In this document: positions 1-64,000 of the stretch, in pieces
How the letters are laid out: each line of letters starts with the position of its first letter
Position numbering within the stretch: position 1 is the first letter of the stretch
Assembly: GCA_045586685.1 (NCBI GenBank)
Contig: JAZNAU010000032.1
Coordinates: forward strand, 13,115 to 77,114
DNA from: Clostridia bacterium
GTDB lineage: Bacteria; Bacillota; Clostridia; HGM11514
Direction: 5' to 3'
Length of the DNA: 64,000 nucleotides
The notes under the pieces: generated by a model
Database searches by the model: none
What the model was told of the DNA's origin: nothing
Seen by the model: the letters and a program-made list of their open reading frames with translations, nothing else
Made by a program: the position numbers and the translations under genes

Positions 1-560
1 CTTTCATCGGCCAGTATAAGGTTCGTTCCGTCCTTCGTGTCGAATGCTTCCGGATTCACCACCTTACCCTGAAGCAAGTCCTCTATGCTTGTCTTGAATG
101 GGTTCGGTACCTTCCCGTTCATGGCGATGACCACCATCTGTTCGACCAGTCCTGTAGCTTCCGCAACCACCTCCGCCCCTTTCCGGTAGCAGAAGGCGGC
201 ATTCTCCGGATGATGCCTTGCATTGTCTATCATTCTGTTTATCGACCTCATGAGTCTGCCGATTTCAACACACACCGCCTTATAGGCCGCCCCTTCCCTC
301 TTCAGGTTTCCCAGGCTTTCCCTTGCCAGCATGTCCGCTGACTTCATCACGTTCCGGACAGTCACTTTACTGAGGAGTTTCTGTCTGTTGTTTCTTGTGG
401 AATCCACCTGTGCCGTATAAAGGATTTCATTCCCTTCCGCCACACCGGTATTGCTGATGACCTGTTCGGTTGTCTTCTTGTCGTAGACGACCTTGTATTG
501 TCCGTACATTGTTCCGCATCCGGCACAAAGAATGAATGCCATAATATAAAATAGTTTCAT
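1..560 (-). CDS. Secreted conjugative-transfer protein (TraI-like family), runs off window edge
   Basis: ATG at 560 just after the traG stop. Signal peptide MKLFYIMAFILCAGCGTMYG, and the frame is open to the window edge. Resembles the protein at 47182..47868. Confidence 0.6.
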   Translation of the reverse strand, partial: MKLFYIMAFILCAGCGTMYGQYKVVYDKKTTEQVISNTGVAEGNEILYTAQVDSTRNNRQKLLSKVTVRNVMKSADMLARESLGNLKREGAAYKAVCVEIGRLMRSINRMIDNARHHPENAAFCYRKGAEVVAEATGLVEQMVVIAMNGKVPNPFKTSIEDLLQGKVVNPEAFDTKDGTNLILADE

Positions 561-574
561 ACTACCTCCTTCCC

Positions 575-3472
575 CTATTGTTTAAGCACCCTTTCGTCCC
601 GTACAATCCGGTATGCGAACACGCCCTTTTCATGTTCACCGTAATATTCCCAGTCTTCATAATACTTTTTTGTCCCGGTCTTCTCGTCACCGTAATGGGA
701 AGCATATATTTCGATGGCCCGGTTCATTATGCGGGCATATTTCTCCGCCTTGGACTTTTCCCCGCAACAGGCAATCCAATCTTCACAGAAACGGCTGATG
801 GCCGTCTCGTAATCCCTGTATTTCTTCAGGTATCGTTTCAACGCATCCTTTTCTATGCGTTCGGTGGTATATGCCATATACGACTGAGGAGATTCCTCCA
901 CACCGAACACGTCACCCTTGTTCCCGCGTCTGATATAGACTTCCTTGAAGAATCCTCTACCTGCCTTGTTGTCAAGCGTGTTTATAGTCCATATCTTCCG
1001 CTGTTCCACTTCCGACAGTCCGAGCATCCTTGCAATTTCTTCGTATCTTTCCTTGAACTTGGACTGGTCAAGCAAGATGGTAATGTCCGAGTTGTTGACG
1101 ATGGCTTCCTTCACGGTCGGGTTTGAAATGATGTCGTTGACTTCCTGCGTGACCACTCCCACGATACCCCAGAATTTTCTCACTGTCTTGTACAGGTAGA
1201 GGATATATCCTGCCATCATTGGCGAGGATATCGCTTTCCAGGCTTCTTCGATGATGAGTGCCTTACGGTTGCTTTTCAGTCTCATCTTCTGGATGAACAC
1301 GTCCATGATAATCAAGGTCACGATAGGGAAAAGGATGGGGTCATCCTTTATCGCATCGATTTCAAAAACAATAAAGGACTGGTCGAACAGTGAGCCTTCC
1401 ATATCCTTGTTCAGTGTCTTCTCGAACTTTCCACCCTTGTAGAACGCTCCCAGTAGATAGGAGAATTCCTTCATATTGAAGCTGATGCCTTTCGTATCGC
1501 AAAGGATCGGGATGTACCGGATGGAGAAGTCATAGAATGAGTTGAAGGACAGTTCCGTTACCTTGATGCTTTTCAGCCTGTCTTCAAGGATCTGTATCTG
1601 CCTGTCAATTTTCTGGTCTATCTTCTTCAGCTTGGCTTCTTTCGGGTCATCCAGTTCCGCACGGGTAAAGCCGTTTTCCGAGAGGATACGCTGTATCGCT
1701 GTAGTGGCGTTTATCTTTTCCCCTCCTTCCCCTTTTACTGCGAGCTGTTCCAGCTTCTTGACCTTATCGGCTATCTTCTTCCTTTCGGAGAGTTCCTCCT
1801 CCGACAATTCATAGCTTTCGTTGGAAAGCTGTAGGCTCATGAGTTCCTTCATCTCCTTGCGTTTCTCTTCGGTGTATCCTTGGAACGGAGTGAAGTAGAA
1901 GTCATAGTAAACCTTGATGGTCTCATCAATGATGCTGTCCTCCAGTTTGCTTACCGCACCGTTTGAACCTTTCCATATCAGGAGTATCAATGATTTCAGG
2001 AAGTTCTGCTTCTCGATGTTGTATTCCTCCCTGTTGATGTAGAAAGGATTCATCGTTATCGGGTTTTCTTCCGAGTAGGATATGTATGTACCCTTGAAAT
2101 ATTGGCACAGTGCCTCGTAGGAATTACCGGTGTCAATCATGACTACATCCGTCTTCTGCTCATGCATCTGTCTTACGACTGAATTCATATGGAATGACTT
2201 TCCGCTTCCGGAAGGTCCGAAACATACGAAGTTGGAGTTCTGTGTAAGCTTCAGTTCTCCTTCCTTCCCGGTGATGTCAATGAAGATGGGTACGCCCTGC
2301 CGGTCCGTATAGCTGATTTTAAGAGGTGTGTTTTCGGAAACCTTCATTCTTTCCTTGGTGAGAAAGCACACTGCTGCATCGTGCAGGCAAAGGAACTTGC
2401 TGTACGATTCAAGTGAAAAGGCGTTTCCGGGGAAATTGTTGATGAACAGTTCCAGTTGGTTGTAGGCGTTCTTGTTGATTGTAATGCCCTGGTCATAGAA
2501 CTGTTTCTCCAGATAATTGAATGCCTTTTCCATATGATGTTCATCGTTGTCTGTCACTATCATGACAGTAAAGTTCGTATAGACAAGCAGACGGTTCTCC
2601 ACAGCGATGTCATGGATGACGTTCTCGATATCCTTTGCGGCCAGCAGGTTTGCAGGATCCGGAAAATTCTTCTTGCGGTTCATGTTGGCATTCAGTTTGC
2701 CGTTCTCTTTCCGTTGGTTGGGAATGATGATGTTCTGCGTATATACGACGCATTCCGCTTCCGGTACCGTCCCCATAAATGAGAACAGGTCAACCGGCAG
2801 TCCCTTGTTCATGGAGAAAGGTTTTATCTGCGGTGGGAGCAGCACTTCGTCAATGTCCACCAAATCAATCATCTTGATAATCTTTTCTCCGCATTTCACA
2901 TGGTTGTCCATGTGCTTGAAATTGTTCAGTGAGAATTTTCCTTTCTTGAAGGAAACACCCAGGTATCTTTTGAGGTATTCCGTAATCTCCCTTGAGTCGA
3001 GGATATGGAAGGAAACCTTTTCCCCGATAAGTATATCCTGTATCTTCTGGAGTTTGTTCCAGAACTCGCCCCATTTCTTCTTGTCAAAGAGGTAGAAGGA
3101 GGAACGTTTCAGTTCCTGTGTGATGATGATGTAGCTTGTCAGTGCCGTATATTCCCTGCCTTCAAAATAGCTCATGTATGACCGGCTGAGGAACGGAGTG
3201 TTTTCAGGAAGTTCCGTGTGGAAACTCTGCTTGCAGAATATGTCCTGTTTCTGCAAGGCATAACCGTCGCCGAGTGTCTTCAGCAGACTGGTGTAAATTT
3301 CGCAAGCCTTGTAGTACGCATCAATATCCGCACAATACTGTTCTACCGGGTTGTCAATCCTGATAATGACGGAGAAATTGCCTTTGCGGGTATAGGCTAC
3401 CCCTACTCCCGGCATTTCGTCCTTTACTGCCTGGTACAGTCCGTCAAATTGTGTCTTCTTGTTCTTAGCCAT
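575..3472 (-). CDS. traG: TraG/VirB4-family conjugation ATPase
   Basis: 965 aa. Walker A GPSGSGKS, Walker B LIIEEAWK and YKTVRKFWG, typical of Bacteroidales TraG. Confidence 0.93.
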   Translation of the reverse strand: MAKNKKTQFDGLYQAVKDEMPGVGVAYTRKGNFSVIIRIDNPVEQYCADIDAYYKACEIYTSLLKTLGDGYALQKQDIFCKQSFHTELPENTPFLSRSYMSYFEGREYTALTSYIIITQELKRSSFYLFDKKKWGEFWNKLQKIQDILIGEKVSFHILDSREITEYLKRYLGVSFKKGKFSLNNFKHMDNHVKCGEKIIKMIDLVDIDEVLLPPQIKPFSMNKGLPVDLFSFMGTVPEAECVVYTQNIIIPNQRKENGKLNANMNRKKNFPDPANLLAAKDIENVIHDIAVENRLLVYTNFTVMIVTDNDEHHMEKAFNYLEKQFYDQGITINKNAYNQLELFINNFPGNAFSLESYSKFLCLHDAAVCFLTKERMKVSENTPLKISYTDRQGVPIFIDITGKEGELKLTQNSNFVCFGPSGSGKSFHMNSVVRQMHEQKTDVVMIDTGNSYEALCQYFKGTYISYSEENPITMNPFYINREEYNIEKQNFLKSLILLIWKGSNGAVSKLEDSIIDETIKVYYDFYFTPFQGYTEEKRKEMKELMSLQLSNESYELSEEELSERKKIADKVKKLEQLAVKGEGGEKINATTAIQRILSENGFTRAELDDPKEAKLKKIDQKIDRQIQILEDRLKSIKVTELSFNSFYDFSIRYIPILCDTKGISFNMKEFSYLLGAFYKGGKFEKTLNKDMEGSLFDQSFIVFEIDAIKDDPILFPIVTLIIMDVFIQKMRLKSNRKALIIEEAWKAISSPMMAGYILYLYKTVRKFWGIVGVVTQEVNDIISNPTVKEAIVNNSDITILLDQSKFKERYEEIARMLGLSEVEQRKIWTINTLDNKAGRGFFKEVYIRRGNKGDVFGVEESPQSYMAYTTERIEKDALKRYLKKYRDYETAISRFCEDWIACCGEKSKAEKYARIMNRAIEIYASHYGDEKTGTKKYYEDWEYYGEHEKGVFAYRIVRDERVLKQ

Positions 3473-3612
3473 TATAATCTCCTTTTCTTTTTTGTATATT
3501 TCCGGTAACTGTCCACTGTATAGCTTATTTCCATGATAATTCTTGCCATACCCTCCTTTGTCCTATGGACGGAACTTGTCCGGATCTTGACTTCCACTTT
3601 ATTTTTTTTCAT
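3472..3612 (-). CDS. Small basic protein (46 aa) coupled to traG
   Basis: MKKNKVEVKIRTSSVHRTKEGMARIIMEISYTVDSYRKYTKKKRRL. Its stop overlaps the traG ATG (TAATG), and it is the first ORF after the promoter motif at 3634-3669. Confidence 0.5.
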   Translation of the reverse strand: MKKNKVEVKIRTSSVHRTKEGMARIIMEISYTVDSYRKYTKKKRRL

Positions 3613-3632
3613 CTTCTTATATCATTATAGCC

Positions 3633-3717
3633 GCAAATTTCGTTTGTGTTGTTATCAAAAAATTCACTTTTGGGAAAAAGGTGTAAAAAAAGTCCCGTGA
3701 TTCACATCACAGGACTT
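3633..3717 (-). repeat. ~85-bp terminator+promoter repeat, copy 1
   Basis: Near-identical to 26243-26328 and 61495-61579, and related to 43353-43437. Contains hairpin AGTCCCGTGATTCACATCACAGGACT and the GATAAC-N13-TTTG motif. Confidence 0.9.
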
Positions 3718-3768
3718 TTCGATTACTATTTTTCATACATGTTATGAAAAAGCATTTCTATTCTTCCG

Positions 3769-3804
3769 CAAAACAAATTCATCTCGTTATCAAAAAAGTA
3801 ACTT
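3769..3804 (-). promoter_or_regulatory. Class-1 promoter motif (AAGT-N3-T6-GATAAC-N13-TTTG)
   Basis: Same consensus and exact 13-nt spacing as seven other copies. Confidence 0.65.
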
Positions 3805-3995
3805 TTAGAAAATAATTATAAAATTATAAATGGATATATTTATATAATTATATATCTATAAAAGTATATAAATAAGAAACCCCGTGTTTCACAACACAGG
3901 ATTCCAATGTTTAACTAATGTCTTATATGTAAATTTCCACTCATTTATTCAACTCACCTTTTTTATTTATTTCTATTCATTTCATCTACTATTTT

Positions 3996-4565
3996 TTATA
4001 TGTCACCTAAATCTTTTTGGATTTTGGTTTCTACATTCTGAGAATCAAGATAGCGAATTACTACTACACCTTCATAAATATCAGTAGTTTTGTCTATGGA
4101 TAACATTATTATACCACCTGTAACTTCCCATACACTAATCCATTCAACAGTTCCTTGATGGACTTCCCGCATTAAAGCTGTATTGGAATCTGAAAGAGCT
4201 GGATTCTTTTCTTTTGAATTTGTTGGTTCTCCGTATTTTTTTGAATATAATTTTTTATAATAATCATAATTATCAACGAGTTTATTCCATTCTCCACTTG
4301 GATCAAACAAAACACTTACCCCATAAACATTCTTTTTATCTACTGTAGCTTCAACTGCTATTATAGCATTCTGTCCAGTAAAGTCACCTAAAAACAATCT
4401 AATATTGTTTTTTTGGCCAATAGTCTTAAATCCTATTGTATTTAATTTCTGGCAAAATTCTGTAACACTACCTTTAATCGGAATACCTTTAAAAGAAAGA
4501 TGTTCTTCTGCCATTAAGTTAATGACAGAAATAACCAACAATAAAGTAAAAATTAGTTTTTTCAT
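3996..4565 (-). CDS. Secreted hypothetical protein
   Basis: 189 aa with an N-terminal signal peptide. More AT-rich than the flanking genes. Confidence 0.75.
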   Translation of the reverse strand: MKKLIFTLLLVISVINLMAEEHLSFKGIPIKGSVTEFCQKLNTIGFKTIGQKNNIRLFLGDFTGQNAIIAVEATVDKKNVYGVSVLFDPSGEWNKLVDNYDYYKKLYSKKYGEPTNSKEKNPALSDSNTALMREVHQGTVEWISVWEVTGGIIMLSIDKTTDIYEGVVVIRYLDSQNVETKIQKDLGDI

Positions 4566-4574
4566 AATAGCATT

Positions 4575-5492
4575 TTACTGTATTACCAACGGAATTTCCT
4601 CCAGTGTCCAATCCTTGATGGAAACGTTCTCAACACTGATTTCCTCTCCGTTGAAGATAATGTTTATATCACTTAGTTTTCCCTGTTCCCAGTAATTGGC
4701 TTCTTCAGGAAGAACCAATGAATACTGCCGTCCGCTGATGGAAAGAATGATGCTGACCGGTGTAGCTTCATTCTTTCCTCCCTTGGTCGTTATGAGCATC
4801 GGCATGACAACCATACTTGTATAGCTGTCATCGTCATATTCATTATCAAGAACGATACCGATATTGTCCTTTCCGTATTCACCGAAACTGGTATTCGCAA
4901 TTTTACCCGTAATGAGGTCAATCACCCCGGCTACAGGAAGATCCTTTTCCTTTCCCTTGATGGAAATGCTTTCGAGTACCCTTTCATCCGGCATGTTCTG
5001 TTTGCGGATGTTGAATCTCAACAGACTGAGTGCCGGCTTCATGAACACATCGATGCGGTTATAGGAGGCGTTGAAGAAATATTTTGACTTTCCATACAGA
5101 TAGCTTACATCCGTATTTCCTTCTACCGGAACTTTCCTTATATCCGCTATTGAACTGTAGGGGAAGTAGGCATATGCCTCCATATTCTCCTTACCTGCCA
5201 TCACACCAGTTGACATCTTCCATTCTCCTCTTGCATAATATGCCTTGATGTTGGAATTGAGCGTATCATTTTCTTCACTACAATTCTTGATGAACAATCC
5301 GATGCAGTCATTGTCGTTGAATCCATGGTTGAACACATTGTCAACGCTGACAAGAAGTTCCATTTCAGTTTCCACCCTTTCATTCTTGCCGAGTCCCGGA
5401 ACCGGATCGACAGGATAGTCATTCTCACCGCCCTTGTTGCAGGATGTGAGGACAGCCAGTCCGAATATCCAATATAATATGTTCCTTTTCAT
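4575..5492 (-). CDS. Fimbrillin-family (type V pilus) lipoprotein
   Basis: Lipobox LTSC, AYFPY motif and C-terminal VSIKDW strand. Confidence 0.8.
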   Translation of the reverse strand: MKRNILYWIFGLAVLTSCNKGGENDYPVDPVPGLGKNERVETEMELLVSVDNVFNHGFNDNDCIGLFIKNCSEENDTLNSNIKAYYARGEWKMSTGVMAGKENMEAYAYFPYSSIADIRKVPVEGNTDVSYLYGKSKYFFNASYNRIDVFMKPALSLLRFNIRKQNMPDERVLESISIKGKEKDLPVAGVIDLITGKIANTSFGEYGKDNIGIVLDNEYDDDSYTSMVVMPMLITTKGGKNEATPVSIILSISGRQYSLVLPEEANYWEQGKLSDINIIFNGEEISVENVSIKDWTLEEIPLVIQ

Positions 5493-5503
5493 AAACCGTC
5501 CTT

Positions 5504-6400
5504 TTAATTGTCTATAGTTACATCTGAAGAATCATTGCTCCACTTGTCCAGTCTGATGGTACCGGCTACAGCATCCACGAAAATATATACGGTAACTTCT
5601 TCCGTATTCCAATAATGGAGCCGTGCCGAAATGTCAAGATTCAGTTTCCTTTCAACACCCTGTGAATCCGTGAATGTGAAGTACAGGATATTCGTACCTG
5701 TCACACCGAGGAAATTGGCATAACCGGCATAGACGGTCTGATAACCGCCTTCACAAGCCGTTGCCCTGCCCTGTTTCCGGATAGGGAAAGCGAGTACCGC
5801 TTCTTCTCCAGGAGTGATGGAAAAGTTATGGAGATTCATTTCAACCGCCAGTCCGGAGATGTCGATGATACATTTCTCCACCAGTTCCCCGCTGTCCCGG
5901 ATATTGGCAATGAAGTTAATCTTCTTCAGTACCCGCTCCATGGGAATGTACTGTTCCTGTCTTTCGTCCCCGTCAATGCTGATGTTCTGTACCCTTGCAG
6001 TATAGATCATCTCCTGCGGATTGTCCTTTATTTCCCTTTCCCCCCTTTCATTGTAGGTTGTGGGGATTTCAATCTTAGCAGTCTCGAATCTCTGACCGAT
6101 TCCTTTCAGATACTTCAGGTCATGAAGGACCAGTGCATCATATTTCCCTTCGGGAATGTCCATTTCCTCCTTCTCTTCGTCTATCTTGTAACAGTAGAAA
6201 GGTATGTTACCTTCCTGCGGAAACATATATAGCCAACAGTCCTGCAATCCAACCGGGATGCGTCCTGTTTCCGGTTCAGCCGCCGTCCATTGCGTGTTGA
6301 TGATGCTGTTATTTGTCCAGCTGTCTTCCTCAAACGGTTCGCATGATGCGAACATGGAGGCTATTGCAACGACAGTCAAATACTTGAAACCTCTCATCAT
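5504..6400 (-). CDS. Type V pilus anchor-like lipoprotein (Mfa2/DUF5119-like)
   Basis: Lipobox FASC, IPEGKYDALV motif and C-terminal LDKW. Lies within the pilus cluster. Confidence 0.65.
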   Translation of the reverse strand: MMRGFKYLTVVAIASMFASCEPFEEDSWTNNSIINTQWTAAEPETGRIPVGLQDCWLYMFPQEGNIPFYCYKIDEEKEEMDIPEGKYDALVLHDLKYLKGIGQRFETAKIEIPTTYNERGEREIKDNPQEMIYTARVQNISIDGDERQEQYIPMERVLKKINFIANIRDSGELVEKCIIDISGLAVEMNLHNFSITPGEEAVLAFPIRKQGRATACEGGYQTVYAGYANFLGVTGTNILYFTFTDSQGVERKLNLDISARLHYWNTEEVTVYIFVDAVAGTIRLDKWSNDSSDVTIDN

Positions 6401-6404
6401 CCTA

Positions 6405-7325
6405 TTATTTTACAGGTGAAACGACCACATTACCCTTGTCTGTAATTTCCCATTCGTTTACCGAAACGGTAGATACGGACATTTCCGTAGCGTTCATGGT
6501 CAGTGTGAAGTTATATATATAGCCTTGCTTGAACTCTTCGCTCATAGTACCCGATGCGGTGTATTCCTTACCGTCAACGGTAAGCGTAAAGGCAACACCC
6601 TTCTCTTTCAGACCGTTCGGAACGACCATCAGTTCCGTGATGTTGCCCTCGCCTGTCATCGTATAATTTCCGCTCCATGATACGGAAGAACCGGCATTCT
6701 TCACACCCGCCAATGCTCCCGTTCCTACATTCATGGTTGCCTCGGTACCGAAGCCGTCCGAAGCTATGCTGATGGCGGTTACTTTCCCTGTACCGGTATA
6801 TGTTCCCATAACGGTAGTCACACTTACGGCAGAAAGTGCATGTTTCATGCTGAAGTTCACGGTTGCTTCTGCATTGGAAAGACCTTCCACCCATCCGCTG
6901 TACATATAGTCTGTCTGAGTGTCAGTTTCAACCGGAATGGCTGAAATGTCTGTTACACCCGTTGAATACGGATAATATGCGGCTGCTTTACCTTCTGTGG
7001 ATGAAAGGAGTATCTTTCCACCGTCCCATTCCTGTGATTCCTCTTCCCCTGTTGCGGTAAACTTCACATTCTTGTAATCGAAACCGTCATAACTGTTGCC
7101 GTCGGCATCGGTAACGGTAACTCCGATGGTTGAACCGTCGGGAAGATAGGTTCCTTTCTGGATGCTCCTTGAACCGTTGACCCATCCGATTGTCGTACCG
7201 ATGGTAAGGTCCTTCACATGTGCATTGTTGACTTCCAGCATTTCAGTGTCCTCGTTTGTACAGGATACTGCCATCAATGAAGCTGCCATTGCGGCAACAT
7301 ACATCATAAAATTCTTCTTTTCCAT
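6405..7325 (-). CDS. Fimbrillin-family lipoprotein
   Basis: Lipobox AVSC, AYYPY, TDYMY, MKHALS and C-terminal VSVNEW. Close paralog of the N-terminal half of the DGR target. Confidence 0.85.
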   Translation of the reverse strand: MEKKNFMMYVAAMAASLMAVSCTNEDTEMLEVNNAHVKDLTIGTTIGWVNGSRSIQKGTYLPDGSTIGVTVTDADGNSYDGFDYKNVKFTATGEEESQEWDGGKILLSSTEGKAAAYYPYSTGVTDISAIPVETDTQTDYMYSGWVEGLSNAEATVNFSMKHALSAVSVTTVMGTYTGTGKVTAISIASDGFGTEATMNVGTGALAGVKNAGSSVSWSGNYTMTGEGNITELMVVPNGLKEKGVAFTLTVDGKEYTASGTMSEEFKQGYIYNFTLTMNATEMSVSTVSVNEWEITDKGNVVVSPVK

Positions 7326-7337
7326 ATCGTAATATTA

Positions 7338-9110
7338 TTAGTTATACAGTTGGTTATAGAGATTGTTCTCCTTTATCAGTTCCGCTATTTCCGGGTCAAG
7401 TTCCCCCCGTTCAATCTTGCTTTCGTCCATCTTGCAGCTTTTCAGGAAAAGCTGTACCGCCAACTCGTCCATATTGAGCCTTGCGTAAAGGACTGCAAGC
7501 AGATATTCCCTGTCTGCCGTTTCCGGCTGTTCAAGAAGTATGTTCACTGCCGTACCGTTATATCCCAATGACATGTAGCATATGGCGGTGTTCATGTCCC
7601 TGTACTCCAGCAGTTTCGGCATTGCTTCCTTATATTTCCTTTCATCCATCAACTTTATCGCTTCAGCATATTCAGTATCAATTACATCGGTGTACATCAC
7701 GTCTTCCACCATACCTCTGCGTGAGAGATGGAATACAAAGTCCACCGTTCTGAGCTTCGGATAATATTCCATTTTCAGTTTCTTGTAAACGGCAGGGAAA
7801 GCCACGGATATTTTCCGTTCCCGTTCATCAGGATCCTGTGTTTTTTTAATCAAGGCCAATATGTCTTCCTTCTGCTCGATATCGCTTTCAGACAGCATCT
7901 GCATCAATTTGTCCCAATTTTCAGCCTTATACTGTACCTTCACCAAATCAACGGTTTCGGCATTGCTCTGTAGTGCCGGTTCAAGATATTTCTTGAGTGA
8001 TACGGCACGTTTTTCGGCCAGTATTTTGTTCGCCTGGAACGATCCTTCCGGTGAGCATGCCGGTATGAGTACGATGGAGTCCACGATAAATTCGTTACCC
8101 TCGTTGATTTCCTTCATTTTCCGGTAGACTTTCTCTATCTCTTCCCTGTTGTTGTGCAGTGTATCATCCACAACTGTACTTCCTGCCGGGAAGTGGATAT
8201 ATGCACTTGTTGTTTCAGTTACTTTTCTTTCCACCGTTTCACGGATATATCTCGGTTTCCTGTCAAGGAACTGTGTCATGGATGAAATGAAATAGTTCAG
8301 TGTATCACCGCTACGAAGGTGGTAGGTTGCCATTCCCAAGTCTTCCACTTTCGCAGTGAAGTACAGTTTCAGTTTCCGTCTCATCTCTTCCGTCCGGAAA
8401 TCCTGTTTGTAGTAATATTCCAGATTTTTCCGGTTCTTTACGATGGTATCAAGAACCCATGATCGGTTGTACCGTTCGTTACCTTCCGCCCAATGGTCAA
8501 GTTCCCTTACCAATACATCCGTGGTACTGTCATTCCTGTAGAAATATGGGTAGAAATCCTTTCTTCTTTCCACCCTCTTCTTGTTTTTATTGATTCTTCT
8601 GTTCAGTTTCCTTTCTTCATACCATTTCCTTCTTCCGTCCATATTCCGGAATTGTTCACCGGCCACCACGACGGATTTCAGTTCATGTTTCTCTCCTTCA
8701 TTGTCAAGAGTAGGATGTATTGTCACCCTCCAGTCCTTTTTAGTATATGTTTCCGGAACGCTAACCATGAAGGCGATGGTAATGTTCCCGTTCCGTTCCG
8801 GGACGGTCTTGGACTTTGCCGTTACAGTCACCTCGTCAAGCTGCGAGGTAAGCATGTATTCCCCGTTCGTGCTGTCACGCACTGATGTCATTACGGTCTT
8901 CTCCTGTCCGTCCTTATCCTTGAATGTTATATGTTTTCCCGTTTCCACCTTGTTTTCTTCCGTCTTTTTTTCGGCGTTTGCAGGTTGTCGTACATTGACC
9001 AGTCCGCTCACCATATAGGCTTCCTCCAGTCTGCGTTGTGTAGAACATCCGGATAGGATGGAAAAGGCGATGACCGGCATCAATATCGGTAAGGCATGTA
9101 TCTTTTTCAT
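7338..9110 (-). CDS. OmpA-like/TPR lipoprotein of pilus assembly loci (DUF3868-like)
   Basis: Lipobox LSGC, OmpA-like SPEGS..N..LAEKRA..LKKYL, YYPKLR and C-terminal TPR-like helices. Confidence 0.75.
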   Translation of the reverse strand: MKKIHALPILMPVIAFSILSGCSTQRRLEEAYMVSGLVNVRQPANAEKKTEENKVETGKHITFKDKDGQEKTVMTSVRDSTNGEYMLTSQLDEVTVTAKSKTVPERNGNITIAFMVSVPETYTKKDWRVTIHPTLDNEGEKHELKSVVVAGEQFRNMDGRRKWYEERKLNRRINKNKKRVERRKDFYPYFYRNDSTTDVLVRELDHWAEGNERYNRSWVLDTIVKNRKNLEYYYKQDFRTEEMRRKLKLYFTAKVEDLGMATYHLRSGDTLNYFISSMTQFLDRKPRYIRETVERKVTETTSAYIHFPAGSTVVDDTLHNNREEIEKVYRKMKEINEGNEFIVDSIVLIPACSPEGSFQANKILAEKRAVSLKKYLEPALQSNAETVDLVKVQYKAENWDKLMQMLSESDIEQKEDILALIKKTQDPDERERKISVAFPAVYKKLKMEYYPKLRTVDFVFHLSRRGMVEDVMYTDVIDTEYAEAIKLMDERKYKEAMPKLLEYRDMNTAICYMSLGYNGTAVNILLEQPETADREYLLAVLYARLNMDELAVQLFLKSCKMDESKIERGELDPEIAELIKENNLYNQLYN

Positions 9111-9358
9111 GATTCTTCCGTTTCCTCTTCAAATGAGATTGTCAGTTCCCATTTGAAATTGTTCGTATAATAGTAACTGTTCATAATCTTGTCGAACTTG
9201 ACGATAGCACCGAGTTCCTCCAGTTCGTATAGTTTCTTGGACAGGGTTACAGGGTTCACCTTCATTTCCTTGGCCAGTTGTGCCCGTCCTCCGGTCCGAC
9301 CTTTCTCAATCCTTTTGTGAAGCTTGTACAGTCGCTTCATGTTGCTCATAAAATCCAT
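9107..9358 (-). CDS. Small winged-HTH protein
   Basis: 83 aa. TGGRAQLAKEMKVNPVTLSKKLYELEELGA followed by the wing SYYY. Confidence 0.7.
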   Translation of the reverse strand: MDFMSNMKRLYKLHKRIEKGRTGGRAQLAKEMKVNPVTLSKKLYELEELGAIVKFDKIMNSYYYTNNFKWELTISFEEETEES

Positions 9359-9372
9359 ACCCTCCTTGTTTT

Positions 9373-9918
9373 TTAAAATAGATAATTGAAGCTAACGTCA
9401 AACTTTGCGGGAAAAATTCTGAATCCACGTTCATTTCCGTAGTTCCGTGAATTGCTTTTCCATCCGCATTTGTCATAGTCCGCATATCCGGCACCTACAC
9501 CCACTTCCATTTCCACGTTTATCCTTTTGCCGAGAATCCAGCTGTAACCACCTCCGATACCGCCACCGAAACATCTGCCGTCATAACGATATTTATGATT
9601 CATCCATCCACCTACATGAAATCTTGAAGCAATACCATAGGCAGAGATGAACCAGTTTGTATGTGGAGATAGCAACCAGTATCTTGCTCCAGGCATGACC
9701 GTCAGTTGCTGGAATCTTGAATTGTCATTGAACTTGAAAGGGTTGTATAACACCGGAAGATGTAGGGAAACTCTTTTGCCTACAACACAGTTTATTTCCA
9801 CATTGGGCGTTGCTGTCAGCCACATTGTACCGCTTGTCCTTACACCGATGGACTGTGCAAAAGTTATTGCGGTAAAGGCTATAGACATTATATGAATACA
9901 AAACAATCTCTTATTCAT
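9373..9918 (-). CDS. DUF3575-type outer-membrane beta-barrel
   Basis: TPNVE, YNPF, MPGARYW, RYDG, GGGYSW and a terminal aromatic residue (YLF). Confidence 0.85.
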   Translation of the reverse strand: MNKRLFCIHIMSIAFTAITFAQSIGVRTSGTMWLTATPNVEINCVVGKRVSLHLPVLYNPFKFNDNSRFQQLTVMPGARYWLLSPHTNWFISAYGIASRFHVGGWMNHKYRYDGRCFGGGIGGGYSWILGKRINVEMEVGVGAGYADYDKCGWKSNSRNYGNERGFRIFPAKFDVSFNYLF

Positions 9919-9938
9919 AGGGCTTCACTGATTATGGG

Positions 9939-9968
9939 AAGAGGGGAAACGGTACATCTCCCCTCCTC
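9939..9968 (-). terminator. Stem-loop after the major pilin gene
   Basis: GAGGGGA...TCCCCTC inverted repeat between the pilin and DUF3575 genes. May attenuate or stabilise the mRNA. Confidence 0.5.
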
Positions 9969-9983
9969 TTAAAAAAAATACAA

Positions 9984-11003
9984 TTAGTTGTTGTCCGGAG
10001 TCTGGATGTCACCACCTGTCTGTTCAACCTTGATCCATGGCTTAATTGAAACTTCAGTCACGTCCAAACCTGTACCCTTCAAAGTGAAAGTATATTCGTA
10101 ATTCTTACCTGCTACATATCCATCTTGAACAGCAGGGATAGGAAGAGTATAGGCTTTGCCGTCCACTGTAACTGTCACTTCAGCATCACCTTCAGCAACT
10201 GTACCCGGATAAAGGAGCAAGCGAGGGAGCTTTGCTGCATCTTCTACATCCATCAAAGTTGCTGATGCATCCGGAGTCAAAGAAATACCACTTGCAGAAG
10301 TAGTACCACCAGTGATTGCACCAGTACCGATATGCAAGGTTGCTTCACCAGTCTTGATTGCTTCCTTACCTTGCTTGTTCTTCAGTACGATTGAAGAAAC
10401 CTTACCTTCACCCGGATAAAGTACTGTAACATCAGTTGTCTGCTTGAATTTGAATGATACCATTGCAAGAGCATGGTTCATATTCAAAGCTACGGTGTTT
10501 GAAGCATTTGAAATGTTGTCAACAGGGTCTGCCCACATATAATCTGTCTGATCCTGGTCTACTGTACCGTCAGACTGACCGGTACCCTGTGCATCAGCAA
10601 CAGTCATAGGAATGGCAGAACCGTCTTGTGATGCATTACCAGCTGCATAAGGATAGTAAGCGTAAACCTTACCTACAGTTGATGAAAGGATAATTGCTTG
10701 TGAAGTTGCATTCCAATCACCATCAGCTTCATTATATGAAACGTTGGTTGTAGCGATGTTGCTGCTTGCATCATTGTAGGCAGTACCGAAAGCAGTGTTA
10801 CGGTAGATGTAAAGACCGAGTGCTTCACCATTTGTGAAAGATGTTGCGGTGATACCGGCACGTGACTGAATACTTTCCAAGCCTACCGCTGTAACCTGTA
10901 ATTGGTTCGGTGTACTGTTGTTTACTACATCGTCATCATTGTTACATGATGTCATTCCTACGAAAGCTGCTGCGAAAGCAGCTATTACATAAAACTTTTT
11001 CAT
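9984..11003 (-). CDS. Probable major fimbrillin (type V pilus shaft)
   Basis: Lipobox MTSC, AYYPY, TDYMW, MNHALA and VSIKPW. First pilin gene of the cluster, followed by a hairpin. Confidence 0.85.
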   Translation of the reverse strand: MKKFYVIAAFAAAFVGMTSCNNDDDVVNNSTPNQLQVTAVGLESIQSRAGITATSFTNGEALGLYIYRNTAFGTAYNDASSNIATTNVSYNEADGDWNATSQAIILSSTVGKVYAYYPYAAGNASQDGSAIPMTVADAQGTGQSDGTVDQDQTDYMWADPVDNISNASNTVALNMNHALAMVSFKFKQTTDVTVLYPGEGKVSSIVLKNKQGKEAIKTGEATLHIGTGAITGGTTSASGISLTPDASATLMDVEDAAKLPRLLLYPGTVAEGDAEVTVTVDGKAYTLPIPAVQDGYVAGKNYEYTFTLKGTGLDVTEVSIKPWIKVEQTGGDIQTPDNN

Positions 11004-11049
11004 TTGATTTGAATTTTGAATTTAATGATTATAAAATTGATAAGACCTA

Positions 11050-11343
11050 TCAGGTCGTTTTGATTAAGTTGGTCACGATCCAAGTACCTTTATATTCCTT
11101 TCGGTTATGCAGTCCTTTCTTTATATTCTTGTTGATTCGATATATTCCGAATCCGAGAACGGACGCACCTACCAACAGTGCTATGAAGAAGCCGAAGAAA
11201 GAAAGGCATATTCCGACAGATACCAGGATAGCAAAGAAAGTCCCTGCCCCCCAAAGTATGTTCTGTCCTTTCAGACCGAACATGATAAGTGGTTTTTGCA
11301 AGCCTCTGTAGACGTTATATGACTGGTATTCTTCCGCTTCCAT
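11050..11343 (-). CDS. traF: TraF-like (DUF4133, VirB3-like) membrane protein
   Basis: YNVYRGLQKPL.FGLKG motif and two TM helices. Follows traE. Confidence 0.8.
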   Translation of the reverse strand: MEAEEYQSYNVYRGLQKPLIMFGLKGQNILWGAGTFFAILVSVGICLSFFGFFIALLVGASVLGFGIYRINKNIKKGLHNRKEYKGTWIVTNLIKTT

Positions 11344-11373
11344 TTCTCTGGTTATTGAATTGTTACCATTGGA

Positions 11374-11730
11374 TTATTCGAAGAACAACGGCAATGCTTG
11401 AGCTGCTGCAATGAGGAATATACATGAACCGACAATCAGCATGATTGACTTCTTTACGTCCTGTTCCTCGTTGTTCATCTTGATAAACACACTTATCGCA
11501 CCACCAAGTACGACTACCCCTGCAATGGCATAGATAAGATTCTGCACCATCGGGATATAAGCCTTGATTTCGGTTGTCACCTGTGCGATTGCACCTTGTC
11601 CTGCTGCCCCGTTCTGTGCGAAAGCAACAAAGGACATCATCATAGTCAAGAGGAACATACATGCTCTTTTAGCTATACTTTTCATCCCCTTGACTGCGTT
11701 CGTTACGAACTTTCTGATTCCTGTTCTCAT
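11374..11730 (-). CDS. traE: TraE-like (DUF4134, VirB2-like) conjugative pilin
   Basis: YAIAGVVVLGGAISVFIKMNNEEQDVKKSIM..VGSCIFLIAAAQALPLFF. Confidence 0.85.
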   Translation of the reverse strand: MRTGIRKFVTNAVKGMKSIAKRACMFLLTMMMSFVAFAQNGAAGQGAIAQVTTEIKAYIPMVQNLIYAIAGVVVLGGAISVFIKMNNEEQDVKKSIMLIVGSCIFLIAAAQALPLFFE

Positions 11731-11760
11731 TTCTTTTAAATTAGTTAATATTATTGTTGA

Positions 11761-12129
11761 TTACGCCGTAGCCGGTATTATGCCTCTGAAGAAATTCTCA
11801 CCTGTTTCCTCTTCAAAAATTTTCTTGAGTTCCAATGAAGAGAATCCCCCGCAATAGTTTACTTCTATTGTTTCTTTTTGATTTTCTTCTTCGTTTTCTT
11901 CAGCCGGTAGAGGATTGTCCTGTTCCTGTTCTCCACCTGCCTTATACCCGGTGAGGATTTCCGCATCTTTAGGGACATAGCTGTCCACGGAGTCGGAAAT
12001 GTCAATATCCTCCCCTCTATCTTCATTATTACTTGTCTTGCCGGACATATAAAGGTCGTATCCTATCATACCGGCGAAGTACAATGTATATACGCCCATT
12101 ACCCCTGCTGCAAATTCATAAAAGCCCAT
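11761..12129 (-). CDS. Acidic membrane-anchored protein heading the tra/pilus operon
   Basis: N-terminal TM segment (YTLYFAGMIGYDLY) and an acidic tail. Confidence 0.7.
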   Translation of the reverse strand: MGFYEFAAGVMGVYTLYFAGMIGYDLYMSGKTSNNEDRGEDIDISDSVDSYVPKDAEILTGYKAGGEQEQDNPLPAEENEEENQKETIEVNYCGGFSSLELKKIFEEETGENFFRGIIPATA

Positions 12130-12215
12130 ATCTTAATCTTCTCATTAAACGGTCGATTTGTGAAACAATTAAATTGCTGGGGCTATCTTTGCAGTCGATT
12201 TTAAGAAATTAGGAT

Positions 12216-12815
12216 ATGAAAATTGGATACGCACGAGTTAGTACAAAGGATCAAAATTTTGATTTGCAAATTTCAGCCTTAGAAAAGGCTGGATGTGAGA
12301 TTATCTATAAAGAAAAAAGAAGTGCCGTAAAGGATAGACCAGAATTAGAAAGAATGATGGAGTATCTTAGAAGTGGAGATATAGTCGTCGTTTGGAAACT
12401 TGATCGTTTGGCACGTTCATTGCAACATATTTTGTTCTTAATAGAAGAGTTGAAACGAAGAGATATAAGAATAATTAGTTTGTCTGAAGGAGTTGATACG
12501 GATACTCCTACAGGAAAATTCTTTTTGTCAATTACGGGTGCTTTTGCTGAATTAGAACGTAATTTGATTGTAGAGAGGACGCAGGCAGGATTACAGGCGG
12601 CCAGAGAGAGAGGGGTGAAATTAGGACGGAGAGAAGGTATTAGTGAAGAAAGAAAGGTTATAATGGAGGCAGCTTGTAATCTTTACAGGGATAGTGAAAT
12701 GACTACACCGGATATATGTGCATCATTGGGTATGTCTTCGGCAACTCTATATCGTTACCTTAAACTTTATGGGATAGCCAAAAAAAACAATCCGGGGAGA
12801 AGGAAAAAAAATTAA
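12216..12815 (+). CDS. Serine resolvase/invertase
   Basis: GYARVST, VVWKLDRLARS and a C-terminal HTH. Confidence 0.93.
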   Translation: MKIGYARVSTKDQNFDLQISALEKAGCEIIYKEKRSAVKDRPELERMMEYLRSGDIVVVWKLDRLARSLQHILFLIEELKRRDIRIISLSEGVDTDTPTGKFFLSITGAFAELERNLIVERTQAGLQAARERGVKLGRREGISEERKVIMEAACNLYRDSEMTTPDICASLGMSSATLYRYLKLYGIAKKNNPGRRKKN

Positions 12816-13960
12816 ACTTCTTCAAGGAATAGAATAGATGTTTGCGACATATCTTTTACAAGATTCTTAATGGTTGAATATACATATTTCCCCTTGTGAA
12901 TAACATTGCAATCAGGCTTTGCAAAGAATTCTACAAGTTGTGATATTTTTTCAAGTACAGGCAAATGGTTTTCTATTGTTATCAAATTGCTTATTTCAGT
13001 GGCCATCTTTTCATCCATTAAAATATAGCTACCTCGGAGAAGGTCGTTTACTTGGCGTTTCTTCAGTTCTAAGCCACCTTGCATTTGGCTACTTAAAGAA
13101 TATGTATTTATGATTTTAAAAACCAAGTTGTCAGGTTCACCTGCTTTACGTTTGCCTGGAGCATATTGTTTGTCATATTCAAAGTAGAAATCGGCTTTTC
13201 CGTTATGAGCCATTTCTTTCATCTCCTTTTGGGCTGGAACTATAACACGTTTAACAAAATCCTTAAATTCTGAATATGAATTTTCCAATCTTAGATACCT
13301 CCTTAATGATTCCATTTTTACAGTACAACCTCCTTCCTCTGCAAAAGCAGAAAGGTACAGACAGAATCGAGGAGTATATGCGTTAGTGGCTGATAAAATA
13401 GTATATTGTAAGAATTTGGTAAAACCGAATTCCATATTCAATAACATTGTAGCTGTTGTCTTTTTTATCTTTATGTAAACGTTATCTACACGCCCACTTT
13501 CTGGCAAGCGAACACTACATAAATTGTCAAATTCTCGCCATATTTTCTGATTTTTATCTCTTACAGGTATTTCCACCGGAATCGTTACTAACATTTTAAG
13601 AGCTTCTTTTAATTGTCTGTATTGATTCCTATGAACTCCAAAACTATTCATTGGTATCTTTAGCAAGATGGAACTTGGATCACTTTCATCAAGAAAGTCT
13701 GAAGAAGAGAATAATGTATTTTCAGTTGAGATTTTATTATAATGGTTGTATATAGCTTCCTGTATGTTTTCTTGTAATGCACCGATAATTCGGACAAAAA
13801 TTTTTGATTGAATAAGGGTGTAATTATACCGCATAAAAGTTACAGCGGTTGGTTGAACCAACCATACCAGTTCATTTTTATCTTGAGAAGGAAGCGGAAC
13901 AGGTAATGTCTGTCTTGATATTCTTCTTTTATTGCTATTATTACTGTTCAAGGAAGTCAT
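12812..13960 (-). CDS. Plasmid replication initiator (Rep_3/RepB family)
   Basis: 382 aa. GFTKF, LRRYLRLENSYSEFKDFVKRVIVPAQKEM. Iterons lie upstream. Confidence 0.85.
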   Translation of the reverse strand: MTSLNSNNSNKRRISRQTLPVPLPSQDKNELVWLVQPTAVTFMRYNYTLIQSKIFVRIIGALQENIQEAIYNHYNKISTENTLFSSSDFLDESDPSSILLKIPMNSFGVHRNQYRQLKEALKMLVTIPVEIPVRDKNQKIWREFDNLCSVRLPESGRVDNVYIKIKKTTATMLLNMEFGFTKFLQYTILSATNAYTPRFCLYLSAFAEEGGCTVKMESLRRYLRLENSYSEFKDFVKRVIVPAQKEMKEMAHNGKADFYFEYDKQYAPGKRKAGEPDNLVFKIINTYSLSSQMQGGLELKKRQVNDLLRGSYILMDEKMATEISNLITIENHLPVLEKISQLVEFFAKPDCNVIHKGKYVYSTIKNLVKDMSQTSILFLEEV

Positions 13961-14363
13961 ATTTAGGCTTGAGATTGAATTCTATATTTTTTTGCAAAGC
14001 AGATAGGTACGACAATAAAGTGTCACGTCTATACCCTCTTCCTTTTTCAATGCTGATAATTCTACTTGGTGTTATCGATGCTTTTACTTGAATATCGAAT
14101 TGTGTCATCTGACATTCTTTACGGATGGACGTTAATTCGTTTCCTAAATCTTCAAGTGTCTTTATTTCTTTATTGTTCAAAATGAATTGATAACCTAAAG
14201 CTTGGATGTATATAAGTAAACTGATTACATTATAGTTGGAACCAGTTTCTATATTATTCAATACAACTTTTTGGAGAGGAGTTATCCCCTCAGGAAAAAC
14301 AACCTTTAATTGTTTTTCATTTCGTAAATACTGTATTTTCTTTTCGATTTCCTGAAGAGTCAT
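13941..14363 (-). CDS. Tandem XRE-type HTH regulator
   Basis: Two HTH-like units (NNIETGSNYNVISLLIYIQAL and SIEKGRGYRRDTLLSYLSAL). Start taken at MTLQEIEKK. Confidence 0.75.
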   Translation of the reverse strand: MTLQEIEKKIQYLRNEKQLKVVFPEGITPLQKVVLNNIETGSNYNVISLLIYIQALGYQFILNNKEIKTLEDLGNELTSIRKECQMTQFDIQVKASITPSRIISIEKGRGYRRDTLLSYLSALQKNIEFNLKPKYDFLEQ

Positions 14364-14381
14364 ATAGTTTATATTTTGCCA

Positions 14382-14413
14382 CAAAAATAGCAATAATAAA
14401 CGATACTACCAAA
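14382..14413 (-). promoter_or_regulatory. Class-2 promoter with conserved spacer
   Basis: TTTG-GTAGTATCGTTTATTATTGC-TATTTTTG matches the Bacteroides -33/-7 consensus with a 20-nt spacer. Confidence 0.75.
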
Positions 14414-14473
14414 TTATAAACAAGTTATTTGCTTATGGTATAAAAGTTTATATTTGTCCGTTTTCTTTACCTT

Positions 14474-14782
14474 GTGTGTAATCTGTCCCATTTGAGTGTG
14501 TATTTTGCAGTAGGATGAAGTGTGTAATCTGTCCCATTTGTCGTACACAATCTTTGAGAGAGGGTTTGCAGATGTAAAAAAAACGAGAAAATCGACTCTT
14601 AAAATCTTTCTATAAACCCTTAATTTATCGCTATTTTGAGCCAAATTTCCTTATTTTGTAAATATAAACGAAAATAGTGTGTAATCTGTCCCATTTGCGA
14701 TTTTGGAAGTGTGTAATCTGTCCCATTTGCAAAAAATGTGTGTGTAATCTGTCCCAATTAAGTGTGTAATCTGTCCCATTTG
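14474..14782 (+). repeat. Iterons / replication origin
   Basis: GTGTGTAATCTGTCCCATTTG at 14474, 14520, 14677, 14709, 14740 (variant) and 14762. The last four are spaced 32/31/22 bp. An AT-rich tract follows, and rep is adjacent. Confidence 0.9.
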
Positions 14783-15105
14783 TAGTATATAAATATACTG
14801 ATTTTCAATAAGTTACAGAACCCTAATACTTCTTAATATATAATTAATATATATCTAATACCTTTTTTCAATTTTCATTTTCGACGATTATAGACATAAA
14901 GCGGAGCCTTAAAACAATCTAACAATCCATGCGGCATATAAAAAACAAATGTTCTGCTTATGCAAAGATAATAAAAACAACAATAGGGAAGAAATTAAGT
15001 CTGTCATGTTTTAAAGTGTTTCTAAATGTTAAAATTCGTTTTTACTTTCCCTGCCGTATAGTTTCTTATTAGGAAAAGAAGTATATTTGCTTGCGGAAAT
15101 AAATA

Positions 15106-15144
15106 GCAAGATGTGTTTTTGTGTACACAAAAACCTTATCTTGC
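15106..15144. other. oriT-region inverted repeat
   Basis: Perfect 20-bp palindrome GTTTTTGTGTACACAAAAAC inside GCAAGAT...ATCTTGC, directly upstream of mobC and the relaxase. Confidence 0.65.
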
Positions 15145-15195
15145 CGGATAAACCGGGACAAATTATTTCGCAACTCAATAATTTTCTAATGTTAT

Positions 15196-15582
15196 ATGAC
15201 GGAGAAAAAGAACAAAACCAGGCAGTTACATATAAGACTTACGGAAGAACAGGAAAAGCTTATAAAATCGAAGGCTGTTAATTATCCCACTCTATCAGGA
15301 TATATATTGGATGCAGCTCTTCATTTTGATGATAAGAATGGAATACGAAAATTAGAGGTTATAGAATCTTGGGCTTCAGAATATCAAAAATGGAAAAATG
15401 ACATCTCTCATTTGGCTTCCAATATCAATCAGTTGGCTCATTATTGTAACCAATGTAAAGCTAATGGTATTTTAAACAATTCCGTTGTCGAGGAAAACAA
15501 TAAGTTGATGAAGGAGTGGAATAATATTTCCGGTAAGATAGTTGAATTTCAAAAATGGCTTGTTAGGTTTGCTAAAAAATAA
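15196..15582 (+). CDS. mobC: Relaxosome accessory protein MobC
   Basis: RHH-like LHIRLTEEQ and the SNINQLAH motif. Confidence 0.85.
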   Translation: MTEKKNKTRQLHIRLTEEQEKLIKSKAVNYPTLSGYILDAALHFDDKNGIRKLEVIESWASEYQKWKNDISHLASNINQLAHYCNQCKANGILNNSVVEENNKLMKEWNNISGKIVEFQKWLVRFAKK

Positions 15583-15701
15583 TTTTATATATTTATGATT
15601 ATATAAGTATAGATATTTATGGATATATAGTTTTATAATTATAGAAATATATAATTATATATATTTTTAAATGTATATAGAAATAATTATATAAGTATAA
15701 A

Positions 15702-17252
15702 ATGATTGTTCGAATTCTGAAGGGTTCAAGTTCTTTTTCTGCCGTGGGTTATAATGAAGAGCGGGTTAAGAATGGTGAAGGACAGTTGCTATGTTCCAAT
15801 AATTTTGGTTCAACTGCAGATGTTCTATTTACTAAACCGTCAGATTATAAAAATTACTTAAAGGATTGGAGTAGCAGAAATAGTAGGATAAAATCACCAC
15901 AGTTACATGTTACAATATCATGTAAAGACAAATCTTATAATCCTGAAGAACTTAAAGAAATTGGGATAAAGTGGTTAGAAAAAATGGGGTATGGTTCTAA
16001 TCCTTATATGATTTATTTTCATTCTAACACAAAGAATAACCATATTCACATCATAACTTCAAGAATAGATGGACAGGGAAGAAAAATCAATGATAGTTAT
16101 GAAAAAGAAAGATCAGTGAGAATACTGGATAGCATTATTGGTTTGGATAGATATGATTTGCTTAGGAAGGAAATAGCTAAAGCTTTAAAATATTCGTATA
16201 CATCAGAAAAACAATTTTGTCTTATTCTTGAAAGTAGAGGATTCCGTGTATTTGATAGTGGTAAGAGTCTTAAAATATTATCTGGCGGAGAAAATGTAGA
16301 AATTGATAAAGAGTTAATAAATTTCTGCATGAACAAATACAGACATGAACTTACGAAACAGGAAAAGAGTAAATTATATGCTTTGATAAAGAAATACTCA
16401 ACAATTCTTCCCAAAGATGAATTTTCTGAATTTATGAAAATGAAATTTGGACTTAATTTCATATATATGGGTAAGAAAGACAGTCCTTATGGTTATTGTA
16501 TCGTTGATGACGCTAATAAGCGAGTCTATAAAGGAAGTGAAATCTGTTCTTTAAAATTATTGCTTTCCAATCTTGAACGCAATAAGGAAATCGATGTGGA
16601 AATAGAAGTGTTGCTTAAAGATTATTTTTACAGAAACAGATATGCAAATTCAAAGGAACTAAATCATATGTTAGGCAAATATAGAATGAAATATTATGAT
16701 GGGAAGATTATCAATAAATATACTAAGGAAACTAAACTGGTAATGCCAAGAGCTTTCAATGAATTTATAGCTTATAATAATAAACTGCGTTATGTTAGTA
16801 ATGTATATAATCCTCAAACAAATGGTGAATATGAATATTTGAGTAAAAGATTTGTTATCAAAATAGAAGATTTAAAAAGAATTGGTTGTAAATCTTCTGT
16901 TAATGATAACTCTTATTATAAAGAATTGATTGAGGAAATATTAAAACTAAATGGAAATCTAAGAGATGAATTGAACTCTTTAGGTATTAGTGTCAGAAAA
17001 ATCGGGCAGGAATTTATTTTTATCGACGATGATAGGGATGTTGTTTACAGCAATGAAAGAATAGGTCTTAATTATTCTTTGTTAGAAGAATCGATGACTT
17101 TAGATGTGCCTGTAAGATTCTACGATAACGATGAATTTGCTACCAATAATAATGAAGAACTCATAGGTGTAATAGATTCATTGAGTGATATGATATATGT
17201 TAATACATCAATGGGTGGTGGTGATAATCCTAAAAAACGACGGAGGAGATAA
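15702..17252 (+). CDS. MOBP-type relaxase
   Basis: AVGYN (catalytic Tyr), HVTISC, HSNTKNNHIHIITSRI. Basic C-terminus KKRRRR. Confidence 0.9.
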   Translation: MIVRILKGSSSFSAVGYNEERVKNGEGQLLCSNNFGSTADVLFTKPSDYKNYLKDWSSRNSRIKSPQLHVTISCKDKSYNPEELKEIGIKWLEKMGYGSNPYMIYFHSNTKNNHIHIITSRIDGQGRKINDSYEKERSVRILDSIIGLDRYDLLRKEIAKALKYSYTSEKQFCLILESRGFRVFDSGKSLKILSGGENVEIDKELINFCMNKYRHELTKQEKSKLYALIKKYSTILPKDEFSEFMKMKFGLNFIYMGKKDSPYGYCIVDDANKRVYKGSEICSLKLLLSNLERNKEIDVEIEVLLKDYFYRNRYANSKELNHMLGKYRMKYYDGKIINKYTKETKLVMPRAFNEFIAYNNKLRYVSNVYNPQTNGEYEYLSKRFVIKIEDLKRIGCKSSVNDNSYYKELIEEILKLNGNLRDELNSLGISVRKIGQEFIFIDDDRDVVYSNERIGLNYSLLEESMTLDVPVRFYDNDEFATNNNEELIGVIDSLSDMIYVNTSMGGGDNPKKRRRR

Positions 17253-17325
17253 TTATAAATGTTTATAAATATATAGTTTTAGATTTATATATTGATATGT
17301 TTATAGAAATTTATTTTCATTATTA

Positions 17326-17357
17326 TTTGGTAGTATTATTTATTATCCTTACATTTG
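17326..17357 (+). promoter_or_regulatory. Class-2 promoter
   Basis: TTTG-GTAGTATTATTTATTATCCT-TACATTTG upstream of the lipoprotein-parA operon. Confidence 0.7.
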
Positions 17358-17396
17358 CAAAAAATAATAATTGTTTCACTTATTAAATGTAGATTT

Positions 17397-17861
17397 ATGA
17401 AAAAATTAATTTGGGTAGTAATGGCTGCCATTTTAAGTTTTGGTGTTGTGTCTTGTTCCAGTTCTGATGATGACCCCACAGAACAAGTTTCCAAAAACAA
17501 GGGAATCTTTAAAGTTGTGGTAACTCAAACAGGTGAATTGGATAAATTTGTTTTTTCTTCTTCTGTGAATGGGGGGGATGCTGCAAAAACGGGAATTTTT
17601 GAAAGTGGTACTTCTAAGGATTTAGGAATGGCTTATCAGTTAACCGATGCTGAAGCTTGTAGAAATACCTATTCTTATCAAACAGACAAAAATGGAATGT
17701 TGCTGATGGCAACAGTTGGTGTCTATGCAAAAGATGGATATGAGGATAAAAAGATAACTATAAATATGAAATTGTATCTTGACAATAAAATGTTGGGTGA
17801 AAAGGAAGAAACTTTTTCAGAAGGAGTTATCCAGATAAATTCTCATGATTATGTAAACTAA
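17397..17861 (+). CDS. Lipoprotein of unknown function
   Basis: MKKLIWVVMAAILSFGVVSC lipobox. Confidence 0.75.
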   Translation: MKKLIWVVMAAILSFGVVSCSSSDDDPTEQVSKNKGIFKVVVTQTGELDKFVFSSSVNGGDAAKTGIFESGTSKDLGMAYQLTDAEACRNTYSYQTDKNGMLLMATVGVYAKDGYEDKKITINMKLYLDNKMLGEKEETFSEGVIQINSHDYVN

Positions 17862-17872
17862 ATAATAGAATT

Positions 17873-18550
17873 ATGCCTGTCATTGTATTTGCTAATCAAA
17901 AAGGAGGGGTAGGAAAATCTACTCTTGCTATAATGTATGCCAATCATCTTTCTGGTGTCAAAAATAAAAGGGTGACTGTTTGGGAAACTGATGTCCAGAA
18001 GAGTATTTATGAACAAAGGAAGGATGATGAATTGACTTGGGGAAAGGAAAATATGAAATATGACGTTCATTACATACAATTAGATACTCTTCAAAATTCT
18101 GAAGCAATGATGGTAGAAGCCAAAGAGGTCTATAAAGATGATATTGTCATTATTGATGTTCCTGGTAATATAACTGATAATTATATTGCTCCTTTGTTGA
18201 TTTATGCGGATTTTATTATTTGCCCATATATGTATGAAACAAAAGTTCTTCAAAGTACAACAACATTTATTAAAGTTTTGAAGAAATTGAAGAAGATGTT
18301 TCCAGAAGTGATGAATCCTAAGATTCTTTATGTTCCTAATAATATCGATCCGAGAGAAGGTACAACAAAAGAACTTGAACAGCGAATGCAGGTTGATGAT
18401 ATATTCAGAAAGAATGGTGGTGGAGAAGTTTTGCCTAAAATTCATCAGCGTGCCGATGTTAAGAGATTAAATACATATATGAATACTCAAAAGCAGGAAT
18501 ACATAAGTTCTGCATGCTTTTCTCAACTCGATAAACATATTTTAGAATAA
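17873..18550 (+). CDS. parA: ParA-family partition ATPase
   Basis: Deviant Walker A NQKGGVGKST and IIDVPG. Confidence 0.9.
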   Translation: MPVIVFANQKGGVGKSTLAIMYANHLSGVKNKRVTVWETDVQKSIYEQRKDDELTWGKENMKYDVHYIQLDTLQNSEAMMVEAKEVYKDDIVIIDVPGNITDNYIAPLLIYADFIICPYMYETKVLQSTTTFIKVLKKLKKMFPEVMNPKILYVPNNIDPREGTTKELEQRMQVDDIFRKNGGGEVLPKIHQRADVKRLNTYMNTQKQEYISSACFSQLDKHILE

Positions 18551-18609
18551 TTTTAATAATTTTATTATCATTTTATTTCTCTGTAACAAATTAAAGCCAT
18601 AATTTTGCC

Positions 18610-19011
18610 ATGTCAAATGAAAAAAATAAAAAAGGTGCTGTTTCTGCAAAGTTGCCAGGCGGCATAAGATCTTTGATATCAGATGATGATGATACTCCTA
18701 TCTTGGAACCAAAATTGAGTTCTTCTACAAAAGAAGAGAAAAAAAATTCTCTTAAAAAAGGGAATTCAATATTTGAGAAAGGAATGAGTATTGAAGAAAG
18801 AATCAAATTCTACAAGCAAAAGAGAATTGAAAAAGAATCTTTGTATGTGGATGAAGAAGTGAAACAAGTGTTAAAAGCTTATTGTTCAGCTAAAAAGGCT
18901 AATAAATGTAAGCTTACAGAGCTTGTTTCAGCAGCATTAAGTGAATTTATTGCAAACCATAACGATATGATTAAAGAGGCTATTCAAGAGAATAAAAATT
19001 TACTTGAATAA
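18610..19011 (+). CDS. Putative partition adaptor (RHH-like)
   Basis: Follows parA. Disordered N-terminus, C-terminal SLYVDEEVKQVLK...LTELVSAALSEFI. Confidence 0.6.
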   Translation: MSNEKNKKGAVSAKLPGGIRSLISDDDDTPILEPKLSSSTKEEKKNSLKKGNSIFEKGMSIEERIKFYKQKRIEKESLYVDEEVKQVLKAYCSAKKANKCKLTELVSAALSEFIANHNDMIKEAIQENKNLLE

Positions 19012-19050
19012 TTGTTTCACAAATCGAACGTTTAATGAGAAGAAATAATT

Positions 19051-19083
19051 AAAAAAGGAACACTTTTATAGGTGTTCCTTTTT
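19051..19083. terminator. Bidirectional intrinsic terminator
   Basis: AAAAAAGGAACAC...GTGTTCCTTTTT between convergent genes. Confidence 0.8.
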
Positions 19084-19102
19084 GCATATAACGTAATTCA
19101 GT

Positions 19103-19348
19103 TTATAGTTGTTTCGAAAAAAAACTTCTTATTATTTCTTGTCTTGTCATCATCCTCCCTTCTGAGATAAGACATTCATAAGCATCTTTTCCACGCAATG
19201 GGAATAGGGTATGGTTAGTACTGTCAATCGTTTCGTCGGGTCTATTGGCCACAAATACATGGGTTGAGAAATCTTTCCTGTTGAATACCCAAGTATTGAT
19301 ATGATAATTGTCCAATGTAACAAGTTGTTGATGCAGCATGTATCTCAA
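19103..19348 (-). CDS. Hypothetical protein
   Basis: 81 aa, overlapping the stop of the upstream gene (ATGA). Confidence 0.55.
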   Translation of the reverse strand: MRYMLHQQLVTLDNYHINTWVFNRKDFSTHVFVANRPDETIDSTNHTLFPLRGKDAYECLISEGRMMTRQEIIRSFFSKQL

Positions 19349-19608
19349 GCTTTGATTGGAGTATCGAAAACAGCCGGAAGTTCTTTCACTTTTACGATGA
19401 TGGTCTTCATTGATTCTTTAACAATGGACTTGATGAAGTCTTTGCATAGCAACAGTTCCCGCTTATATACAATGGACAATACCTTTCCTAATAGGAACGG
19501 AGCGGCAAACAAAACAATCATACAATACAATGATTTGTCCAATAAATAGATGAACATTAGGGAAGTGAACAGTAATGCTACTGCAAACATTTGAATGATA
19601 CTTTTCAT
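19345..19608 (-). CDS. Small two-TM membrane protein
   Basis: 87 aa, directly behind a class-2 promoter and the duplicated leader. Confidence 0.6.
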   Translation of the reverse strand: MKSIIQMFAVALLFTSLMFIYLLDKSLYCMIVLFAAPFLLGKVLSIVYKRELLLCKDFIKSIVKESMKTIIVKVKELPAVFDTPIKA

Positions 19609-19621
19609 GTTATTCTTTATA

Positions 19622-19713
19622 TTTTGGCTGTAAGGCTCAGCCGGGTTACTATTACAACAGGATAGCCTTCATATCCCACTGCAAATATATAAATAATAAA
19701 TGATAGTATCAAA
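19622..19713 (-). promoter_or_regulatory. Class-2 promoter plus duplicated 56-nt leader
   Basis: Promoter at 19682-19713. Leader 19622-19677 matches 31843-31898 at 55/56 positions. Confidence 0.8.
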
Positions 19714-19762
19714 TAATAATAAATAAATATTCTGATATATATTTATTTATCTAAATTTAAAT

Positions 19763-20179
19763 CTAAATATTTCCTCTTAATTGGTAGTTTTCGATAGTAA
19801 GTTGCTTGTTTTTCTCTTTTTCCTTTTCTAATTCTTCGACCAAGAATTTGATTCTTTCGTCTCTTTTGAATTCCTTGAATTCACTTTTTGAGAGGTTACT
19901 GACGGTAGCGACGGTATTCTTTAACTTGGTATTCTCTTCTTTCAGCTTATCCATTCGGGCCAGTTCCTTGTCTGCCGTTTCCAGTTGTCTTTGTAAGCAG
20001 CTTATTCTTTGTTCCTGTGTGACATATTCATTGAGTCTTGTCTCTTCCTGGTTTGATTCTATATAATCCTGAAGACACGTCATGCCCTCAAGGAATGCCT
20101 TCAATTCTTTCTCATTCCTTTTCCCTGTTGTTTCATACTCCTTCAGGAGTATTGTTTTTATATGGTTGAAATCAGTCAT
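19763..20179 (-). CDS. Coiled-coil protein, paralog of 60987..61388
   Basis: Both contain LQDYIESNQEETRLNEYV. Confidence 0.7.
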   Translation of the reverse strand: MTDFNHIKTILLKEYETTGKRNEKELKAFLEGMTCLQDYIESNQEETRLNEYVTQEQRISCLQRQLETADKELARMDKLKEENTKLKNTVATVSNLSKSEFKEFKRDERIKFLVEELEKEKEKNKQLTIENYQLRGNI

Positions 20180-20822
20180 TTTTTCTGTTGTTCTTATCCA
20201 CCAATTCCTTCTTTATCCGTTGGATGGTGGAAACGGATTTGTTTACCAGTTTGGCCACATTTCTAATGGAATATCCTCTATTGAGTAGGGTAATGGCTTC
20301 CCTGTATTCTTCCAGTTTCTTTTCCTTCGACTTTCTGCTTCCCGTTTTTCTCCCTAATTTCCCGCCTTTTTCTATATAGAGTTTTCTTCCGCTTTGTAGC
20401 CGGTCAACAATACCTTGCCATTCGATATTGGACAATTCAGCGAGTATGGTCGTGATGATCGAAGTAATGGGATTTATCCTTCCATCAGGAAGTAGCGTTT
20501 CCACATTGATATTTTGGATATAGACATTGATTCTGTTTTTATGCAGTTCTTCGATTGTCTTCAGAACTTCAAGTGTAGTTCTTCCCAATCTTGATATTTC
20601 CGTTACCAGTAACATGTCTGCCTGTTGCTCGATGCAGAAGGTTATACAGTTCTGAAGAACCTCCCTTTCTGAATTTCTCTTTTTCCCGGATATGTGTTCT
20701 TCAAAGCTGCCGATAATGGCATATCCCCGGCTGATGGCGAATCGTTCAAGTTCTGCCACCTGCCGTTGTGTAGATTGCCTGTTCCCTTGGGAACTGACAC
20801 GGGAATATAGGACTACATTCAT
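20172..20822 (-). CDS. Serine resolvase
   Basis: YSRVSS, TEISRLGR and a C-terminal HTH. Confidence 0.9.
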   Translation of the reverse strand: MNVVLYSRVSSQGNRQSTQRQVAELERFAISRGYAIIGSFEEHISGKKRNSEREVLQNCITFCIEQQADMLLVTEISRLGRTTLEVLKTIEELHKNRINVYIQNINVETLLPDGRINPITSIITTILAELSNIEWQGIVDRLQSGRKLYIEKGGKLGRKTGSRKSKEKKLEEYREAITLLNRGYSIRNVAKLVNKSVSTIQRIKKELVDKNNRKND

Positions 20823-20824
20823 TT

Positions 20825-21496
20825 TCAGAGATACTTTGCTATTGTATCCACCACTTTGTCTATTGTAGATAAAGAATCAGGAAGGTCTTCATCTATCCAG
20901 TTTAACAATTCCATTATTTTATCGTGCATTCCTGAAGCATAAGATAAATTCTTTCTACCATTGACAAAGCAGATGGGTTCATTATGATTTATTCTATTTC
21001 TGAATTCTCTAATCTCAATTATCCTTTTGTTGATATCGGTACGATCAATGTTTGCAGGTTTATTCTTAAATATGGATAAAGGAATACCGGATAAGACGGC
21101 ATATGGTTTCTTCTCAAACATGCTATTCCAGAATCCAAGATTCTGTTCTGCAATTATTCTTCCATGAGTGATTGCTATACCATTGTCTGTAAGTTTCTTT
21201 TCCGCCTTTGTTACTTCTCCTTTCATCCAATATTTGCTTCCAAGCCTACGGTCTTGCATGAACCCGTTCTTTTGATTGATAATCCATTCCTTATCATTAA
21301 AGTGAGCTGCTAAAGCATAGTGAAGTTGATTTCTCAAAATAACTTCAAATGAACCGAGGAGAGGATGAAAAGCCTGTGCCAATTCTAAATTGGCCTGATA
21401 TAATTCCATAGCTCTTTGTTTGTTTTTTCCTACAGCCCGGAAATATTTGTTTATTCTTTGATAAGAATAAAATCTTATAAATTTTCTGTAATTCAT
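20825..21496 (-). CDS. Abi-like (AbiD/AbiF family) HEPN nuclease
   Basis: FEVILRN, GFWNSMF and the RxxxxH motif RNRINHNEPI. Start taken at MNYRKF. Confidence 0.8.
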   Translation of the reverse strand: MNYRKFIRFYSYQRINKYFRAVGKNKQRAMELYQANLELAQAFHPLLGSFEVILRNQLHYALAAHFNDKEWIINQKNGFMQDRRLGSKYWMKGEVTKAEKKLTDNGIAITHGRIIAEQNLGFWNSMFEKKPYAVLSGIPLSIFKNKPANIDRTDINKRIIEIREFRNRINHNEPICFVNGRKNLSYASGMHDKIMELLNWIDEDLPDSLSTIDKVVDTIAKYL

Positions 21497-21530
21497 TGTT
21501 TTTCCAAAAAATATTCCTACCTTTGTACCG

Positions 21531-21610
21531 TAATGCTTGGTTCCTCCTCTGTTATCAAGACATGAAACCAAGTTCAGGATATACCCATTCCATCAAGGAG
21601 TGGGTTTTTT
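21531..21610 (+). ncRNA. Candidate ~80-nt small RNA opposite the Abi leader
   Basis: -7 box TACCTTTG at 21518-21525, stem CTTGGTT/AACCAAG and terminator ACCCATTCC/GGAGTGGGT plus T-run. Confidence 0.5.
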
Positions 21611-21815
21611 ATTTACTGCAAAGATACTCTTTTTTGTTTATTCAGATGTTATTATTCCTTCTATTTCTATACATTCTTGTATCAAATTGTAAGTCAGATA
21701 GTTATTTGATTATTTAATATTTATGATAAAAATATGCTAATAATATTTGTTTTTGTCATTTATTATATTTAATTTTGTAGAAGATAGTAATAAAAAGAAA
21801 ATATAAGAAACAGAA

Positions 21816-22110
21816 ATGAATAATAGATTATAAAAACATATTAAAAACGTAGCCTAAATGTCCTTATTGATGTGGGGATTTTAGTATAGGAAGGGACTAT
21901 ACCATTCGGCTATTCGAATGACAGTCTCTTTTTTTGTACCTAAAATTTTAGTTCTTAAAACATATAATATTATGGATGTTCTCATGGTTATGATTGGCAT
22001 AATACAGATATGGATTATGCTGAAGAAGAATGAAAAGAAGGATTGACAATAACTTTGGGTATAATATATTCCGCCGCTATTTTTATGGAATTCCAAAGTT
22101 TGCAGATTTA
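21816..22110 (+). pseudogene. Possible degraded gene
   Basis: Lies between a promoter-like TTTG-N20-TAATTTTG (~21746-21777) and a terminator, but contains only short broken frames. Confidence 0.25.
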
Positions 22111-22141
22111 AAAAGGAACACCTGCCAGTGTTCCTTTTTTT
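22110..22141. terminator. Bidirectional terminator
   Basis: AAAAGGAACAC-CTGCCA-GTGTTCCTTTTTT, with the same stem as the terminator at 19051. Confidence 0.75.
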
Positions 22142-22801
22142 ATATATAAAAATAATAAGAGTTATAATATAACTCCACCGCTATTTGAGCCCATTTATCT
22201 ACAGCCAAATCCCGCAAAAATTACGGGCTTTCAAATATAGGGAAAATAATTTGATTGACGAAATAATAATAGAAAAAAATACAACCAAAATAAAAAATAT
22301 TCCCTATTCTCTTGAAAATAACTTTCCATTTATCTATATTTTATATAGACATTGATAGTGTCTTTAAAAATAATTTAAAAAACAATATTTGTAATGATTA
22401 AACTCTCATTGAAATGTTTGGATTTATTGGAAGTTAATTTCGAGTGTTCCGCGAATAACAGTAACGGAAACTCACAGGTTGTACCTGGTTCTTTTATAGA
22501 CAGGATTGTTTCATGGTCTCTCGCCATAGGAACCTTAATAGGAATATGGAAATGTATGATTATTCCAATGTTATAATTGATAATTTCTTTCCCTATTGTT
22601 GAAATGATTCCCGGTCGATGCGAAATATGAGTTGGAGAATTATGTATTATAGAATAGAGTGGGGGAGGAACGTTCTCCTCCCTTACCTTTTGTACCTATA
22701 AAAGTCAAAGATTAAAAATACAACAACAGGGAAGTGTATTTATTATATGTTTATAGATTTATTTGAATACACTTGTTTTTTGAATACAAATTGTAACATT
22801 T

Positions 22802-23224
22802 TCATTTCTTCTCTGCCATTTTTCGGGTTGCCTCTTTGACTTTCTCTGCTGCAGCTTTCATTTCATCCAAGAAGAAGTCAGGATTGAACCGAACTTTCCT
22901 GATTGAATCTTCCTCCGTTATCATTATGAATCTTTTTATGATTTCCATGTCAACGGGAATTCCTGAAGGAGTTACAAGCATTTCTTTCACATCTTCCGCT
23001 ATGGTTTCCTGATTGTTCTTCAGATGTTCAATAACATTGTTCCACCTTCTGCTTATTTCCTGGCTGGTAGAGCTGTTACCGGAAAATTCCACACGATCGA
23101 GGAGGGGAAGTATTGACTTGTACATTCTTTCCACCGTTCCTGGAATGCTGTCTCTTTTCTGGTTCTGTGAGTAAGCTGTTCCAAAATTCAGTACCAATAT
23201 AATAAAGGGTATAACTATTTTCAT
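22802..23224 (-). CDS. Secreted hypothetical protein
   Basis: 140 aa with a signal peptide. Confidence 0.65.
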   Translation of the reverse strand: MKIVIPFIILVLNFGTAYSQNQKRDSIPGTVERMYKSILPLLDRVEFSGNSSTSQEISRRWNNVIEHLKNNQETIAEDVKEMLVTPSGIPVDMEIIKRFIMITEEDSIRKVRFNPDFFLDEMKAAAEKVKEATRKMAEKK

Positions 23225-23550
23225 TTAAATGTCCTCCACATTTTAATTTGTAGTTCATCAACTTGTGCTTGAATCTCTACCCAATTATTAGTTCTGATAG
23301 CAGGCATAAAATGTAATTTTAATAAATCCCTGGTATATTCATATTTCATGAGTTTAGGTATGGTATTCTTTATATCGTCGCAAACTATCTTGGCTATTTC
23401 TTTTTCATTTATACTGATATTCATAAATGATAAATAATGTATTACTGCCTTCAAGAATGATATATGACTCATTTTCCAAAAGCCGGACATTCCAAGTGAC
23501 TGATAGAATTCAATCAGTGAGTCATCTTTTATTATAAATTTATTCTCCAT
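23221..23550 (-). CDS. Hypothetical protein
   Basis: In the topB operon. Start taken at MENKF. Confidence 0.55.
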   Translation of the reverse strand: MENKFIIKDDSLIEFYQSLGMSGFWKMSHISFLKAVIHYLSFMNISINEKEIAKIVCDDIKNTIPKLMKYEYTRDLLKLHFMPAIRTNNWVEIQAQVDELQIKMWRTFK

Positions 23551-23569
23551 ATATATTTTTTCCCTATTG

Positions 23570-25684
23570 TTAATTCCATTTGAATGTAAATTTCCCATCC
23601 TTACCCAATATCAGTTTTGCTTCAAAGAAATTTCCATCCTTATTCTTCAGTTTTACTTTTCCTTTGGTCTCTCCATTTTCAAGGATTTCCTTTAGATCCT
23701 TTTCGGTCAGTTTTCTCTGACATACTGTTCTCCAGAAGAAGAATCCACAATTTTCTTTGTCCTCACATCTGCACACCTTATCTGTGACAATAATTTTTCC
23801 TCCACATTTAGGGCACTCAAGCAGTAAGTCTTTTCCCTTTTCTTGTTTTACCATGGTGGATGTGATGCGGATGGCCAGCAGTTCTTCCGTACATTTTCTG
23901 GTGTAGTTCCTAATTTCTTCATTGAATCTTTCTACACCGATTTTGCCGGATTCAATCTTACCCAATGCGTTTTCCCACTTTCCGGTCAGTTCTACATTGG
24001 CAATCTGCATATCCTTTACTTTTTCATAAAGGGCCAGTCCTTTTTCTGTTGGCAAAAGAGTTTTCTTTTCCCGGACAACATATTTTGTGCGGAGAAGTTT
24101 TTCGATTGTTTCCGCTCTTGTAGCTGGTGTACCTATTCCTATATTTTTCAATGCTTCCCGTTCTTCTTCGTTCTCCAGTTCTTTCCCTGCCGTTTCCATC
24201 AATGCAAGGAGGGAGCTTTCTGTAAGCAAAGCCGGTGCTTTTGTCTTCTTATCCAAGACTTCCAGTTTCTCCAGTGGAATGATTTCATCCGTCTTCAATG
24301 AGGGTAATTGTGTATTCTCGTCTTCAGGAACATTGTTTTTCTCATTGAATACAGCTTTCCATCCGGGAACCTTTATAACACTACCTTTGGCTATAAAAAC
24401 GAAGTTATCCATTCCATCAGCGATGATATGGACGGTTGTAATGTCCTTTTCTTCTTTCGGTGATACCGTTTCAAGCATTCTTCCGAGAATCATTTCGTAT
24501 AATTTCCTTTCTCCTTCCGTCATTTCACCTTCTTTTGGTATGTTTTCCGTTGGTAACAGAGCGTGATGGTCGGTCACTTTGGATGCATTTACGGATATTT
24601 TTCCAAGAGATTTTCCATTCATGGACTTTGCATATACCGAAAATTTAGGATACAGTTCTGCATTCCTTATAAGTTCCGGCAAGGTATCATATACATCATC
24701 AGGAATGTATCTTGAACCTGTACGGGGATATGTTACCAATTTCTTTTCATAGAGAGATTGACAGAGTTTCAGCGTCATTTCAGCGGAGAATCCGTATTTG
24801 CTGTTCGCCTCTTTCTGAAGTGCTGTCAAGTCATACAATAGCGGTGGTATAGAATAGCCCGGTTTCTTCTCCACTTTGCAAACTTTGATATATGCCGCTT
24901 CTCCTATTGTTTTTAGCATCTCCAGTGCATCTTCCTTCAGTTTGAATTTGGTCTGGTTGAATGCACAGAATCGTATTCCAGTCTTGCTGCTTGTCAGCTT
25001 CAAAGTATGGAACGGTTCAGGAACGAAATTTCTGTTTTCAATGAACCTTCTGCATATCATGGAAAGGGTAGGGGTCTGTACCCTGCCCACTGACCATACA
25101 CTACCGTCATTCACATTGATGGTGGTTGCCCTTGTCCCGTTCATTCCGATAAGCCAGTCCGCTTCGGATCGTGCTTTACCTGCTGCGAAGAGATTGTCGT
25201 ATTCCGATATTGGTCTGAGATTTTCCATACCTTCCCGGATGGACTTGTCTGTTAGCGAAGAAATCCACAATCTTTTTACAGTGGCTTGTATTTTCGCTTG
25301 TTCCTGAACATATTCAAATATATATCTGAATATTAGTTCCCCTTCTCTTCCGGCATCAGTCGCAACGATTATCGTATCAGATTTTCTAAAAAGAGACGTG
25401 ATGGTTTTCAACTGCTTTTTATAGAGTGATTCAGTTTTCTTGTCTCTGCTTTCAATCGTTCTTGTTCTGAACTTGTCCGGCAAGATGGGTAGTTTTTCTT
25501 TTTCCCATTTACCTCCGTACCCATATACGTCCGGTGGAGCCAGTTCTATCAGATGACCGAATGCCCAAGTTATACAATACCCGTTTCCGGAAATGAATCC
25601 GTCTTCCCTTTTCCTTGCACCTACTACAGCGGCTATTCCTGCTGCTACGGAAGGTTTTTCTGCTATTATAGTTATCATAGTCAT
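23570..25684 (-). CDS. topB: Type IA DNA topoisomerase III
   Basis: AEKPSVA, ATDAGREGE, GRVQTPT, catalytic TYPRT, GIGTPATRA. Confidence 0.95.
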   Translation of the reverse strand: MTMITIIAEKPSVAAGIAAVVGARKREDGFISGNGYCITWAFGHLIELAPPDVYGYGGKWEKEKLPILPDKFRTRTIESRDKKTESLYKKQLKTITSLFRKSDTIIVATDAGREGELIFRYIFEYVQEQAKIQATVKRLWISSLTDKSIREGMENLRPISEYDNLFAAGKARSEADWLIGMNGTRATTINVNDGSVWSVGRVQTPTLSMICRRFIENRNFVPEPFHTLKLTSSKTGIRFCAFNQTKFKLKEDALEMLKTIGEAAYIKVCKVEKKPGYSIPPLLYDLTALQKEANSKYGFSAEMTLKLCQSLYEKKLVTYPRTGSRYIPDDVYDTLPELIRNAELYPKFSVYAKSMNGKSLGKISVNASKVTDHHALLPTENIPKEGEMTEGERKLYEMILGRMLETVSPKEEKDITTVHIIADGMDNFVFIAKGSVIKVPGWKAVFNEKNNVPEDENTQLPSLKTDEIIPLEKLEVLDKKTKAPALLTESSLLALMETAGKELENEEEREALKNIGIGTPATRAETIEKLLRTKYVVREKKTLLPTEKGLALYEKVKDMQIANVELTGKWENALGKIESGKIGVERFNEEIRNYTRKCTEELLAIRITSTMVKQEKGKDLLLECPKCGGKIIVTDKVCRCEDKENCGFFFWRTVCQRKLTEKDLKEILENGETKGKVKLKNKDGNFFEAKLILGKDGKFTFKWN

Positions 25685-26121
25685 TATTGCTTGTAGAAAT
25701 ATACGTCCATTAAGGCAGTTTCATTGCATGATGCTATGATATAGTCTGCCATGCTTCCTTTCATGTTATCTTCCAGTTTCTTTACTGAATCCTTGAAGTC
25801 CACTGCCTGTACAAGAACCATACATGGAGTTTTCTTTTCCTTACCGCTCTTTTCATCAAGAACAATGAACTGTAGTTTGAATTTGAACCACCTGTCCGCA
25901 TTAGTGTCTGCCGATTGGATGACCTCCGAATAATTGGCTCTTTTTATATCGGTCACATTGAATTCCCCTTTGATGAAAGGTGTTATTTCTTCGATGATTC
26001 TTCCTTCCGCTTCCGTAAAGCTGAAAGCGTCGACAAGATACGGTTCCGTCACTTTTTTTTCCACTCCGTTTTCCATTGTCTTTTCATATCGAATCTTACA
26101 TTCGAACCAATTCTTTGCCAT
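25684..26121 (-). CDS. DUF4494-family protein
   Basis: WFECKIRYEKTMENG..KKVTEPYLVDA.SFTEAE motif. Confidence 0.85.
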   Translation of the reverse strand: MAKNWFECKIRYEKTMENGVEKKVTEPYLVDAFSFTEAEGRIIEEITPFIKGEFNVTDIKRANYSEVIQSADTNADRWFKFKLQFIVLDEKSGKEKKTPCMVLVQAVDFKDSVKKLEDNMKGSMADYIIASCNETALMDVYFYKQ

Positions 26122-26242
26122 AATAGATAATATTTAATACTGAAAAGCCCTCTTGATATCCCATCAAAAGGGCTATTATAGTTTTTAAGTTTATAAATAA
26201 TCCTTTGCCGCTGCTGATAAATGACAAAGGAAATGCTCATTT

Positions 26243-26328
26243 GCAAATTTCGTTTGTGTTGTTATCAAAAAATTCACTTTTGGAAGAAAGGTGCAAAAAA
26301 AAGTCCTGTGATTCACATCACAGGACTT
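26243..26328 (-). repeat. ~85-bp terminator+promoter repeat, copy 2
   Basis: Near-identical to 3633-3717 and 61495-61579. Confidence 0.9.
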
Positions 26329-26371
26329 CCTTAACACCATGAAAAACATTATTTTTACAATAGGGAAAGGA

Positions 26372-26773
26372 CTATTTATGTGCTTCCCATTCAATCGTAA
26401 TTACCGCATCGAGTTTACCTGTCCCTTTACATATCTCACAACCGGCCCCATGACATGAACTGCACTGATGGTTCATAATGGTTATTTGTTCCTTATTGTT
26501 GTATTCAAGGAACATTGGTGGTGATATGACTATTATCGAATTGTTTCTTGACTTTCTATCTTTCCTCCTTATACCTTTGAATTTCATTTCCTTTTTTAAG
26601 AACAAAAGCATTTTTTCGGTTTCATGTCCGCTACGATGTTGTGCCTTAAGACACTGACTTTTATCCAATCCGGCTTCATGTATCAGATCGGCTGCCATCG
26701 CCGGTCTGTCCTGCACCAATACAAGATGTTGTACTGTAAACCATATTCCGTCAATAAACCGTTCCTTTTCCAT
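26372..26773 (-). CDS. Hypothetical protein with C-terminal Zn-finger-like motif
   Basis: CSSCHGAGCEICKGTG. Confidence 0.65.
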   Translation of the reverse strand: MEKERFIDGIWFTVQHLVLVQDRPAMAADLIHEAGLDKSQCLKAQHRSGHETEKMLLFLKKEMKFKGIRRKDRKSRNNSIIVISPPMFLEYNNKEQITIMNHQCSSCHGAGCEICKGTGKLDAVITIEWEAHK

Positions 26774-26795
26774 TAGAAAGTTCCTTTCCCTATTG

Positions 26796-27263
26796 TTATA
26801 AGTTGTGGTTTTGGCAGTGCATGGCCATATTATCCCTAAAATTCAAGAATGCTGTTGCTGTTTCCTCATTTTTAATGAATGAATTGTCTTCAAGCCATTC
26901 CTTCCATTCTTCAGAGAGTTCCTCCTGTCTTTCTATAAATTCGACGGTACTTATTTCTCCGTCCTGTAGCTGTTGTACAAGATTATCATATTCATCCATA
27001 TCATCATCTGTTCCTTTTTTCCCATATTGGTTGACATAGATGAATTTTTCAATATCATCTCCACAATCTATTATACCCTTGTCCATAATCCAATCATTCC
27101 TGTTTTGGAAGCTTCTGTATATTTTCCCGTCAGGGAATGACTCTATACAGTTCTGTAAGGTATTCACTAAATAACCGGCATCTTGTCCGCCTGTTTTGGC
27201 AAGGATTCTTTCAAAGACATCGATGTCAAAACATTTCTTGTTGAAGCATACTGCATGTACCAT
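26796..27263 (-). CDS. Hypothetical protein
   Basis: 155 aa with an acidic C-terminal half. In operon context. Confidence 0.6.
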   Translation of the reverse strand: MVHAVCFNKKCFDIDVFERILAKTGGQDAGYLVNTLQNCIESFPDGKIYRSFQNRNDWIMDKGIIDCGDDIEKFIYVNQYGKKGTDDDMDEYDNLVQQLQDGEISTVEFIERQEELSEEWKEWLEDNSFIKNEETATAFLNFRDNMAMHCQNHNL

Positions 27264-27283
27264 AATTCCTATTTTATAATATA

Positions 27284-27844
27284 CTACAAAGATATGGAAT
27301 TTGTTCCGAATCCGTAGATGGCTATATCCATTCCGAAGGACAAATCCATTTTTTTGAGCAAAGTTTCTATTTCCACTATTGATTTATCTCCTATATTCCT
27401 TGCCTTTTCCATTTCCCTTTTCCTGTATTTGACAATATCCGCCAATCTTTGTACACCAAGAGCTTTCAAAGAATTGTAGGTTCTTGTGGATAACACATCT
27501 TCAGGAAGTTCTTTTTCGAGAATTTTTCTTATCTTGTGACGGCTATTGTCTGCTTCGTGAATATTCCCGATTATATGACATTCTTCCCATACAGTGATTG
27601 AACCACATTCAAAGGACAGTCTTTCCTTGTTCCATCCGACAACATGACAATTACCATGGATATTTTCTATAATGTCCCCTTCATAAATACAGTTCTGACT
27701 GGCATCTTTTTTCCCTATATATCTACCTACTGTATTGAGGTCGATATCTTTCATGTCTACTGTTACCGGGGTGGTTCCAGTTATATGCCAATAGTTCCAT
27801 TCCCCGGTTTCGATATTTCTTCCCCTTAGTCTTATTTCTTCCAT
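27284..27844 (-). CDS. YopX-like domain fused to an RNA polymerase alpha-CTD-like domain
   Basis: TVGRYIGKKD..IYEGDII..IIGNIHE (YopX), then LSTRTYNSLKALGV..RNIGDKSIVEI..LSFGMDI (alpha-CTD). Confidence 0.75.
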   Translation of the reverse strand: MEEIRLRGRNIETGEWNYWHITGTTPVTVDMKDIDLNTVGRYIGKKDASQNCIYEGDIIENIHGNCHVVGWNKERLSFECGSITVWEECHIIGNIHEADNSRHKIRKILEKELPEDVLSTRTYNSLKALGVQRLADIVKYRKREMEKARNIGDKSIVEIETLLKKMDLSFGMDIAIYGFGTNSISL

Positions 27845-29511
27845 TACGCCGCCTCCTTCTTTCTTCTTTCGATAAGAATTTTAGCCAGGGCTTCACAAAG
27901 GGATTTTGCCATTGTAACCTCTACGGCATTTCCTATGAATTTCTTTTGGTCGGCCTGTGTTCCGACAAGAATATAGCCTTCGGGAAATCCCATTATCTTC
28001 TTCAGTTCCGGAACACTTAGCATTCTCATTGAAATATCAACGATGGAATATATAGCCATAAATTCCTTGATATTTTTCATCATGGGGCTGTCTGATTCAT
28101 AAATACAATACATATAACCTTCTTCAGTCGGAATGATGAAATCCGGCAGTTCGTTACCTTCCGTCTTTGTTTCAATGAGATATGGAGGCATTTTATCCAT
28201 TCTGGCAATAAGAGTGAAACAAGGGCTGTCCATGGATCCCCCTGCTGAGTTATATTGAGGATTCATCAGGAATCTCTTTACTGTAACCACTTTTTGTTTG
28301 GGAGTTGTAAGAATGGCAGGACAGGGAGTTTCAACGTCAGACAGCTGTCCACCTCCGGAATATTCATTGGCTATGAAACGGCAGGAAACTAAGGAATATC
28401 TGTCTTTAGTCAACAAAGTTGGACTGGGCAGGTTTATGTCTTTTCCACCATCCTTATAATTATAGGAACAAAGGAAGCGTAGGCCGACAAATGCATGATG
28501 GTCCTTGCATGTTATTGTTCCAGCCGGTGTATCAACAGATACATTCTTGCTCATCGGGTCACCACTGAACTGTTTTGAAAGGAATGATACCTTTGCAACC
28601 CCAAGCCGGTTCTGTGTAGCGATTGTTGGACATGGTTCTTCAATGGACGGAGGTATATGTTTCCCCGTCCTTGAATTAACGGAATTGTATTTGACTATGA
28701 AAGATTCCTTCCCGTCTGCTATGAACTTGATAAGTCCGGCATATATCCTTTCCAGCGTGGATTCTGCAAGCTGCTTTTTTCGTTTGAAGATACTTGTTCC
28801 TTCATCTTCAAAGTTAAGGCATTCGCTGACCGGTTTCCATTTCTTCGTCTTACCGAATATATCATTGTGTCCGTACTTACTATGTGTGGCTTCCGGGAAT
28901 GCTATCGGACAGCCCTTCCTTGCGAATACTCCGAAATATCTTTTTCGTGAAGTGTACGCCCCGTAATCCGCTGCATTCAATATACGGAAGTCAAAGTCAT
29001 ATCCATATCCTTTCACTTTATTTACCCACCGGAGGTAACATTTCCCCTTGTCCATAGATATAGGTTTCCCGTTACAGTCCACATCTCCCCACGCCATGAA
29101 CTCCTTCACGTTCTCAATCTGGATATAATCCGGTTCAATCGCTTCTATATAACGGAATAGATGTTCAGCTAATGTACGGCTATCCGCATCCCTTGGAAGC
29201 CCTCCTTTCGCCTTGCTGAAATTTGTGCATTCAAGGGAAGCCCAAAGAACAACCAATGCATCCGGATATTCATTTCTGCATTTTTCAAGATGTAAGACAA
29301 GCGGAGACAGTTCCAATGTCCGAATGTCTTCCGTGAAGTGCAGTGTTTCGGGATGGTTAGCCTTGTGGCTGGCAATGGCTTTGGCGTCATGGTTTACACA
29401 AGCGATAACTTTTGCACATTTATCACCTTCATAAAGGGCGTGTTCAACACCGGTTGAAGTGCCACCAGCACCACAAAACAAGTCTATATATAGCAGTCTT
29501 ATATTATTCAT
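27844..29511 (-). CDS. Orphan C5-cytosine DNA methyltransferase
   Basis: DLFCGAGG, LECTNFS, IENVKEF, R.R motif and IGNAV. No cognate restriction gene seen. Confidence 0.9.
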   Translation of the reverse strand: MNNIRLLYIDLFCGAGGTSTGVEHALYEGDKCAKVIACVNHDAKAIASHKANHPETLHFTEDIRTLELSPLVLHLEKCRNEYPDALVVLWASLECTNFSKAKGGLPRDADSRTLAEHLFRYIEAIEPDYIQIENVKEFMAWGDVDCNGKPISMDKGKCYLRWVNKVKGYGYDFDFRILNAADYGAYTSRKRYFGVFARKGCPIAFPEATHSKYGHNDIFGKTKKWKPVSECLNFEDEGTSIFKRKKQLAESTLERIYAGLIKFIADGKESFIVKYNSVNSRTGKHIPPSIEEPCPTIATQNRLGVAKVSFLSKQFSGDPMSKNVSVDTPAGTITCKDHHAFVGLRFLCSYNYKDGGKDINLPSPTLLTKDRYSLVSCRFIANEYSGGGQLSDVETPCPAILTTPKQKVVTVKRFLMNPQYNSAGGSMDSPCFTLIARMDKMPPYLIETKTEGNELPDFIIPTEEGYMYCIYESDSPMMKNIKEFMAIYSIVDISMRMLSVPELKKIMGFPEGYILVGTQADQKKFIGNAVEVTMAKSLCEALAKILIERRKKEAA

Positions 29512-29540
29512 AATGCCTTTTCATATTAGGAATGTGAAAC

Positions 29541-30461
29541 TTATTCCATATCGTATTCTCCGGTGAAGTTGGGTTCAATGGAAACATTGAATGTAACTTG
29601 TGTCGTGAGGAAAGTTCCCGTGATATCGGTAGCGAACGACCTTCTGACCGGAACATTGTTCAATAAAATTTCTATTGGGGATATAACTTCGTTATACAGG
29701 ACAGCCATTGTGTTTACAAGTTCCTTGTCCTGCACGAGAAAAGACGCACTTCCGAGTAGGGTATATCCTTTCCGGTCCTTGAAAAAATTATGATCTTGTC
29801 TGCAAATGGAGGATATTTCTACCATATTTCTATTCATGCAGGAAACCTCTCCGGATAACGGGTGATATGTATCAGCCACAGCATCCATCATGAAGCTGCA
29901 TGTGCATTTGGAAATATCCACTCCGGCTTTTCTTGCATCTTCCGCATCTTTTTTTTCAGTAAACAGATTTATTACTGAAAATGGACTTCTTAAAAGAATG
30001 TCTTTTGTATCATTATCTTCAGCAGAATAATTTTTCAGTACACCGTAATATGCCTCTTTCCGGTTGGCATTTGAATAGTCCACCTTTATATTCTTCAGAT
30101 CCGTAATATCATATCCGGTTTCATCCTTTCCCTGTAACCAAAAGATAATGTCATATTTGTTGTCATTACCAATCTCAATATTTATCTGTCCCGGATTTTT
30201 CCCTTCTATGGGAACGATACCGTAATTGTAGCTTCTGCTGTCAAAACCTGTTTCGATTTTCTTACCGGTGTCGGAATCGTATATGGCAAAGAAGAGGTTC
30301 ATACCGTCCGGATCCGACGACAAAGCGTTTCGGGTATCTACCGTTGTCGTAAAGTTGACGGTTTTCACTCTCATTTCATTACTGTTCATGTCATTTTCAG
30401 AACAACTGTATATAAATGTTGTCAATGAAAGTATGGCTGTTTTCAAATAGATTCTTTTCAT
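29541..30461 (-). CDS. Pilin-like lipoprotein (DUF6562-like)
   Basis: Lipobox IYSC, LRSPFSVIN, NVPVRRSFATDITG and terminal FNVSIEPNF. Confidence 0.65.
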   Translation of the reverse strand: MKRIYLKTAILSLTTFIYSCSENDMNSNEMRVKTVNFTTTVDTRNALSSDPDGMNLFFAIYDSDTGKKIETGFDSRSYNYGIVPIEGKNPGQINIEIGNDNKYDIIFWLQGKDETGYDITDLKNIKVDYSNANRKEAYYGVLKNYSAEDNDTKDILLRSPFSVINLFTEKKDAEDARKAGVDISKCTCSFMMDAVADTYHPLSGEVSCMNRNMVEISSICRQDHNFFKDRKGYTLLGSASFLVQDKELVNTMAVLYNEVISPIEILLNNVPVRRSFATDITGTFLTTQVTFNVSIEPNFTGEYDME

Positions 30462-30489
30462 GTGTATTCCTTATTTATCTGTTAGACAT

Positions 30490-31470
30490 TCAATTATCTT
30501 TCCAGTCTTCGACTGTTGCATCAAAAATTATGGGTTGTAGAATTCTTGTCGGTATCAAACCGTTTATATTATACCAGTCACATCCATGTTCAAGAGTTAT
30601 ATTTATCTCATGAGTGCAATCCATAAGCCATTTGTCCTGGAAGGGTATGGCAACATAAGCGAAACCGCTGTCATTGCCACACCATATTGGGACATCATAA
30701 TTTTCTTGATAGCCTTTTGATGCATCACAAATATTGAATATCCTGCATCCTAACAGGATATAGCTTCCGTTCCCTTTATGTGGTATTGATTCCGGATTCC
30801 AAGAAATTAGTGACTGGGGTATGATCGGAACGGGATTATCAAGACTAATTTTTATGGAATCTTGCGGATGTACCCCGATTGTATCCGTATTGACGGATAT
30901 AAAATCTCCTTGTCCGGTATATTTCCACTCGGCGTCGATGCCATTGAACGGGAACAAGAACTTGCCTTTCTTTGCAATGTTGAATATATTGATTTCCCTT
31001 ATTTCAAGAAACAGATTTTCCATTCTGTTTCTGACGGTAAAAGTAAGATTGGCAAAAGCATCATGGAATGTTATGGAAGAACAATCTGTCTTGTTGCTTT
31101 CGATTACTGCATAATTGAATCTATCGGTATAGATATCGTCCTTATTCTGTGAGTATCTGATTGATGGTCTGTTTCCATCAAGAAAAAAAGTTCCACCACT
31201 ACCATCATATACATAGGCAGTATAGTTTTTTTTATCAGTAGTATAATCGGCTAAAGGATTGTCTTCATTGTGTTCCAAATCTATATATTCATAGAAGTCA
31301 TTACCTGATGAATCAAGAATGACCACATTTGATGTTCTCGATTGTACATTGCCTTGATTGAGTTCAATAATCTCATGGGATGGAATTATCTGATCCAAAG
31401 TTTCATCAAAGACACAGGAAGACATCATCAATGGAATGCATACAAGTACGTTGGAATATAACTTTTTCAT
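30490..31470 (-). CDS. Fimbrillin-like lipoprotein
   Basis: Lipobox MSSC, FHDAFA, IIPQ and C-terminal IIFDATVEDW strand. Confidence 0.7.
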   Translation of the reverse strand: MKKLYSNVLVCIPLMMSSCVFDETLDQIIPSHEIIELNQGNVQSRTSNVVILDSSGNDFYEYIDLEHNEDNPLADYTTDKKNYTAYVYDGSGGTFFLDGNRPSIRYSQNKDDIYTDRFNYAVIESNKTDCSSITFHDAFANLTFTVRNRMENLFLEIREINIFNIAKKGKFLFPFNGIDAEWKYTGQGDFISVNTDTIGVHPQDSIKISLDNPVPIIPQSLISWNPESIPHKGNGSYILLGCRIFNICDASKGYQENYDVPIWCGNDSGFAYVAIPFQDKWLMDCTHEINITLEHGCDWYNINGLIPTRILQPIIFDATVEDWKDN

Positions 31471-31503
31471 AAATGTAAGTTTTAATATTAAACCTGATAA
31501 AGC

Positions 31504-31827
31504 TTATGCTGCAAAATTTCCGATATTGTCAACCGCGAACATCCCGGCATTGACATGGATATATTTGCCTTCATTTTTGTTCCAACCTGTATGGAACCAT
31601 TGTTTCCATACAGGAAGGTTCTTTTGAGGTTCCATTTCCTTGTACAGTTCCCAGAAATCATTGAAATCCTTTACATATACAACCATTCCTCCATTAAGGA
31701 GAACGGTTCTCAGATAAAACGCATAAAGTTCTGCGTTCTCTTTCTTCTCAAAAACGGTTTTCTTCACATTGAAGAATGTCCGTCCGTCTTGGATGAAATT
31801 CTTGATTAAACAACCTTTGATAGCCAT
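31504..31827 (-). CDS. Hypothetical protein
   Basis: 107 aa, first gene after the duplicated leader. Confidence 0.65.
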   Translation of the reverse strand: MAIKGCLIKNFIQDGRTFFNVKKTVFEKKENAELYAFYLRTVLLNGGMVVYVKDFNDFWELYKEMEPQKNLPVWKQWFHTGWNKNEGKYIHVNAGMFAVDNIGNFAA

Positions 31828-31842
31828 AATAAAGTTTTTTAG

Positions 31843-31934
31843 TTTTGGCTGTAAGGCTCAGCCGGGTTACTATTATAACAGGATAGCCTTCATATCCCGC
31901 AACAAAGGTATGAATAATAAACGATACTACCAAA
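31843..31934 (-). promoter_or_regulatory. Class-2 promoter plus duplicated 56-nt leader
   Basis: TTTG-GTAGTATCGTTTATTATTCA-TACCTTTG at 31903-31934. The leader matches 19622-19677. Confidence 0.8.
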
Positions 31935-32070
31935 TAATAATATAAATAAAAATAGATAAATAAATAGATATTTAATTATAAATATAAAAATATATATAAT
32001 TATATATTTGAAAATAAGGGATGTACCCTTTCGAATACATCCCTGCCAAAAAGATACGGAGGGTAGGTAT

Positions 32071-32229
32071 TTAATATCCCATATCTTTGATTGAGCTTCT
32101 TCCGGTACAGTTTTCGTATTTTTTCTTCAGTTTCATTTCGTAGGCAAGGGAATACTTTTCCTTCTTGACGAAAACGACTGTATATCTGTTTATTCTTACT
32201 GGTATTCTTGAATCATCCTTATTTCCCAT
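32071..32229 (-). CDS. Small basic protein (52 aa)
   Basis: MGNKDDSRIPVRINRYTVVFVKKEKYSLAYEMKLKKKYENCTGRSSIKDMGY, between HU and the hairpin at ~32017-32044. Confidence 0.45.
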   Translation of the reverse strand: MGNKDDSRIPVRINRYTVVFVKKEKYSLAYEMKLKKKYENCTGRSSIKDMGY

Positions 32230-32244
32230 GTCATGTGTATTAAG

Positions 32245-32523
32245 TTATCCTTTCATTGAATATACCCTGAATTTGGCATGAGCCTTGAATTTGACTTTTT
32301 CCCCTGCAGGAATGGTTATCTTTTCTTTCCGGTGCATGTCATACCCCATCTTTTCTTTCGTTTCAATGATTGTAAAAGTACCGAAGTCCTTCAACACTAC
32401 ATTTTCCTTATTGTTGATGGCATTGCTGATCTCACATAATATGGCTTCCATGGCCTGTCCAATCACTTTCTGTGATAACCCGGTTTTTTCCGAGACATTT
32501 TTTATAATTTCAGACTTTATCAT
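32245..32523 (-). CDS. HU/IHF-family DNA-binding protein
   Basis: MIKSEII..VSEKTGL..FGTF..KITIPA..VKFKA. Class-1 motif at 32547-32582 upstream. Confidence 0.9.
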   Translation of the reverse strand: MIKSEIIKNVSEKTGLSQKVIGQAMEAILCEISNAINNKENVVLKDFGTFTIIETKEKMGYDMHRKEKITIPAGEKVKFKAHAKFRVYSMKG

Positions 32524-32606
32524 ACTCTTTTTTTTATTTGTTTTTGCAAAGGAAATCCGTGTTGTTATCAAAAAATTCACTTTTGGAAAAAAACCGAATA
32601 AATAAT

Positions 32607-35600
32607 TTATCGACATAATCCTTTTTGGCTTTTAATTTCTTCTTGAATGACTGATACATATCTTTCCGCATATCCTACGGAAACAGGATTATCCTTTCCT
32701 TCAATGAACAAATGTATATTGTTCTCATCCTTTTTAACGGCTACCACCTTCCCTGTTGTTATTTCCGGTATATCTATGGTCTTTCCCAAGAATTGGGAAT
32801 AATACAGTTCCATTTCATCAACAGTGGCATCTGACTCTAAATATTCAGGATTTCTTGAAACAAACATTTCATAAGCCAGTTCTTCAATTCTTTCTCCGCT
32901 GTCAAGACGTTTCCGGTCCTTTTCCTCCAACGGTAGGGAAAGATATTCCCCATTGACAATGGCAGAGATGAATGTATCCGATCCTTCTTTGAATCCTTTA
33001 TTTGTCTTTATATGTATATCTTCTATGGTTACATTTTTCTTTTCCTGTTCCTTATCTATTTCTTTCAGGGCATTCTTTATTTTTTGTTCCAATTCCTTTG
33101 CTTCCCGTTTCATTTCTGCAAGCAGTTTTTCCTTTCCCCATACCTTTCCTTGCAGTCCTTCAGTCATTTCCAGGATATTCTTCTTGTTTTTGGCAATTTC
33201 ATCTTCCATATATTCCGCCCTTTTCCCCAGGGAATTTCCTATGTCCTCCAGCCAACCAATGGTATCCGCATGGCTTAACGGAATTTTTCCACTGTTTGTA
33301 CTGTACATCCTACCGCTTTCCTTTCCTATTATGCCGAATCCGTAATATCCGAAGTCATCCTTTTTCATATATACATCATGTCCATTATAGGAACCTACTA
33401 TGATATTGTTAATGTTACTGCCTGTATGTTTGAGTTCATTCAAATATTTTCCCACTTCCTTTCCGTAGAGACTGTTTCCTTCCCTATCCTTGAATCCGTT
33501 CTTTTCTGAAGCAAGGAAGGAGTTATAATCTTTGTGCATGTCATTTGATGCTTTTGTCAGTGATTCATTCTTTTCCTTAAGATACTGGCATTTTCTTTCT
33601 GTATAGAGAATGTCTTTCTGAAAGAGCATCCGTTCCTTTTCCAACTGCTTGATTTTCTTGTCAAGCTTCGCTTTTTCAAGGAGGTCAGTATTACCGGATA
33701 ATATGGCCACATATTCCGCAAAGTTCATTCCGCTATTTTCGTCCATAGAACCTTCATCCATGGAACGGCTTCCAAGCTGTTGACTTTTCAGTTGGGTAAT
33801 GAACTGCTGTTTATTCTGCAATAGATTGAACTTGTAGGCATCCAAGGACATTTCCGTTGCATAAGTGATTATTTTTACTTTGTTTCCTGCAAATTCCTTT
33901 GCGACAATGTTACCTTTTCTGATGGCCCTTCCGTTCCTTTGTTCCAAATCGGACGGGACCCAGGGAGTATCAAGATGATGTACGGCAACTGCTCTTTTCT
34001 GTGCATTTACTCCAGTTCCGAGCATGGATGTACTTCCGAATGCAATTCTTACTTTGCCTTCCTGCATGTCTTCTATCAATTTCTTCTTCTGTTTTTCCGT
34101 CTTGCATTCCTGAATGAACCTTATTTCTGATTCCGGGATGTCGCAGTCTCTCACTAACTGCTCCTTTATTTCGGAATACACGTTCCATTCACCTTCCTTA
34201 TATGTTCCCAAGTCGGAAAATACGAACTGTGTTCCCTTGCAATGGTCGAAATCACAATATAGTTTATACAGTTCTTTCACACAATAGTCCACTTTCCCGT
34301 CTATTTCATCTGCATATTTGTAAGGATCAATCATTCGCATGTCAAGAGCCATCTTTCGTGCATAATCCGTTGCAATCAGCATCTTCGCCTTTTCTTCCGT
34401 TTCGGATAGTTTTCCCCTGCCGAGTAACTCCCCTTTTCCGGTTTTCGCAAATTCAATCAAGGTCTTGTTGAACTCCTGTTGTGCTGGAGTGGGAGGTATA
34501 TTTATAAAAATATGTTCAGCTTCAGGTCTGTCTATACCTATCATGTCGGCTGTTCTGTAATCCGTAATTTGATTATAAAATATGGCCAGTTCCGGAACTT
34601 TGACGAAATAACGGAACCGTTCTTTCTGTATGATGCTATTTGTAACGGAGAATTCGAAGTCTGTTGATTTTCGTGTATAGATGGCCGCCCATGCATCGAA
34701 ACATGTTATACCTTGTTTATCCAAGGCTTTTGGCCGTAGATATTTGAAAAGGGCATAAAGTTCCGTCAAGGAATTGCTTATTGTTGTTCCGGAAAGGAAT
34801 GTTGCTCCCAAATCCTTTCCCGTCCGTTTCTGTATGTCTCTGATAGCAAAGAAAAGGTTCAGTGCCTTTCCGCTACCGGTCGTATTCCCTATACCTGCTA
34901 CACGCTGGTGTCTGGTATTGAAAGTGAGGTTCTTGAACTTGTGGCTTTCATCGACGAAAATATGGTCAATGCCCATGCTTCTGAAATCAATGTTGTCATC
35001 TGTATTCTCGTTTATTTTATTGATAACCATATTCAGTTTGGCTGCAAGATTTTCTTTTCTTGTTTCCATTCCTTTTATGAGCTTCTTGCTTATGGAAGTG
35101 CCTGATTTTCCCAATACTTCCAGAGATTCTTCTATGTCATTGATTTCTTCGAGGAATATTTCCTTTTGGATTTCCAATGCCTGGGGTATTTTCTTGAACT
35201 GCTCATGGGTAAGGATAATGCAGTCCCAGTTGTTGTTCTTGATATCCTTGAACAAGGCTGCCCTTTTCTTGGGAGTGAAATCATCCTTTTGTGGATAAAG
35301 GATTTTTGCGTTCGGGTACGCTTTTTGAAAAGTATCCGCTATTTCGTGTACATTGGCCTTCAGAGCAATGATCATCGGTTTGTGTATCATTCCTATCCGT
35401 TTCATTTCATAAGCGGCCACACACATAATCATGGTTTTCCCAGAACCTACCTGATGGTCACATATACCTCCTCCGTTCTGTTTAATCATCCATATCGCAT
35501 CTTTCTGTGACGGATAAAGTTCCTTGTAGTCAAATTTGTCAAAGGACAGACCGGGGAAAGTCTGGCAGGAACCGTCATAATGTGGCCTGACAAAACAGTT

Positions 35601-38111
35601 GAACCTTTCGTTGTATGTATCTGCCAAAGCGTCCTTTGTCCTTACATCCCTTGCATCAAGCCATTCTATGAACCTTTCCTGCATATCCTGTATCTTGCTT
35701 GCCGCCAGTTGCGTAGCTTCCGCATCCACTTCCTTTGTTTTTTCATTTCCCTTATAGACTGTTTTCGTTATTTGCGGGAATGTATTGTACATGGCATTCA
35801 GCATTATGTCTTCCGCCGCCAGTTTCCATTCCACACCCCAAAGAGATTGGGCAGCGGATGAATATTCTTTCATCTTCACTGTAAACGTGTCCTGTCCGGT
35901 AAAATATTCTATTTTTGTCGGCACCTTGAATATTTCCGTTGCAAAATCAGAATAGATGTCACATGAAATCCATCTTTCGCCAAAATTGAAGTCCAGTTCC
36001 TCGAAGGGGATTTTTTCAGGCTTCCCTTCTTCCAGTGCTTTCAAAGAGTTTTCTATGTCTTCCTTATAATTTTCGCAGTATTCATCCATCAGGAAAGGTT
36101 TGAACTGATTTATCTTTTCATAGACATTCCCTGCAATCATTCTGCTTCTGATTTCCCATTCATCTTCTACCGGATTATATAGAATCCTGTCTTTTAATGC
36201 ATTGAGAATTTCTTCTTCGCTTTTCTTTGAATAATGTCCTATATATGTCAAATCAACTTTTCCGTTGAAGTTTAGCGAAGCTGCCAACGCTTCTTCAACG
36301 GTCATGGTTTCTTCTTCCTTGTTTTTACGGAATGAGACTGGTTCAGAAAAGATATCTGCCTTTATTCTCTTTCCGTTTTCGTATCTCTCAAGTGCAAGAA
36401 TTTCATCCGCCGCTGGATCCATCATGATAACAGGAGCAGCCTGTTTCTCTCTGAGACCACCGTATCTTTCCACAAAAGAATCATAGGCATCATTCAGCAT
36501 ATGACGGAATCCCTCGTTTTCTATCTGATGTTCATGTTCAAAATCGAAAAGTTCCCAGTATTTGTTCCGGATGGCAATATAGGATGAAAGGATATTTCTC
36601 TCGATAAGTGATATTCTTTCATGTGGGTTAAACATATATTTCCCGTTTTCGATGGAAAGTGTACCGACCTGTCCTTCATAATTTACGGTTATGCCGGTTT
36701 GATAATGGTTACTCCACCATGTGCCGTTGAATTCTCTTTTTCCTGTATTGCTTTGTAAAGGTACAGTATTCTGTTTCCTTTTCCTCTTTCCTGTTCCCTT
36801 AATCTGTGTTCTTTCTTCCGCTGTCAGTCCGAAAAGGTCAAAAAGAGACAGGATTTCCCCTCCAAGCACGTTCTTTGTGTCATCTTCTTTCCTTTCATTG
36901 CTTACCTTAACCCGATTCAGTAATTCTTTCTTGTATTTTTCCTTGAAGTCCCTATCAACAATATCTTTCAATTCATCAGCAATAATCACATCACAAGGGT
37001 CAAACTTAACAGTTATTTTTCCGAATCTGTCTGTAGTTTCATAAGGGTCACCTATATAGTTCGGGTAGTCCACCGGTGAAAACAGATAATCACCATTGAT
37101 ATATCTGTTTTGTGAAATCATACCGTAAATTCCTTCCTGCCCGTTTTCAAATTTCCGTACGTCCCATTCCCTTGTTTCCGTGAACATTCTCTCCTTTTCT
37201 GACATTCCATTTTTCCGGCTGTTCTTCTGAAGAATAATCAGGTCACTTCCTACTTCCACACCTGCTTCGGATTCAAACAGATTATCAGGTAGTCTGACAG
37301 CGGAAACAAGATTGGAATTTTGCATGAGATATTCCCTTATGGGTTTGTTCATCTTTGCATCCGCCAAACCTCTTGATGTTATGAATACAATCAGACCTCC
37401 TTCCTTTACGGCGTCCAGAGCTTTAACAAAAAAATAGTTGTGTATTTTAAGGGTAGAAGATTTCTTCACCTTGTCCTTTGAATTGGATAGTATCGGATCA
37501 AACACCCGGAAATCTCCGAAAGGGATATTTGATATGGCGAGGTCATATTTACCCATATCTGCAGCAGGTATAGTCTCGAACCCGGCTATATTAACTTTTG
37601 TTTCCGGTTCAAGGGATGTAAGTATGAGTCCTGTCAGTATATCTTTTTCATAAGCAGTCTTTTCCAACTTGTCCGCCGTTTCGGTTCCATCGAACGCATG
37701 AAGGAATCTTCCTGTTCCTGATGATGGATCTATCATGGTCTGTATTGCTCCAGGTGCTGCCTTTGATAGAATTTCTCCCAAAGTCTTGATGAAATATTCA
37801 GGAGTATAGAAAGCTGTAAGAACGGATGATTTTACACTTTCCATATATTCTTTTCTTTCTCTGTCGTCCTTCGTGTTTACTCCAATGATACGATTCAGCT
37901 CCACAACGGCAGGGTAAAGGGATTGGTCTTCTTTGCTCCAGTCTTTCACAGGTCTGGTGTCTATGACACATTTCAGCCCACCGAATCCGGTATATTTCTT
38001 TAGGATCTCCCGTTCCTCTTCATTTGCTTTCCTATTTTCCGCTTTAAGTTCAAAAGCTTTCTGTATAGCATGTATGTTAGCTATGAGTGCGGTTTTCTTA
38101 TTGTAGGCCAT
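32607..38111 (-). CDS. N6-methylase / SNF2 helicase fusion (DarB-like)
   Basis: 1834 aa. [43 protein letters not shown]. Confidence 0.9.
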
Positions 38112-38520
38112 ATTTTTCCAGATAAAGTTTGATAGAACCGGTAATGAGATAATAAAGTTTCATGTAATTGACACTATCCTGAAATTCGTCATCAATGTCC
38201 GGAAACTTCTTGAATTCCTCTTTGGTATATTCCATCATCTGCATGATGAATTCATGTTTCTCGTAGTCATTTATATCAAATTCTTCTTCTACAATTTCCT
38301 TCACCAAATCATAGGCTGAGAATTTCAAGTCTTTATAAAGGACAATTAAGGCTTCACGCTTCGCTTCATTAACATTCATGCCCATGTGCGAACAACGCTC
38401 GAATTCATCTTCAGCCAGTCCGCTTCTTGCATTGATGAATTCCGTGTCTTCAATTTTATCCGGGTGGTGCTGCACCATAAAATCCGTCAATACCAGTTTG
38501 AAATAAGATAGATGTTCCAT
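38098..38520 (-). CDS. DUF1896-like protein
   Basis: LSYFKL.L..FM..HHPDK..D.EFI..R. Sits upstream of the methylase/helicase, the usual position for this family. Confidence 0.75.
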
Positions 38521-39973
38521 TTGATTTTCTTTTTTTGTTTCTCCGCACAAAGAAAGCCCGGTTGGTTATCAAAAAAGGCACTTCTTCCTTTAATTTTTGA
38601 TGTTCCAATGACGGCATGATTCCGTAAAGTTCAAAATACACAAAATCATACAGTCTTTTCCTGCTAAGGAAAGGCTTGTATTCGTTTCTTTTCCGGAACT
38701 GTTCATGATACCTTCTCATGGTTATCTTCCAAGCGTACTGATGTTGTTTTTCCATTATCTTTCGGATGGAAGTGACTTTGGACAGGTCTTCTTCTATATG
38801 GAAGAAGAATTTCACTCTCGGATGCCGTTCTATCATGTTCCGGATATACTTCCTTGCGTTGAAGTGCTTGAGCATACCGAGATAAGAGTTTATCCTGCTT
38901 ACATAATCCTCTATCTTGTGGGTGTGCTTCATATAGTCGGGAAGCTCGTCAATATCCCGTAATACCCGACGGAACCCGCCACGAATTCTTTTTCCTGGTA
39001 ATAACGCCTTTCCCTTGATGATTGCACCCAAGAACGGGATTCCCTGTTTGTAATGCAACACCCTAATCTTGTCGGGATGGAGTACAAGACCCATTGATTT
39101 GAGGAATTCCTTTAACACCTTTACGATGTTCAGAAGAAATTCCTTGCTCTCATGAACGATGTAGAAATCATCCACATATCTGCCATAGAATCTTAACATG
39201 CTCTTGCAGAAATGGTCGAAAGGAGAGAGGTAGAAGTTACCGAGCATCTGTGAAGGCAATGCACCGATGGTAAGACCTTTCTTGTTGACATCCATATCCG
39301 CTGTATATTCACCGTCATAATCGCATGGTTTGGGTGCTCCGCAACACGAGAATACGGATTTGTTGTCAGGGAGCTCCCTCCATAATTTCCTGTTTCCACG
39401 AATCACTACATTGTTCAGCGGTGAATTGAACAGGAACACATGAAGCTGCCATAGCAACTTTTCCTTGTCATTATTGTGGTACTTTTCTTCCACGAACGCT
39501 TTCAGTTTCTCCCAAAGATTTCCACGGACTATACTCATGAAATAACCTTTGATGTCACCAAGAAGGATATAACAATCCTTTGTGAAATTGGCGGAGCATT
39601 GGGCAATGAACCTCTGCAATCGTTTGATACCGAAAAGGGTTCCCTTCCCCTTACGGCAGGAATAGCAGTCGTATATGAATTCCTTTTCAAAGAGAGGTTC
39701 CAACTTTTCAGATACGAAATGCTGGTCCACACGGTCCTTGAAATCCGGTGCGAAAATTTCACGAAGTACGGGTTTTGTAATAAGAAAGGTACGTGCCGGT
39801 AATGGGGCGTATGTTTCTGTTAGCAGTTCATTCCTCAGTTTTGGTAGAGCGGTCGTTATATGGAATGAAAATTCCTGTTCCTGTAGGGTGTTGCGTTTCC
39901 GCTTCCTGCAAGAACAATATCCATGATACAGTTCACCCATATCAACATCTGACTTCCGGATAGATTTAGCCAT
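38456..39973 (-). CDS. DGR reverse transcriptase
   Basis: REIFAPDFKDRV, YSCRKGKG, DIKGYFMSI, GLTIGALPSQ (DGR-type SQ motif) and YGRYVDDF. Adjacent to TR and avd. Confidence 0.95.
   Translation of the reverse strand: MAKSIRKSDVDMGELYHGYCSCRKRKRNTLQEQEFSFHITTALPKLRNELLTETYAPLPARTFLITKPVLREIFAPDFKDRVDQHFVSEKLEPLFEKEFIYDCYSCRKGKGTLFGIKRLQRFIAQCSANFTKDCYILLGDIKGYFMSIVRGNLWEKLKAFVEEKYHNNDKEKLLWQLHVFLFNSPLNNVVIRGNRKLWRELPDNKSVFSCCGAPKPCDYDGEYTADMDVNKKGLTIGALPSQMLGNFYLSPFDHFCKSMLRFYGRYVDDFYIVHESKEFLLNIVKVLKEFLKSMGLVLHPDKIRVLHYKQGIPFLGAIIKGKALLPGKRIRGGFRRVLRDIDELPDYMKHTHKIEDYVSRINSYLGMLKHFNARKYIRNMIERHPRVKFFFHIEEDLSKVTSIRKIMEKQHQYAWKITMRRYHEQFRKRNEYKPFLSRKRLYDFVYFELYGIMPSLEHQKLKEEVPFLITNRAFFVRRNKKRKSNGTSILFQTGIDGFYGAAPPG
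38548..38583 (-). promoter_or_regulatory. Class-1 promoter motif inside the RT 3' end
   Basis: AAGTGCC-TTTTTT-GATAAC-N13-TTTG, 28 bp before the DUF1896 ATG. Confidence 0.65.
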
Positions 39974-39997
39974 ATTGTCATTGATAGTATCTCCATA

Positions 39998-40122
39998 TCC
40001 CGCACGAACCGAACCCGATTGTTGTTGTTCTTATTGTTGTTGTTCACGTTGCCATTGTTGAAGTTCACGTTCCAGCCGTTGTTGGAAGAGTACTCTGAAC
40101 TACTCCAATAGTTGTTGGACGC
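39998..40122 (-). ncRNA. DGR template repeat (TR)
   Basis: 125 bp ungapped match to 41208-41332, with 17 AAC/AAT codons. Lies between avd and RT. Confidence 0.95.
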
Positions 40123-40247
40123 CAACCTTATCCTTTTATCCCGTGGGAAGGCTTCTTCCCAATCGTCTGTTAACCGGTCATCAGACCGGTAGATAAGCGA
40201 CATAAAGATACTAATTATCTTATTATTTACCTTTCGCTCTTTACCAG

Positions 40248-40619
40248 TTACCCTTCTGTAACCGGCACTTTAGCGGTCTTGTTTCTGAATCCGTTAATTT
40301 GTCTCTCTACGGAATCCAGTCTTTCCAATATGGCAGGGAAATCCTTATGCTGGAATAGTCCGAGTTGATGAGCTACATCCACCAATGTTTTCAACTCCGT
40401 CAGGTGTTCCATGAATACATCGAAAAAAGCCATTTTCTTTTCATAAATATCTTCTGTATATATATGGTAAAAATCCATAGGTAGATGGAGTGCTGAAGAT
40501 GTGATTCTTTCACCGAAAGTATATCGGTACTGGCGTGATGTCTTACCCATTGCTCTTTCTATCTCTGCTGTCAGTTCCACGGTCTGACGGTATAGAGGAA
40601 GTGAATTATATTGTCCCAT
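40248..40619 (-). CDS. avd: DGR accessory variability determinant (Avd, four-helix bundle)
   Basis: 123 aa. LPLYR..YRYTFGERI..QINGFR, directly upstream of the TR. Confidence 0.85.
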   Translation of the reverse strand: MGQYNSLPLYRQTVELTAEIERAMGKTSRQYRYTFGERITSSALHLPMDFYHIYTEDIYEKKMAFFDVFMEHLTELKTLVDVAHQLGLFQHKDFPAILERLDSVERQINGFRNKTAKVPVTEG

Positions 40620-40620
40620 A

Positions 40621-41094
40621 TCATTTCAACATATTCTGCCAATCGTTAATAAGCGTAATTGCTGCAACTGGTGTGAGTGTACCCAAATTCAGTTTCTTTA
40701 GCTGTTCGATAACTTCCTTTTCCCTATTGTTATTGGAAACGGTTATCACTTCATTCTTTCTCTTTCCTCCGCTTTTTTTGATGACATGGACATTCGTAAT
40801 ATCTTCAAGAGTTGTTTTTATTTCGTCACATTCAATCTCGATGTATTTTTTGAATTCTCCATTTTCATCTTTCAATGTAATGTTTTCAAGCATGGACGAA
40901 TTCTGAACGATACCGATACGGAGATACCAATCTCCGTTTTTCAGTTCATGTTTGAGAAAAACGACACTGCCGTTTATAAAATGACTGAAGCGTACAGCGG
41001 AATGGTTGTACGCTACATAGAAGATACCTTCTCTATAAAGTCGGATGATCTTTTCACCCGACTTTTCTAATGCTAATTTTTCTTTGACTTCCAT
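40621..41094 (-). CDS. MutS-like DGR accessory protein
   Basis: IRLYREGIFYVAYNHSA (MutS domain I-like) and LNLGTLTPVAAITLI (MutS C-terminal-like). Confidence 0.7.
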   Translation of the reverse strand: MEVKEKLALEKSGEKIIRLYREGIFYVAYNHSAVRFSHFINGSVVFLKHELKNGDWYLRIGIVQNSSMLENITLKDENGEFKKYIEIECDEIKTTLEDITNVHVIKKSGGKRKNEVITVSNNNREKEVIEQLKKLNLGTLTPVAAITLINDWQNMLK

Positions 41095-41155
41095 TGTTTT
41101 TTGCTGTTTGACAGCCTATATTTATTTTCTGACAATCATATTGCTTTTCTGACGA

Positions 41156-41179
41156 ACCCTGCCCCGAAAAGGGCAGGGT
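41156..41179. other. GC-rich hairpin downstream of the VR (IMH-associated or terminator)
   Basis: ACCCTGCCC-CGAAAA-GGGCAGGGT, a perfect 9-bp stem about 22 bp after the target stop. Confidence 0.75.
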
Positions 41180-41200
41180 ATTTATAAAGAAACTAAAGAT

Positions 41201-43318
41201 TTAAAAGTCCCGCACGAACCGAACCCGATTGGTGTCGAGCTTACAGTAGCCGTCCACGCGGCCACTGCCGAAGCTCACGCGCCAGCCGTCGTCGGAAGAG
41301 TACTCTGAACTACTCCAATAGTAGTTGGACGCTATTGTCTGACCTCCAATGGCAGTGAGAGCAGTGTTGATGGCAGTCATGTTAAGGAACATTAGGGAAA
41401 GCTGACCACACGCAGGGATGTACCAGTCTGTGTAACCTCCATTTTCTTCATTGTTAGCATCATTGAATTTATTCAGGAGGATACCCATTGGTGCATAACT
41501 CTTGTTGCTGCTTGTACCATTGGTAGTAATTGTTTTTATGACATCAGAATTTGCCTTGCCATTAAAGTCTGACAATGCTCCGCTTGTCCATGTTGTGTAG
41601 TCCCCGGAAAGGTTTGGTGTAGAACTATAGCTACCATTAGCCTGTGGCAAGTAACCATAAGAATTAGAAGCATCTGCTTTATTATATGTTGGAATACCGG
41701 TCTGGTCTGTGCCGTAACCGCCCCAATAAAGATAAGTGTAACCAGTATTTGTTGCACCGAATTCATTGTAAGCAGCCTTATATGTCTCTGTATTCTTCGT
41801 CTCGTTCTTTTCAATCCAGAACTTATGTTCACCGACAACCAATGCCACTGCAATGCACGATTCATCAGCATTGGCAACATCAATCAACGCTCCTGAAGAT
41901 GAAACTGCGTAAACTCCTGCTGTCGCAACTACCGGAATATCTTCTACACCGTCAAATGTTACAGTATAAGCTGTTGTTTGATTTTTGATTGTGATTGTTC
42001 TGACACCAGTCTCACTGTTCAATGATTGGGTCATTGTTGCAGAACCGCTACCGCTAACTTCTTTTACTCGTTTTCCTTCAACAGTAGGGGTAGCAGTGAT
42101 TGTTACCGTACCGTCTGCCGCTACGGATTTAGTTACGGTCATACCGGATTGGTCACCAGCTAATACGAGTTGGTAACTTGTACCTGCAAAGTTTACGGTT
42201 ACGTTGGACTGAAGGCTACTTACTGTAACTGTTCGGATTCCGCTTGTTGCATCGATGGATTGTGAAACGGTTGCAGTACCTTCATAGCTGACTTCATTTA
42301 CGGGTTTGCCATAGACGAATGGCACAGCTTTGATCGTTAATGTTGTACCGCTGACAGTATTGGCCAAAGCTATATCTGTAAGGTTTCCGGCAATGGTCAC
42401 TTTATATCCGAGATCAATTACCGGATTACCTGATTCGTTGTAACCCCAATCGCCTACGGTTACACCTGACAATTCAAGGCTTGTTGAATTGACGGTAACA
42501 GTGTATTTATAGATATTGCTTTTGGATAGTGTCAGGGCATCGGTCGTAACGGAATATGTCTTTCCATCAATAACTACTTTCAGAGTCAGAGCTGCGTTTG
42601 TTCCTGTTGGAACCACAATAACATCGGCATTCTGTTCGGTTGTTGTAAGCGAAATGCCTTTGGTCACAGATATTTCATTTCCACTGCCGGTAAAATTACT
42701 GAGTGTCCCGGTCTTGGAATTCATGGTAGCTCCTGTAGCTGCAGCTGTACTTGTTACGGATACGGAAGTAACTGTACCTGTTCCTGTATATGTTCCTTTC
42801 TTCAAGGCGAAACGGATGGCAGAAAGAGCATGATTCATGGTTATATCCACTTCTGATTCCGCATCATATACACCGGTTACTTCTGTAGCATACATATAGT
42901 CAGTCTGTGTGCCAGTTTCAACCGGAACTGCTGTAATGTCGGTTACGCTTGAAGAGTATGGATAATATGCATATACATTACCCGGAGTGGCTGAAAGTAG
43001 GATATTACTGCTCCCTGTCCAAGTCTGAGAGGTTGTACCATCAGCTGTAAACTTGATGTTAGAATAAGTCTTCCCGTCATAATCGTTGCCGTCAGAGGCA
43101 AGTAAGGTTACCCCTATTTCGCTGTTGTCCGGTAAGTAGGTTTCTTCAATCAATGCCCTCGAAGCCGTAATTGCGGATGTATTGACATTGAGTTTCAACT
43201 GGTTTTGGGAACTGGTCAGTTCATTCAACTGTCCCTCCTGGTCTGAAGTGCAAGCCGTAAAAGTATAATTCACGACAGTCATTGCCATAATAAAGGCATA
43301 GAAAAATAACTTTCTCAT
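41201..43318 (-). CDS. DGR target: fimbrillin lipoprotein with C-terminal variable (C-lectin/DUF1566-like) domain
   Basis: Lipobox FTAC, fimbrillin domain, Thr-rich beta repeats, then WYIPACGQL, YWSSSE and RVRFVRDF. Confidence 0.92.
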   Translation of the reverse strand: MRKLFFYAFIMAMTVVNYTFTACTSDQEGQLNELTSSQNQLKLNVNTSAITASRALIEETYLPDNSEIGVTLLASDGNDYDGKTYSNIKFTADGTTSQTWTGSSNILLSATPGNVYAYYPYSSSVTDITAVPVETGTQTDYMYATEVTGVYDAESEVDITMNHALSAIRFALKKGTYTGTGTVTSVSVTSTAAATGATMNSKTGTLSNFTGSGNEISVTKGISLTTTEQNADVIVVPTGTNAALTLKVVIDGKTYSVTTDALTLSKSNIYKYTVTVNSTSLELSGVTVGDWGYNESGNPVIDLGYKVTIAGNLTDIALANTVSGTTLTIKAVPFVYGKPVNEVSYEGTATVSQSIDATSGIRTVTVSSLQSNVTVNFAGTSYQLVLAGDQSGMTVTKSVAADGTVTITATPTVEGKRVKEVSGSGSATMTQSLNSETGVRTITIKNQTTAYTVTFDGVEDIPVVATAGVYAVSSSGALIDVANADESCIAVALVVGEHKFWIEKNETKNTETYKAAYNEFGATNTGYTYLYWGGYGTDQTGIPTYNKADASNSYGYLPQANGSYSSTPNLSGDYTTWTSGALSDFNGKANSDVIKTITTNGTSSNKSYAPMGILLNKFNDANNEENGGYTDWYIPACGQLSLMFLNMTAINTALTAIGGQTIASNYYWSSSEYSSDDGWRVSFGSGRVDGYCKLDTNRVRFVRDF
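41208..41332 (-). repeat. DGR variable repeat (VR)
   Basis: 21 mismatches to the TR, all at TR adenines (13 A>G, 4 A>C, 4 A>T). Confidence 0.96.
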
Positions 43319-43352
43319 CTTACATAATTTTAATTGATTAAAATAATTTGTC

Positions 43353-43437
43353 GCAAATTAAATGTGGCGTGTTATCAAAAAACTCACTTCTGGTAAAAAG
43401 GTGCAAAAAAAGTCCCGTGATTCACATCACAGGACTT
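43353..43437 (-). repeat. Terminator+promoter repeat, copy 3 (upstream of the DGR target)
   Basis: Same hairpin and GATAAC-N13-TTTG motif, with a diverged spacer. Confidence 0.85.
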
Positions 43438-43448
43438 TCATTCTCTTA

Positions 43449-43706
43449 TCATCTATATTGTTGCAATTCATCTTGTATGCTTAAAATTGATTTTATGGCG
43501 TTTCTCAAATGCTCGTTCTCTTTTTTCAGTTGGTTCCTTTCTTCCATCATTTCCTTATAAAGTTTCACGATTCTTGAGTATCCTTTACATACAGCCAACA
43601 TGGCCTTTGAAGCTTGCTTATATCCGGTTTCTCTGATGGCAGTCTGTATAGCCTCCCTATCATCATCTGTAAGATTTCGTATAAGGACATTCTTTATCTG
43701 TAACAT
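43449..43706 (-). CDS. Small protein, possible RHH plus coiled coil
   Basis: 85 aa, NVLIRNLTDDDREAI. Confidence 0.6.
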   Translation of the reverse strand: MLQIKNVLIRNLTDDDREAIQTAIRETGYKQASKAMLAVCKGYSRIVKLYKEMMEERNQLKKENEHLRNAIKSILSIQDELQQYR

Positions 43707-43716
43707 GACTTCTTCC

Positions 43717-44217
43717 CTATTGTTGTTCTGATAACAAATGACATAATTCTTTGGATTCCTTCCATGTGTTTGGCTTTATTGATAACAAAGTTTCCAATTC
43801 TTTTCTTGTCAAGTTCCGGCATATCTTCTGGCAAATACGCTGTATATTCTTTTCCTCTTCAAGAGAACGGGTTGGTTCCGTTCCTTCTGTGATGACAGCC
43901 CATAATTGAAAGGATTCATCTTCAAAACATTTGTCCTTCTTACCGGACTTATATTCCTTTATAGCCCAGCCAACCGTGAATAACGTCATTATCAATGATA
44001 TAATGACATATTTCAAATCTCCGTTCTCTATCAATCCATTATAAATCCAAACTCCTGTCGAGATTATGGCCACAATAGTTCCAATAGGAATAATGACCAT
44101 CCATCCGTCCAGTTTTTTATTTATTATCACAGAACCGGCTGACAACATTACGATACCCAGACTTCCGTAAAAAGCCCCTTTAATTACATCCAAAAAAGTT
44201 ATAGCATCCATAATCAA
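43717..44217 (-). CDS. Membrane protein (3 TM)
   Basis: 166 aa with a hydrophobic N-terminal half. Confidence 0.65.
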   Translation of the reverse strand: MIMDAITFLDVIKGAFYGSLGIVMLSAGSVIINKKLDGWMVIIPIGTIVAIISTGVWIYNGLIENGDLKYVIISLIMTLFTVGWAIKEYKSGKKDKCFEDESFQLWAVITEGTEPTRSLEEEKNIQRICQKICRNLTRKELETLLSIKPNTWKESKELCHLLSEQQ

Positions 44218-44236
44218 ATGTTATTAGAAACAGACC

Positions 44237-44380
44237 TTATTCATTTTTTGGAATATCACCACGTCTGCGGTGATATTCGTCCAACATCTCCTTGTTCCGC
44301 TTGTATATACCCCATCCTCTCGCTGCGAGTATACCTCCTATCAAAGCTAACACTAATGGTAAAAATTTGATCAATTCCAT
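44237..44380 (-). CDS. Single-TM peptide (47 aa)
   Basis: MELIKFLPLVLALIGGILAARGWGIYKRNKEMLDEYHRRRGDIPKNE, directly after the tRNA. Confidence 0.55.
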   Translation of the reverse strand: MELIKFLPLVLALIGGILAARGWGIYKRNKEMLDEYHRRRGDIPKNE

Positions 44381-44405
44381 ATTATTATAAATATTACGTT
44401 TATAG

Positions 44406-44477
44406 TACTCCGAAGGGGAATCGAACCCCTATTGAGCGTTTAGGAAACGCTTGTTCTATCCGTTGAACTATCGGAGC
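44406..44477 (-). tRNA. tRNA-Arg (anticodon CCT)
   Basis: Acceptor stem GCTCCGA/TCGGAGT, D-arm, anticodon arm AGCGT-TTCCTAA-ACGCT and T-arm GGGGTTCGATTCCCC. CCA is not encoded. Confidence 0.93.
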
Positions 44478-44489
44478 TTAAATTTAAAC

Positions 44490-44789
44490 TTATTTTATAG
44501 AGTTTTTGATATTATATAATGAATTATTCTCATCATTCGTTTTCCTGTACTTTATGATTTCTTCCGGTGAGATGTTCAGTTCTTCCAGGATGGAAGACAT
44601 CAGTTCTTTCTTGAAGAAATGCTTGTCCTCGTCCGAATATGTAAAGGTATTGTCAACACCCATGTGTATAAGCATAAGCACCGCCTGTCCCAACCATATT
44701 TGGGTATCCCCGTTCATTTCAGGCATTTTAATGATGCTTTTTGAAATTTCTTCCTTTCGTTTTTTCTTTATGGTCAATGATTTATCCAT
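44490..44789 (-). CDS. Hypothetical protein
   Basis: 99 aa in a run of small co-oriented genes. Confidence 0.55.
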   Translation of the reverse strand: MDKSLTIKKKRKEEISKSIIKMPEMNGDTQIWLGQAVLMLIHMGVDNTFTYSDEDKHFFKKELMSSILEELNISPEEIIKYRKTNDENNSLYNIKNSIK

Positions 44790-44835
44790 GATGTCAATGA
44801 ATATTTTTGAGAATACAATTCGAAAAGACTAAATC

Positions 44836-45189
44836 TTATTTTATTTTATGGTCTAATTGATGATTGTTATCCAATGACAATTCATCATTTATCTTTTCAA
44901 CAACAGTCATCAATCCGTCCACAGTTGCAACGGAACACTCGTAAAGAGTTTTTCGTGGGCCTTCGAAATAAAGATGTATGTCAATTCTTTTCAACCCCTT
45001 GAAATGAATTTTACGTTCCTCCCCGCAAATCTGTGTTGGTACACTTATAGGTTTCTTGAAACGACTGAAACCTTTTTCTTCCATTTTGCTGAGTTCAGCA
45101 ATAATATCATCTTTCAGATTATTGTATTTTTGTGTCAACGAGTTTTTTGATTGTCTTGCCAATCTCTTTATTTCTTTTCCAGTTTCCAT
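44836..45189 (-). CDS. Hypothetical protein
   Basis: 117 aa, in operon context. Confidence 0.6.
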   Translation of the reverse strand: METGKEIKRLARQSKNSLTQKYNNLKDDIIAELSKMEEKGFSRFKKPISVPTQICGEERKIHFKGLKRIDIHLYFEGPRKTLYECSVATVDGLMTVVEKINDELSLDNNHQLDHKIK

Positions 45190-45209
45190 TGTTTCTTAAT
45201 TTAATTATA

Positions 45210-45572
45210 CTATTTTAGTTGAATTTTCTTCCAAATGTCTTTAAATTGAGTTACCGCATATTGCACTAACTCTGGTGACTTCAACTGAAGACGACTTCCG
45301 TGTCCACCCACAGCACTATGCAGACCATATTTTGTGCCGAACCAAGTGAATTCTCCTGTAACCATGTAGAACCAGGGATAATACTTTCTTCCATCATTGT
45401 CCCAGTTTGGTTTCCAACCTTCATTAAGAGCTTCGATGATAACATACATCTTATACAAAGCCTCGAAGTGCTCTTGCATATCTTCAGGAAAGATGGAAAA
45501 GTCCGGTGTTTCTGTCCGTCCTGTTGCAGCTTGAGCGTCTTCAAACGTTTTTATTCTGTCTCTGATATCCAT
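45210..45572 (-). CDS. Hypothetical phage/ICE-type protein
   Basis: DRIKTFEDA..ALNEGWKPNW..KYYPWF..GSRL motif set. Confidence 0.7.
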   Translation of the reverse strand: MDIRDRIKTFEDAQAATGRTETPDFSIFPEDMQEHFEALYKMYVIIEALNEGWKPNWDNDGRKYYPWFYMVTGEFTWFGTKYGLHSAVGGHGSRLQLKSPELVQYAVTQFKDIWKKIQLK

Positions 45573-45612
45573 AATTTACTAATTAATCATTTTTAGGTGA
45601 CATGTATGAAAT

Positions 45613-45849
45613 TTAATCCGGAAGTTTCACCTTTTCCGATTCTTCTTTTTGGAATGCACGGAAATCCGGAATGACATTTCCTTCAAGGTCTTTAATGAAC
45701 TCGCTTCTACACCCCAAACTGCGGGCTTCAGCTGCATAAGCCATAAGTGCAGTCATTGCACAGGCATCCGTACCTGTAAGGACGAATACCGGTATTTCAT
45801 TTTCAACGCATCGGTTGAGCAGTTTTCTTTGGTCTTTTGTTGCTGCCAT
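45613..45849 (-). CDS. Hypothetical protein
   Basis: 78 aa, IPVFVLTGTDACA..KLPD. Confidence 0.65.
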   Translation of the reverse strand: MAATKDQRKLLNRCVENEIPVFVLTGTDACAMTALMAYAAEARSLGCRSEFIKDLEGNVIPDFRAFQKEESEKVKLPD

Positions 45850-45858
45850 ATTACAATA

Positions 45859-46029
45859 CTAATTATGTCCAACATTAGGGAAGTTGTTATTCCTCTGTCC
45901 CTTCAATTCTGCTATGATATGTTCCAAACGCTCATATTCAAGTCTTCCACTTTCATAGCTTGTATCAATGCAATCCCTACAGAATTCCATTCTCCTGATT
46001 TTTTCTTCCAATGTTTCCTTCATGGTCAT
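45859..46029 (-). CDS. Small hypothetical protein
   Basis: Start taken at MTMKETLEEK, coupled to the upstream stop. Confidence 0.45.
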   Translation of the reverse strand: MTMKETLEEKIRRMEFCRDCIDTSYESGRLEYERLEHIIAELKGQRNNNFPNVGHN

Positions 46030-46223
46030 TATGGTATAAGTTTCATTTGGTTTTCCGGAACTCCGATCATTGTCCAGTTCTTTCCGTCCTTCCCTTTGTA
46101 ATCTACGGAATATTCTCTCTCGAATGTACACAAGTTGTAATCCCAATCCTTAACTGTACCGGTTATCACTTTGCCCCTGCATTTTACAGTAACCTTCTGT
46201 CCTTTGCTGAATAATGGTTTCAT
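46029..46223 (-). CDS. Small SH3-like beta protein
   Basis: FSKGQKVTV..GTVKD..YSVDY..GVPENQM. First gene after a class-2 promoter. Confidence 0.6.
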   Translation of the reverse strand: MKPLFSKGQKVTVKCRGKVITGTVKDWDYNLCTFEREYSVDYKGKDGKNWTMIGVPENQMKLIP

Positions 46224-46251
46224 ATAATTTCATTTCTTTATTATCACAGCA

Positions 46252-46283
46252 CAAAGGTATATATAATAAACGATACTACCAAA
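46252..46283 (-). promoter_or_regulatory. Class-2 promoter
   Basis: TTTG-GTAGTATCGTTTATTATATA-TACCTTTG. Confidence 0.75.
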
Positions 46284-46340
46284 TAATAATATATAAATAA
46301 TTAAATAAAGATAAAAATAAAAGTGTATATATCTATATAA

Positions 46341-47177
46341 TTATATAAGTTTTACTTGGAAATCTTCATTAAGAAGCATGGCTCTCTGGATTGTATGCCC
46401 GTCTTTGGTATGGAATTCCTTTATTCCGGTTTTCCTCTGCGAACAAAGCATCTTCACATCTTCCACTGTTGTTTTTCGTCCGAAGATGTTCCTCCATATT
46501 ACGAAATCACATTTGACGAGCATATTACGGAAATTACTGCAATTATATCCCTTTACTCCGGCATATATGAAACCTCCGCATTTAGGACACTTGCATATTT
46601 TCCCGTCAAGGGTGAAGTTACCGTTCTCCTGTAACACCAGACAGGATGAAAATTCTTTTCCGTTGGCAATAAAGCCGTCAAGTACTTCTGTCCTCCCGTA
46701 TTCGAGGCATTCTTCCGCTTCGGGTATGGATATTTCCCTTCCGCAAATTTCTTTCGGAATCCATACACCACAATGTTCATTCTCTTCCTTGAAGAAATTT
46801 TCACAAGCATACCCTTTCTGCATTTCCTTCACTTTACCTCCACATTTGGGACATCTGACGCTCAGAATGGCATTTTCACCCACGACCTTTATCTTATTGC
46901 CGACAAGTTTCAGTATGGCGGTAAAGGGTTTCCCGTCCAAGGTATGAAAATTACGCTTCCCTGTTTTCCCTGCTGTTATAAGTTCCACAGCATCGTCTTC
47001 TGTTAGTACATATCCGTCGTATGACTGGAAAATTGTGAATGTACATTTGTCCTGAAGGTTCTTGAAATAGTCACAAGTCCATCCTGCCGAACCTTGCAGC
47101 ATCTGTCCTTTATGGCATACCGGGCATTCTCCGATTCGGTGAAGGACAACTTCCAAAGGCAAATCGTTCTGGTTCAT
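46341..47177 (-). CDS. Stand-alone topoisomerase C-terminal Zn-ribbon repeat protein
   Basis: Three CPxC...C..C.F.IW units like the TopB C-terminus, with no catalytic core. Confidence 0.8.
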   Translation of the reverse strand: MNQNDLPLEVVLHRIGECPVCHKGQMLQGSAGWTCDYFKNLQDKCTFTIFQSYDGYVLTEDDAVELITAGKTGKRNFHTLDGKPFTAILKLVGNKIKVVGENAILSVRCPKCGGKVKEMQKGYACENFFKEENEHCGVWIPKEICGREISIPEAEECLEYGRTEVLDGFIANGKEFSSCLVLQENGNFTLDGKICKCPKCGGFIYAGVKGYNCSNFRNMLVKCDFVIWRNIFGRKTTVEDVKMLCSQRKTGIKEFHTKDGHTIQRAMLLNEDFQVKLI

Positions 47178-47181
47178 AATA

Positions 47182-47868
47182 TCATCGGCTCATTCTGTCA
47201 ATATCCCTCTTTATCTGATTCTTGATGTTTTCACAGTTGACAAGCATATAATATTCCTTCGGTGCGAGATGACGGGCTATGTCCGCCCATCGGTACACCC
47301 TTATTTGATATTTCAAGGCTGTCAGGTTGCGGTTGATGGTGGAAAGTCTTCTGGTCACTTGTGTAAGGATCATGTTTCTTTCCGCAGAATTAAGTAGAAC
47401 GGTTCCGTCGCTTTTAGTTACCAGTCCGGAGATATAGCCATAAAGGGCACTTGTTTCCTGTGTTATTTTTGAATATTGTTTGGAAACCACGGTAGAAACG
47501 ATAGCACCCTGTGGATGTCCGACAATGGCGTCCGTACATCCTCTAAGATTGTTGTATATCTGAGTTATCAGATCTCCGCAACGGTAGATATCATATGCGT
47601 TTCTGATAATGCTCTGTGTTTCCTTCAGATAATTGTACATCTTTTCTTCATATTGTCGGATTTCATCCAACTGGACAGATATGCCGGTATTGATACCGAT
47701 AATCTGCAGCTGTTTGTCGTTTTCCTTCTTCAACTGGTTTTCCAGTGTTGTCTTCTCAAGTGCGACCGCTGCCGTCAGTGCCGGGTCAGTCTGTATCTGT
47801 GCCTTTGTCGTTTGTCCTATTGCCGCCAACAGAAAAAGGCATAATAATTTAGCGATTGGTGATTTCAT
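47182..47868 (-). CDS. Secreted conjugative-transfer protein (TraI-like)
   Basis: Signal peptide, TDPALTAAV and LLNSAER. Predicted helical. Confidence 0.6.
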   Translation of the reverse strand: MKSPIAKLLCLFLLAAIGQTTKAQIQTDPALTAAVALEKTTLENQLKKENDKQLQIIGINTGISVQLDEIRQYEEKMYNYLKETQSIIRNAYDIYRCGDLITQIYNNLRGCTDAIVGHPQGAIVSTVVSKQYSKITQETSALYGYISGLVTKSDGTVLLNSAERNMILTQVTRRLSTINRNLTALKYQIRVYRWADIARHLAPKEYYMLVNCENIKNQIKRDIDRMSR

Positions 47869-48319
47869 AGATTTTCTTCTTCTCTTTACATTGTTCGACA
47901 TGGGTACTGAGGAATTCCACAATTCTTACGTTTTCCTGTATACCGAAAATTATCAGAATCGGATGGCTCTTGTCACCGGATGTTATGACCACTTCCTTTA
48001 TCCCGAATATTTGTTGGATAAAGTTCTGCTGTTCTCTATAGTCTATTATCCGGTACAGTTCCATATAATCCGTTGTACGTTGGAAAATGCCTCTTGCAAA
48101 CTTTATCTGTGTTTCCGAGATTGACCAGGTGATGGTATTCAGGTAATACAGTCTGCCAAGCAGATATGCGAAGCATCCTAATGATACTGCCAATCCGCAT
48201 AGCATGAAGAATTTGTCCGGTAATCCTATGCATATTGTGGATACCGCCCATAGCAGCAAGCATCTGAATCCGTCAACGAACAGTTGCTTCATGGAAGGTT
48301 TCAGAATTATTTGGTTCAT
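47849..48319 (-). CDS. Membrane protein with bacterial PH domain
   Basis: Two TMs, then RGIF...ELYRIIDY..QQIFGI..DKSHP. Confidence 0.8.
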   Translation of the reverse strand: MNQIILKPSMKQLFVDGFRCLLLWAVSTICIGLPDKFFMLCGLAVSLGCFAYLLGRLYYLNTITWSISETQIKFARGIFQRTTDYMELYRIIDYREQQNFIQQIFGIKEVVITSGDKSHPILIIFGIQENVRIVEFLSTHVEQCKEKKKIYEITNR

Positions 48320-49557
48320 AATTTCCGTCCTCCCCGTCTTTGTTCCGATTCATATTCCATTTTCCTGTTCGCTTCCTCCTTTTCCTTTTCCCTGTTTCCT
48401 TCCTTTACCATCAGTACATCGTTCCAGTCCTTCATCGGCTCCGGAGCTTTCCATACCGTGAGTTTTTCCCTCAATCCGCTTCTTTCCCTGAAAGAATCAT
48501 AAGAAAGCTTTTCCAATGGGACGGTAAATGCCTTTTCTCCTAAAGTAAAGCAAACATGTTGTCCGTCTGAAAATTCCTTTATCTGACATTTCAAGTCTTT
48601 TCCCGCCATGATTGAGGCTGTTCTGCAATCATAGATGATACCGTTCAGGTCATTGTCGAAATGTAGGACAGGTTCTGCACCGGGAAAAGTTTCAAGCAGC
48701 TTCTTCATTTGTCCGTCTGCGAATGTTCCTCCGAATGAAACGAAAATACATTCATCCAGTTTGAGTCTAAGTCTGTTCACTTGTACAAACGCCATTATAT
48801 CCAATGCACTTTCTGCAATATGGATTTCATGAATCAATCCGGCATGCGGATGTGTTCCGAGGTATGCCATCCAACACGCATTGCTTGAGTTCGTCCCCTT
48901 TGCCTTTGACTTGAAGTTGTTGTATCCTCTCAGCTCATAACCTGCTATATCATCATTTCCTGGAATACGATAGGGAAAGGCAAGGTTCTTGAAATGGTAC
49001 TTGCTTTGCTTGTCATGTACCATCTCTATGGAATTTCGGAACAACTCTGCCGTTTCTCTGCTGATACCTCTTTGGGAAAGGAATTTCATGGCACTTTCCA
49101 CATTACCCTGTTCCCTGTCATATCTGTCGATGTCGAAGTCATCCGTCATGTCTTCTTCTTCCTTGTATTTACCCAGGAAATTTTCAATTTTGTAGTCCGG
49201 GTCTTCCACCACATTGGCCAGACTTGCCAATACTTTGTTGATGGCATCTATTTCATTTCTTGCTCCAGCTGCCTGTGTAAAGGATGCAAGGTTTTCCCTG
49301 ACAAAACTGATAAGGTCCCCGGAATCAACTTTCCCGGAGAGACTTCTTCTCCAATAACCCTGTGTTGCATTGTCATGAGGGTTTTTTATATAGATACTGT
49401 CCAACTCACCGCCTTTCCCGTCCGGAAGAATGAAATGGGGCTGTGTCTTGCTTCCTTTCTTCAATCTGCCTTTCGACGGATCATACTTGTATCCGATATG
49501 TATTGCGGCATCAATGACACCGACACGTTCCTTGTAATATGCATAGTCATACTTCAT
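48316..49557 (-). CDS. Toprim-domain primase-like protein
   Basis: ESALD, HFDNDLNG and KDWND. Basic tail RRGGRKL. Confidence 0.8.
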   Translation of the reverse strand: MKYDYAYYKERVGVIDAAIHIGYKYDPSKGRLKKGSKTQPHFILPDGKGGELDSIYIKNPHDNATQGYWRRSLSGKVDSGDLISFVRENLASFTQAAGARNEIDAINKVLASLANVVEDPDYKIENFLGKYKEEEDMTDDFDIDRYDREQGNVESAMKFLSQRGISRETAELFRNSIEMVHDKQSKYHFKNLAFPYRIPGNDDIAGYELRGYNNFKSKAKGTNSSNACWMAYLGTHPHAGLIHEIHIAESALDIMAFVQVNRLRLKLDECIFVSFGGTFADGQMKKLLETFPGAEPVLHFDNDLNGIIYDCRTASIMAGKDLKCQIKEFSDGQHVCFTLGEKAFTVPLEKLSYDSFRERSGLREKLTVWKAPEPMKDWNDVLMVKEGNREKEKEEANRKMEYESEQRRGGRKL

Positions 49558-49868
49558 ATACCCATTCCTTTCTTGTTTTCTTTGTTTATGCGGAGAATCG
49601 CTTCATCCGCCTTTTCCTTTATTTTTCCGTTGGTTTCTGTGAGTTCCTTCATTATCTCCTCTTTCCTTTCTTGTTTTCCTTGTAGCTGAAATTCTTTCGA
49701 GCGGAAGTCCGTGTAAAGATTCTTGAGGTCATATTTGCTCAGGAATGTATCACGCTCCAAATTTAGGGTTTTATTTCCATATATATCGGAAATGCCTTGA
49801 AAACCTTTCCTTGCAATCCATTCCAGTTTTTCCCTGTCCGGAGAAGTTTTTGTAGGAACCTTTTTCAT
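49554..49868 (-). CDS. Hypothetical protein
   Basis: 104 aa ending KKGMGI. Confidence 0.6.
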   Translation of the reverse strand: MKKVPTKTSPDREKLEWIARKGFQGISDIYGNKTLNLERDTFLSKYDLKNLYTDFRSKEFQLQGKQERKEEIMKELTETNGKIKEKADEAILRINKENKKGMGI

Positions 49869-49950
49869 TTCCCTGTCATTTTTCCGTTCCTCATTACTAT
49901 CTCGATGAGACGGTTTTCAAATTTTTCATCCATAAGCCCAAATATTATAA

Positions 49951-51543
49951 TTATCTCTTCAATCCTCTTTCGGTCAGTTCATTTATACCTTTCGGGAAGT
50001 ATTTCTCCGCCAGTTCCTCCTTTGACAGCTTTCCTTCAATGAATTTCTTCATTTCATTCTTCCTGAGTCTCTCTGCCGGTAGATAGTTCCCGTCCATCTT
50101 CACCCGTATCAAAGCCGTCCCGTCTGCAGTCGGTATGATGTCTATTTTCTGCCAGACTTTCCTGTTGTCCTCATACCCGATGAACGGTCTACGTTCATTG
50201 TTTTCAAGTATTCCTTCGTCGGATGCGGATTTCCATCCGATACCGTCCGATATGACACAGTCAGCAAGTTTGACGGTTCTTCCGCTTGCCCTGTTAACAA
50301 GTTCGTTCAGGTAGCTTGCACTCATCATCATCCTGTTCTCCGTATCTTTTCCGTAGATGATGGCAGCACATCCTCCGGCTGTGATGGTAGTATCCGCCAT
50401 ATAGTCAGCAATCCTTTCAAGGTTGCTTTTTGACAGTTCGCTGACCGGTATATGAAAGTTTCCGAGCACTTTCATGTTTGCGTTTAGAACAAGGAATGCA
50501 TATTTTTCCCTTTCTCCGAACCGTTGGGAAGAAAGGAACATGGCCACGTCCCTGCTGCATGTTATCTGCATCATGTCAAGCAGTTTGTATTCCTTATTGA
50601 ATACCATCCGGTCGAAGGAGAATACTGGAATTTCCACCATATCCTCATTCTTCTGTCTTTCATCAAATACAAAGCAGTCCTGTATGCTGTCGCTGAATAT
50701 TCCGTATGCACCGGTATCACTGTTTAGAATGATACCCGGTTGCAGCTTGTTCCCGAAAGATTCCTTCATCCGCATCCAAAGTTCCTTGTCTTCCATGGAC
50801 GCAAGTACTCTTCCCGACGGATGGTTGTGAACCAGATATATTTTCTCCGGTTTGAATTTCTTGTTTGCTTTCACTGCAGCCGCTACATCCACTGCTGTCG
50901 AGAGCATGGAACCTATACCCGTTTCGAGAATGATACATTCCTTGCCTTTCGTCATGACGATGAAGGAATGTTCCGTACTCTTGCTTTCCAGTTGACGGAA
51001 TATCCATGCCACATCTTCTGCATTCCGGATCCTTTCTCTTCCCATGAATGAAAAGTTTCCTTTCAGAGTGAATACCCTTTCAGCATGTGACATGTTCCCA
51101 GGCATCAGTCTCTTACCGAAATCCTCGTCAAATGCCGTCATCCGTGAAGCGGTATTTCCTTTTCTATTCATGAACTTTGCATATTCACCTTTATGTACTT
51201 CTATGATACGGTTGATTTCTCCCGTATCGGTTACATTTCTTTTTTTCCTGTTTGCAAAGGCCGCCATTGACACATCCGTTGACCTGTCAGGCTTGAAGTT
51301 GCCAAGGAGGAACGCAACCTGTTTGTCGCTTCTTCCCTCCATCCGTCCGGTATTCCCTATATGATAGTCCTCCAGTACAAGATTCCCGTTTTTCTTTGGG
51401 GATTCCCTATACCGGTCTATTGCTGCTGAAAGCCATTCTTTCCAAATATTTTCCCTGTCCTTTTCTTCATATATGTCAGTGACGAGTATTTCCGTTTCCG
51501 TTTTCAACAGAATTACGCCTCCGTAAAAATTTCCCTTTTCCAT
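49951..51543 (-). CDS. JAB/RadC-domain protein
   Basis: HNHPSG...S.ED motif plus a second degenerate RadC-like unit and the shared C-terminal domain. Confidence 0.8.
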   Translation of the reverse strand: MEKGNFYGGVILLKTETEILVTDIYEEKDRENIWKEWLSAAIDRYRESPKKNGNLVLEDYHIGNTGRMEGRSDKQVAFLLGNFKPDRSTDVSMAAFANRKKRNVTDTGEINRIIEVHKGEYAKFMNRKGNTASRMTAFDEDFGKRLMPGNMSHAERVFTLKGNFSFMGRERIRNAEDVAWIFRQLESKSTEHSFIVMTKGKECIILETGIGSMLSTAVDVAAAVKANKKFKPEKIYLVHNHPSGRVLASMEDKELWMRMKESFGNKLQPGIILNSDTGAYGIFSDSIQDCFVFDERQKNEDMVEIPVFSFDRMVFNKEYKLLDMMQITCSRDVAMFLSSQRFGEREKYAFLVLNANMKVLGNFHIPVSELSKSNLERIADYMADTTITAGGCAAIIYGKDTENRMMMSASYLNELVNRASGRTVKLADCVISDGIGWKSASDEGILENNERRPFIGYEDNRKVWQKIDIIPTADGTALIRVKMDGNYLPAERLRKNEMKKFIEGKLSKEELAEKYFPKGINELTERGLKR

Positions 51544-51556
51544 AATCGACCTTCAT

Positions 51557-52270
51557 TTATCTTTTCATTGTCCGTCTGCCGGCTTCTTCCATTCCGGAAG
51601 ACATGTCTTTCGACGGTTTTTCCTCCCTTGCTCTTTCTGTGATGGAACCGGTGATGCTATAATGGGGGATTCTGCTTCCCTCGGTAATGATGCTGCCTTC
51701 CTTTACGGTTACCTCATTGCCTATTGTCGTACCGTTTCCTATTTTTGACATACTTTCTATACGTGTCTTTTCTCCTATAAAAAGATTGTCGCCCAGTTCC
51801 GAATGTTCCTCCACCTCTGAGCTGTTGTTTATGATGCTGTATCTACCTATGGTACAATGCCCTGCTATATGGCAGTTTTTCCCGATTTCCCCTCCTTCCT
51901 TGATGGTCACATCATTTTTCACGAAAGCATTGAAACCGACAAAAGAATCCTTCTCCATTGTCACGTTTCCCAACAGGCAGGCTTTTTCCGCAACTATCGC
52001 CATATTGCCGATTTTGCATCCGCTCCCAATATATGCACCTTTATCGATGACCGCTTCATCCCCTATTGATGTTCCGTTTTCAATGGTGCATCCATCGCCG
52101 AGCATGGTCATATAGCCGAGTTTGACCGTTTCTCCTATGCGTATTTTCCTTTCTTCCAGTTCAGGCATAATTTCACTGATGGAATAGAATCGTCTTTCTC
52201 TCCAGTCATTCATGTTCCCCTCCTGGAGATACACTACGTTCCTTCTTGTATTTTCATCGTTTCTTTCCAT
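51557..52270 (-). CDS. Hexapeptide-repeat (left-handed beta-helix) protein
   Basis: Long run of [IV]GxxxxI repeats. Tail GRRTMKR. Confidence 0.8.
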   Translation of the reverse strand: MERNDENTRRNVVYLQEGNMNDWRERRFYSISEIMPELEERKIRIGETVKLGYMTMLGDGCTIENGTSIGDEAVIDKGAYIGSGCKIGNMAIVAEKACLLGNVTMEKDSFVGFNAFVKNDVTIKEGGEIGKNCHIAGHCTIGRYSIINNSSEVEEHSELGDNLFIGEKTRIESMSKIGNGTTIGNEVTVKEGSIITEGSRIPHYSITGSITERAREEKPSKDMSSGMEEAGRRTMKR

Positions 52271-52271
52271 C

Positions 52272-53426
52272 CTATCTTTTGTGGGAAACAACCCTTTCCC
52301 TATTGTTCGTCAGTTCTGATTCGAAATATTTTGCGGCAAGCAATATCTTGTCCTTTCCTCCGAGCATTTCTTCCTTGTCCTTTTCGGTCATTTTGCAGCC
52401 CAGTGTCGCTTTTCCGTCCAGAAAGCATCTTATATTGATTTTTCCGTCCGATGACGGATAGAATCTCACATTTTCGATTCTCTTGTACAGGGGCTTTTCC
52501 TTATGGATTGAAAGGATGGATGAAAGTCTTTTCTCCTCCCCTTTCCGTATATCCATTCCTTTGATTATTTCCATCACTTCCCGGTACGGGACATTTTCTA
52601 TCTGGAGATTGTCAAGCATGTCCGTCCTTAACGGAACCCTTACCCTTACCCCCTTCATGTCTTCATTTCCGTTCAGCATGACCGTAGCGGCATTCACATC
52701 CGACGGGTATCCCCTGTTTCCGAGCATATTGCTGTAATAGGTATGTGAATCCGCGAATATTTGGGAATAGTCTTTTGGAAGCAATGCCAGTGATGCTTTA
52801 AGTTCCCCGTATTGAACCAGTAAATCATTGTTGAAGTCGTCCAATAATCCGTCAAATTCCCGTTCCTCTTCATTTTGTGATTCACATTGTTCCATTTTAA
52901 CAAGATGTGCAATGCTTTCTTTGGCAAGGTTTATTTCCACTCCTTCAGGGAATAATGAAAGTAATCTTTCAGTTACATCATTATTGTCGTAGAGGATGAC
53001 TTCCTTCCCTTTTTCAATCGTTTCCAATTCCGCTTTCGGATATTTCCTGATGATTCTATCGAGGTAGTCATCGCCCGAAAGGACCAGTTCACACCTTCTG
53101 ACCATTTCTTCCGCTATAGCCTTTGCTTCATTCTCCCCGAAAGCGGAGATGTCCACCTTTTTCTGTAGAACTTCAATGACGGAGAACAGATGTTCCTTTT
53201 CACCCGACAACTTCTTTGGCAAGGTCTGTTCAGTCAAGTAGAAGAAGTTTTCATTCTCCGCTGTGAAATTCCTTTCAATGAAATCACCGTCATCAAGTAC
53301 AATTTCTTCTTTTTGTATGCGTTCATCAAGGATTCTTTCCGCTTCCGTACTGTTTTCCGCTTTGATGGAAATGTCCCTTGCAAGAAGTTCCGTTACGGTT
53401 ATCTGATAAATCTTGTTTTCCTTCAT
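52272..53426 (-). CDS. DpnD/PcfM-like tandem-domain protein
   Basis: Two V.E.L...V.I.A....EA......EIVL...D[FY] units plus the shared C-terminal domain. Confidence 0.7.
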   Translation of the reverse strand: MKENKIYQITVTELLARDISIKAENSTEAERILDERIQKEEIVLDDGDFIERNFTAENENFFYLTEQTLPKKLSGEKEHLFSVIEVLQKKVDISAFGENEAKAIAEEMVRRCELVLSGDDYLDRIIRKYPKAELETIEKGKEVILYDNNDVTERLLSLFPEGVEINLAKESIAHLVKMEQCESQNEEEREFDGLLDDFNNDLLVQYGELKASLALLPKDYSQIFADSHTYYSNMLGNRGYPSDVNAATVMLNGNEDMKGVRVRVPLRTDMLDNLQIENVPYREVMEIIKGMDIRKGEEKRLSSILSIHKEKPLYKRIENVRFYPSSDGKINIRCFLDGKATLGCKMTEKDKEEMLGGKDKILLAAKYFESELTNNRERVVSHKR

Positions 53427-53471
53427 GTTTCCGTTTTTGTACAGGGGGCGGAATTCCGTCCCCTGCCGGTT

Positions 53472-56075
53472 TTATCTTGAAATTCCTTTCTTCACTTCCT
53501 GTTTCTGCCCATCCAGCTCGTTCTTGAAATATTTTGCCGCCAGTTCCGCTTTACGCATTTCCTTGTCTTCCGGCGACATTTCCTTGAATCCCTCAAAGAA
53601 GGCTCTTGTATGTTGCGGTCTTACTCTTGTACCGGTCATCTGCACGCCGTCGATCTTGCAGCGGACAGCATAGGTCTTCCCGTCCTGCATCTTGTACACG
53701 CTTGTATCGGTAATCCTTGCCTTTGTTTCCGGTGTTATTTTGGGCAGCGGTTTCGGGAAATAGAGTGCCTTCAGCTGTTCCCTTCGTTTGTTGACTTCAT
53801 CTATACCCTGTCCTTTCAAACCTTCGAAATACTGTTTCGTGTCTTCGTCGGACATCTGGCGAGTCTTGCTCCGTACACCGTTTTCCACAAAATAGACACC
53901 ATATTTCCCATTGTCCATCTTATAGACGTTGATACCGTCCTTCATTTCTTTCTTAGATTCATTTTTTTCTTCCATATCCATATCTGTTTTAGAGTTAGAA
54001 ATTCCATTTTCCTGTTGTATTGCAGCCATTCTGTCCTCTTTTTCCTTCAGCATCCTTGCTGCATAGTCTACCAGTTCCTCTTCCGTCAGCCATTGCGGCT
54101 TTTCATCCAGGCTGTACCAGAATCCTTTCATAGCCTGTATCTGTTCTTCTACATTTTTTGCCCACAGCTGTTCTTCGGACCCGTGATTTTCAAGATAATA
54201 TTTGCAGTCCTCCACCATTCTTCCGAGAAGCATGTAACTATGCCGGACATCTCTTTCATCCGTCACAGTTTTTTCCTGTATTTCCCCTCTTTCCATGGTT
54301 TTGTTCTTTTCGTATTCCTCGATATCCATATATTTTTCAGGTTCATCGGAAATGATAGTCCTTCCAGAACATACATAATGTTTGCCTTCTACCGTTTCCA
54401 ACGAATATCTCTGTTCTGCACCGGAAACGGGATTAAGTTCGATTTTGCTTGGAGGATTCAAAGGATCCAATGCCAGTTTTCCGTCATCTGCAAGCAAGTT
54501 ACCTGTTCTTGCGGTTTCTTCTATCCTTGCCTTGTTCTCCGGTGTGAACTCCTTGTATATGGTAACTTGTCTGTCGCATGATATATGTCCCTTGTATTCG
54601 AGATCGCCCTCTTCCCAAAAGGAAATTCCGTTTCCGAGATAAGCGGAATGGAGCTTCTTTCCTTGTTCCGTCGATACATTCCTCCTCAGTTCTGCAGGCG
54701 GAAGATCGCATATGGCCACTTTCTCCCCTGCACGCACCAGTTTCGGCAGGAAAGTATCAAGCATCTCAGCCGGGAACGATGCGTAGGGTATCTTCCTTTC
54801 ATCCCCGAAGTCCCTGTTGCTACGTATGATACCGAGCAGTTCTGCACATCTTATTGCATCCGCGTTGAAAACCTCATACACTTTCGTGTTCCTGAAAAGC
54901 AATATGGCGTTCGGGAAGCGTTTTTTCAGCGTTTCAAAGGAAAGCCGGTCCGTATTGTCATTGTCGCTTCCTGCTGTCCTTCTTGCAACTGCATCCTTGA
55001 TGCTGAAATTCTCCAGCTCGGAAACTGAAGGAATACGTTTGGCGTTCTCTTCATTCCTCCTTTCTATGAATTCGCCTATATTTTTTATGGTGTTTTCCTT
55101 AATTTTTTCCCTTACTTCCTGGTTGCATACATTTTCCTGTATCATGTTTGCCGCCTTGGAGACATCTCCGAGTATGCTCATGATGAATTGCGGTTGTTCC
55201 TTCAGCGTGTCTATCCATGATTGCAGATAGGCGACATTGTTATCCTGTATGGTGGAAGTCAGCCCCATAACATTCATGCTCAATGCCGCCGTCAATTCTG
55301 CAACCAGTTCTTCCCTTGCATAGCCTTTATCCCCGAAGGTATTGTTCATTTCCCTGTTCAACCTTTGCTCCGAACCGGTGGAATGGGCCATTTCATGAAG
55401 TAATGTCCCATAGAATTCCTCCCCGTCCTTGAATTGTTGTTTCAAAGGTATGGTGATGCTGTCTTTGGAAATACTATAGAATGCACTGTTGGATTTTGTC
55501 ACATTCACGGGACATATCCATGAATTGTTCTCCAGCATATAGTCCAGTTCCGGGCATACGGTTATACCTTCATTGTTGACAAGTTTTGAAAGATTGAATC
55601 TTTCCTTTATTTTCTCCCACCTTTCCGGTTTCGCTTCCGGGAGCGTTGTCTGTTCCACATTGAAGACGTTGAAGTATTTGATGAACGGTACAACCTTATA
55701 CCGTTCTTTCTCCGAATCAGAAAGTTTTCTGTAATCATCTATACTTATCCTTTCTCCGGATTCTCTGTCTTTTACTGAAAAGTTCCAGAAATGCACAGGA
55801 AAGGATGTTTCTCCTTTCTTTACGGAAACGCCTTCCTCCATTGCTTGCTTGAATGTCATATATACGGGTGTGGTATATTTCTTTTCTTCCTGCAACATGA
55901 GCAGCATAAGGCTGTTCCAGCCGCCATATGCTCTTCCGTTCAAGTTTTCAGGGAGTGCGGCAGCCGTACAGTTCAGCCAAGGCTGTTTCCAGTCAAGAGC
56001 CATGCTTTCCATTTTCCTTATCATCATTTCCGCAAATACGGTGATGTTCTTGTCTTCAATTCTGGAATTCTTCAT
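53472..56075 (-). CDS. ArdC-family polyvalent protein (ssDNA-binding + zincin + MutS-I-like + LPD11-like)
   Basis: WKQPW, GRAYGGWN, YMTFKQA, FNVEQT, HEMAHSTG, YAREELVAE, LVRAGEKVAICD and YMLLGRMVEDCKYYL. Confidence 0.85.
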   Translation of the reverse strand: MKNSRIEDKNITVFAEMMIRKMESMALDWKQPWLNCTAAALPENLNGRAYGGWNSLMLLMLQEEKKYTTPVYMTFKQAMEEGVSVKKGETSFPVHFWNFSVKDRESGERISIDDYRKLSDSEKERYKVVPFIKYFNVFNVEQTTLPEAKPERWEKIKERFNLSKLVNNEGITVCPELDYMLENNSWICPVNVTKSNSAFYSISKDSITIPLKQQFKDGEEFYGTLLHEMAHSTGSEQRLNREMNNTFGDKGYAREELVAELTAALSMNVMGLTSTIQDNNVAYLQSWIDTLKEQPQFIMSILGDVSKAANMIQENVCNQEVREKIKENTIKNIGEFIERRNEENAKRIPSVSELENFSIKDAVARRTAGSDNDNTDRLSFETLKKRFPNAILLFRNTKVYEVFNADAIRCAELLGIIRSNRDFGDERKIPYASFPAEMLDTFLPKLVRAGEKVAICDLPPAELRRNVSTEQGKKLHSAYLGNGISFWEEGDLEYKGHISCDRQVTIYKEFTPENKARIEETARTGNLLADDGKLALDPLNPPSKIELNPVSGAEQRYSLETVEGKHYVCSGRTIISDEPEKYMDIEEYEKNKTMERGEIQEKTVTDERDVRHSYMLLGRMVEDCKYYLENHGSEEQLWAKNVEEQIQAMKGFWYSLDEKPQWLTEEELVDYAARMLKEKEDRMAAIQQENGISNSKTDMDMEEKNESKKEMKDGINVYKMDNGKYGVYFVENGVRSKTRQMSDEDTKQYFEGLKGQGIDEVNKRREQLKALYFPKPLPKITPETKARITDTSVYKMQDGKTYAVRCKIDGVQMTGTRVRPQHTRAFFEGFKEMSPEDKEMRKAELAAKYFKNELDGQKQEVKKGISR

Positions 56076-56097
56076 GATAAATCCATTTTTCCGTCAT

Positions 56098-56832
56098 TTA
56101 AAAGGTTCTTCCCCTTGAATAACCTTTTCCTCTTTCCTGTTCCCTTTCCCTTTCCATTTCTTTCCGGTATTCCCATCCGTTTTCGGAGGTCTGCCAATAT
56201 CCTGTTGCACCCGGTGTTATTCTGTCCCATTCAATTAGTTTCTTAATTCTCCATTCGTCAAGGTCACCTTTGATGACCTTGAATCCTGTACGGTCATTGA
56301 GATCTACACCAACTGTTACGGTCGTATCTTCCATATGGATTTCGACAGGTTCCCCGTTCCGTAAGCGTTCTTTCTGTTCTCCACCGATCACTGCTTCCCC
56401 TATGGCATCAGGTATATGTATTTCACTTGCCTTTACATGCATGACAGTGTTCGTTTCCTTGTCAAGCTGGAGGTAGCACCGTTCCGTCCCGTTCCCTCTG
56501 TCTATGGATTTAACTATGGTTTGGTTGTCTTTAAGCTTTCCCAGTTCCTTCTCTGTCAATGAAAAGTCATTTCTTATTTCCTTCATTGAAGGGAATATTC
56601 GTAGTGCGGTCGTACCGTCCGCATTCCTGTGGAGCTTAACTTTTGCAGGAAGGGAATAAATCTTCCCGTTCTTGCCTTCAATACTGAGTTTCATCAATGG
56701 AGACAATCTGCCTGTAAGTAGATTGTCCAATGCTTTCTTTGGCAGATCAAGGAAAGCTTCTTTCGCTATGCCGTATTGTTCCAGCTCTCCGAATGGTATT
56801 TCTTTTGCCTTAAACAAGTTTTTCATATTCAT
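56098..56832 (-). CDS. DUF4099/DUF3945-like conjugation-associated protein
   Basis: EIPF.ELEQYGI..LLTGRLSP, YLQLDKETN. Tail ERGKGYSRGRTF. Confidence 0.7.
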   Translation of the reverse strand: MNMKNLFKAKEIPFGELEQYGIAKEAFLDLPKKALDNLLTGRLSPLMKLSIEGKNGKIYSLPAKVKLHRNADGTTALRIFPSMKEIRNDFSLTEKELGKLKDNQTIVKSIDRGNGTERCYLQLDKETNTVMHVKASEIHIPDAIGEAVIGGEQKERLRNGEPVEIHMEDTTVTVGVDLNDRTGFKVIKGDLDEWRIKKLIEWDRITPGATGYWQTSENGWEYRKEMEREREQERGKGYSRGRTF

Positions 56833-56848
56833 AAAAAGAATAAAATGA

Positions 56849-56869
56849 TTATCTTTGCAGCAAAGATAA
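56849..56869. promoter_or_regulatory. Palindromic pair of -7 boxes for divergent genes
   Basis: TTATCTTTGC-A-GCAAAGATAA gives TATCTTTG on both strands. Confidence 0.6.
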
Positions 56870-56886
56870 GTCTAAATATTCATTAT

Positions 56887-57579
56887 ATGAAACAAAAGAG
56901 AGTTGTTTTTTTGCTGTTTTTTTCACTGATTCTTGTAAACCGTCTGCCAGCACAGTTTTATACGGTCAAGAAAAAAAAGGACGCTGTCCGCGTTTATTCA
57001 TCAGGTGAAATATCTGATGACAAGGTATTCAACCATATGACGGAATCCATCCGTAAAAATCCACTTTCGGATACCCTGTCATCCCGTCATTCCTCCGCTT
57101 TGGAAGAACTCATGAAGAACAGGCTTCTGTTTTCTTCCCCGCTGGAGAATGATACGCTTATTGTTACTTCACATTATGGCCACCGTCCGGATCCCTTTAG
57201 CGGAAAGCTTAAGTTCCATACGGGAACGGATTATCTTACTTTTTCTGAAAATGTGTATGCCATGATGCCAGGACGTATAAAATCTGTCGGTTACAAGAGG
57301 AAATTGGGAAATTACATTGAAATAGAACATGGTGATTTCACCGTACTTTATGGACATCTCTATACTGTCATAGGAAGAAAAGGGGATTCCTTGGATGCCG
57401 GACAGTCTGTTGGAATATCGGGAAGTACCGGTCGCAGTACCGGAGAGCATCTTCATATTGAGGTAAAATACAAGGGGAAGCGGATGAATCCGCATCCTTT
57501 TGTACTCTATATCTGTAATTACGTGAAATACTTGAGGAACGCCATTTCCGTATCCGGAACGGATTCGGGAAAGCCGTAG
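56887..57579 (+). CDS. M23-family peptidase
   Basis: HTGTD, YGHL and GSTGRSTGEHLHIE. Has a signal peptide. Confidence 0.9.
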   Translation: MKQKRVVFLLFFSLILVNRLPAQFYTVKKKKDAVRVYSSGEISDDKVFNHMTESIRKNPLSDTLSSRHSSALEELMKNRLLFSSPLENDTLIVTSHYGHRPDPFSGKLKFHTGTDYLTFSENVYAMMPGRIKSVGYKRKLGNYIEIEHGDFTVLYGHLYTVIGRKGDSLDAGQSVGISGSTGRSTGEHLHIEVKYKGKRMNPHPFVLYICNYVKYLRNAISVSGTDSGKP

Positions 57580-57604
57580 AATCATTGAAAAGCTTGTGTA
57601 ATGG

Positions 57605-57749
57605 GAATCCCCTGTATCAGCATTTATGCCGATGCAGGGGATTCTTATTATGCGATTATAAGAGATTCTACCAACAGTAGGGAAAGGATTTTGTCAGGTG
57701 GGTGTACGCATCCCCTTTTCATCAGCATTCATGCCGTTGCAAAGGGGAT
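57605..57749. repeat. Two related 40-bp hairpins
   Basis: 57605-57644 and 57710-57749 share ATCCCCT..ATCAGCATT.ATGCCG.TGCA..GGGGAT. Confidence 0.7.
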
Positions 57750-57766
57750 ATGTGCATTCGCCGTCC

Positions 57767-58087
57767 TTATTCTTCTTTTCCCGTTATTCCCGGACATTCT
57801 TCCGCCACTTCTTTTGCGGCAGTTTCCGCTTTCAGAAGCTGCTCATGGGTGAGTGCATGAATGCACTCTATTATAAGCCGTTGCATAGCTATTATCCTCC
57901 ATTCCCGACGGCTTTCTTCATTCTTTATGGCGTTACAGGCACACGCATCAAGGAAGTTTTCCAATGAACCCTTTACTTCTTTTGTAAGGGTTGTCTTGTC
58001 TGATTTAGCCCATGCTATTAGAATGTCATGGGCTGTTGTCATAGCATCACCTTTAATGTTCATAAACTTATCTTTTCTTCCTTTCAT
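57767..58087 (-). CDS. Hypothetical protein
   Basis: 106 aa, overlapping the upstream stop (ATGA). Confidence 0.6.
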   Translation of the reverse strand: MKGRKDKFMNIKGDAMTTAHDILIAWAKSDKTTLTKEVKGSLENFLDACACNAIKNEESRREWRIIAMQRLIIECIHALTHEQLLKAETAAKEVAEECPGITGKEE

Positions 58088-58446
58088 TTTTTGTTGTTTT
58101 CAATCAAATTCAGCTTTCCAATGCAGTTCCGGCTGTGAAATAATTGTTTGAGTTCCTTCGCAGTCAATTTGGAAACGACTGATGTACGCAGATTATCATC
58201 AGAGTAACCTTTGATCTTTTCCAGTTCACGGAAATATTTGTCCATATAAAAGACTCTTTCTTCAGCGTCTGTTATGCTTTCAATCTTGCAGTACAAAAAT
58301 GTGATGGCATTTATCTGTTCCCGTGTTCTTGCTACATGAATCAATCCGTCTATATAACGCATTTCTTCAACAGTTAATTTATGTGGATTGAATGCTTCCG
58401 GATTCAACAACACTGACTCCGGTATTTCTATATTCCTTTTCTTCAT
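58084..58446 (-). CDS. Hypothetical protein
   Basis: 120 aa. Confidence 0.6.
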   Translation of the reverse strand: MKKRNIEIPESVLLNPEAFNPHKLTVEEMRYIDGLIHVARTREQINAITFLYCKIESITDAEERVFYMDKYFRELEKIKGYSDDNLRTSVVSKLTAKELKQLFHSRNCIGKLNLIENNKK

Positions 58447-58511
58447 AAGTCAGTCAAATTTTAATTATAACAATTTAATTGTATTGTTTTCTATTCATGA
58501 ACTTTGCATAT

Positions 58512-60119
58512 TCACCTTTTCAGTGTACATTTCTTCGTGTTATCAAGCTCGTTCTTGAAATATTTCTCCACCAGTTCCGCTTTCAGATTGGCTATGTCCG
58601 ATTTGTTTCCGGACAACTTCACTTCTTCATATCTTTTTTTGTCCTTTTGGGAAAGATTCTCACCCATCTGCCAGTTACCGTCGATCTTGCACCGGATTTT
58701 GGTTTCCATGGCAGATTTGATAATGGTTATATCAGAAATCCTTTCCTTTCTTTCGTTGGAACTGTTTGTGTTCACAGATTCGTTCTTCACTTTTTTTTGA
58801 ATGATTTTTTCCGGAGGAAGCAACAGCCTATGATTGTTTGCAATCAGATTGGCATGATTTTCATGTACGCCACAATTCTTTGCATATTCCTTCCATCTGC
58901 TGACAACATCCACAATTTCCCCAATGATGTAGTCTGTATTCTTTATATCCATTCTTGAACCGACTTCTGTCAAATCGGACCATTTAAAATTGTCCTTTTT
59001 TCCGTTTATGGACATTTGATGAGTATCTGTCCATTGTCCTTTCGGAGAATAGGCATAACAGATATCATAAGCAGGAGAGAGAGTCCATTTTCCTTTTCTG
59101 TCCATGAGGAAACTATGATTCTTTGTGTGGTCATCATGATTTCTGGAAATTACATTGAACACCATTCTACGGAAGAATTGTTCCATTTCATCATAGTTCA
59201 GTCCCAATTTTCGCATAACCAGGAATGCTTCTTCATATGAATGGAGTGCATTCCTGTCATAATGGGCTATAGCTGCCAATGTCTGGGAATGTATCTTTTC
59301 CCCATTGTCCGTCCGGTCAAATCTTTTTGTCATGAAATGATAAGAATCCCGTTCCTGAAGCAATCTGCATTCAGTCATCTGAATGTTACAATCAACAGCC
59401 ATTTTATGGTAGGCGTATTCAATGTTTCCTATCCCTTTGGGATGATCAATTTTTTCCCCGTTCTCTTCAAATGTAGTGCCGTCAAATTTCAACAGCCAAT
59501 ATGTGAATCCTTCCGGTGCCTTAACCTGCCCCGACCGTACTTCATTTGTCCGCTCATCAATGGCGATAAGGGCTTTAGGTTTTGCTCCACCGGCTGAAGT
59601 GCCTACTTTCAATATATCCAATATGGCTTTATCTTCCTGTCTGATATTTTCTTTGAAAGCTTCTCTGTCGCGGAATACCTTGTCTGCCAAATCAACGAGA
59701 CTTTCCATTCTTAGAACCGTTGATTCATTCAGTTCCTTGATATCCCTGCTCGGATAAAATTCCAAAGCTCCCATTGCCCTGCAACCTATATAGCAAAGTC
59801 GGTCCAATGGCGTGATACTTCTATCCGATACGCCACGGGCGGCAAACCATGTATCAATGATTTCATTCCCGTACTTGTCCGGAAGTGAATCCGCTATCAT
59901 TCCGGGTAATCCCTTAAAACAATCATTCTTGTTGGTAGGGAATGTATAGACGAAATCCATCAATGATTTTTTCAATGGCATGATGATTGGAGAAACATTG
60001 AGTCCGGTCCTGAAGAAATCGGGATAATATTGGAACTCCGCCAAACCTCTTTTTTCGTTCCATGACAATAGTCCTACATTTTTGCCATACAGTTTAACGT
60101 CAACTACCAGTTCATTCAT
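58512..60119 (-). CDS. hipA: HipA-family kinase toxin with extra C-terminal domain
   Basis: DSLPD, GTSAGGAKPK, WLLKFD, KRFDR, NHDDHTKNHSF and LSPAYD, followed by an extension of about 100 aa. Confidence 0.92.
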   Translation of the reverse strand: MNELVVDVKLYGKNVGLLSWNEKRGLAEFQYYPDFFRTGLNVSPIIMPLKKSLMDFVYTFPTNKNDCFKGLPGMIADSLPDKYGNEIIDTWFAARGVSDRSITPLDRLCYIGCRAMGALEFYPSRDIKELNESTVLRMESLVDLADKVFRDREAFKENIRQEDKAILDILKVGTSAGGAKPKALIAIDERTNEVRSGQVKAPEGFTYWLLKFDGTTFEENGEKIDHPKGIGNIEYAYHKMAVDCNIQMTECRLLQERDSYHFMTKRFDRTDNGEKIHSQTLAAIAHYDRNALHSYEEAFLVMRKLGLNYDEMEQFFRRMVFNVISRNHDDHTKNHSFLMDRKGKWTLSPAYDICYAYSPKGQWTDTHQMSINGKKDNFKWSDLTEVGSRMDIKNTDYIIGEIVDVVSRWKEYAKNCGVHENHANLIANNHRLLLPPEKIIQKKVKNESVNTNSSNERKERISDITIIKSAMETKIRCKIDGNWQMGENLSQKDKKRYEEVKLSGNKSDIANLKAELVEKYFKNELDNTKKCTLKR

Positions 60120-60426
60120 AATCGTCCTCCTTTGATTTCTTAATTCTTTGTTTCTTCTTTCCCATAAGCTTTTTCATAAGCAAGGGACTCCTTGGCGGTT
60201 CCGGAATGAATTCATCCAGATTGTCCAACATTTCCAGCACCCTCATTATTCTCAGATAACTGTCAAACATGATGTTCTGTCCTTTTTCTATACGGGAAAC
60301 CGTACTGATGTTGACACCGGCATATCTGGCCATTTCTGCCTGTTGCAAATTTCTCCGCAAACGATACTCTTTCAGTCTTTCCCCCAATGTCTGAAGGATA
60401 GCTGCGTTCGTCATCTCATTCCACAT
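60112..60426 (-). CDS. hipB: HipB-like XRE antitoxin
   Basis: HTH LQQAEMARYAGVNISTVSRIEKG, overlapping the hipA start. Confidence 0.8.
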   Translation of the reverse strand: MWNEMTNAAILQTLGERLKEYRLRRNLQQAEMARYAGVNISTVSRIEKGQNIMFDSYLRIMRVLEMLDNLDEFIPEPPRSPLLMKKLMGKKKQRIKKSKEDDYE

Positions 60427-60535
60427 AACTATAAATCTTGTAATTCACTGCAAATATAACTATAATAATGCATAAATGCAATATTAAAGCAGAAAATAAA
60501 GATTAAAGTGCAATATTGAATGATTAAATCAACGT

Positions 60536-60964
60536 TTATTCTTCCAGTAATGCTTTGGAGGAATCCATTCCTCTCTTCAAATAGATATCGAGTCTGTTCA
60601 GTGACTTGTTGATGTCCGCTTTCACCTCTGCGATATTTTTCTCCATCTGTCCTTTCATCACATCGAGTTTTTCATGTACAATGGAATTCATATGCGGTTT
60701 TCTCATCAGCATATCCTTGTCCTGACTGGTAATGTTCCATGCCTTGTCATCAAGCAGTACGTCAATGGAAACGTACTGTCTGTAGAAATGAAGGAACTGC
60801 AGTAAAGCTCCCGCACTGATTGACGTGCCGTTCTCCATTCTTGTTACGGTAAGTTGTGTCACTCCCATTTTGGCTGCCAGTTCCGCTTGTGTCAGTCCGA
60901 ACATAAGCCTTATTTCCTTGAATCTTGATCCAAGAGTCTTCAAATCCTTGTTTTCTTTTTCCAT
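60536..60964 (-). CDS. XRE-family HTH regulator
   Basis: GLTQAELAAKMGVTQLTVTRMENG. Confidence 0.85.
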   Translation of the reverse strand: MEKENKDLKTLGSRFKEIRLMFGLTQAELAAKMGVTQLTVTRMENGTSISAGALLQFLHFYRQYVSIDVLLDDKAWNITSQDKDMLMRKPHMNSIVHEKLDVMKGQMEKNIAEVKADINKSLNRLDIYLKRGMDSSKALLEE

Positions 60965-60986
60965 GACAATAAATTTGTCGGCAAAG

Positions 60987-61388
60987 TTACGGATTTTCAT
61001 TTTTTCTCAATCCCTTATTCATGACATAATCGGTCTTCAATTCTGAATATCTTTTTTCCATATCCTTGAATCCTTCGCTTTTCCTCAGTTCGCTCCTTTC
61101 CTTCTTGGTCATTTTCCGGAAATTCCTGATGATATCCTGTTTATGTGAAATTACTTGTTGCAATTCAGTTATTGTCCTTTCCTTTCTTTCCAGTTCTTTG
61201 ATTAAATGTTCAATCCTTACTTCTTCCGGTACATATTCATTGAGTCTTGTCTCTTCCTGGTTTGATTCTATATAATCCTGAAGATATGTCATTCCTTCAA
61301 TGAAGGTCTTGGTGTCACCCCCCCCATTTCTTATAAACTCCAACAAGAGTTTCTTCTTTACTCTACTGAAATCGATTGTTAGTTCCAT
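60987..61388 (-). CDS. Coiled-coil protein, paralog of 19763..20179
   Basis: Shared motif and a 54-bp identical DNA block. Confidence 0.7.
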   Translation of the reverse strand: MELTIDFSRVKKKLLLEFIRNGGGDTKTFIEGMTYLQDYIESNQEETRLNEYVPEEVRIEHLIKELERKERTITELQQVISHKQDIIRNFRKMTKKERSELRKSEGFKDMEKRYSELKTDYVMNKGLRKNENP

Positions 61389-61494
61389 GATAATTTACTT
61401 TAAAATACTGTTCCTCGATTCACATCGAAGAACAGCCGTTAGTTTTATTACTCTTTAATTTACACTTTTTATGAAGCATTTATTCTATTCATTT

Positions 61495-61579
61495 GCAAAT
61501 TTCGTTTGTGTTGTTATCAAAAAATTCACTTTTGGAAGAAAGGTGTAAAAAAAGTCCCGTGATTCACATCACAGGACTT
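61495..61579 (-). repeat. ~85-bp terminator+promoter repeat, copy 4
   Basis: Near-identical to copies 1 and 2. Confidence 0.9.
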
Positions 61580-61676
61580 CCATTTCTGATTTATGCGAAT
61601 GTCTGCTTCCTCTTGAAGCAGTAAATATTGTATGAGTAAAGAGTTTGTATATCTTGCCGGTCATTTCCCGGTTCTT

Positions 61677-62054
61677 TTATTTCTTGTAATCTTTCCATAC
61701 CTTATTGGGAAAATCTTTCTTGATTCTTTTTATATATTCTTCCAGTTCTTCTTCCTTATGTCTTTCCTTGCAGAAGAAAACACCAAAATCCAGGGCCAAT
61801 TCAATGAATGCTTCCATCTGTATTGGATATAGTTTGACGGATAGAAATTCTTCATCGCTATCCTTGAATTTCTTCACCATGCTGTAGTTCTGTAGTCCTT
61901 TCTTCAATATTTGAAGATAATCATACTGATAAAATTCTTTTTGTTCAGGATGTTCTTCAAAATGTTCCGTTGCCAGACTTATCAAATTGTTTATTTCAGC
62001 GAATCTCCTTCCCGTCAATATGAATTCTTTTCCATTTTCATTGTTGTTCCACAT
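61677..62054 (-). CDS. Hypothetical protein
   Basis: Start taken at MWNNNE, behind the class-1 motif at 62076-62111. Confidence 0.6.
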   Translation of the reverse strand: MWNNNENGKEFILTGRRFAEINNLISLATEHFEEHPEQKEFYQYDYLQILKKGLQNYSMVKKFKDSDEEFLSVKLYPIQMEAFIELALDFGVFFCKERHKEEELEEYIKRIKKDFPNKVWKDYKK

Positions 62055-62350
62055 ATGCTTATTTGTTTCTCCGAACAAAATAAGTGGGCGACGTTATCAA
62101 AAAATTCACTTTTAGGAAATAATTATAAAATTATAAATAGATATAATTATATAATTCTAAAAATAAATAATTATATAATTATTATAAAGGAGGAATTAAA
62201 AAATCCCGCCATAGGACGGGATTATACCATTAAAATCAAATTCTGTAAGTTACAATATTATCGGCAATCATCTGAACGATAGCTTGTTATGTAAAATCTA
62301 TTGGTTTTTATGGTTTTAAATACTAAAATGAAAGCAAATCACAACAACCA

Positions 62351-62905
62351 CTATGCTGAACGTCTGATAATATTCAAACAGCTTCTTATTTCTTCAAAAG
62401 TATTGCTATCTTCAACAAGAACATGTATGTTTGGACATTGTATCTTGTCTGTTTGAATAAGGAGATGGAATCTGCCTTTGTTGTTCTTGTATGATGATGA
62501 AACTCTTCTGCTTGTAGCTCCACCTATTGCACCTCCCACGTTACCAAAAAGCAGCCAACCCAAAAGAGAACGCTTTACCATATTGGAATTGTCCGTTTCA
62601 TACACTTCATGTTCCTGTGGTATGCGTACATCCACTATATTATTCCAATCCAATAGTTGTCCTTCAAGGTATAGCATCCTTTTATCCTCATATATGAGCA
62701 TATATTTGTCCTCGTATCGGATAATTCTTGAAGGTTTTCCATACATCACAATGCTTCCACTCAACCGTTCGTTATAATCCTTTTCTGCTTTCTGTTCATT
62801 CTTTTTTTGGATATAAACTTTAATTATCACCCATATAATCAATATAGGAAGTAAAATTGGTAGAAACCAAATTGCAACAACAATAATTATTAGCCAAATT
62901 AACAT
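62351..62905 (-). CDS. Membrane-anchored hypothetical protein
   Basis: N-terminal TMs and the glycine zipper GWLLFGNVGGAIGG. Confidence 0.7.
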   Translation of the reverse strand: MLIWLIIIVVAIWFLPILLPILIIWVIIKVYIQKKNEQKAEKDYNERLSGSIVMYGKPSRIIRYEDKYMLIYEDKRMLYLEGQLLDWNNIVDVRIPQEHEVYETDNSNMVKRSLLGWLLFGNVGGAIGGATSRRVSSSYKNNKGRFHLLIQTDKIQCPNIHVLVEDSNTFEEIRSCLNIIRRSA

Positions 62906-62926
62906 ATTTGATGTGTTAAATTATTT

Positions 62927-63289
62927 TTAAAATCCGTTTCGTCTATTTTCTTCATCTATTTCAATAGCTCTATACCAATTTTCTTCAAAGATGTTAGTCG
63001 TTTTAGTTTCATTCCAACCCTTTCTGAAAGAATTGCTTGTAAACCAGAAGTAACCAACAACAGCAGCCAATATATATACCAAATACGGTTCAATTAAGAT
63101 GAAGAATTCATAGACTCCCCACCCTGCCAATACTACACCTGCCATCAGCAGTACCAATCCGGAAATACCATGCCGGTTTCTGTACCCGACAAGAAACTTC
63201 ACCAGTTTATACACTGCTTTAAGCAACAGACAACCCATCACTCCTACCAGTACAAGGACTATGATTCTTTCAATAAAAAGAGCATCCAT
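62927..63289 (-). CDS. Membrane protein (3 TM)
   Basis: 120 aa, hydrophobic. Confidence 0.65.
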   Translation of the reverse strand: MDALFIERIIVLVLVGVMGCLLLKAVYKLVKFLVGYRNRHGISGLVLLMAGVVLAGWGVYEFFILIEPYLVYILAAVVGYFWFTSNSFRKGWNETKTTNIFEENWYRAIEIDEENRRNGF

Positions 63290-63322
63290 ATATACCTCCT
63301 ATTCTAAAAATTCCGGAATATG

Positions 63323-63343
63323 CAAATGGGACAGATTACACAC
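63323..63343 (-). repeat. Isolated inverted iteron
   Basis: Exact reverse complement of the 21-bp origin iteron. Confidence 0.9.
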
Positions 63344-63371
63344 TTCTTTCCGCAAAGTATATTCCACATTG

Positions 63372-63403
63372 CAAATATACAAATAATAAATGATAGTATC
63401 AAA
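63372..63403 (-). promoter_or_regulatory. Class-2 promoter
   Basis: TTTG-ATACTATCATTTATTATTTG-TATATTTG. Confidence 0.7.
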
Positions 63404-63476
63404 TATTATGATAAAAATTTTGGTATAGGAATTGATTTCTTATTGTATGTGGTTTGAAATACACCTTTCCCTGCCG

Positions 63477-63674
63477 TTATTCACCTTTCTTCATCAGAAT
63501 ATAATAGTCCACTGTCCTATGGAAATTTTCAATGAATTCCCTCATTCCTTTTCCTTCAAAACGTATGTCCTCTTCTATTCCAAGAATTTCTCCCCAGAAA
63601 ACCCATCTTTTCTTGTCCAATTTAACGGAACAACTGTAACCGTTATATTCCAGTGTTTCTTCTTTTTCCTTCAT
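63477..63674 (-). CDS. Short HicB-like protein (no DNA-binding tail)
   Basis: LEYNGYSCSV...FWGEILGIEEDIRFEG....ENFHRTVDYY. No hicA seen. Confidence 0.65.
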   Translation of the reverse strand: MKEKEETLEYNGYSCSVKLDKKRWVFWGEILGIEEDIRFEGKGMREFIENFHRTVDYYILMKKGE

Positions 63675-63859
63675 AAAACAGAATTTTTCGCAAAGATAGG
63701 CAAAACTATAGGGAAAGCAATCCCGTTTATCAAAATGCTGGACGTTTTTATTTGCTCAATTCATCTTGAATACCTATTTTTGCAACAAAAACTTGTAATT
63801 ACACAACAAAATAAACTTGTAACTACAAAGCAATAAAAACTTGTAATTCTATAATAATT

Positions 63860-64000
63860 ATGGCAACGATAGCAGAAAAGATGGCAGAATCCCTTGAAAT
63901 CCTCCATCAATTACAGAAAGACAGCGAGCGGGTTGTATTGAGCGGTACTAAACAAATAAGTAGAACACACCTTACCCGTTTACTGAATGCCGGCTATTTA
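63860..64000 (+). CDS. Probable Fic-family protein, 5' part only
   Basis: MATIAEKMAESLEILHQLQ...ISRTHLTRLLNAGYL resembles the N-terminus of large Fic proteins. The catalytic motif would lie outside the window. Confidence 0.55.
   Translation, partial: MATIAEKMAESLEILHQLQKDSERVVLSGTKQISRTHLTRLLNAGYL

Follow-up and report, generated by a model that had tools for sequence, protein, structure and literature searches.

A putative type V pilus module within the conjugation genes of a Rep3-type plasmid that also carries a DGR-diversified candidate tip adhesin

The window analysed here, a stretch of 64,000 nucleotides, covers most of what looks like a ~76-kb Rep3-type, Bacteroidales-type gut plasmid, and every feature given below by window coordinates lies on the minus strand. 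The transfer genes begin with a 122-aa ORF (11761..12129), the first gene of its unit, which matched no Pfam family and has a 33% homologue at the same place in a diverged relative, L187. It is followed by traE (11374..11730), encoding a VirB2-like T4SS pilin of the DUF4134 family (PF13572, 6e-28), TraE being described as homologous to VirB2 in PMC4027160, and by a diverged VirB3-like traF (11050..11343) that matched DUF4133 at E 0.49 only, shared 30% identity (E 1e-4) with the Pfam-validated TraF of Dysgonomonas mossii and had syntenic tblastn homologues that occupy the TraE-TraG interval at many loci. The VirB4 ATPase gene traG (575..3472; TIGR03783, 410.8 bits against a cut-off of 261.55) encodes a protein 52% identical to the TraG of a pBF9343-type plasmid. 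Downstream in locus L004 lie the T4SS core, with a TrbL/VirB6-like protein, TraM (7e-38) and DUF4138 (TraN; 3e-60), and a coupling protein (T4SS-DNA_transf, 5e-20), so that the Bac_Flav_CT_G-type TraG, TraE, the TraJ/K/M/N core and the coupling protein of an MPF-B system are all present. The order traE, traF, traG, then TraM and TraN downstream is that of the CTnDOT-type MPF-B tra operon (traA-traQ; PMC4027160), but the window departs from it in that traF and traG are set apart by pilus genes (7.6 kb) and by a terminator/promoter break.

The traF-traG gap measures 7,577 bp, in keeping with the ~7.5 kb of co-oriented type V pilus genes that the earlier note had placed between traE-traF and traG, and is filled by co-oriented genes with intergenic spacings of -4 to 65 bp: three fimbrillins, an Mfa2-like anchor, a DUF3575 protein, a 590-aa lipoprotein and two small ORFs. 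Reading from traF, the first is pilin A, the candidate major stalk subunit (9984..11003; Mfa_like_1, 3e-32; lipobox Cys20, Arg48), followed by the DUF3575 outer-membrane beta-barrel-like protein (9373..9918; PF12099, 3e-44), an 83-aa ORF (9107..9358) with 35–39% homologues at the same place in L187 and in a second relative, L097, and weak HTH-like matches that all fell under the cut-off, and p590, the 590-aa lipoprotein (7338..9110). No match to p590 itself was found in Pfam or PDB, and it is assigned as a pilus-locus accessory protein. Its chromosomal homologues adjoin fimbrillin or FimA genes, DUF3575 is paired with p590 homologues in 43/79 genome and 70/80 metagenome related loci, and one homologue (L138) showed weak OmpA and TPR matches. 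Next come pilin B (6405..7325; Mfa_like_1, 2e-31; Cys22, Arg53), whose family profile matched PDB 3T2L, 3UFI, 4K4K and 3SY6 at 2e-31 to 8e-19, and an anchor-type, Mfa2/FimB-like subunit (5504..6400; Cys20) with a marginal PF08842 match (21.9 bits, cut-off 21.2) and a DUF5119 match at 2e-5. Pilin C, an accessory or tip-type fimbrillin (4575..5492; Mfa_like_1, 5e-19; Cys18), and p189, a 189-aa secreted protein (3996..4565), complete the series before traG.

A lipobox cysteine was read in all three pilins and the anchor, and an SR|A or SR|S motif, a candidate for the Arg cleavage site that follows the N-terminal strand in polymerising subunits, was found as a sequence pattern at Arg48 of pilin A, Arg53 of pilin B and Arg54 of the DGR target described below, with no clear site in pilin C. 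Together with subunits assigned by homology to the fimbrillin fold and the marginal Mfa2/FimB-type anchor, this supports the assignment of the locus as a type V pilus module physically within the T4SS gene cluster. In the tree, each of the three pilin classes grouped across three lineages (the window plasmid, L187 and L097), as shown for pilin C with one L187 pilin and one L097 pilin.

Relatives of TraG were found at 78 loci; 20 loci were too short and were dropped, leaving 58 usable ones (TraG N-terminus present, with 1.3 kb or more of sequence upstream), and in 53 of these a TraE/TraF homologue ended within 1.2 kb of traG, which bears out the earlier statement that traE, traF and traG are normally adjacent. 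The five exceptions were three copies of the window plasmid, L007, whose upstream sequence is just 1.7 kb long, and L079, with two unrecognised small ORFs (126 and 99 aa) at the expected TraE/TraF place. The traF-pilus-traG layout recurs in L187, where the backbone reads Rep3, resolvase, traE, traF, pilin, DUF3575, small ORF, p590-like gene, anchor, pilins and traG, and L097 has the same backbone as far as the pilins. That this order, or the link between pilus and DGR, is a chimeric join from assembly or binning is extremely improbable: the contig was binned with a Clostridia genome bearing Spo0A, and L006 shows a different join via the repeated promoter region, but the same order was found in the independent assemblies G001 and G002 at 96–99% nucleotide identity and in the diverged L187 and L097, and G001 carries both pilus module and DGR on a single contig of 79,332 bp. 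The placement of the plasmid contig in the Clostridia MAG bin is probably a mis-binning, and a gut or rumen Bacteroidales is the best explanation for the host; the copies of the window-type plasmid all come from metagenome bins.

The features of the element point away from a Bacteroides ICE: a Rep3 initiator and ParA are present, contig C32 gave no PF00589 (tyrosine integrase) match, its last 99 nt are repeated at C32:741-839, and the sole tRNA found was Arg-CCT, whereas Bfr/Bth-type DGR-ICEs have a tRNA-Lys attachment site. It therefore looks like a Rep3 conjugative plasmid rather than an ICE.

On the gene strand, no terminator-like site was found from traF to pilin C, and p189 is followed by a strong terminator, a hairpin (3876..3905) with a 13-pair stem and a T-rich tail that closes the traE-pilus unit. 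Between it and traG, in 3633..3805, two promoter-like motifs (3786-3805 and 3651-3670) flank a terminator hairpin. This terminator-plus-promoter cassette of 85 nt is present in four copies; it is common to traG and the DGR target gene, the copy directly upstream of the latter (43352..43438) being 87% identical to the traG copy, and it also heads two other operons, its motif occurring eight times. Neither L187 nor L097 has the cassette, and it may be no more than a standard promoter of this plasmid. Because traG is preceded by a terminator and has a promoter cassette of its own, there are at least two transcription units, the pilus genes presumably being co-transcribed with traE-traF. The earlier description of a pilus locus embedded in the conjugation operon therefore holds for its position inside the T4SS cluster and fails for the single operon.

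The plasmid carries a real and active DGR 30 kb away from the pilus genes. The reverse transcriptase gene (38456..39973; RVT_1, 3.8e-18) overlaps or abuts the region of the template repeat (TR; 39998..40122), which forms a 125-nt pair, 83% identical, with the VR (41208..41332) at the C-terminal end of the target gene, and all 21 TR/VR differences fall at TR adenines; no second VR was found in the assembly. Between TR and target lie an Avd-like four-helix-bundle accessory gene (40248..40619), with a bAvd match (1.9e-4, 22.3 bits) and an NF033474 match (8.9e-5, 22.8 bits) below the cut-offs of 40 and 80, respectively, and a TIGR02436 match of 24.9 bits (cut-off 24), and a 157-aa ORF (40621..41094) whose weak match to the mutS1 C-terminus (E 0.006) would make it a possible counterpart of the Msl described for the Bfr/Bth DGRs (preprint 10.1101/2024.11.15.621889). 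The target (41201..43318; Mfa_like_1, 6.5e-35; Lcl_C, 3.8e-8) comprises a pilin N-terminal domain, two repeat domains and a C-terminal lectin-type VR domain, with Lcl_C in residues 617-703 at 34.1 bits, just under the cut-off of 34.9, and PDB 8Q4E matching residues 614-705. All 12 target homologues retain Arg54 and the lipobox residue Cys23, and the VR residues vary even between near-identical homologues, the variable columns lying in the last ~45 residues.

Pilin B was 40% identical to target residues 1-301 over 304 aa (E 6e-52), and both peptides quoted earlier for this pair are present. In the tree the two proteins fall into one pilin class but separate subclades, so that pilin B is a headless member of the same family as the target, and the "close paralog" of the earlier note cannot be read as a recent duplicate. 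The target, a lipoprotein that begins with a pilin-type domain, has Cys23 and Arg54 and ends in a lectin-like VR, fits a pilus tip, as had been proposed; with ~400 residues after its pilin domain, it would be incapable of C-terminal strand donation and would thus cap the pilus distally as a tip adhesin of variable sequence. The tip placement is further suggested by L097, in which a DGR target, no orthologue of the window target, begins 45 bp after the last pilin of the tra-embedded module, with 19/21 TR/VR differences at TR adenines, and ends an anchor-stalk operon, unlike the target in the window. The ORFs upstream of the latter (99-166 aa) include no pilin family, and the cassette stands immediately before it.

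It is unlikely that the target has no place in the tra-embedded pilus and is a stand-alone surface lipoprotein adhesin or a tip for pili encoded by the host chromosome, its likeness to pilin B reflecting shared family membership. A monocistronic target gene with a cassette of its own, 30 kb away from the pilus locus, would fit such an arrangement, as would the separate tree subclade of the target and the related variable proteins BovT and BfiT, reported to remain periplasmic (10.1101/2024.11.15.621889). Against it, all four Mfa_like_1 genes of the assembly are on this one contig, the cysteine and arginine are conserved in each of the 12 homologues, the L097 target sits within a pilus operon and the 79-kb G001 contig holds both systems. 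That the window target is encoded outside the pilus operon weighs against a tip role in this pilus, since the protein could instead serve pili encoded by the host chromosome or be a lipoprotein free on the cell surface.

Type V modules were also found at T4SS junctions other than traF-traG, in Bacteroides plasmids and Dysgonomonas tra operons. In pBUN1 and in a plasmid of B. fragilis, a pilus module precedes the traE-like/TraG genes by 3 to 8 bp; a B. ovatus plasmid has one that starts 67 bp after its coupling-protein gene; and in D. alginatilytica one occupies the traG-traI interval, a slot that has a single fimbrillin in D. mossii. The traG of G163:C87 is followed, ~600 bp downstream, by a p590-type gene. 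Most p590-type modules do not adjoin T4SS genes: traE/traF was upstream in 1/79 genome loci and 1/80 metagenome loci, and among 201 sampled genomes one of eight full-length p590-type places was beside traG.

This distribution bears on whether the pilus and the DGR target are pure cargo, host colonisation factors for mucus, feed particles or biofilm, with an accidental tra position and no link to conjugation. Most p590-type modules are chromosomal and far from T4SS genes, as expected of cargo, and the slot beside the module turns over: p189 is swapped for a 369-aa ORF in G001, its segment is absent from L008 and L089 too, and L187 has 3.4 kb of reverse-strand genes there. Filter matings showed no change in ICE transfer when bfrT, a tip gene, was deleted (10.1101/2024.11.15.621889), and the Mfa pilus of pMMCAT, a conjugative plasmid of 98 kb from Bacteroidales whose Mfa-like fimbriae locus is described as adjoined by a LuxR-like regulator, drives aggregation and biofilm, no transfer being detected in liquid biofilms (10.1101/2024.04.29.590671). 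However, co-oriented modules at no fewer than four junctions in essential operons, across plasmid-type and CTnDOT-type systems, make chance insertion hard to invoke, and the traF-pilus-traG order has outlasted divergence to 53% identity in p590 and 71% in TraG between L187 and the window. Pure cargo is a possible but rather doubtful account.

DGR-varied type V pilus tips on Bacteroides ICEs have already been published as BfrT, BthT and BunT (10.1101/2024.11.15.621889). The window target resembles them in its N-terminal pilin domain of stalk-like type, joined by a linker to a VR head with a lectin fold, in its lipobox and candidate Arg cleavage site, in having a putative Avd and perhaps an Msl as accessory proteins, in a VR that varies in natural populations and in its carriage by a conjugative element. 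It differs in that it is carried by a Rep3 plasmid, the contig has no tyrosine integrase, the target stands alone behind a promoter cassette instead of ending an anchor-stalk operon, and the anchor and pilins lie between traF and traG; the terms "traG" and "tra genes" do not occur in the available text of that preprint, its Supplemental Figure S4A on ICE synteny aside. Like pMMCAT, the window represents a large conjugative plasmid with a type V locus whose stalk gene is a variation hotspot, pilin A being 67% identical in G001 against 99–100% for the adjoining genes, with the divergence limited to 10915-10000. pMMCAT differs by its adjoining regulator and an EPS locus, and neither "DGR" nor "retroelement" occurs in the available text of its description (10.1101/2024.04.29.590671). 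Only weak similarity to 98-kb plasmids was found in PLSDB (25% over part of p590). New here are the recurrence of the traF-pilus-traG layout in L187, the L097 DGR target and the modules at other T4SS junctions.

Taken as a whole, gene content, order, spacing and the synteny of relatives are probably best accounted for by an adhesion or aggregation pilus module in the tra genes with a DGR-varied tip. A self-contained Fim/Mfa-class module, with DUF3575 and p590 as its outer-membrane pair plus an anchor and pilins of three classes, would have been inserted between the VirB3-like traF and the VirB4-like traG and then kept, its genes being read with traE-traF up to the terminator and traG restarting from its own cassette. 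The distant DGR would diversify the lectin-like head of a lipoprotein with a pilin B-class domain. The pilus would be an adhesion and aggregation organelle of plasmid-bearing cells, made alongside the transfer apparatus and holding cells to bacteria or surfaces in aggregates that permit transfer, and would form no part of the DNA channel. Adhesion would be its most likely function, and the recurrence of pilus-in-tra layouts in other elements hints that such pili help cells with the plasmid to attach to partners; the mating-pair role proposed in the earlier note stays hypothetical.

The IncI1 plasmid R64 encodes a type IVb thin pilus that is accessory and separate from the T4SS channel, and site-specific recombination by Rci at sfx repeats switches its PilV tip adhesin between a small number of fixed segments. 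Both plasmids would encode an accessory pilus with a tip adhesin that a dedicated system diversifies at the DNA level, but the window has a type V pilus and adenine-directed retro-mutagenesis. The idea of a DGR analogue of the shufflon survives only as an analogy of function: a scan of ORFs identified no type IV pilus family, both recombinases found are resolvase-type serine enzymes, and variation is by the DGR. More broadly, it is conceivable, if improbable, that conjugation in Bacteroidota (MPF-B) has type V pili as its missing contact-forming organelles, with two layers of variation. Plasmids and ICEs would then repeatedly recruit the DUF3575/p590/anchor/pilin module to their T4SS operons so as to catch recipients, and hold on to them, in fluid or mucus, and stalk-allele swapping and DGR tip mutagenesis would retune the range of mateable cells, functionally analogous to the R64 PilV shufflon. 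Surface adhesin genes also occur among the Gram-positive T4SS genes of pCF10, pGO1 and TnGBS, where they are said to stabilise mating (PMC4027160); these resemble the window in having an adhesin gene among conjugation genes but are single cell-wall-anchored proteins of monoderms, with neither polymerised pili nor hypermutation.

Nearly all genes of the window lie on the minus strand (Pfam and NCBIfam scans, ORF list), and the pilus-tra cluster, read on that strand, starts with a 122-aa ORF ahead of traE (11374-11730; DUF4134, 6e-28) and traF (11050-11343). These are followed by a pilin (9984-11003; Mfa_like_1, 3e-32), a DUF3575 gene (9373-9918; 3e-44), an 83-aa ORF, a 590-aa lipoprotein that matched no family (p590, 7338-9110), a second pilin (6405-7325; Mfa_like_1, 2e-31), an Mfa2/DUF5119 anchor (5504-6400), a third pilin (4575-5492; Mfa_like_1, 5e-19), a secreted 189-aa protein (p189, 3996-4565) and traG (575-3472; TIGR03783, 410.8 bits against a cut-off of 261.55). 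The traF gene fails Pfam DUF4133 (E 0.49) and was assigned by synteny and homology, with syntenic TraF homologues in many loci and 30% identity to TraF of Dysgonomonas mossii, which is validated by Pfam. The traF stop and the traG start lie 7,577 bp apart, bearing out the earlier note's claim that about 7.5 kb of co-oriented pilus genes part traE-traF from traG. Genes for a VirB6-like protein, TraM, TraN and the coupling protein lie downstream on the same contig, past the low end of the window. Between the TraN-side and coupling-protein genes there is also a 221-aa lipoprotein with an Lcl_C/lectin-like C-terminus (L004:4419-5084, minus strand, in the contig below the window); it shows no variable-repeat match to the template repeat in the window, and two Segatella/Prevotella loci (L065, L074) have similar matches close to their tra genes.

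The split of traE-traF from traG is unusual. A search for TraG relatives returned 78 loci, 20 of which were too short and were left out; in 53 of the 58 with enough upstream sequence, TraE/TraF ends within 1.2 kb of traG, so that the three genes are normally adjacent, as the earlier note had it. The five exceptions are three copies of the window plasmid, a locus with 1.7 kb of upstream sequence and no traE/F within it (L007), and one with two unrecognised small ORFs where traE/F would be expected (L079). L007 belongs to a Phocaeicola MAG; its TraG is 55% identical to that of the window, and a second contig of the MAG (L275) encodes a C-terminus 59% identical to that of the hypervariable lipoprotein discussed below, so this MAG may represent a fourth lineage of the plasmid family. 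In a Dysgonomonas MAG (L285), an RT-like match at about 7357 interrupts the TraG match and possibly marks a group II intron within this gene.

The pilus genes appear to ride on the traE-traF transcript, because intergenic gaps from traF through p189 are short (-4 to 65 bp), a terminator scan of the gene strand gave no terminator-like site from traF to the third pilin, and p189 is followed by a hairpin of 13 pairs and a T-rich tail (3905-3876). Two promoter-like motifs (AAAGTNANTTTTTTGATAAC) with a second strong hairpin between them precede traG. The pilus module thus lies among tra genes as had been claimed, but its placement inside a single conjugation operon does not hold, given the terminator after p189 and the separate promoter motifs of traG. 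On the minus strand the motif has eight occurrences, where 0.03 would be expected. Four occurrences belong to a terminator-plus-promoter cassette of 85-94 nt (3633-3717, 26237-26330, 43352-43438 and 61489-61581), made up of a GC-rich hairpin with a T-run and then promoter-like AAAGTGAATTTTTTGATAAC ... ATTTGC, which precedes traG and two further operons and lies directly ahead of the DGR target; further motif sites are at 3786-3805, 32564-32583, 38565-38584 and 62093-62112. The promoter type therefore appears, from these motifs, to be common to traG and the DGR target; it is not exclusive to those two genes, and its place at the head of several operons suggests coordinated plasmid-wide regulation. 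The cassette is absent from the related loci L187, L097, L096 and L267 and from L004, the part of the contig below the window. The region 5' of traG (3600-3920, minus strand) comprises a terminator, an AT-rich promoter, a leader of ~85 nt with another strong terminator at its end, a further promoter and a 46-aa ORF that overlaps the traG start; with a fold z-score of -5.3, it could be a small RNA or attenuator. No convincing invertible promoter was found near the resolvase/traE junction, where inverted repeats are weak and long-range.

Using the p590 family as a marker for relatives, the traF-pilus-traG layout was found not to be a one-off. A diverged metagenome contig (L187) encodes, in order, an HTH protein, Rep3, a resolvase, a 148-aa ORF, TraE, TraF, a pilin, DUF3575, a small ORF, a p590-like protein, the anchor and two pilins, followed by 3.4 kb of reverse-strand cargo and traG, with identities to the window of 80% for TraE, 62% for TraF, 53% for the p590-like protein and 71% for TraG. 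A second relative (L097) runs from Rep3 and a resolvase through TraE, TraF, a pilin, DUF3575, a small ORF, a p590-like protein (47%), a pilin, the anchor and two pilins to a lipoprotein with a pilin-like N-terminus (about 760 aa from the likely Met start, in an 817-aa frame). The C-terminal 190 nt of that lipoprotein gene are a variable repeat (VR), with the template repeat (TR) and RT downstream and 19 of the 21 TR/VR differences at TR adenines; this target is not orthologous to that of the window, and the two RTs share 34% identity over the tblastn match. In the midpoint-rooted FastTree of pilin domains, in which grouping is read without support values, three pilin classes each group across the window, L187 and L097 lineages, and the composition of the module accordingly looks old.

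Pilus modules also stand beside T4SS genes elsewhere. Of 37 PLSDB records matching p590, seven cover at least 74% of it, and three of the seven were examined: in a B. fragilis plasmid and in pBUN1 of B. uniformis, 3-8 bp separate the last fimbrillin from a 103-aa gene and a TraG/VirB4 cluster downstream, and in a B. ovatus plasmid the module begins 67 bp after the coupling-protein gene. In the CTnDOT-type operon of cultured D. alginatilytica, DUF3575, a p590-like gene, an anchor and two fimbrillins lie between traG and traI; cultured D. mossii, with the same type of operon, carries a single fimbrillin in this slot, a layout recovered by tblastn in two more Dysgonomonas loci. Among a sample of 201 Bacteroidales genomes, near-full-length p590 matches were found at eight places in four genomes, one of them (G163:C87) about 600 bp downstream of traG, and the D. 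mossii-type fimbrillin was present in three of the 201. Modules embedded in T4SS clusters thus recur, but they are rare: traE/traF lie upstream of p590 relatives in only one of 79 genome loci and one of 80 metagenome loci, and the more distant p590 relatives belong to chromosomal pilus clusters that contain fimbrillin, FimA or DUF4906 genes. The arrangement of DUF3575 and then a p590-like lipoprotein is widespread among Bacteroidales pilus loci (>530 matches in each of two collections), and one p590 homologue shows weak OmpA and TPR matches; the two proteins are candidates for an outer-membrane platform of type V pili.

The DGR target of the window (41201-43318, minus strand; Mfa_like_1 and Lcl_C) carries its VR at 41208-41332, with the TR at 39998-40122, the RT at 38456-39973, and an Avd-like protein and a 157-aa ORF as further parts of the DGR. 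All 21 TR/VR differences fall at TR adenines, and no second VR for this TR was found in the assembly. Across 12 aligned homologues Cys23 and Arg54 are invariant, and a 97%-identical homologue differs from the target almost only in the last ~45 residues. The earlier note had called the pilin at 6405 a close paralogue of the N-terminal half of the target. The relationship stands, with 40% identity to target residues 1-301 (E 6e-52) and a shared class in the FastTree of 145 pilin domains, but the closeness does not: because the two fall in different subclades of that class, where long lectin-headed proteins branch among short "headless" pilins, they would be family-level paralogues and not products of a recent duplication. 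The published Bacteroides DGR-ICEs were not among the loci found with the target alignment, whose search patterns are very specific. The plasmid carries a tRNA-Arg (CCT; 44405-44477, minus strand) some 1.1 kb upstream of the target, and an Rfam scan of the window gave nothing further.

The near-identical plasmid of a second assembly (G001) encodes tra and pilus proteins 99-100% identical to those of the window, except for the pilin at 9984 (67%). The divergent stretch (10915-10000; 61-71% nucleotide identity, with flanks at 99-100%) corresponds to the mature part of this pilin and parallels the stalk-gene hotspot reported in the accessible part of the preprint on pMMCAT, an Mfa-pilus plasmid (10.1101/2024.04.29.590671). 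Two pilins of the plasmid therefore vary, one through allele replacement and the other through the DGR. Turnover is also seen between the last pilin and the traG promoter, in a slot that holds p189 here, a 369-aa zinc-finger-like ORF in G001 (L005:8379-9488) and reverse-strand small ORFs in L187 (11147-14327); the p189 stretch is not common to L008 and L089 either.

Diversification of type V tip adhesins by DGRs on Bacteroides ICEs has already been shown in a second preprint, whose available part places the target genes last in anchor-stalk operons and describes an accessory protein, Msl (10.1101/2024.11.15.621889). Taken with the family features and the synteny of L097, this precedent makes a pilus with a DGR-varied tip a well-supported reading of the genes. 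What is new is the conserved insertion of a pilus module into a T4SS cluster and the recurrence of such fusions at several junctions: literature searches, supplementary figures aside, gave no account of type V pilus genes within or next to tra/T4SS clusters, nor of a mating role for them. The accessible part of a T4SS survey that assigns TraE/F/G to VirB2/B3/B4 treats TraE, TraI and TraO only as predicted pilins and leaves fimbriae unmentioned (PMC4027160).

Little is understood of how Bacteroidota donors locate recipients and keep hold of them, and type V pilus modules repeatedly wired into T4SS clusters are a concrete candidate for recipient contact. For matings in liquid, the R64 thin pilus is important. 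For that reason a conjugation-contact role, which is plausible for the putative pilus here, is compatible with the equal transfer of wild-type ICE and a deletion of bfrT, the tip-adhesin gene of the published DGR-ICE system, on nitrocellulose filters between isogenic strains (10.1101/2024.11.15.621889, as far as available). It is equally ordinary to read the module as adhesion or aggregation cargo; the pMMCAT Mfa pilus causes aggregation and biofilm, and the accessible part of that preprint describes no transfer test of an mfa mutant (10.1101/2024.04.29.590671). As colonisation cargo only, the pilus would still be of use as a case of a plasmid with a hypervariable stalk allele and tip, adding little beyond these two 2024 preprints. 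Linkage of type V pilus modules to T4SS clusters, with a DGR in the same operon in one lineage and on the same plasmid in another, may provide an ecological reason for conjugative elements to carry DGR-varied pilus tips.

The last 99 nt of the 77,114-bp contig are repeated at its positions 741-839, which is consistent with a circular molecule of ~76.3 kb if the first 740 nt are an alternative branch. Since the contig also carries a Rep3 initiator, ParA, a MobB-like relaxase and two serine recombinases, has no tyrosine integrase, and encodes a TraG closest to that of pBF9343-type Bacteroides plasmids (52%), the element is read as a conjugative plasmid, not an ICE. The lipoprotein pilins, outer-membrane barrel and Bac_Flav TraG indicate that the host is probably a member of the Bacteroidales and the Clostridia bin wrong. 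The Spo0A genes of the bin, which are typical of Clostridia, lie on other contigs (C39, C6), all four Mfa_like_1 genes of the assembly are on this one, and the same plasmid (TraG 99-100% identical) occurs in MAGs labelled Lachnospiraceae, Clostridia and Bacteroidales. This defines a family of plasmids of roughly 75-82 kb, found in goat gut MAGs and prone to mis-binning into Firmicutes genomes. In one related contig (L006, of assembly G002), window ~62092 is joined to ~3874 at about L006:3200-3400; as this join sits in the repeated AT-rich promoter region, the contig is taken to be either an assembly chimera or a variant with 58 kb deleted, and nothing was built on it. A hexapeptide acetyltransferase (51557-52291) scored below every curated cut-off, and no resistance family was among the best 25 of 45 families listed. 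The stretch 12000-23000 is a low-GC block (29-35% against ~40-45% elsewhere) that holds the Rep3, resolvase, NikA/MobB-like relaxase, ParA and Abi-like genes and a second resolvase, and could be a co-integrated smaller replicon.

Follow-up and report, generated by a model that had tools for sequence, protein, structure and literature searches.

In this work, a C-terminal domain of about 75 aa was found to be common to four unrelated proteins, ArdC-like, HipA, JAB/RadC and DpnD/PcfM, encoded within the window, the stretch of 64,000 nucleotides that was analysed. Based on its homology across unrelated cargoes, its placement at the protein end and its genomic context, we propose, with a probability of roughly 55%, that the domain and the basic tail following it act as a two-part signal recruiting their carriers to the Bacteroidota-type T4SS of the plasmid that encodes them.

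The four proteins are all encoded on the minus strand. The ArdC-like polyvalent protein (867 aa, 53472..56075) carries ArdC-N, MPTase-PolyVal, MutS_I and LPD11 (Pfam), then two tandem domain copies, the upstream one at about 53715-53963 and the terminal one at about 53475-53729 with the tail KKGISR; the two score 101.6 and 112.4 bits with the HMM. The DpnD/PcfM-like protein (384 aa, 52272..53426; Pfam) has the domain at aa 310-384 (about 52275-52499) and the tail VSHKR, the RadC-like JAB protein (530 aa, 49951..51543; Pfam) at aa 459-530 (about 49954-50169) with RGLKR, and the HipA-like kinase (535 aa, 58512..60119; Pfam) at aa 455-535 (about 58515-58757) with CTLKR. When each was left out of the HMM in turn, it was regained genome-wide at E 3.6e-13 (ArdC-like), 2.2e-10 (HipA), 1e-8 (JAB/RadC) and 1.9e-6 (DpnD/PcfM), in a search space of 27,593 six-frame ORFs from the 1.55-Mb genome, and the best unrelated match stayed at E ≥ 0.022. 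Compared pairwise by BLASTP, the tails of the domain proteins gave 28-46 bits, and the HMM found no copies beyond the known set in this genome. A first-pass annotation of this DNA had placed a unit of about 70 aa on five unrelated proteins; four of these are solid (E ≤ 1.9e-6), at coordinates agreeing with those given earlier within about 10-30 nt and with the second ArdC copy indeed present in tandem upstream of the terminal one, while the fifth, on DarB, is borderline (E 0.045).

This DarB-like methyltransferase-SNF2 helicase (1834 aa, 32607..38111, minus strand; Pfam) has, judged from its sequence, a borderline and degenerate candidate copy at aa ~1684-1750 (about 32862-33062). At the position first annotated it scored 8.3 bits with a 28-sequence HMM, and with a 197-copy HMM 14.4 bits, the E value of 0.045 genome-wide being that of the best non-family match. 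By hhalign the single sequence reached a probability of 41% (E 2.8e-4); when four orthologs were used the value was 8% (E 4.5e-3), the three added orthologs having lowered it. The strand-strand-strand-helix-helix order also appears at this copy in a single-sequence model of low confidence (pLDDT 55.7). Among orthologs the C-terminal 195 aa are 58-89% identical and the tail, conserved over 15 residues (32610-32654, minus strand), is nearly invariant. A clear domain copy occurs on another DarB-like protein (P0059), and a possible second, truncated copy was noticed in the DarB-like protein of the window.

Searches of Pfam, NCBIfam, PHROGs and the PDB gave no match for the domain. In Pfam-A (E ≤ 10) no family covered the five copies consistently, nothing consistent was obtained from NCBIfam or PHROGs (E ≤ 1 each), and the domain segments alone matched none of the LPD families, the LPD11 match of the ArdC-like protein lying upstream of the domain at aa 612-675. 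A sequence profile search of the PDB gave at best E 0.14, to an unrelated chain. In the AF2 model (pLDDT 78.5) three strands are followed by helices; Foldseek found no PDB match for it at E ≤ 1e-3, and the best Z of the wide VIA-align search (5.3; 6irx_A, rmsd 4.8, 64 aligned) is inside the noise range stated for the tool. The best ESM Atlas score, 0.86, is below the useful threshold, and the neighbours named there (conjugal-transfer, PcfB, DUF4316 and DUF3849) are taken as a lead only.

Beyond the window, the HMM suggested earlier as a check united the copies and matched 149 clusters at E ≤ 1e-3 among 1.84 billion representatives searched. The last domain copy lies at most 6 aa from the C-terminus in 129 of the 149 and directly at it in 87; Arg is the last residue of 109 proteins, and 93 end in [GSAT][LIMVF]xR. 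The tail consensus of the family reads E-Q-S/N-R/K-G-hydrophobic-K/R-R-COOH, and the last 12 residues have a mean net charge of +1.6. Both the C-terminal location and the net positive terminal charge that are expected of T4SS substrate signals are thus found in the family.

The R-terminal tail first described is borne out, and its general form is a C-terminal [GSAT][LIMVF][KRSGHC]R, a motif that ends 5/77 ORFs of the plasmid contig versus 2/1304 elsewhere (Fisher p 9e-6). This enrichment is limited to the specific four-residue motif, since plain ending in R among non-domain ORFs was not significant (contig 5/73, rest of the genome 73/1304, p 0.60). Among four neighbours that had been annotated as carrying the tail only, the hexapeptide-repeat (LbH) protein (244 aa, 51557..52291, minus strand; Pfam) ends in RRTMKR, fits the motif and stays a tail-only candidate, and the full domain is present on its relatives elsewhere (P0091, P0121 and P0145). 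The endings SRGRTF, RGGRKL and KGMGI depart from the motif; the first belongs to a DUF4099+DUF3945 protein (244 aa, 56098..56832, minus strand; Pfam), whose ortholog (L033:1108-1974, phmmer E 1.2e-65) ends in TQGRGMRR.

The tail goes with the end of the protein and not with the repeat: of 123 terminal copies, 85 are followed by a [G/S]-hydrophobic-[K/R/S]-R tail, versus 2 of 114 internal ones, and in G549 and P0128 it is still terminal though MutS_I stands between it and the domain. Tail-only proteins and these separated tails suggest that the terminus is recognised separately. This bears on an alternative that we regard as possible but rather unlikely, namely that the domain is a binding or adaptor module inside the cell, tethering its carriers to the transferred DNA, the relaxosome or a common plasmid-encoded partner, or mediating oligomerisation, with the tail as part of it. 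The 114 internal copies, the tandem arrays of 2-4 copies in 61/149 proteins and the matches of at most 131 aa (21/149) go beyond what a pure signal needs and would suit a binding repeat. The occurrence of the domain alongside the DNA-binding modules ArdC-N and MutS_I, and the lack of a matched known fold, also favour this alternative. So does the relaxase: the MobA/VirD2-type relaxase, encoded with a NikA-like accessory protein at 15196..17252 (plus strand; Pfam), ends in KKRRRR and has no domain copy by HMM, and this absence from an obligatory T4SS substrate counts against the recruitment signal. However, a binding module gives no reason for a repeat to stand within 6 aa of the C-terminus in so many of the proteins, nor for the motif to prefer terminal over internal copies, nor for a terminus that appears to be read alone, and the cargoes are too diverse for a single biochemical target.

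That diversity was seen in a Pfam scan of 145 matches, in which ArdC-N was present in 19 and MutS_I in 16, together with LPD3, LPD11, LPD23, ART-PolyVal, PBECR3, Fic, AbiEii, NTP_transf_2, RadC, DpnD-PcfM, LbH and N6-MTase+helicase; MPTase, ART, PBECR and MuF_C are also among the partners, fusions to HipA recur, and 95 of the 145 have no Pfam family at all. The survey of fusion partners that had been proposed thus returned anti-restriction, polyvalent and toxin modules, and polyvalent proteins are a class predicted to be delivered along with DNA (PMC5512222).

Since several cargoes are toxin-type enzymes and the signal is strictly C-terminal, the domain and tail could instead serve protein stability or regulation, for example as a C-terminal degron or a docking site for an inhibitor, and restrain a potentially toxic payload (HipA, Fic, AbiEii, ART, nucleases) in the donor. 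We consider this improbable, because the identified cargoes are mostly non-toxin (ArdC-N in 19/145; methylase-helicase, LbH and DpnD), and because a degron would need neither a conserved folded domain of 65 aa nor tandem copies. To our knowledge, the known bacterial C-terminal degrons are moreover non-polar and do not end in K/R-R. For HipA itself, which adjoins a HipB-like HTH gene upstream (60112-60426; Pfam), an ordinary addiction role would be sufficient.

In Bacteroidales, the host lineage of these elements, type IX secretion uses C-terminal sorting domains of similar length, and a signal for that or another export route, for example vesicle loading, was weighed and found highly improbable. 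Sec-dependent type IX export needs a signal peptide, yet a hydrophobic N-terminus resembling one occurs in 1 of 148 proteins only, likely as a false positive, in line with a cytoplasmic origin of the tagged proteins. In addition, sorting-domain families were unmatched in Pfam (E ≤ 10) and NCBIfam (E ≤ 1), the predicted fold is mixed strand-helix (AF2) and not a beta-sandwich, and the cargoes are DNA-directed cytoplasmic enzymes.

The element itself is a gut Bacteroidales-type conjugative plasmid, and the window's contig encodes VirB4, pilin, TraJ, TraM, TraN, the coupling protein (T4CP) and the relaxase. The VirB4-type ATPase of the plasmid T4SS (Bacteroides 'TraG'; 575..3472, minus strand; Pfam) is 52% identical to Bacteroides/Phocaeicola plasmids, and the coupling protein, TraM, TraN and TraJ are encoded just upstream of the window (contig C32:2252-9976; Pfam), the T4CP being a VirD4 homolog of YWFCY type at C32:2252-4411. 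No terminal overlap was found in a check for circularity of the contig. Searches of 11 further genomes from the bin's order and 400 from its phylum gave no domain match, and a tblastn search of PLSDB plasmids with the two-copy ArdC tail gave no match.

In the four genomes checked, the domain is on or near elements carrying one T4CP clade, and in G412, G414 and G549 domain genes share a contig with a T4CP of this clade. The single T4CP of G412 (66% identical) lies 1.6-8 kb from five of that genome's 31 domain matches; in G549 the clade T4CP has two domain ORFs at distances of 12 and 21 kb; and in G414 the one domain gene is on the contig of the only same-clade T4CP (55% identical), with seven other T4CP-like loci (31-37% identical) situated elsewhere. 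This association rests on four genomes, and the positives are too few for a co-occurrence statistic, since both features are almost absent from 300 other sampled Bacteroidales genomes, where a single weak domain match (G681, E 5.8e-4) and a single genome with the T4CP clade (G549) were found. Related loci, searched with a closer 8-sequence alignment of the domain as query, include runs of 2-6 consecutive tagged genes (L012, L026 and L029). A point against the proposed signal is that one domain locus came from a viral-contig collection, although its 9 scanned ORFs gave 0 matches to phage structural families. Copies located mainly outside conjugative elements would have spoken against a delivery role, and every context examined was a payload region of a Bacteroidales conjugative element. 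The modular translocation domain that the first-pass annotation had envisaged is therefore supported in part, by the HMM, the partners and the context, and is opposed by the relaxase without a domain, while the internal copies and small stand-alone proteins are features that it does not need.

With regard to mechanism, we infer that recruitment would proceed in two parts. First, the folded module of about 65 aa, three strands and then two to three helices, would dock on the cytoplasmic part of the YWFCY-type T4CP. The unstructured basic tail, necessarily at a free C-terminus, would then engage the translocation channel, and the tagged cytoplasmic proteins would pass to the recipient during mating. 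The exported set may include the ArdC-type ssDNA binder/metalloprotease, the DarB-type methylase-helicase, JAB/RadC, DpnD/PcfM and toxin-type enzymes such as HipA, which would be active in the recipient ahead of any plasmid gene expression. Modelling with the T4CP, proposed earlier as a check, placed the co-fold of T4CP 136-719 with the domain above its controls (median 0.43, best control 0.00) with partner pLDDT of at least 79 and contact agreement between runs of at least 82%, yet in the weak band, which the tool calls 'weak support' and describes as wrong in most cases unless the prior was already high. Of 80 solved complexes, 58 scored high enough to pass this mark, and so did 2 of 110 mismatched pairs; just 7 of the 80 solved complexes scored ≤0.60, as did both passing mismatches.

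Signals composed of a folded domain and a tail are familiar from other T4SS. The BID fold is a four-helix bundle, whereas the AF2 model here has three strands and helices. Multiple BID copies are also carried by some Bartonella Beps. BID chains were not among the Foldseek or VIA-align rows, an absent match that does not exclude the fold, and sequence homology gave no assignment to BID, with no Pfam match and an unrelated best PDB sequence match at E 0.14. The T4SS here is of another lineage (Bacteroidota type, YWFCY T4CP), its relaxase is without the domain, and the tail has a defined terminal motif, G-hydrophobic-K/R-R. Nevertheless, like BID of Bartonella Beps and of relaxases and toxins of rhizobial conjugative plasmids, the unit is C-terminal, a folded domain with a short basic tail, and like BID it is modular, on conjugative plasmids and on unrelated cargo including toxin-antitoxin toxins (10.1101/2024.03.25.586700; PMC5675462; PMC6509941). 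The BID domain and basic tail form a two-part signal (10.1101/2024.03.25.586700); among toxins, FicT and PezT occur fused to BID, with translocation by a conjugative T4SS demonstrated for VbhT (FicT+BID) and a substrate role put forward for the PezT+BID fusion (PMC5675462).

The XVIPCD of Xanthomonadales bacteria-killing T4SS effectors is likewise a conserved C-terminal domain on diverse effectors, whose folded N-terminal part binds the T4CP (VirD4) and is followed by a disordered tail, both being needed for translocation (PMC8740702). However, XVIPCD is ~120 aa with a glutamine-rich tail, against ~75 aa and a basic tail ending in Arg here, and its cargoes are periplasm-acting killing toxins with immunity proteins, against anti-restriction and polyvalent proteins on conjugative elements. 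The PDB sequence profile search returned no XVIPCD chain at E ≤ 10, and no fold match was obtained. The proposed signal is probably analogous to BID-plus-tail or XVIPCD and not homologous.

In Agrobacterium, VirB/D4 substrates share an Arg-rich C-terminal consensus. The basic C-terminal signals of VirB/D4 substrates and the internal TSA/TSB domains of the TraI relaxase resemble the present case in coupling-protein recognition via basic residues or a folded domain (PMC3912908), but motif, folded-domain family and machinery lineage all differ. The LPD/polyvalent proteins of conjugative elements are of the same class and share the partners ArdC-N, MPTase, MutS_I, LPD3/11/23, ART, PBECR and MuF_C (Iyer et al. 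2017, PMC5512222), although the domain here matches no LPD or other Pfam model; the available passages of that source name no C-terminal T4SS signal, with 0 occurrences each of 'secretion signal' and 'extreme C'.

The Bacteroidota-type T4SS underlies much of the gene flow in the human gut, and in the literature searched no substrate-recognition signal has been described for it. Tentatively, the domain and its G-hydrophobic-K/R-R tail might be a portable address label by which one family of gut Bacteroidales plasmids and ICEs injects dozens of pre-made effectors alongside DNA, a reading that cites 31 matches in one 2.1-Mb MAG and loci in which as many as six tagged genes follow one another. If this were true, the effectors would include kinases, Fic proteins, ADP-ribosyltransferases, nucleases and many proteins of no known family, and the whole delivered proteome of such elements would be readable from sequence alone. 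A sequence-defined tag would make the question of which proteins travel with DNA computable and testable, would flag many candidate anti-defence and host-takeover effectors (95/145 without a Pfam family) and would offer a starting point for delivering proteins from one gut bacterium to another. After BID and XVIPCD, such a tag would be the third independent case of a folded domain plus tail.

The last ~75 residues of the ArdC-like, HipA, JAB and DpnD proteins are mutually alignable (pairwise BLASTP 28-46 bits), and in the ArdC-like protein a second copy of this domain lies immediately upstream of the terminal one, where the first-pass annotation had placed a degenerate copy. HMMs built each time without the tested protein were searched against all 27,593 six-frame ORFs of the genome, and the omitted protein was recovered as the next-best match in every case, with E values of 1e-8 (JAB), 1.9e-6 (DpnD), 3.6e-13 (ArdC) and 2.2e-10 (HipA), while the top unrelated ORF stood at E ≥ 0.022. 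Because an HMM built without a protein still recovers that protein, the test is not circular, and the shared C-terminal domain that had been claimed for these four proteins is well founded. No further copies were found by HMM in the 1.55-Mb genome.

Building an HMM and surveying its fusion partners, as the annotation had suggested, united the copies in one family. Searched against 1.84 billion representative proteins, the profile made from the five copies in the window matched 149 clusters at E ≤ 1e-3, including 24 at E ≤ 1e-10, and the partners are of anti-restriction, polyvalent and toxin type. The R-C-K, D-G and K-Y-F positions of the domain are invariant. These proteins range from 71 to 7041 aa. 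With the five-copy profile at a lenient cut-off for each copy, 129 of the 149 have their last copy no more than 6 residues from the C-terminus (in 87 it is exactly terminal), and one copy was counted in 88 proteins, two in 40, three in 20 and four in a single one. A binding repeat would fit the internal tandem copies and the small proteins that stand alone, and the relaxase of the element carries no copy of the domain, which speaks against a secretion signal; an intracellular adaptor or binding module is a rival reading, which we judge less likely than a signal.

The proteins also share a tail, with the consensus E-Q-S/N-R/K/Q-G-L/M/I-K/R-R; 109 of the 149 end in Arg and 93 end in [GSAT][LIMVF]xR. 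A 28-sequence HMM delimits 237 domain copies, and the tail motif follows 85 of the 123 terminal copies versus 2 of the 114 internal ones. The key result is thus that the tail is a property of the protein terminus, not of the repeat unit. One ORF of the Bacteroidales genome G549 consists of two domain copies, then MutS_I, then the end ...THRGIHR, and the family member P0128 is laid out likewise, with domain, MutS_I and terminal tail, which indicates that the tail stays terminal even when detached from the domain. On the contig that holds the window (C32), 5 of 77 ORFs terminate in the four-residue motif [GSAT][LIMVF][KRSGHC]R, versus 2 of 1304 elsewhere in the genome (p 9e-6); minus the four domain proteins the count is 2 of 73, namely DarB and the hexapeptide-repeat protein, versus the same 2 of 1304 (p 0.016), and a plain Arg ending is not enriched among the non-domain ORFs of C32 compared with the rest of the genome (p 0.60). 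Among the neighbours for which the annotation proposed a tail alone, the RTMKR ending matches the family motif, RGGRKL and KGMGI both fall off it, and SRGRTF is itself off the motif, though a close ortholog of this DUF4099/DUF3945 protein ends in TQGRGMRR. Separately, the bPH_2 protein (47849-48319, minus strand) ends in ...KIYEITNR and its orthologs at loci L010 and L027 in ...GIYEITNR, a conserved Arg-terminal end of a pattern unlike the family tail.

The divergent copy claimed for DarB is borderline, on mixed evidence. At the exact place named, aa ~1684-1750, the 28-sequence HMM gives 8.3 bits, an HMM of 197 copies scores it at 14.4 bits (genome-wide E 0.045, ranking first outside the family), and hhalign assigns a probability of 41% from the single sequence and 8% from four orthologs. 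The final 15 residues are near-invariant in orthologs that share just 58-59% identity across their C-terminal 195 aa. At aa ~1684-1750 a single-sequence model of low confidence (pLDDT 55.7) follows the strand-strand-strand-helix-helix order of the domain, with a shorter strand-strand-strand-helix unit ahead of the tail, and the DarB-like protein P0059 (43% identical over the core) bears a clear domain copy at its end. We read DarB as probably carrying a degenerate form of the domain that has kept its tail, a candidate homology that is not established.

Contig C32 is a Bacteroidota-type conjugative plasmid, of which the window is the final 64 kb of 77,114 bp, in a bin of 1.55 Mb and 56 contigs; no overlap of the contig termini indicating circularity was found. 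It encodes a VirB4-type 'TraG' (575-3472; 52% identical to Bacteroides and Phocaeicola plasmid versions), a NikA-like protein and a MobA/VirD2 relaxase, and, by Pfam domains, a DUF4134 pilin, Mfa-like fimbrillins, a Rep3 initiator, ParA, topoisomerase III and a C5 methylase. Directly upstream of the window lie TraJ, TraM, TraN and a 719-aa coupling protein (T4CP) with YWFCY, T4SS-DNA_transf, TrwB_AAD_bind and TraG-D_C domains. The payload genes form a long minus-strand block at about 22-60 kb, comprising the DarB-like methylase-SNF2 helicase, a diversity-generating retroelement, a Toprim/DUF3991 protein, JAB/RadC, the hexapeptide-repeat protein, DpnD/PcfM, the DUF4099+DUF3945 protein, HipB, HipA and a polyvalent protein of ArdC-N, MPTase, MutS_I and LPD11. 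Mfa-like fimbrillin, Mfa2-like and DUF3575 genes (3996-11003, minus strand) sit between the VirB4 and pilin genes inside the transfer operon; a 278-aa protein (46341-47177, minus strand) combines three Toprim_Crpt repeats with a PADR1-type zinc ribbon, and such a repeat also ends topoisomerase III (23570-25684).

The retroelement (38456-43318) is intact, on a conjugative plasmid, with a reverse transcriptase (38456-39973), an Avd-like gene (40248-40619) and a 125-nt repeat pair (TR 39998-40122, VR 41208-41332) whose mismatches all fall at template adenines (21/21). The VR forms the C-terminal, lectin-like Lcl_C end of an Mfa-type fimbrillin (41201-43318), which suggests a diversified adhesin as the target, possibly one used for mating contact. 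A second small Lcl_C ORF on C32 upstream of the window (L015:4419-5084, minus strand) adjoins the T4CP gene and could be a second target.

The contig is probably not native to its bin, or at least may not be: the domain turned up in none of the 11 further genomes searched from the bin's order and in none of 400 from its phylum, and the YWFCY family, to which the T4CP belongs, in none of 100 others from the phylum, in a search that was positive in a Bacteroides thetaiotaomicron control. The GC contents of contig and bin are alike (0.399 vs 0.411), which could explain mis-binning; the domain finding is unaffected by this doubt.

Named records with the domain come from Bacteroidales: seven loci belong to an uncultured Phocaeicola MAG, and the others are two Bacteroides isolates. 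Metagenome contigs and one IMG/VR contig supply 9 more loci; in the IMG/VR contig, phage structural families were absent from the 9 ORFs scanned. Tagged genes occur in runs, four consecutive in L026, five in L029, and five in L012 followed by a HipB-like gene and a tagged HipA; L010 and L027 are syntenic with the window (Toprim, bPH, 246-aa protein, M23, ArdC). The Phocaeicola MAG (G412, 2.1 Mb) has 31 domain matches over many contigs and one T4CP of the matching clade, 66% identical to that of the window element and 1.6-8 kb from five of the matches. This repertoire, from the genome behind L006, L008, L009 and L011-L014, is unusually large. In Bacteroides sp. 519 the sole domain gene and the sole same-clade T4CP (55% identical) share one contig, and the seven remaining T4CP-like loci (31-37% identical) are on different contigs or at a great distance. 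Among 300 other sampled Bacteroidales genomes the clade T4CP was found in one, G549, where two domain ORFs, missed by the genome-wide domain search and found with a broader HMM (E 5.7e-16 and 1.8e-5), lie 12 and 21 kb from it. Occurrence in the four genomes fits a clade-specific pairing.

A Pfam scan (E ≤ 1e-5) of 145 domain proteins, two proteins longer than 5000 aa being excluded, assigned at least one family to 50 and none to 95. ArdC-N (19, usually with MPTase-PolyVal) and MutS_I (16) were accompanied by LPD11, LPD23 and LPD3 with ART-PolyVal, MuF_C, PBECR3, Fic, AbiEii, NTP_transf_2, RadC/JAB, DpnD-PcfM, hexapeptide/LbH, N6_Mtase with Helicase_C, DUF6047, DUF4116, DUF3945, DUF6926 and DUF5712. 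HipA fusions recur in several loci, and HipA exists with and without the tag; in the IMG/VR contig the HipB/HipA set (L034:5906-7492, minus strand) is untagged, its HipA being divided between an N-terminal and a C-terminal ORF, and four neighbour genes are tagged. A signal-peptide-like N-terminus was seen in 1 of 148 Met-starting domain proteins, the carbohydrate esterase P0148, which looks like a false positive of the domain search; this near-absence indicates that the domain proteins are cytoplasmic, of the polyvalent/anti-restriction class, whose members were predicted by Iyer et al. 2017 (PMC5512222) to be delivered with the DNA.

The domain had no match in Pfam-A, NCBIfam or PHROGs, nor among PDB sequences (best E 0.14). 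Its AF2 model (28-sequence alignment, pLDDT 78.5) comprises three strands followed by helices at 35-43, 50-64 and 66-71, with the tail disordered from residue 73; Foldseek found nothing at E ≤ 1e-3, and the best VIA-align Z, 5.3, is inside the tool's noise range. Modelling the domain with the coupling protein, another suggestion of the annotation, used T4CP residues 136-719 (24-sequence alignment, 23 rows used) and the 28-sequence domain alignment. Three runs scored 0.43, 0.40 and 0.55 versus 0.00 in each of three controls, with partner pLDDT of at least 79 and contact agreement between runs of at least 82%, which the tool grades 'weak support': 58 of 80 solved complexes pass its mark, as do 2 of 110 mismatched pairs, and scores ≤ 0.60 include just 7 of the 80 and both passing mismatches. 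The co-fold makes a T4CP-domain contact slightly more likely but is no proof of it.

Searches of the literature in its main texts turned up neither a domain of this kind nor any substrate signal of the Bacteroidota T4SS. Published accounts offer close functional precedents: the BID domain with a basic tail for a two-part signal (10.1101/2024.03.25.586700); VbhT (FicT+BID), the toxin of a conjugative-plasmid toxin-antitoxin system, for which translocation by a conjugative T4SS was shown, and a PezT+BID toxin proposed as a T4SS substrate (both PMC5675462); and XVIPCD, in which the VirD4 all-alpha domain is bound by the folded part and translocation requires the tail as well (PMC8740702). BID with its tail and XVIPCD would be alike in function to the present domain, with no sequence homology to it. 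A stability module strikes us as improbable, and a signal for another export route as very improbable. The best-supported reading, to which we give a probability of roughly 0.55, is a T4SS recruitment signal, because of the strictly terminal position, the free-C-terminus tail, the small folded module, the very diverse, cytoplasmic cargo of the 'acts early in the recipient' type, and the runs of tagged genes on elements of one T4CP clade, taken jointly. The small folded module and the tail read at the free C-terminus would then be the two parts of the signal by which these Bacteroidales elements may recruit proteins to their T4SS.

Follow-up and report, generated by a model that had tools for sequence, protein, structure and literature searches.

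The mechanistic prototype of DGRs is reportedly the mtd-avd-TR-brt system of Bordetella phage BPP-1, with which the locus described here shares adenine-specific mutagenesis, the avd-TR-RT order, a C-terminal variable repeat (VR) in a C-type-lectin fold, and an IMH-like GC-rich end with a downstream hairpin. BPP-1, in contrast, has no Msl and diversifies a tail-fibre protein of the phage. DGRs equipped with both Avd and Msl have been described in Bacteroides, where they diversify type V pili at their tips (10.1101/2024.11.15.621889). A survey of 372 DGRs found MSL in 16 of them, always alongside avd, described DUF1566 targets with fimbrial extensions, and placed six DGRs on plasmids (PMC5758913). 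Pilin-targeting DGRs are thus a known class (Wu 2018; Macadangdang 2024), as the initial annotation of the locus had stated, and the system reported here is a new example of the kind already described in human-gut Bacteroides.

The window, i.e. the 64,000-nt stretch of contig C32 that we analysed, very probably contains a functional DGR, a member of the Msl-containing DUF1566/CLec2 class, and its carrier is most likely a circular conjugative plasmid (about 77-79 kb) of ruminant-gut Bacteroidota, as judged from the gene content. With the Bacteroides pilin DGRs, as far as these are described in 10.1101/2024.11.15.621889, the DGR shares the accessory set of Avd and Msl, the C-terminal VR in a C-type-lectin head that resembles 4EPS, and the location on a conjugative element, and its 43 template repeat (TR) adenines fall within the range of 30-45 given there. 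The three-domain targets BfrT and BthT have the same lipoprotein signal, pilin-like N-terminal domain and connecting domain, and for these two as for BunT the likeness rests on descriptions and not on sequence comparison. The differences concern the carrier, which here is a Rep3/ParA plasmid whereas that source lists the pilin group as prophage, ICE or cellular; the position of the target gene, which here is separated from the plasmid's fimbrial operon by about 30 kb instead of closing a pilus operon; and the reverse transcriptase (RT), for which identities among 401 sampled Bacteroidales genomes do not exceed 46%, relatives coming from 32 of these. The MSL-type "Architecture D" DGRs, e.g. of Legionella, have in common with the present locus the combination of Msl and avd, a DUF1566-type VR, a lipoprotein target and, in case of Legionella, a GC-rich inverted repeat after the VR (PMC5758913), but the phylum differs, and the fimbrillin module and two repeat domains of the present target are not part of the Legionella system.

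The cassette spans 38456..43318, from the RT stop to the target start, and is arranged on the minus strand in the order target-hairpin-Msl-Avd-TR-RT, which confirms the gene order proposed initially; the ORFs of target, Msl, Avd and RT are all intact. The RT (38456-39973, minus strand, 505 aa) begins 24 nt past the TR, matches RVT_1 (E 3.8e-18), and has the motifs IGALPSQ at 236 and YVDD at 266. Its best plasmid-borne relative in PLSDB is an RT of a Legionella plasmid (41% identity), and at the nucleotide level the DGR region is without a match in PLSDB. The Avd-like accessory protein (40248-40619, minus strand, 123 aa), a four-helix bundle, passes TIGR02436 with 24.9 bits at a cut-off of 24; its matches to bAvd (E 1.9e-4) and 23S_rRNA_IVP (E 5.2e-5) are under the cut-offs of these families, and that to DivGenRetAVD (E 8.9e-5) is under the Avd-specific one. 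With this RT and this Avd-like protein, the claim of a complete DGR stands. The hairpin (41156-41179, minus strand) is built of a G+C-rich stem of 10 bp with a loop of 4 nt, lies 28 nt past the VR end, and folds with -11.9 kcal/mol (z -2.74), a value equalled by one of 200 shuffles. Its sequence is unchanged in the related locus L002, although the flanks differ there. No T-run follows it and it is absent from the list of terminator-like structures of the region; it is a candidate target-recognition cruciform.

The TR (39998-40122, minus strand, 125 nt, 17 AAY codons) and the VR (41208-41332, minus strand, 125 nt, codons 663-704 of the target) align without gaps, and their likeness ends sharply at both edges. 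Realignment reproduced the coordinates and the 21 mismatches reported before, all of which fall on adenines of the TR (T on the plus strand); with 43 adenines in 125 nt, the probability that 21 random mismatches all land on A is about 3e-12. The TR to VR changes are A to G (13), A to T (4) and A to C (4), and they alter the amino acid at 15 of the 17 AAY codons of the TR frame; on translation, the peptides quoted in the initial annotation were matched exactly. The first two positions of the AAY codons account for 34 of the 43 adenines, and any AAY codon can reach 15 residues but never a stop, while one further A-bearing codon, AAG, is able to become one. The earlier estimate of about 10^20 variants corresponds to a computed 15^17 = 9.85e19 proteins, and if the nine other TR adenines are counted, the ceiling rises to 1.3e24 proteins or 7.7e25 DNA sequences. 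At the end of both repeats lies an identical GC-rich tail of 20 nt (41208-41227 in the VR, minus strand), whose sole A is the final base and which, by analogy, is an IMH-like 3' boundary of mutagenesis. Since the two tails do not differ, the locus lacks a distinct IMH*, in contrast to BPP-1; this has been noted for some DGRs (PMC5758913). The lowest variable VR place among those listed for the gut-run contigs described below is 41229.

The Msl ORF (40621-41094, minus strand, 157 aa) had been called MutS-like, which profile, Foldseek and VIA comparisons back, the similarity being modest. Pfam MutS_I gives no match in Msl, and the Msl family profile reaches E. coli MutS with E 0.012. Foldseek places MutS on top (probability 0.99), and VIA aligns residues 1-85 with MutS 12-94 (Z 4.6), with MutS/MSH throughout the top 40 rows and the next unrelated row at Z 2.1. 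The N-terminal domain is similar to MutS domain I, with an invariant Phe25 that aligns with MutS Phe36, and the C-terminal helices are similar to the MutS C-terminal region 783-851. As modelled, Msl is a mini-MutS that combines a domain I-like fold with a C-terminal MutS-like helical region. The order VR-Msl-TR-RT recurs in three of four distant Msl-bearing loci.

The target gene (41201-43318, minus strand) encodes 705 aa with a lipoprotein-type signal (Cys23), a fimbrillin module at residues 62-291 (Mfa_like_1, E 6.5e-35, spanning profile positions 8-246 of 246), two tandem repeats of about 72 aa (309-380 and 386-458; score 131 vs 35 +/- 6.5 for shuffles), and, at the C-terminus, a C-type-lectin-like head of the Lcl_C/DUF1566 kind, the VR forming its end. 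The Lcl_C match (E 3.8e-8) has 34.1 bits and is thus just below its cut-off of 34.9, and a head profile finds the Lcl C-terminal domain 8q4e (E 5.7e-23) and 4eps (E 1e-6) in the PDB. For the head, VIA retrieves 4eps on top (Z 11.3, rmsd 2.9, 138 aa), followed by Lcl and then C-type lectins, so that 4EPS, a fimbrial protein of B. ovatus, is the closest relative of the head. The model of the head has a mean pLDDT of only 52.3 and is usable for no more than its last ~125 residues. Residues 1-301 form a paralogue, 40% identical, of the 306-aa fimbrillin encoded at 6405-7325 in the plasmid's own fimbrial operon, over the whole length of that protein. Because the lectin-like head is combined with a fimbrillin module paralogous to an operon-encoded subunit, the product is most likely a surface lipoprotein that would serve as evolvable adhesin capping a type V pilus, the pilus location being hypothetical. 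The designation as pilus-tip target therefore holds as far as homology goes, i.e. for the Mfa_like_1 N-terminus and the 4EPS-like head, whereas the operon context is absent.

Mechanistically, the avd-TR-RT unit would be transcribed, with an RNA intermediate as in the established DGR mechanism, and the RT, presumably primed and in complex with Avd, would make cDNA from the TR RNA, misincorporating opposite the 43 template adenines. This cDNA would replace the terminal 125 nt of the target, with the recipient end marked by the GC-rich tail and the downstream hairpin if these act as in other DGRs. Msl probably acts on the mismatch-rich cDNA:VR heteroduplex, which is a hypothetical role. The diversified residues lie in the lectin-like head, which is joined through the two repeat domains to the fimbrillin module.

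Comparison of copies and samples showed where the locus varies. A second copy (L001) is 98.7% identical to the window over 10.6 kb and has the same TR (39950-40250 without difference), but its VR departs from the TR at 14 sites and from that of the window at 21, and each of these sites is a TR-A position. The four ORFs are open in L001 as in the window. In L002, where the contig breaks off within the VR, Msl, TR and RT match as well; there, the same two substitutions are found in the TR tail and in the VR tail, a pattern that copying of TR information to the VR would produce. The stretch is present in 18 animal-gut runs from ten studies, and four runs from four studies were compared as assembled contigs, from which rare variants drop out. 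Their flank contigs are more than 99% identical (2-4 letter differences per ~1.1 kb), whereas the VR contigs show 19-23 differences per 162-168 nt. Within 41229-41292, all 23 listed variant places, taken from the best-supported rows (71 further rows exist), are TR-A sites, which make up 31 of the 64 positions. The contigs end at the TR and at the VR, the VR core is spanned by no contig in run X1, and the two VR contigs of run X9 do not agree in their letters; in all, five distinct VR versions occurred among the four runs. A monomorphic VR, which would have spoken for an inactive element, was looked for, and the VR was instead polymorphic at A sites only. As judged from these contig alignments, the DGR is evidently working at the level of populations.

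The backbone comprises a TraG (VirB4-type) conjugation ATPase (575-3472, minus strand), an Mfa-type fimbrial operon (3996-11003, minus strand) with three Mfa_like_1 genes and genes for DUF3575 and DUF5119, a Rep3-family replication initiator (12812-13960, minus strand), and, for transfer initiation and partition, a NikA-like protein, a MobA/VirD2 relaxase and ParA (15196-18550, plus strand); coupling protein, TraN/DUF4138, TraM and a TrbL-like protein are encoded on C32 as well, just ahead of the window. C32 and a related 79-kb contig, which is broken exactly in the VR, are colinear circular permutations, each bridging the break of the other. This permutation, together with Rep3/ParA, the relaxase, the Bacteroidota-type Tra genes and the lack of a PF00589 tyrosine integrase on C32, where two small serine resolvases are the only recombinases, supports a circular conjugative plasmid of 77-79 kb, in agreement with the first assignment. 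The closest backbones are pBF9343-like Bacteroidales plasmids, with the same Rep family (28-33% identity) and a TraG of 52% identity. An Mfa-type fimbrial operon is likewise carried by the 98-kb Bacteroidales plasmid pMMCAT (10.1101/2024.04.29.590671); in contrast to that plasmid, no EPS locus was seen on our contig, and the main text of the pMMCAT paper does not mention DGR, reverse transcriptase or retroelement.

Which other explanations could account for these observations? The DGR could be intact in sequence but silent, the VRs being old alleles fixed in separate plasmid lineages. The population data are consensus contigs from DNA runs only, the promoter scan of the region gave no signal above shuffles, and some Bacteroides DGRs are described as tightly controlled (10.1101/2024.11.15.621889). 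We nevertheless consider silence improbable, as copies with the same TR and 98.7% identity differ at 21 VR sites, two of the five VR versions coexist within one run on nearly identical flanks, the VR is a point of assembly breakage in L002 and X1, and the four ORFs are open in both the window and L001. More serious, albeit still rather unlikely, is the possibility that the target is a lipoprotein adhesin, free at the surface or in the periplasm, with a fimbrillin-like N-terminus that no longer polymerises. The target gene stands alone, far from the fimbrial operon, behind two small ORFs of no assigned family and a tRNA; the Legionella DUF1566 target is an outer-membrane lipoprotein at the surface (PMC5758913), and of five pilin-like variable proteins that were studied, two are located in the periplasm and are absent from pili (10.1101/2024.11.15.621889). 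The periplasmic BovT and BfiT of Bacteroides are comparable cases, but they are described as devoid of the pilin-like N-terminal domain that the present target has, and the head is nearest to 4EPS, which is called a tip pilin in the same source. The full fimbrillin module with its operon-encoded paralogue argues in the same direction, i.e. for a pilus-capping protein.

Similar considerations apply to the carrier and its host. It appears unlikely that the circle is the excised form of an ICE or a genomic island and not a self-replicating plasmid. DUF1896, a large methylase-helicase, DUF3945/DUF4099 and a topoisomerase, all cargo of C32, are typical of Bacteroides conjugative transposons, and no exact overlap joins the two ends of C32, which have 538 nt in common at 86% identity. 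Moreover, the Bacteroides pilin-group DGRs so far reported from mobile elements reside on prophages, which account for 70% of the group, and on ICEs, with 13% (10.1101/2024.11.15.621889). Against this stand ParA and a Rep3 initiator with relatives in Bacteroidota plasmids only, the missing tyrosine integrase, and the absence of any chromosomal flank in the 77-kb or 79-kb contig, each of which spans the ends of the other. That the plasmid truly resides in Clostridia, with a Bacteroidota-style pilus and DGR working in a Firmicute, is highly improbable, even though the bin is a Clostridia MAG of 97.4% completeness and 0.03% contamination with Spo0A and no SusD, and two near-identical relatives of the contig sit in MAGs titled Clostridia and Lachnospiraceae. 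Type V pili require an outer membrane. All four Mfa-like genes of the bin are on C32, and none of 11 same-family relatives carries this DGR. The tetranucleotide correlation of C32 with the rest of the bin is 0.859, compared with at least 0.968 for each of the other 25 contigs of at least 20 kb, and Shine-Dalgarno motifs precede 28% of its genes vs 64% on other contigs (p 9e-9). All 42 PLSDB records with a Rep relative are from Bacteroidota (nine genera, best identity 33%), and the best matches listed for full-length TraG are all Bacteroidales plasmids. As C32 is an outlier in composition and Shine-Dalgarno usage and its Rep relatives are exclusively from Bacteroidota, it is probably mis-binned, and from the gene content we infer gut Bacteroidota of ruminants as the home of the plasmid. 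The animal-gut habitat of the stretch is the ruminant gut, as opposed to the human gut of the described Bacteroides DGRs.

The cassette is evidently a real, complete and active diversity-generating retroelement (DGR). Its template repeat (TR, 39998-40122) and variable repeat (VR, 41208-41332) align over 125 columns without a gap, and all 21 mismatches are located at TR adenines if the repeats are read on the minus strand, which is the coding strand of all cassette genes. The recomputed alignment is exactly the one that had been described in the initial annotation. With 43 adenines in the 125 nt of the TR, the chance that 21 of 21 mismatches fall on A is about 3e-12, and the similarity ends abruptly on either side of the repeats. 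In the frame of the target gene, the TR contains 17 AAY codons, 15 of which are changed in the VR, and the resulting VR peptides, like this count of altered Asn codons, are those quoted in the initial annotation. The estimate of about 10^20 variants was also correct, as 15^17 amounts to 9.85e19; if all 43 adenines are counted, the ceiling is 1.3e24 proteins, and only the single AAG among the A-containing TR codons is able to become a stop codon.

The proposed order of target with VR, hairpin, MutS-like gene, avd, TR and reverse transcriptase (RT) matches the coordinates of the ORFs and repeats on the minus strand. The target gene (43318-41201) encodes 705 residues and has the VR as its final 42 codons. 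Beyond its last variable site, the VR closes with a GC-rich tail of 20 nt that has the same sequence in the TR, and past the stop codon, 28 nt beyond the VR end, there is a hairpin (41179-41156; -11.9 kcal/mol, z -2.74, no T-run) made of a 10-bp stem and a loop of 4 nt, which is conserved in L002, the more distant copy of the locus. The tail would correspond to the IMH-like VR end and the hairpin to the downstream inverted repeat that are expected for a DGR. Then follow the 157-aa MutS-like ORF (Msl, 41094-40621), a 123-aa four-helix-bundle ORF (40619-40248), the TR, and the RT of 505 residues (39973-38456; RVT_1, E 3.8e-18), whose start lies 24 nt past the TR. Neither a second VR nor a second RT was found in the genome that contains the window. 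A promoter and terminator scan gave no more sites than were found in shuffled sequences, an Rfam scan near the cassette detected only one tRNA, and exact-pattern scans with the VR 3' end and its downstream sequence retrieved 0 stretches in metagenome_contigs and 0 in viral_contigs.

Three independent lines say that the VR has been rewritten recently and repeatedly. Over 10.6 kb, a near-identical copy of the locus (L001) shares 98.7% identity with the window and shows no difference in the TR region (39950-40250), while its VR differs from the TR at 14 positions, 14 of 14 being A, and from the VR of the window at 21 positions, all of them at TR adenines. Ten studies contribute the 18 sequencing runs in which the stretch 39900-42400 is present; animal gut is the recorded source of every run, and the share per run is 0.76-0.87 and never 1. 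Four runs from four studies were compared with the window at letter level, the material being assembled contigs and not reads. Per ~1.1 kb, contigs over the flank with Msl and avd depart from the window in 2-4 letters, and those that cover the VR in 19 of 162 and 23 of 168 letters; contigs terminate at the TR (40015/40083) and the VR (41184-41320). In run X1, no contig spans the VR core, and in run X9 there are two VR contigs that differ in letters from each other. Of the variant places listed between 41229 and 41292, 23 of 23 coincide with TR adenines, which account for 31 of the 64 positions there, and the chance of this is <1e-7. The more distant copy L002 is 95% identical, and its contig stops inside the VR; two substitutions against the window are common to its TR tail and its VR tail, as is expected if the end of the TR is copied into the VR.

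A monomorphic VR, which the initial annotation had named as the sign of an inactive element, is therefore not what we find: the VR is polymorphic at TR-A sites across L001 and the four runs, and the TR is constant in L001. At the population level, the assembled copies support ongoing mutagenic retrohoming, and for any given cell line the rate of mutagenesis and the present activity are inferred. Just upstream of the VR, a patch at 41351-41388 contains 12 differences in 38 nt between the window and L001, which change three residues, and the exchange of GGC for CTT at 41351-41353 recurs in runs X1, X2 and X9. This patch has no TR homology and is not A-specific, and it is thus not made by the DGR but may be a recombination tract.

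The RT contains the motifs IGALPSQ at residue 236 and YVDD at residue 266, and IGxxxSQ is the signature of DGR reverse transcriptases. It is 40-46% identical to RTs that adjoin TR/VR pairs at other loci and at most 46% identical to the RTs of the 32 genomes, among 401 sampled from Bacteroidales, that have one. Together with its position next to the TR, these features would place it in the DGR clade. The C-terminal ~100 residues (~405-505, window 38456-38760) have no counterpart in the RT matches from the 401 Bacteroidales genomes, most of which stop by residue ~410, with the longest ending at 432. The coding region of this tail, which is open in L002, extends by up to 95 nt into the beginning of the DUF1896 ORF that follows (38098-38550). 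Directly downstream of the DGR, after the DUF1896 ORF, there is a gene for a protein of 1834 aa in which an Eco57I-type N6 methylase is fused to a SNF2/DEAD helicase (32607-38111, minus strand). The 123-aa ORF is located directly ahead of the TR, as expected for Avd, and it matches the four-helix-bundle family TIGR02436 with 24.9 bits at a cut-off of 24; its matches to bAvd (22.3 bits, cut-off 40) and DivGenRetAVD (22.8 bits, cut-off 80) stay below these cut-offs.

The MutS-like nature of Msl can be accepted as a remote but consistent similarity. Pfam detects no MutS_I match in Msl even at E <= 10, and a scan of 1.84 billion protein representatives yielded 18 relatives at E <= 1e-3. In an alignment of 17 rows, the residues E10, G23, F25, Y29, S32, A33 and G61 are invariant, and the profile of this alignment finds E. 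coli MutS in the PDB with E 0.012 in two colinear pieces: Msl residues 4-68 correspond to MutS 15-77, with Phe25 on MutS Phe36 and Val27 where MutS has Glu38, and residues 83-157 correspond to MutS 783-851. MutS or Msh2 make up 11 of the 12 PDB chains listed for this profile. The AlphaFold model (mean pLDDT 85.6) points in the same direction. Foldseek ranks MutS at the top with a probability of 0.99 at E 0.018, with no match at E <= 0.001, and the best 40 rows of VIA-align are MutS/MSH proteins with Z 3.8-4.6 and rmsd 3.4-4.0 A, superposing Msl 1-85 on MutS 12-94 over 68-79 residues with 21-23% identity, before the next unrelated row at Z 2.1. In the ESM-Atlas clusters nearest to Msl, 14-28% of the members carry MutS_I. 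A complex prediction with two Msl copies scored 0.15 and 0.18, the mark being 0.42, which speaks neither for nor against self-association. By the profile and model comparisons, the annotation of a MutS-like accessory protein is supported, and its position beside the candidate avd would assign the element to the MSL-type DGRs, i.e. Architecture D of Wu et al. 2018 (PMC5758913), whose survey reports an MSL gene for 16 of 372 DGRs, in each case accompanied by avd. Among the related loci, Msl was found in 6 of 32, and in three of the four distant Msl-bearing loci examined the order is VR-Msl-TR-RT. The plasmid encodes a second, unrelated protein with a MutS domain I, an 867-aa polyvalent protein (53472-56075, minus strand) with ArdC-N, zincin metallopeptidase, MutS_I (E 2.9e-16) and LPD11 domains; BLASTP of Msl against the MutS_I-bearing protein of the plasmid gave no significant similarity (E 0.16).

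The target most likely is a pilus-tip adhesin, which we regard as well founded on its predicted domains. As read from the sequence, it starts with a lipoprotein-type signal with Cys23, followed by a candidate processing site at Arg54. Residues 62-291 cover the whole Mfa_like_1 profile (E 6.5e-35), the fimbrillin part matches the Bacteroides fimbrillin-like PDB chains 3t2l (E 3e-4) and 3ufi (E 6e-4), and residues 1-301 are 40% identical to an entire 306-aa fimbrillin encoded at 6405-7325. The latter belongs to an Mfa-type fimbrial operon of the same element (3996-11003) with three Mfa_like_1 genes, DUF3575 and DUF5119. Lipoprotein signal and fimbrillin fold would be those of a type V (Mfa/FimA-type) pilin. 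A tandem repeat follows (309-380 and 386-458; score 131 versus 35 +/- 6.5 for shuffles), and the C-terminal part resembles Lcl_C/DUF1566 with E 3.8e-8, its 34.1 bits being just under the cut-off of 34.9. A profile of 30 C-terminal homologues finds the Lcl C-terminal domain 8q4e with E 5.7e-23 and the fimbrial protein 4EPS of B. ovatus (chain residues 426-505) with E 1e-6.

For the structure model that had been suggested for the tip domain, the C-terminal 251 residues (455-705) were used, and the misaligned rows L056, L064 and L074 were left out of the alignment; whole-target alignments were discarded, as MAFFT stretched partial homologues over the full protein. VIA-align places 4EPS first (Z 11.3, rmsd 2.9 A, 138 residues, chain 298-534), followed by Lcl (8.1), a Bdellovibrio C-terminal domain (7.2), InvE, many C-type lectins (4-6) and FGE, and Foldseek agrees, but the model is poor overall, with a mean pLDDT of 52.3, values of 60-82 for the last ~125 residues and an unusable part at model residues 1-126, and the variable residues cannot be mapped onto it. 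Profile and model comparisons nonetheless support a variable protein of the CLec2/DUF1566 type, in which the C-terminal VR lies inside an Lcl_C C-type-lectin-like domain. In Macadangdang et al. 2024 (10.1101/2024.11.15.621889), 4EPS is named as the tip pilin BovFim1C, and the three-domain hybrid pilins BfrT and BthT are described, whose build is that of the target. The target gene itself is outside any pilus operon, with no anchor or stalk genes alongside, and lies behind two small unknown ORFs and a tRNA-Arg (anticodon CCT; 44405-44477, minus strand; Rfam 64.2 bits, ARAGORN), which is ~1.1 kb upstream of it. In the tra operon just before the window, a 221-aa protein (G000:C32:4419-5084, minus strand) weakly resembles Lcl_C/DUF1566 (E 4.2e-5), but as it contains nothing similar to the TR, it is no further target of a DGR.

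Contig C32 measures 77,114 nt, the final 64 kb of which form the window. It encodes a Rep3-family initiator, ParA, NikA, a MobA/VirD2 relaxase, TraG (VirB4-type) and DUF4134, and in the 13 kb ahead of the window also a coupling protein, TraN (DUF4138), TraM and a TrbL-like protein. The recombinases of C32 are two small serine resolvases, and no tyrosine integrase (PF00589) was found on this contig, the four PF00589 matches of the genome all being on other contigs. On a relative contig of 79,332 nt (G003:C120), residues 1-664 of the target stand at the beginning and the VR 3' end at the other terminus. This contig thus represents one circle that was cut at the VR. The two contigs are colinear in permuted order (C32 305-54342 with C120 24680-79332, and 54835-77114 with 401-25214), and by this circular permutation each contig bridges the ends of the other. 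Short-read assemblies fall apart exactly at a hypervariable VR, and here this break helped to reveal the circle. C32 has no exact terminal overlap, but 538 nt with 86% identity are common to its positions 1-839 and 76580-77114 (window 63466-64000), and nothing in the relative plasmid matches its first 304 nt; the end segment is probably a strain-variable stretch that stopped the assembler from closing the circle. The initial annotation of a conjugative plasmid is thus borne out by the permutation and by the Rep3, ParA, relaxase and Tra genes in the absence of PF00589. The relatives of Rep are 42 PLSDB records from nine genera, all Bacteroidota (confirmed in the taxonomy for two genera), and none exceeds 33% identity. 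For TraG, the identity to pBF9343-like Bacteroidales plasmids is 52%, and the 4.9-kb cassette has no megablast match in PLSDB. We conclude that the element is a circular plasmid of a lineage absent from PLSDB, which, judged from its replication, partition, relaxase and mating-pair genes and the lack of an integrase, would be conjugative.

Which host carries this plasmid? The bin with C32 is a 1.55-Mb MAG that is 97.4% complete and 0.03% contaminated, contains Spo0A and lacks SusD, and is by these features a Clostridia-type MAG. Both near relatives of the plasmid are likewise in MAGs titled Clostridia or Lachnospiraceae, so that it was binned in three Clostridia-class MAGs (1.55, 2.9 and 2.9 Mb) from independent assemblies (G000, L001, L002), which reflects either a systematic mis-binning or an unexplained co-abundance. 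The composition of C32 is foreign to its bin: a Shine-Dalgarno motif precedes 19 of 68 long ORFs on C32 versus 759 of 1192 elsewhere (p 9e-9), the tetranucleotide correlation with the rest of the bin is 0.859 versus at least 0.968 for all 25 other contigs of >=20 kb, and the Bacteroidota promoter-like motif TAnnTTTG is found upstream of 19% of the ORFs versus 9% elsewhere (p 0.017). All four Mfa-like genes of the genome are on C32. The cassette was found in 0 of 11 genomes of the same family, and two further genomes among 60 relatives searched gave only 40-nt AAC-rich chance matches. Because of this foreign composition and the exclusively Bacteroidota relatives of the replication and transfer genes, a Bacteroidota plasmid that was mis-binned three times is most likely. 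The triple binning thus is a warning for the assignment of DGR hosts in MAG surveys.

Every component of the element maps onto described classes. As the initial annotation had stated, the class of this DGR is not new: the same components are found in Architecture D (MSL and avd) with a DUF1566/CLec2 VR of Wu et al. 2018 and in the pilin-diversifying Bacteroides DGRs with Avd and Msl of Macadangdang et al. 2024. The difference is the carrier, as the latter give 70% prophage, 13% ICE and 17% cellular locations for their pilin group, whereas the carrier here is an autonomous plasmid; in the survey of Wu et al. 2018 (PMC5758913), plasmids account for 6 of 372 DGRs. The paper on plasmid pMMCAT (10.1101/2024.04.29.590671) does not mention DGRs anywhere in its main text. 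In the main texts that our literature search covered, neither this plasmid nor a plasmid-borne pilin DGR was found to be described. The novelty is modest and consists of the autonomous plasmid carrier, the ruminant-gut habitat, the orphan target and an RT at most 46% identical to the sampled Bacteroidales RTs. The known range of pilin-diversifying DGRs, which covered chromosomes, prophages and ICEs of Bacteroides from the human gut, thereby widens to include an autonomous conjugative plasmid, the ruminant gut (10 studies with 18 runs) and a target lying apart from the presumed pilus operon, as 30 kb separate it from the paralogous fimbrial operon of the same plasmid. It is a tentative and rather unlikely idea that the plasmid carries a self-contained evolvable attachment organelle, in which the orphan DGR pilin would cap the plasmid's own Mfa-type fimbria in competition with its 40%-identical paralogue from the operon, and that Msl would protect the retrohoming intermediate, which is rich in mismatches, against the mismatch repair of the host. 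If this were the case, a conjugative plasmid and not a chromosome, phage or ICE would continually retune the adhesion of its host, e.g. to recipient cells, mating aggregates or biofilm partners. The element offers a clean natural case for the role of Msl and for the benefit that variable adhesion has for a DGR-bearing mobile element. Elsewhere on the plasmid, there are a HipA-like kinase with an HTH partner, which resemble a toxin-antitoxin pair (58512-60426, minus strand), and an Abi_2 protein that adjoins a serine resolvase (20172-21571, minus strand).
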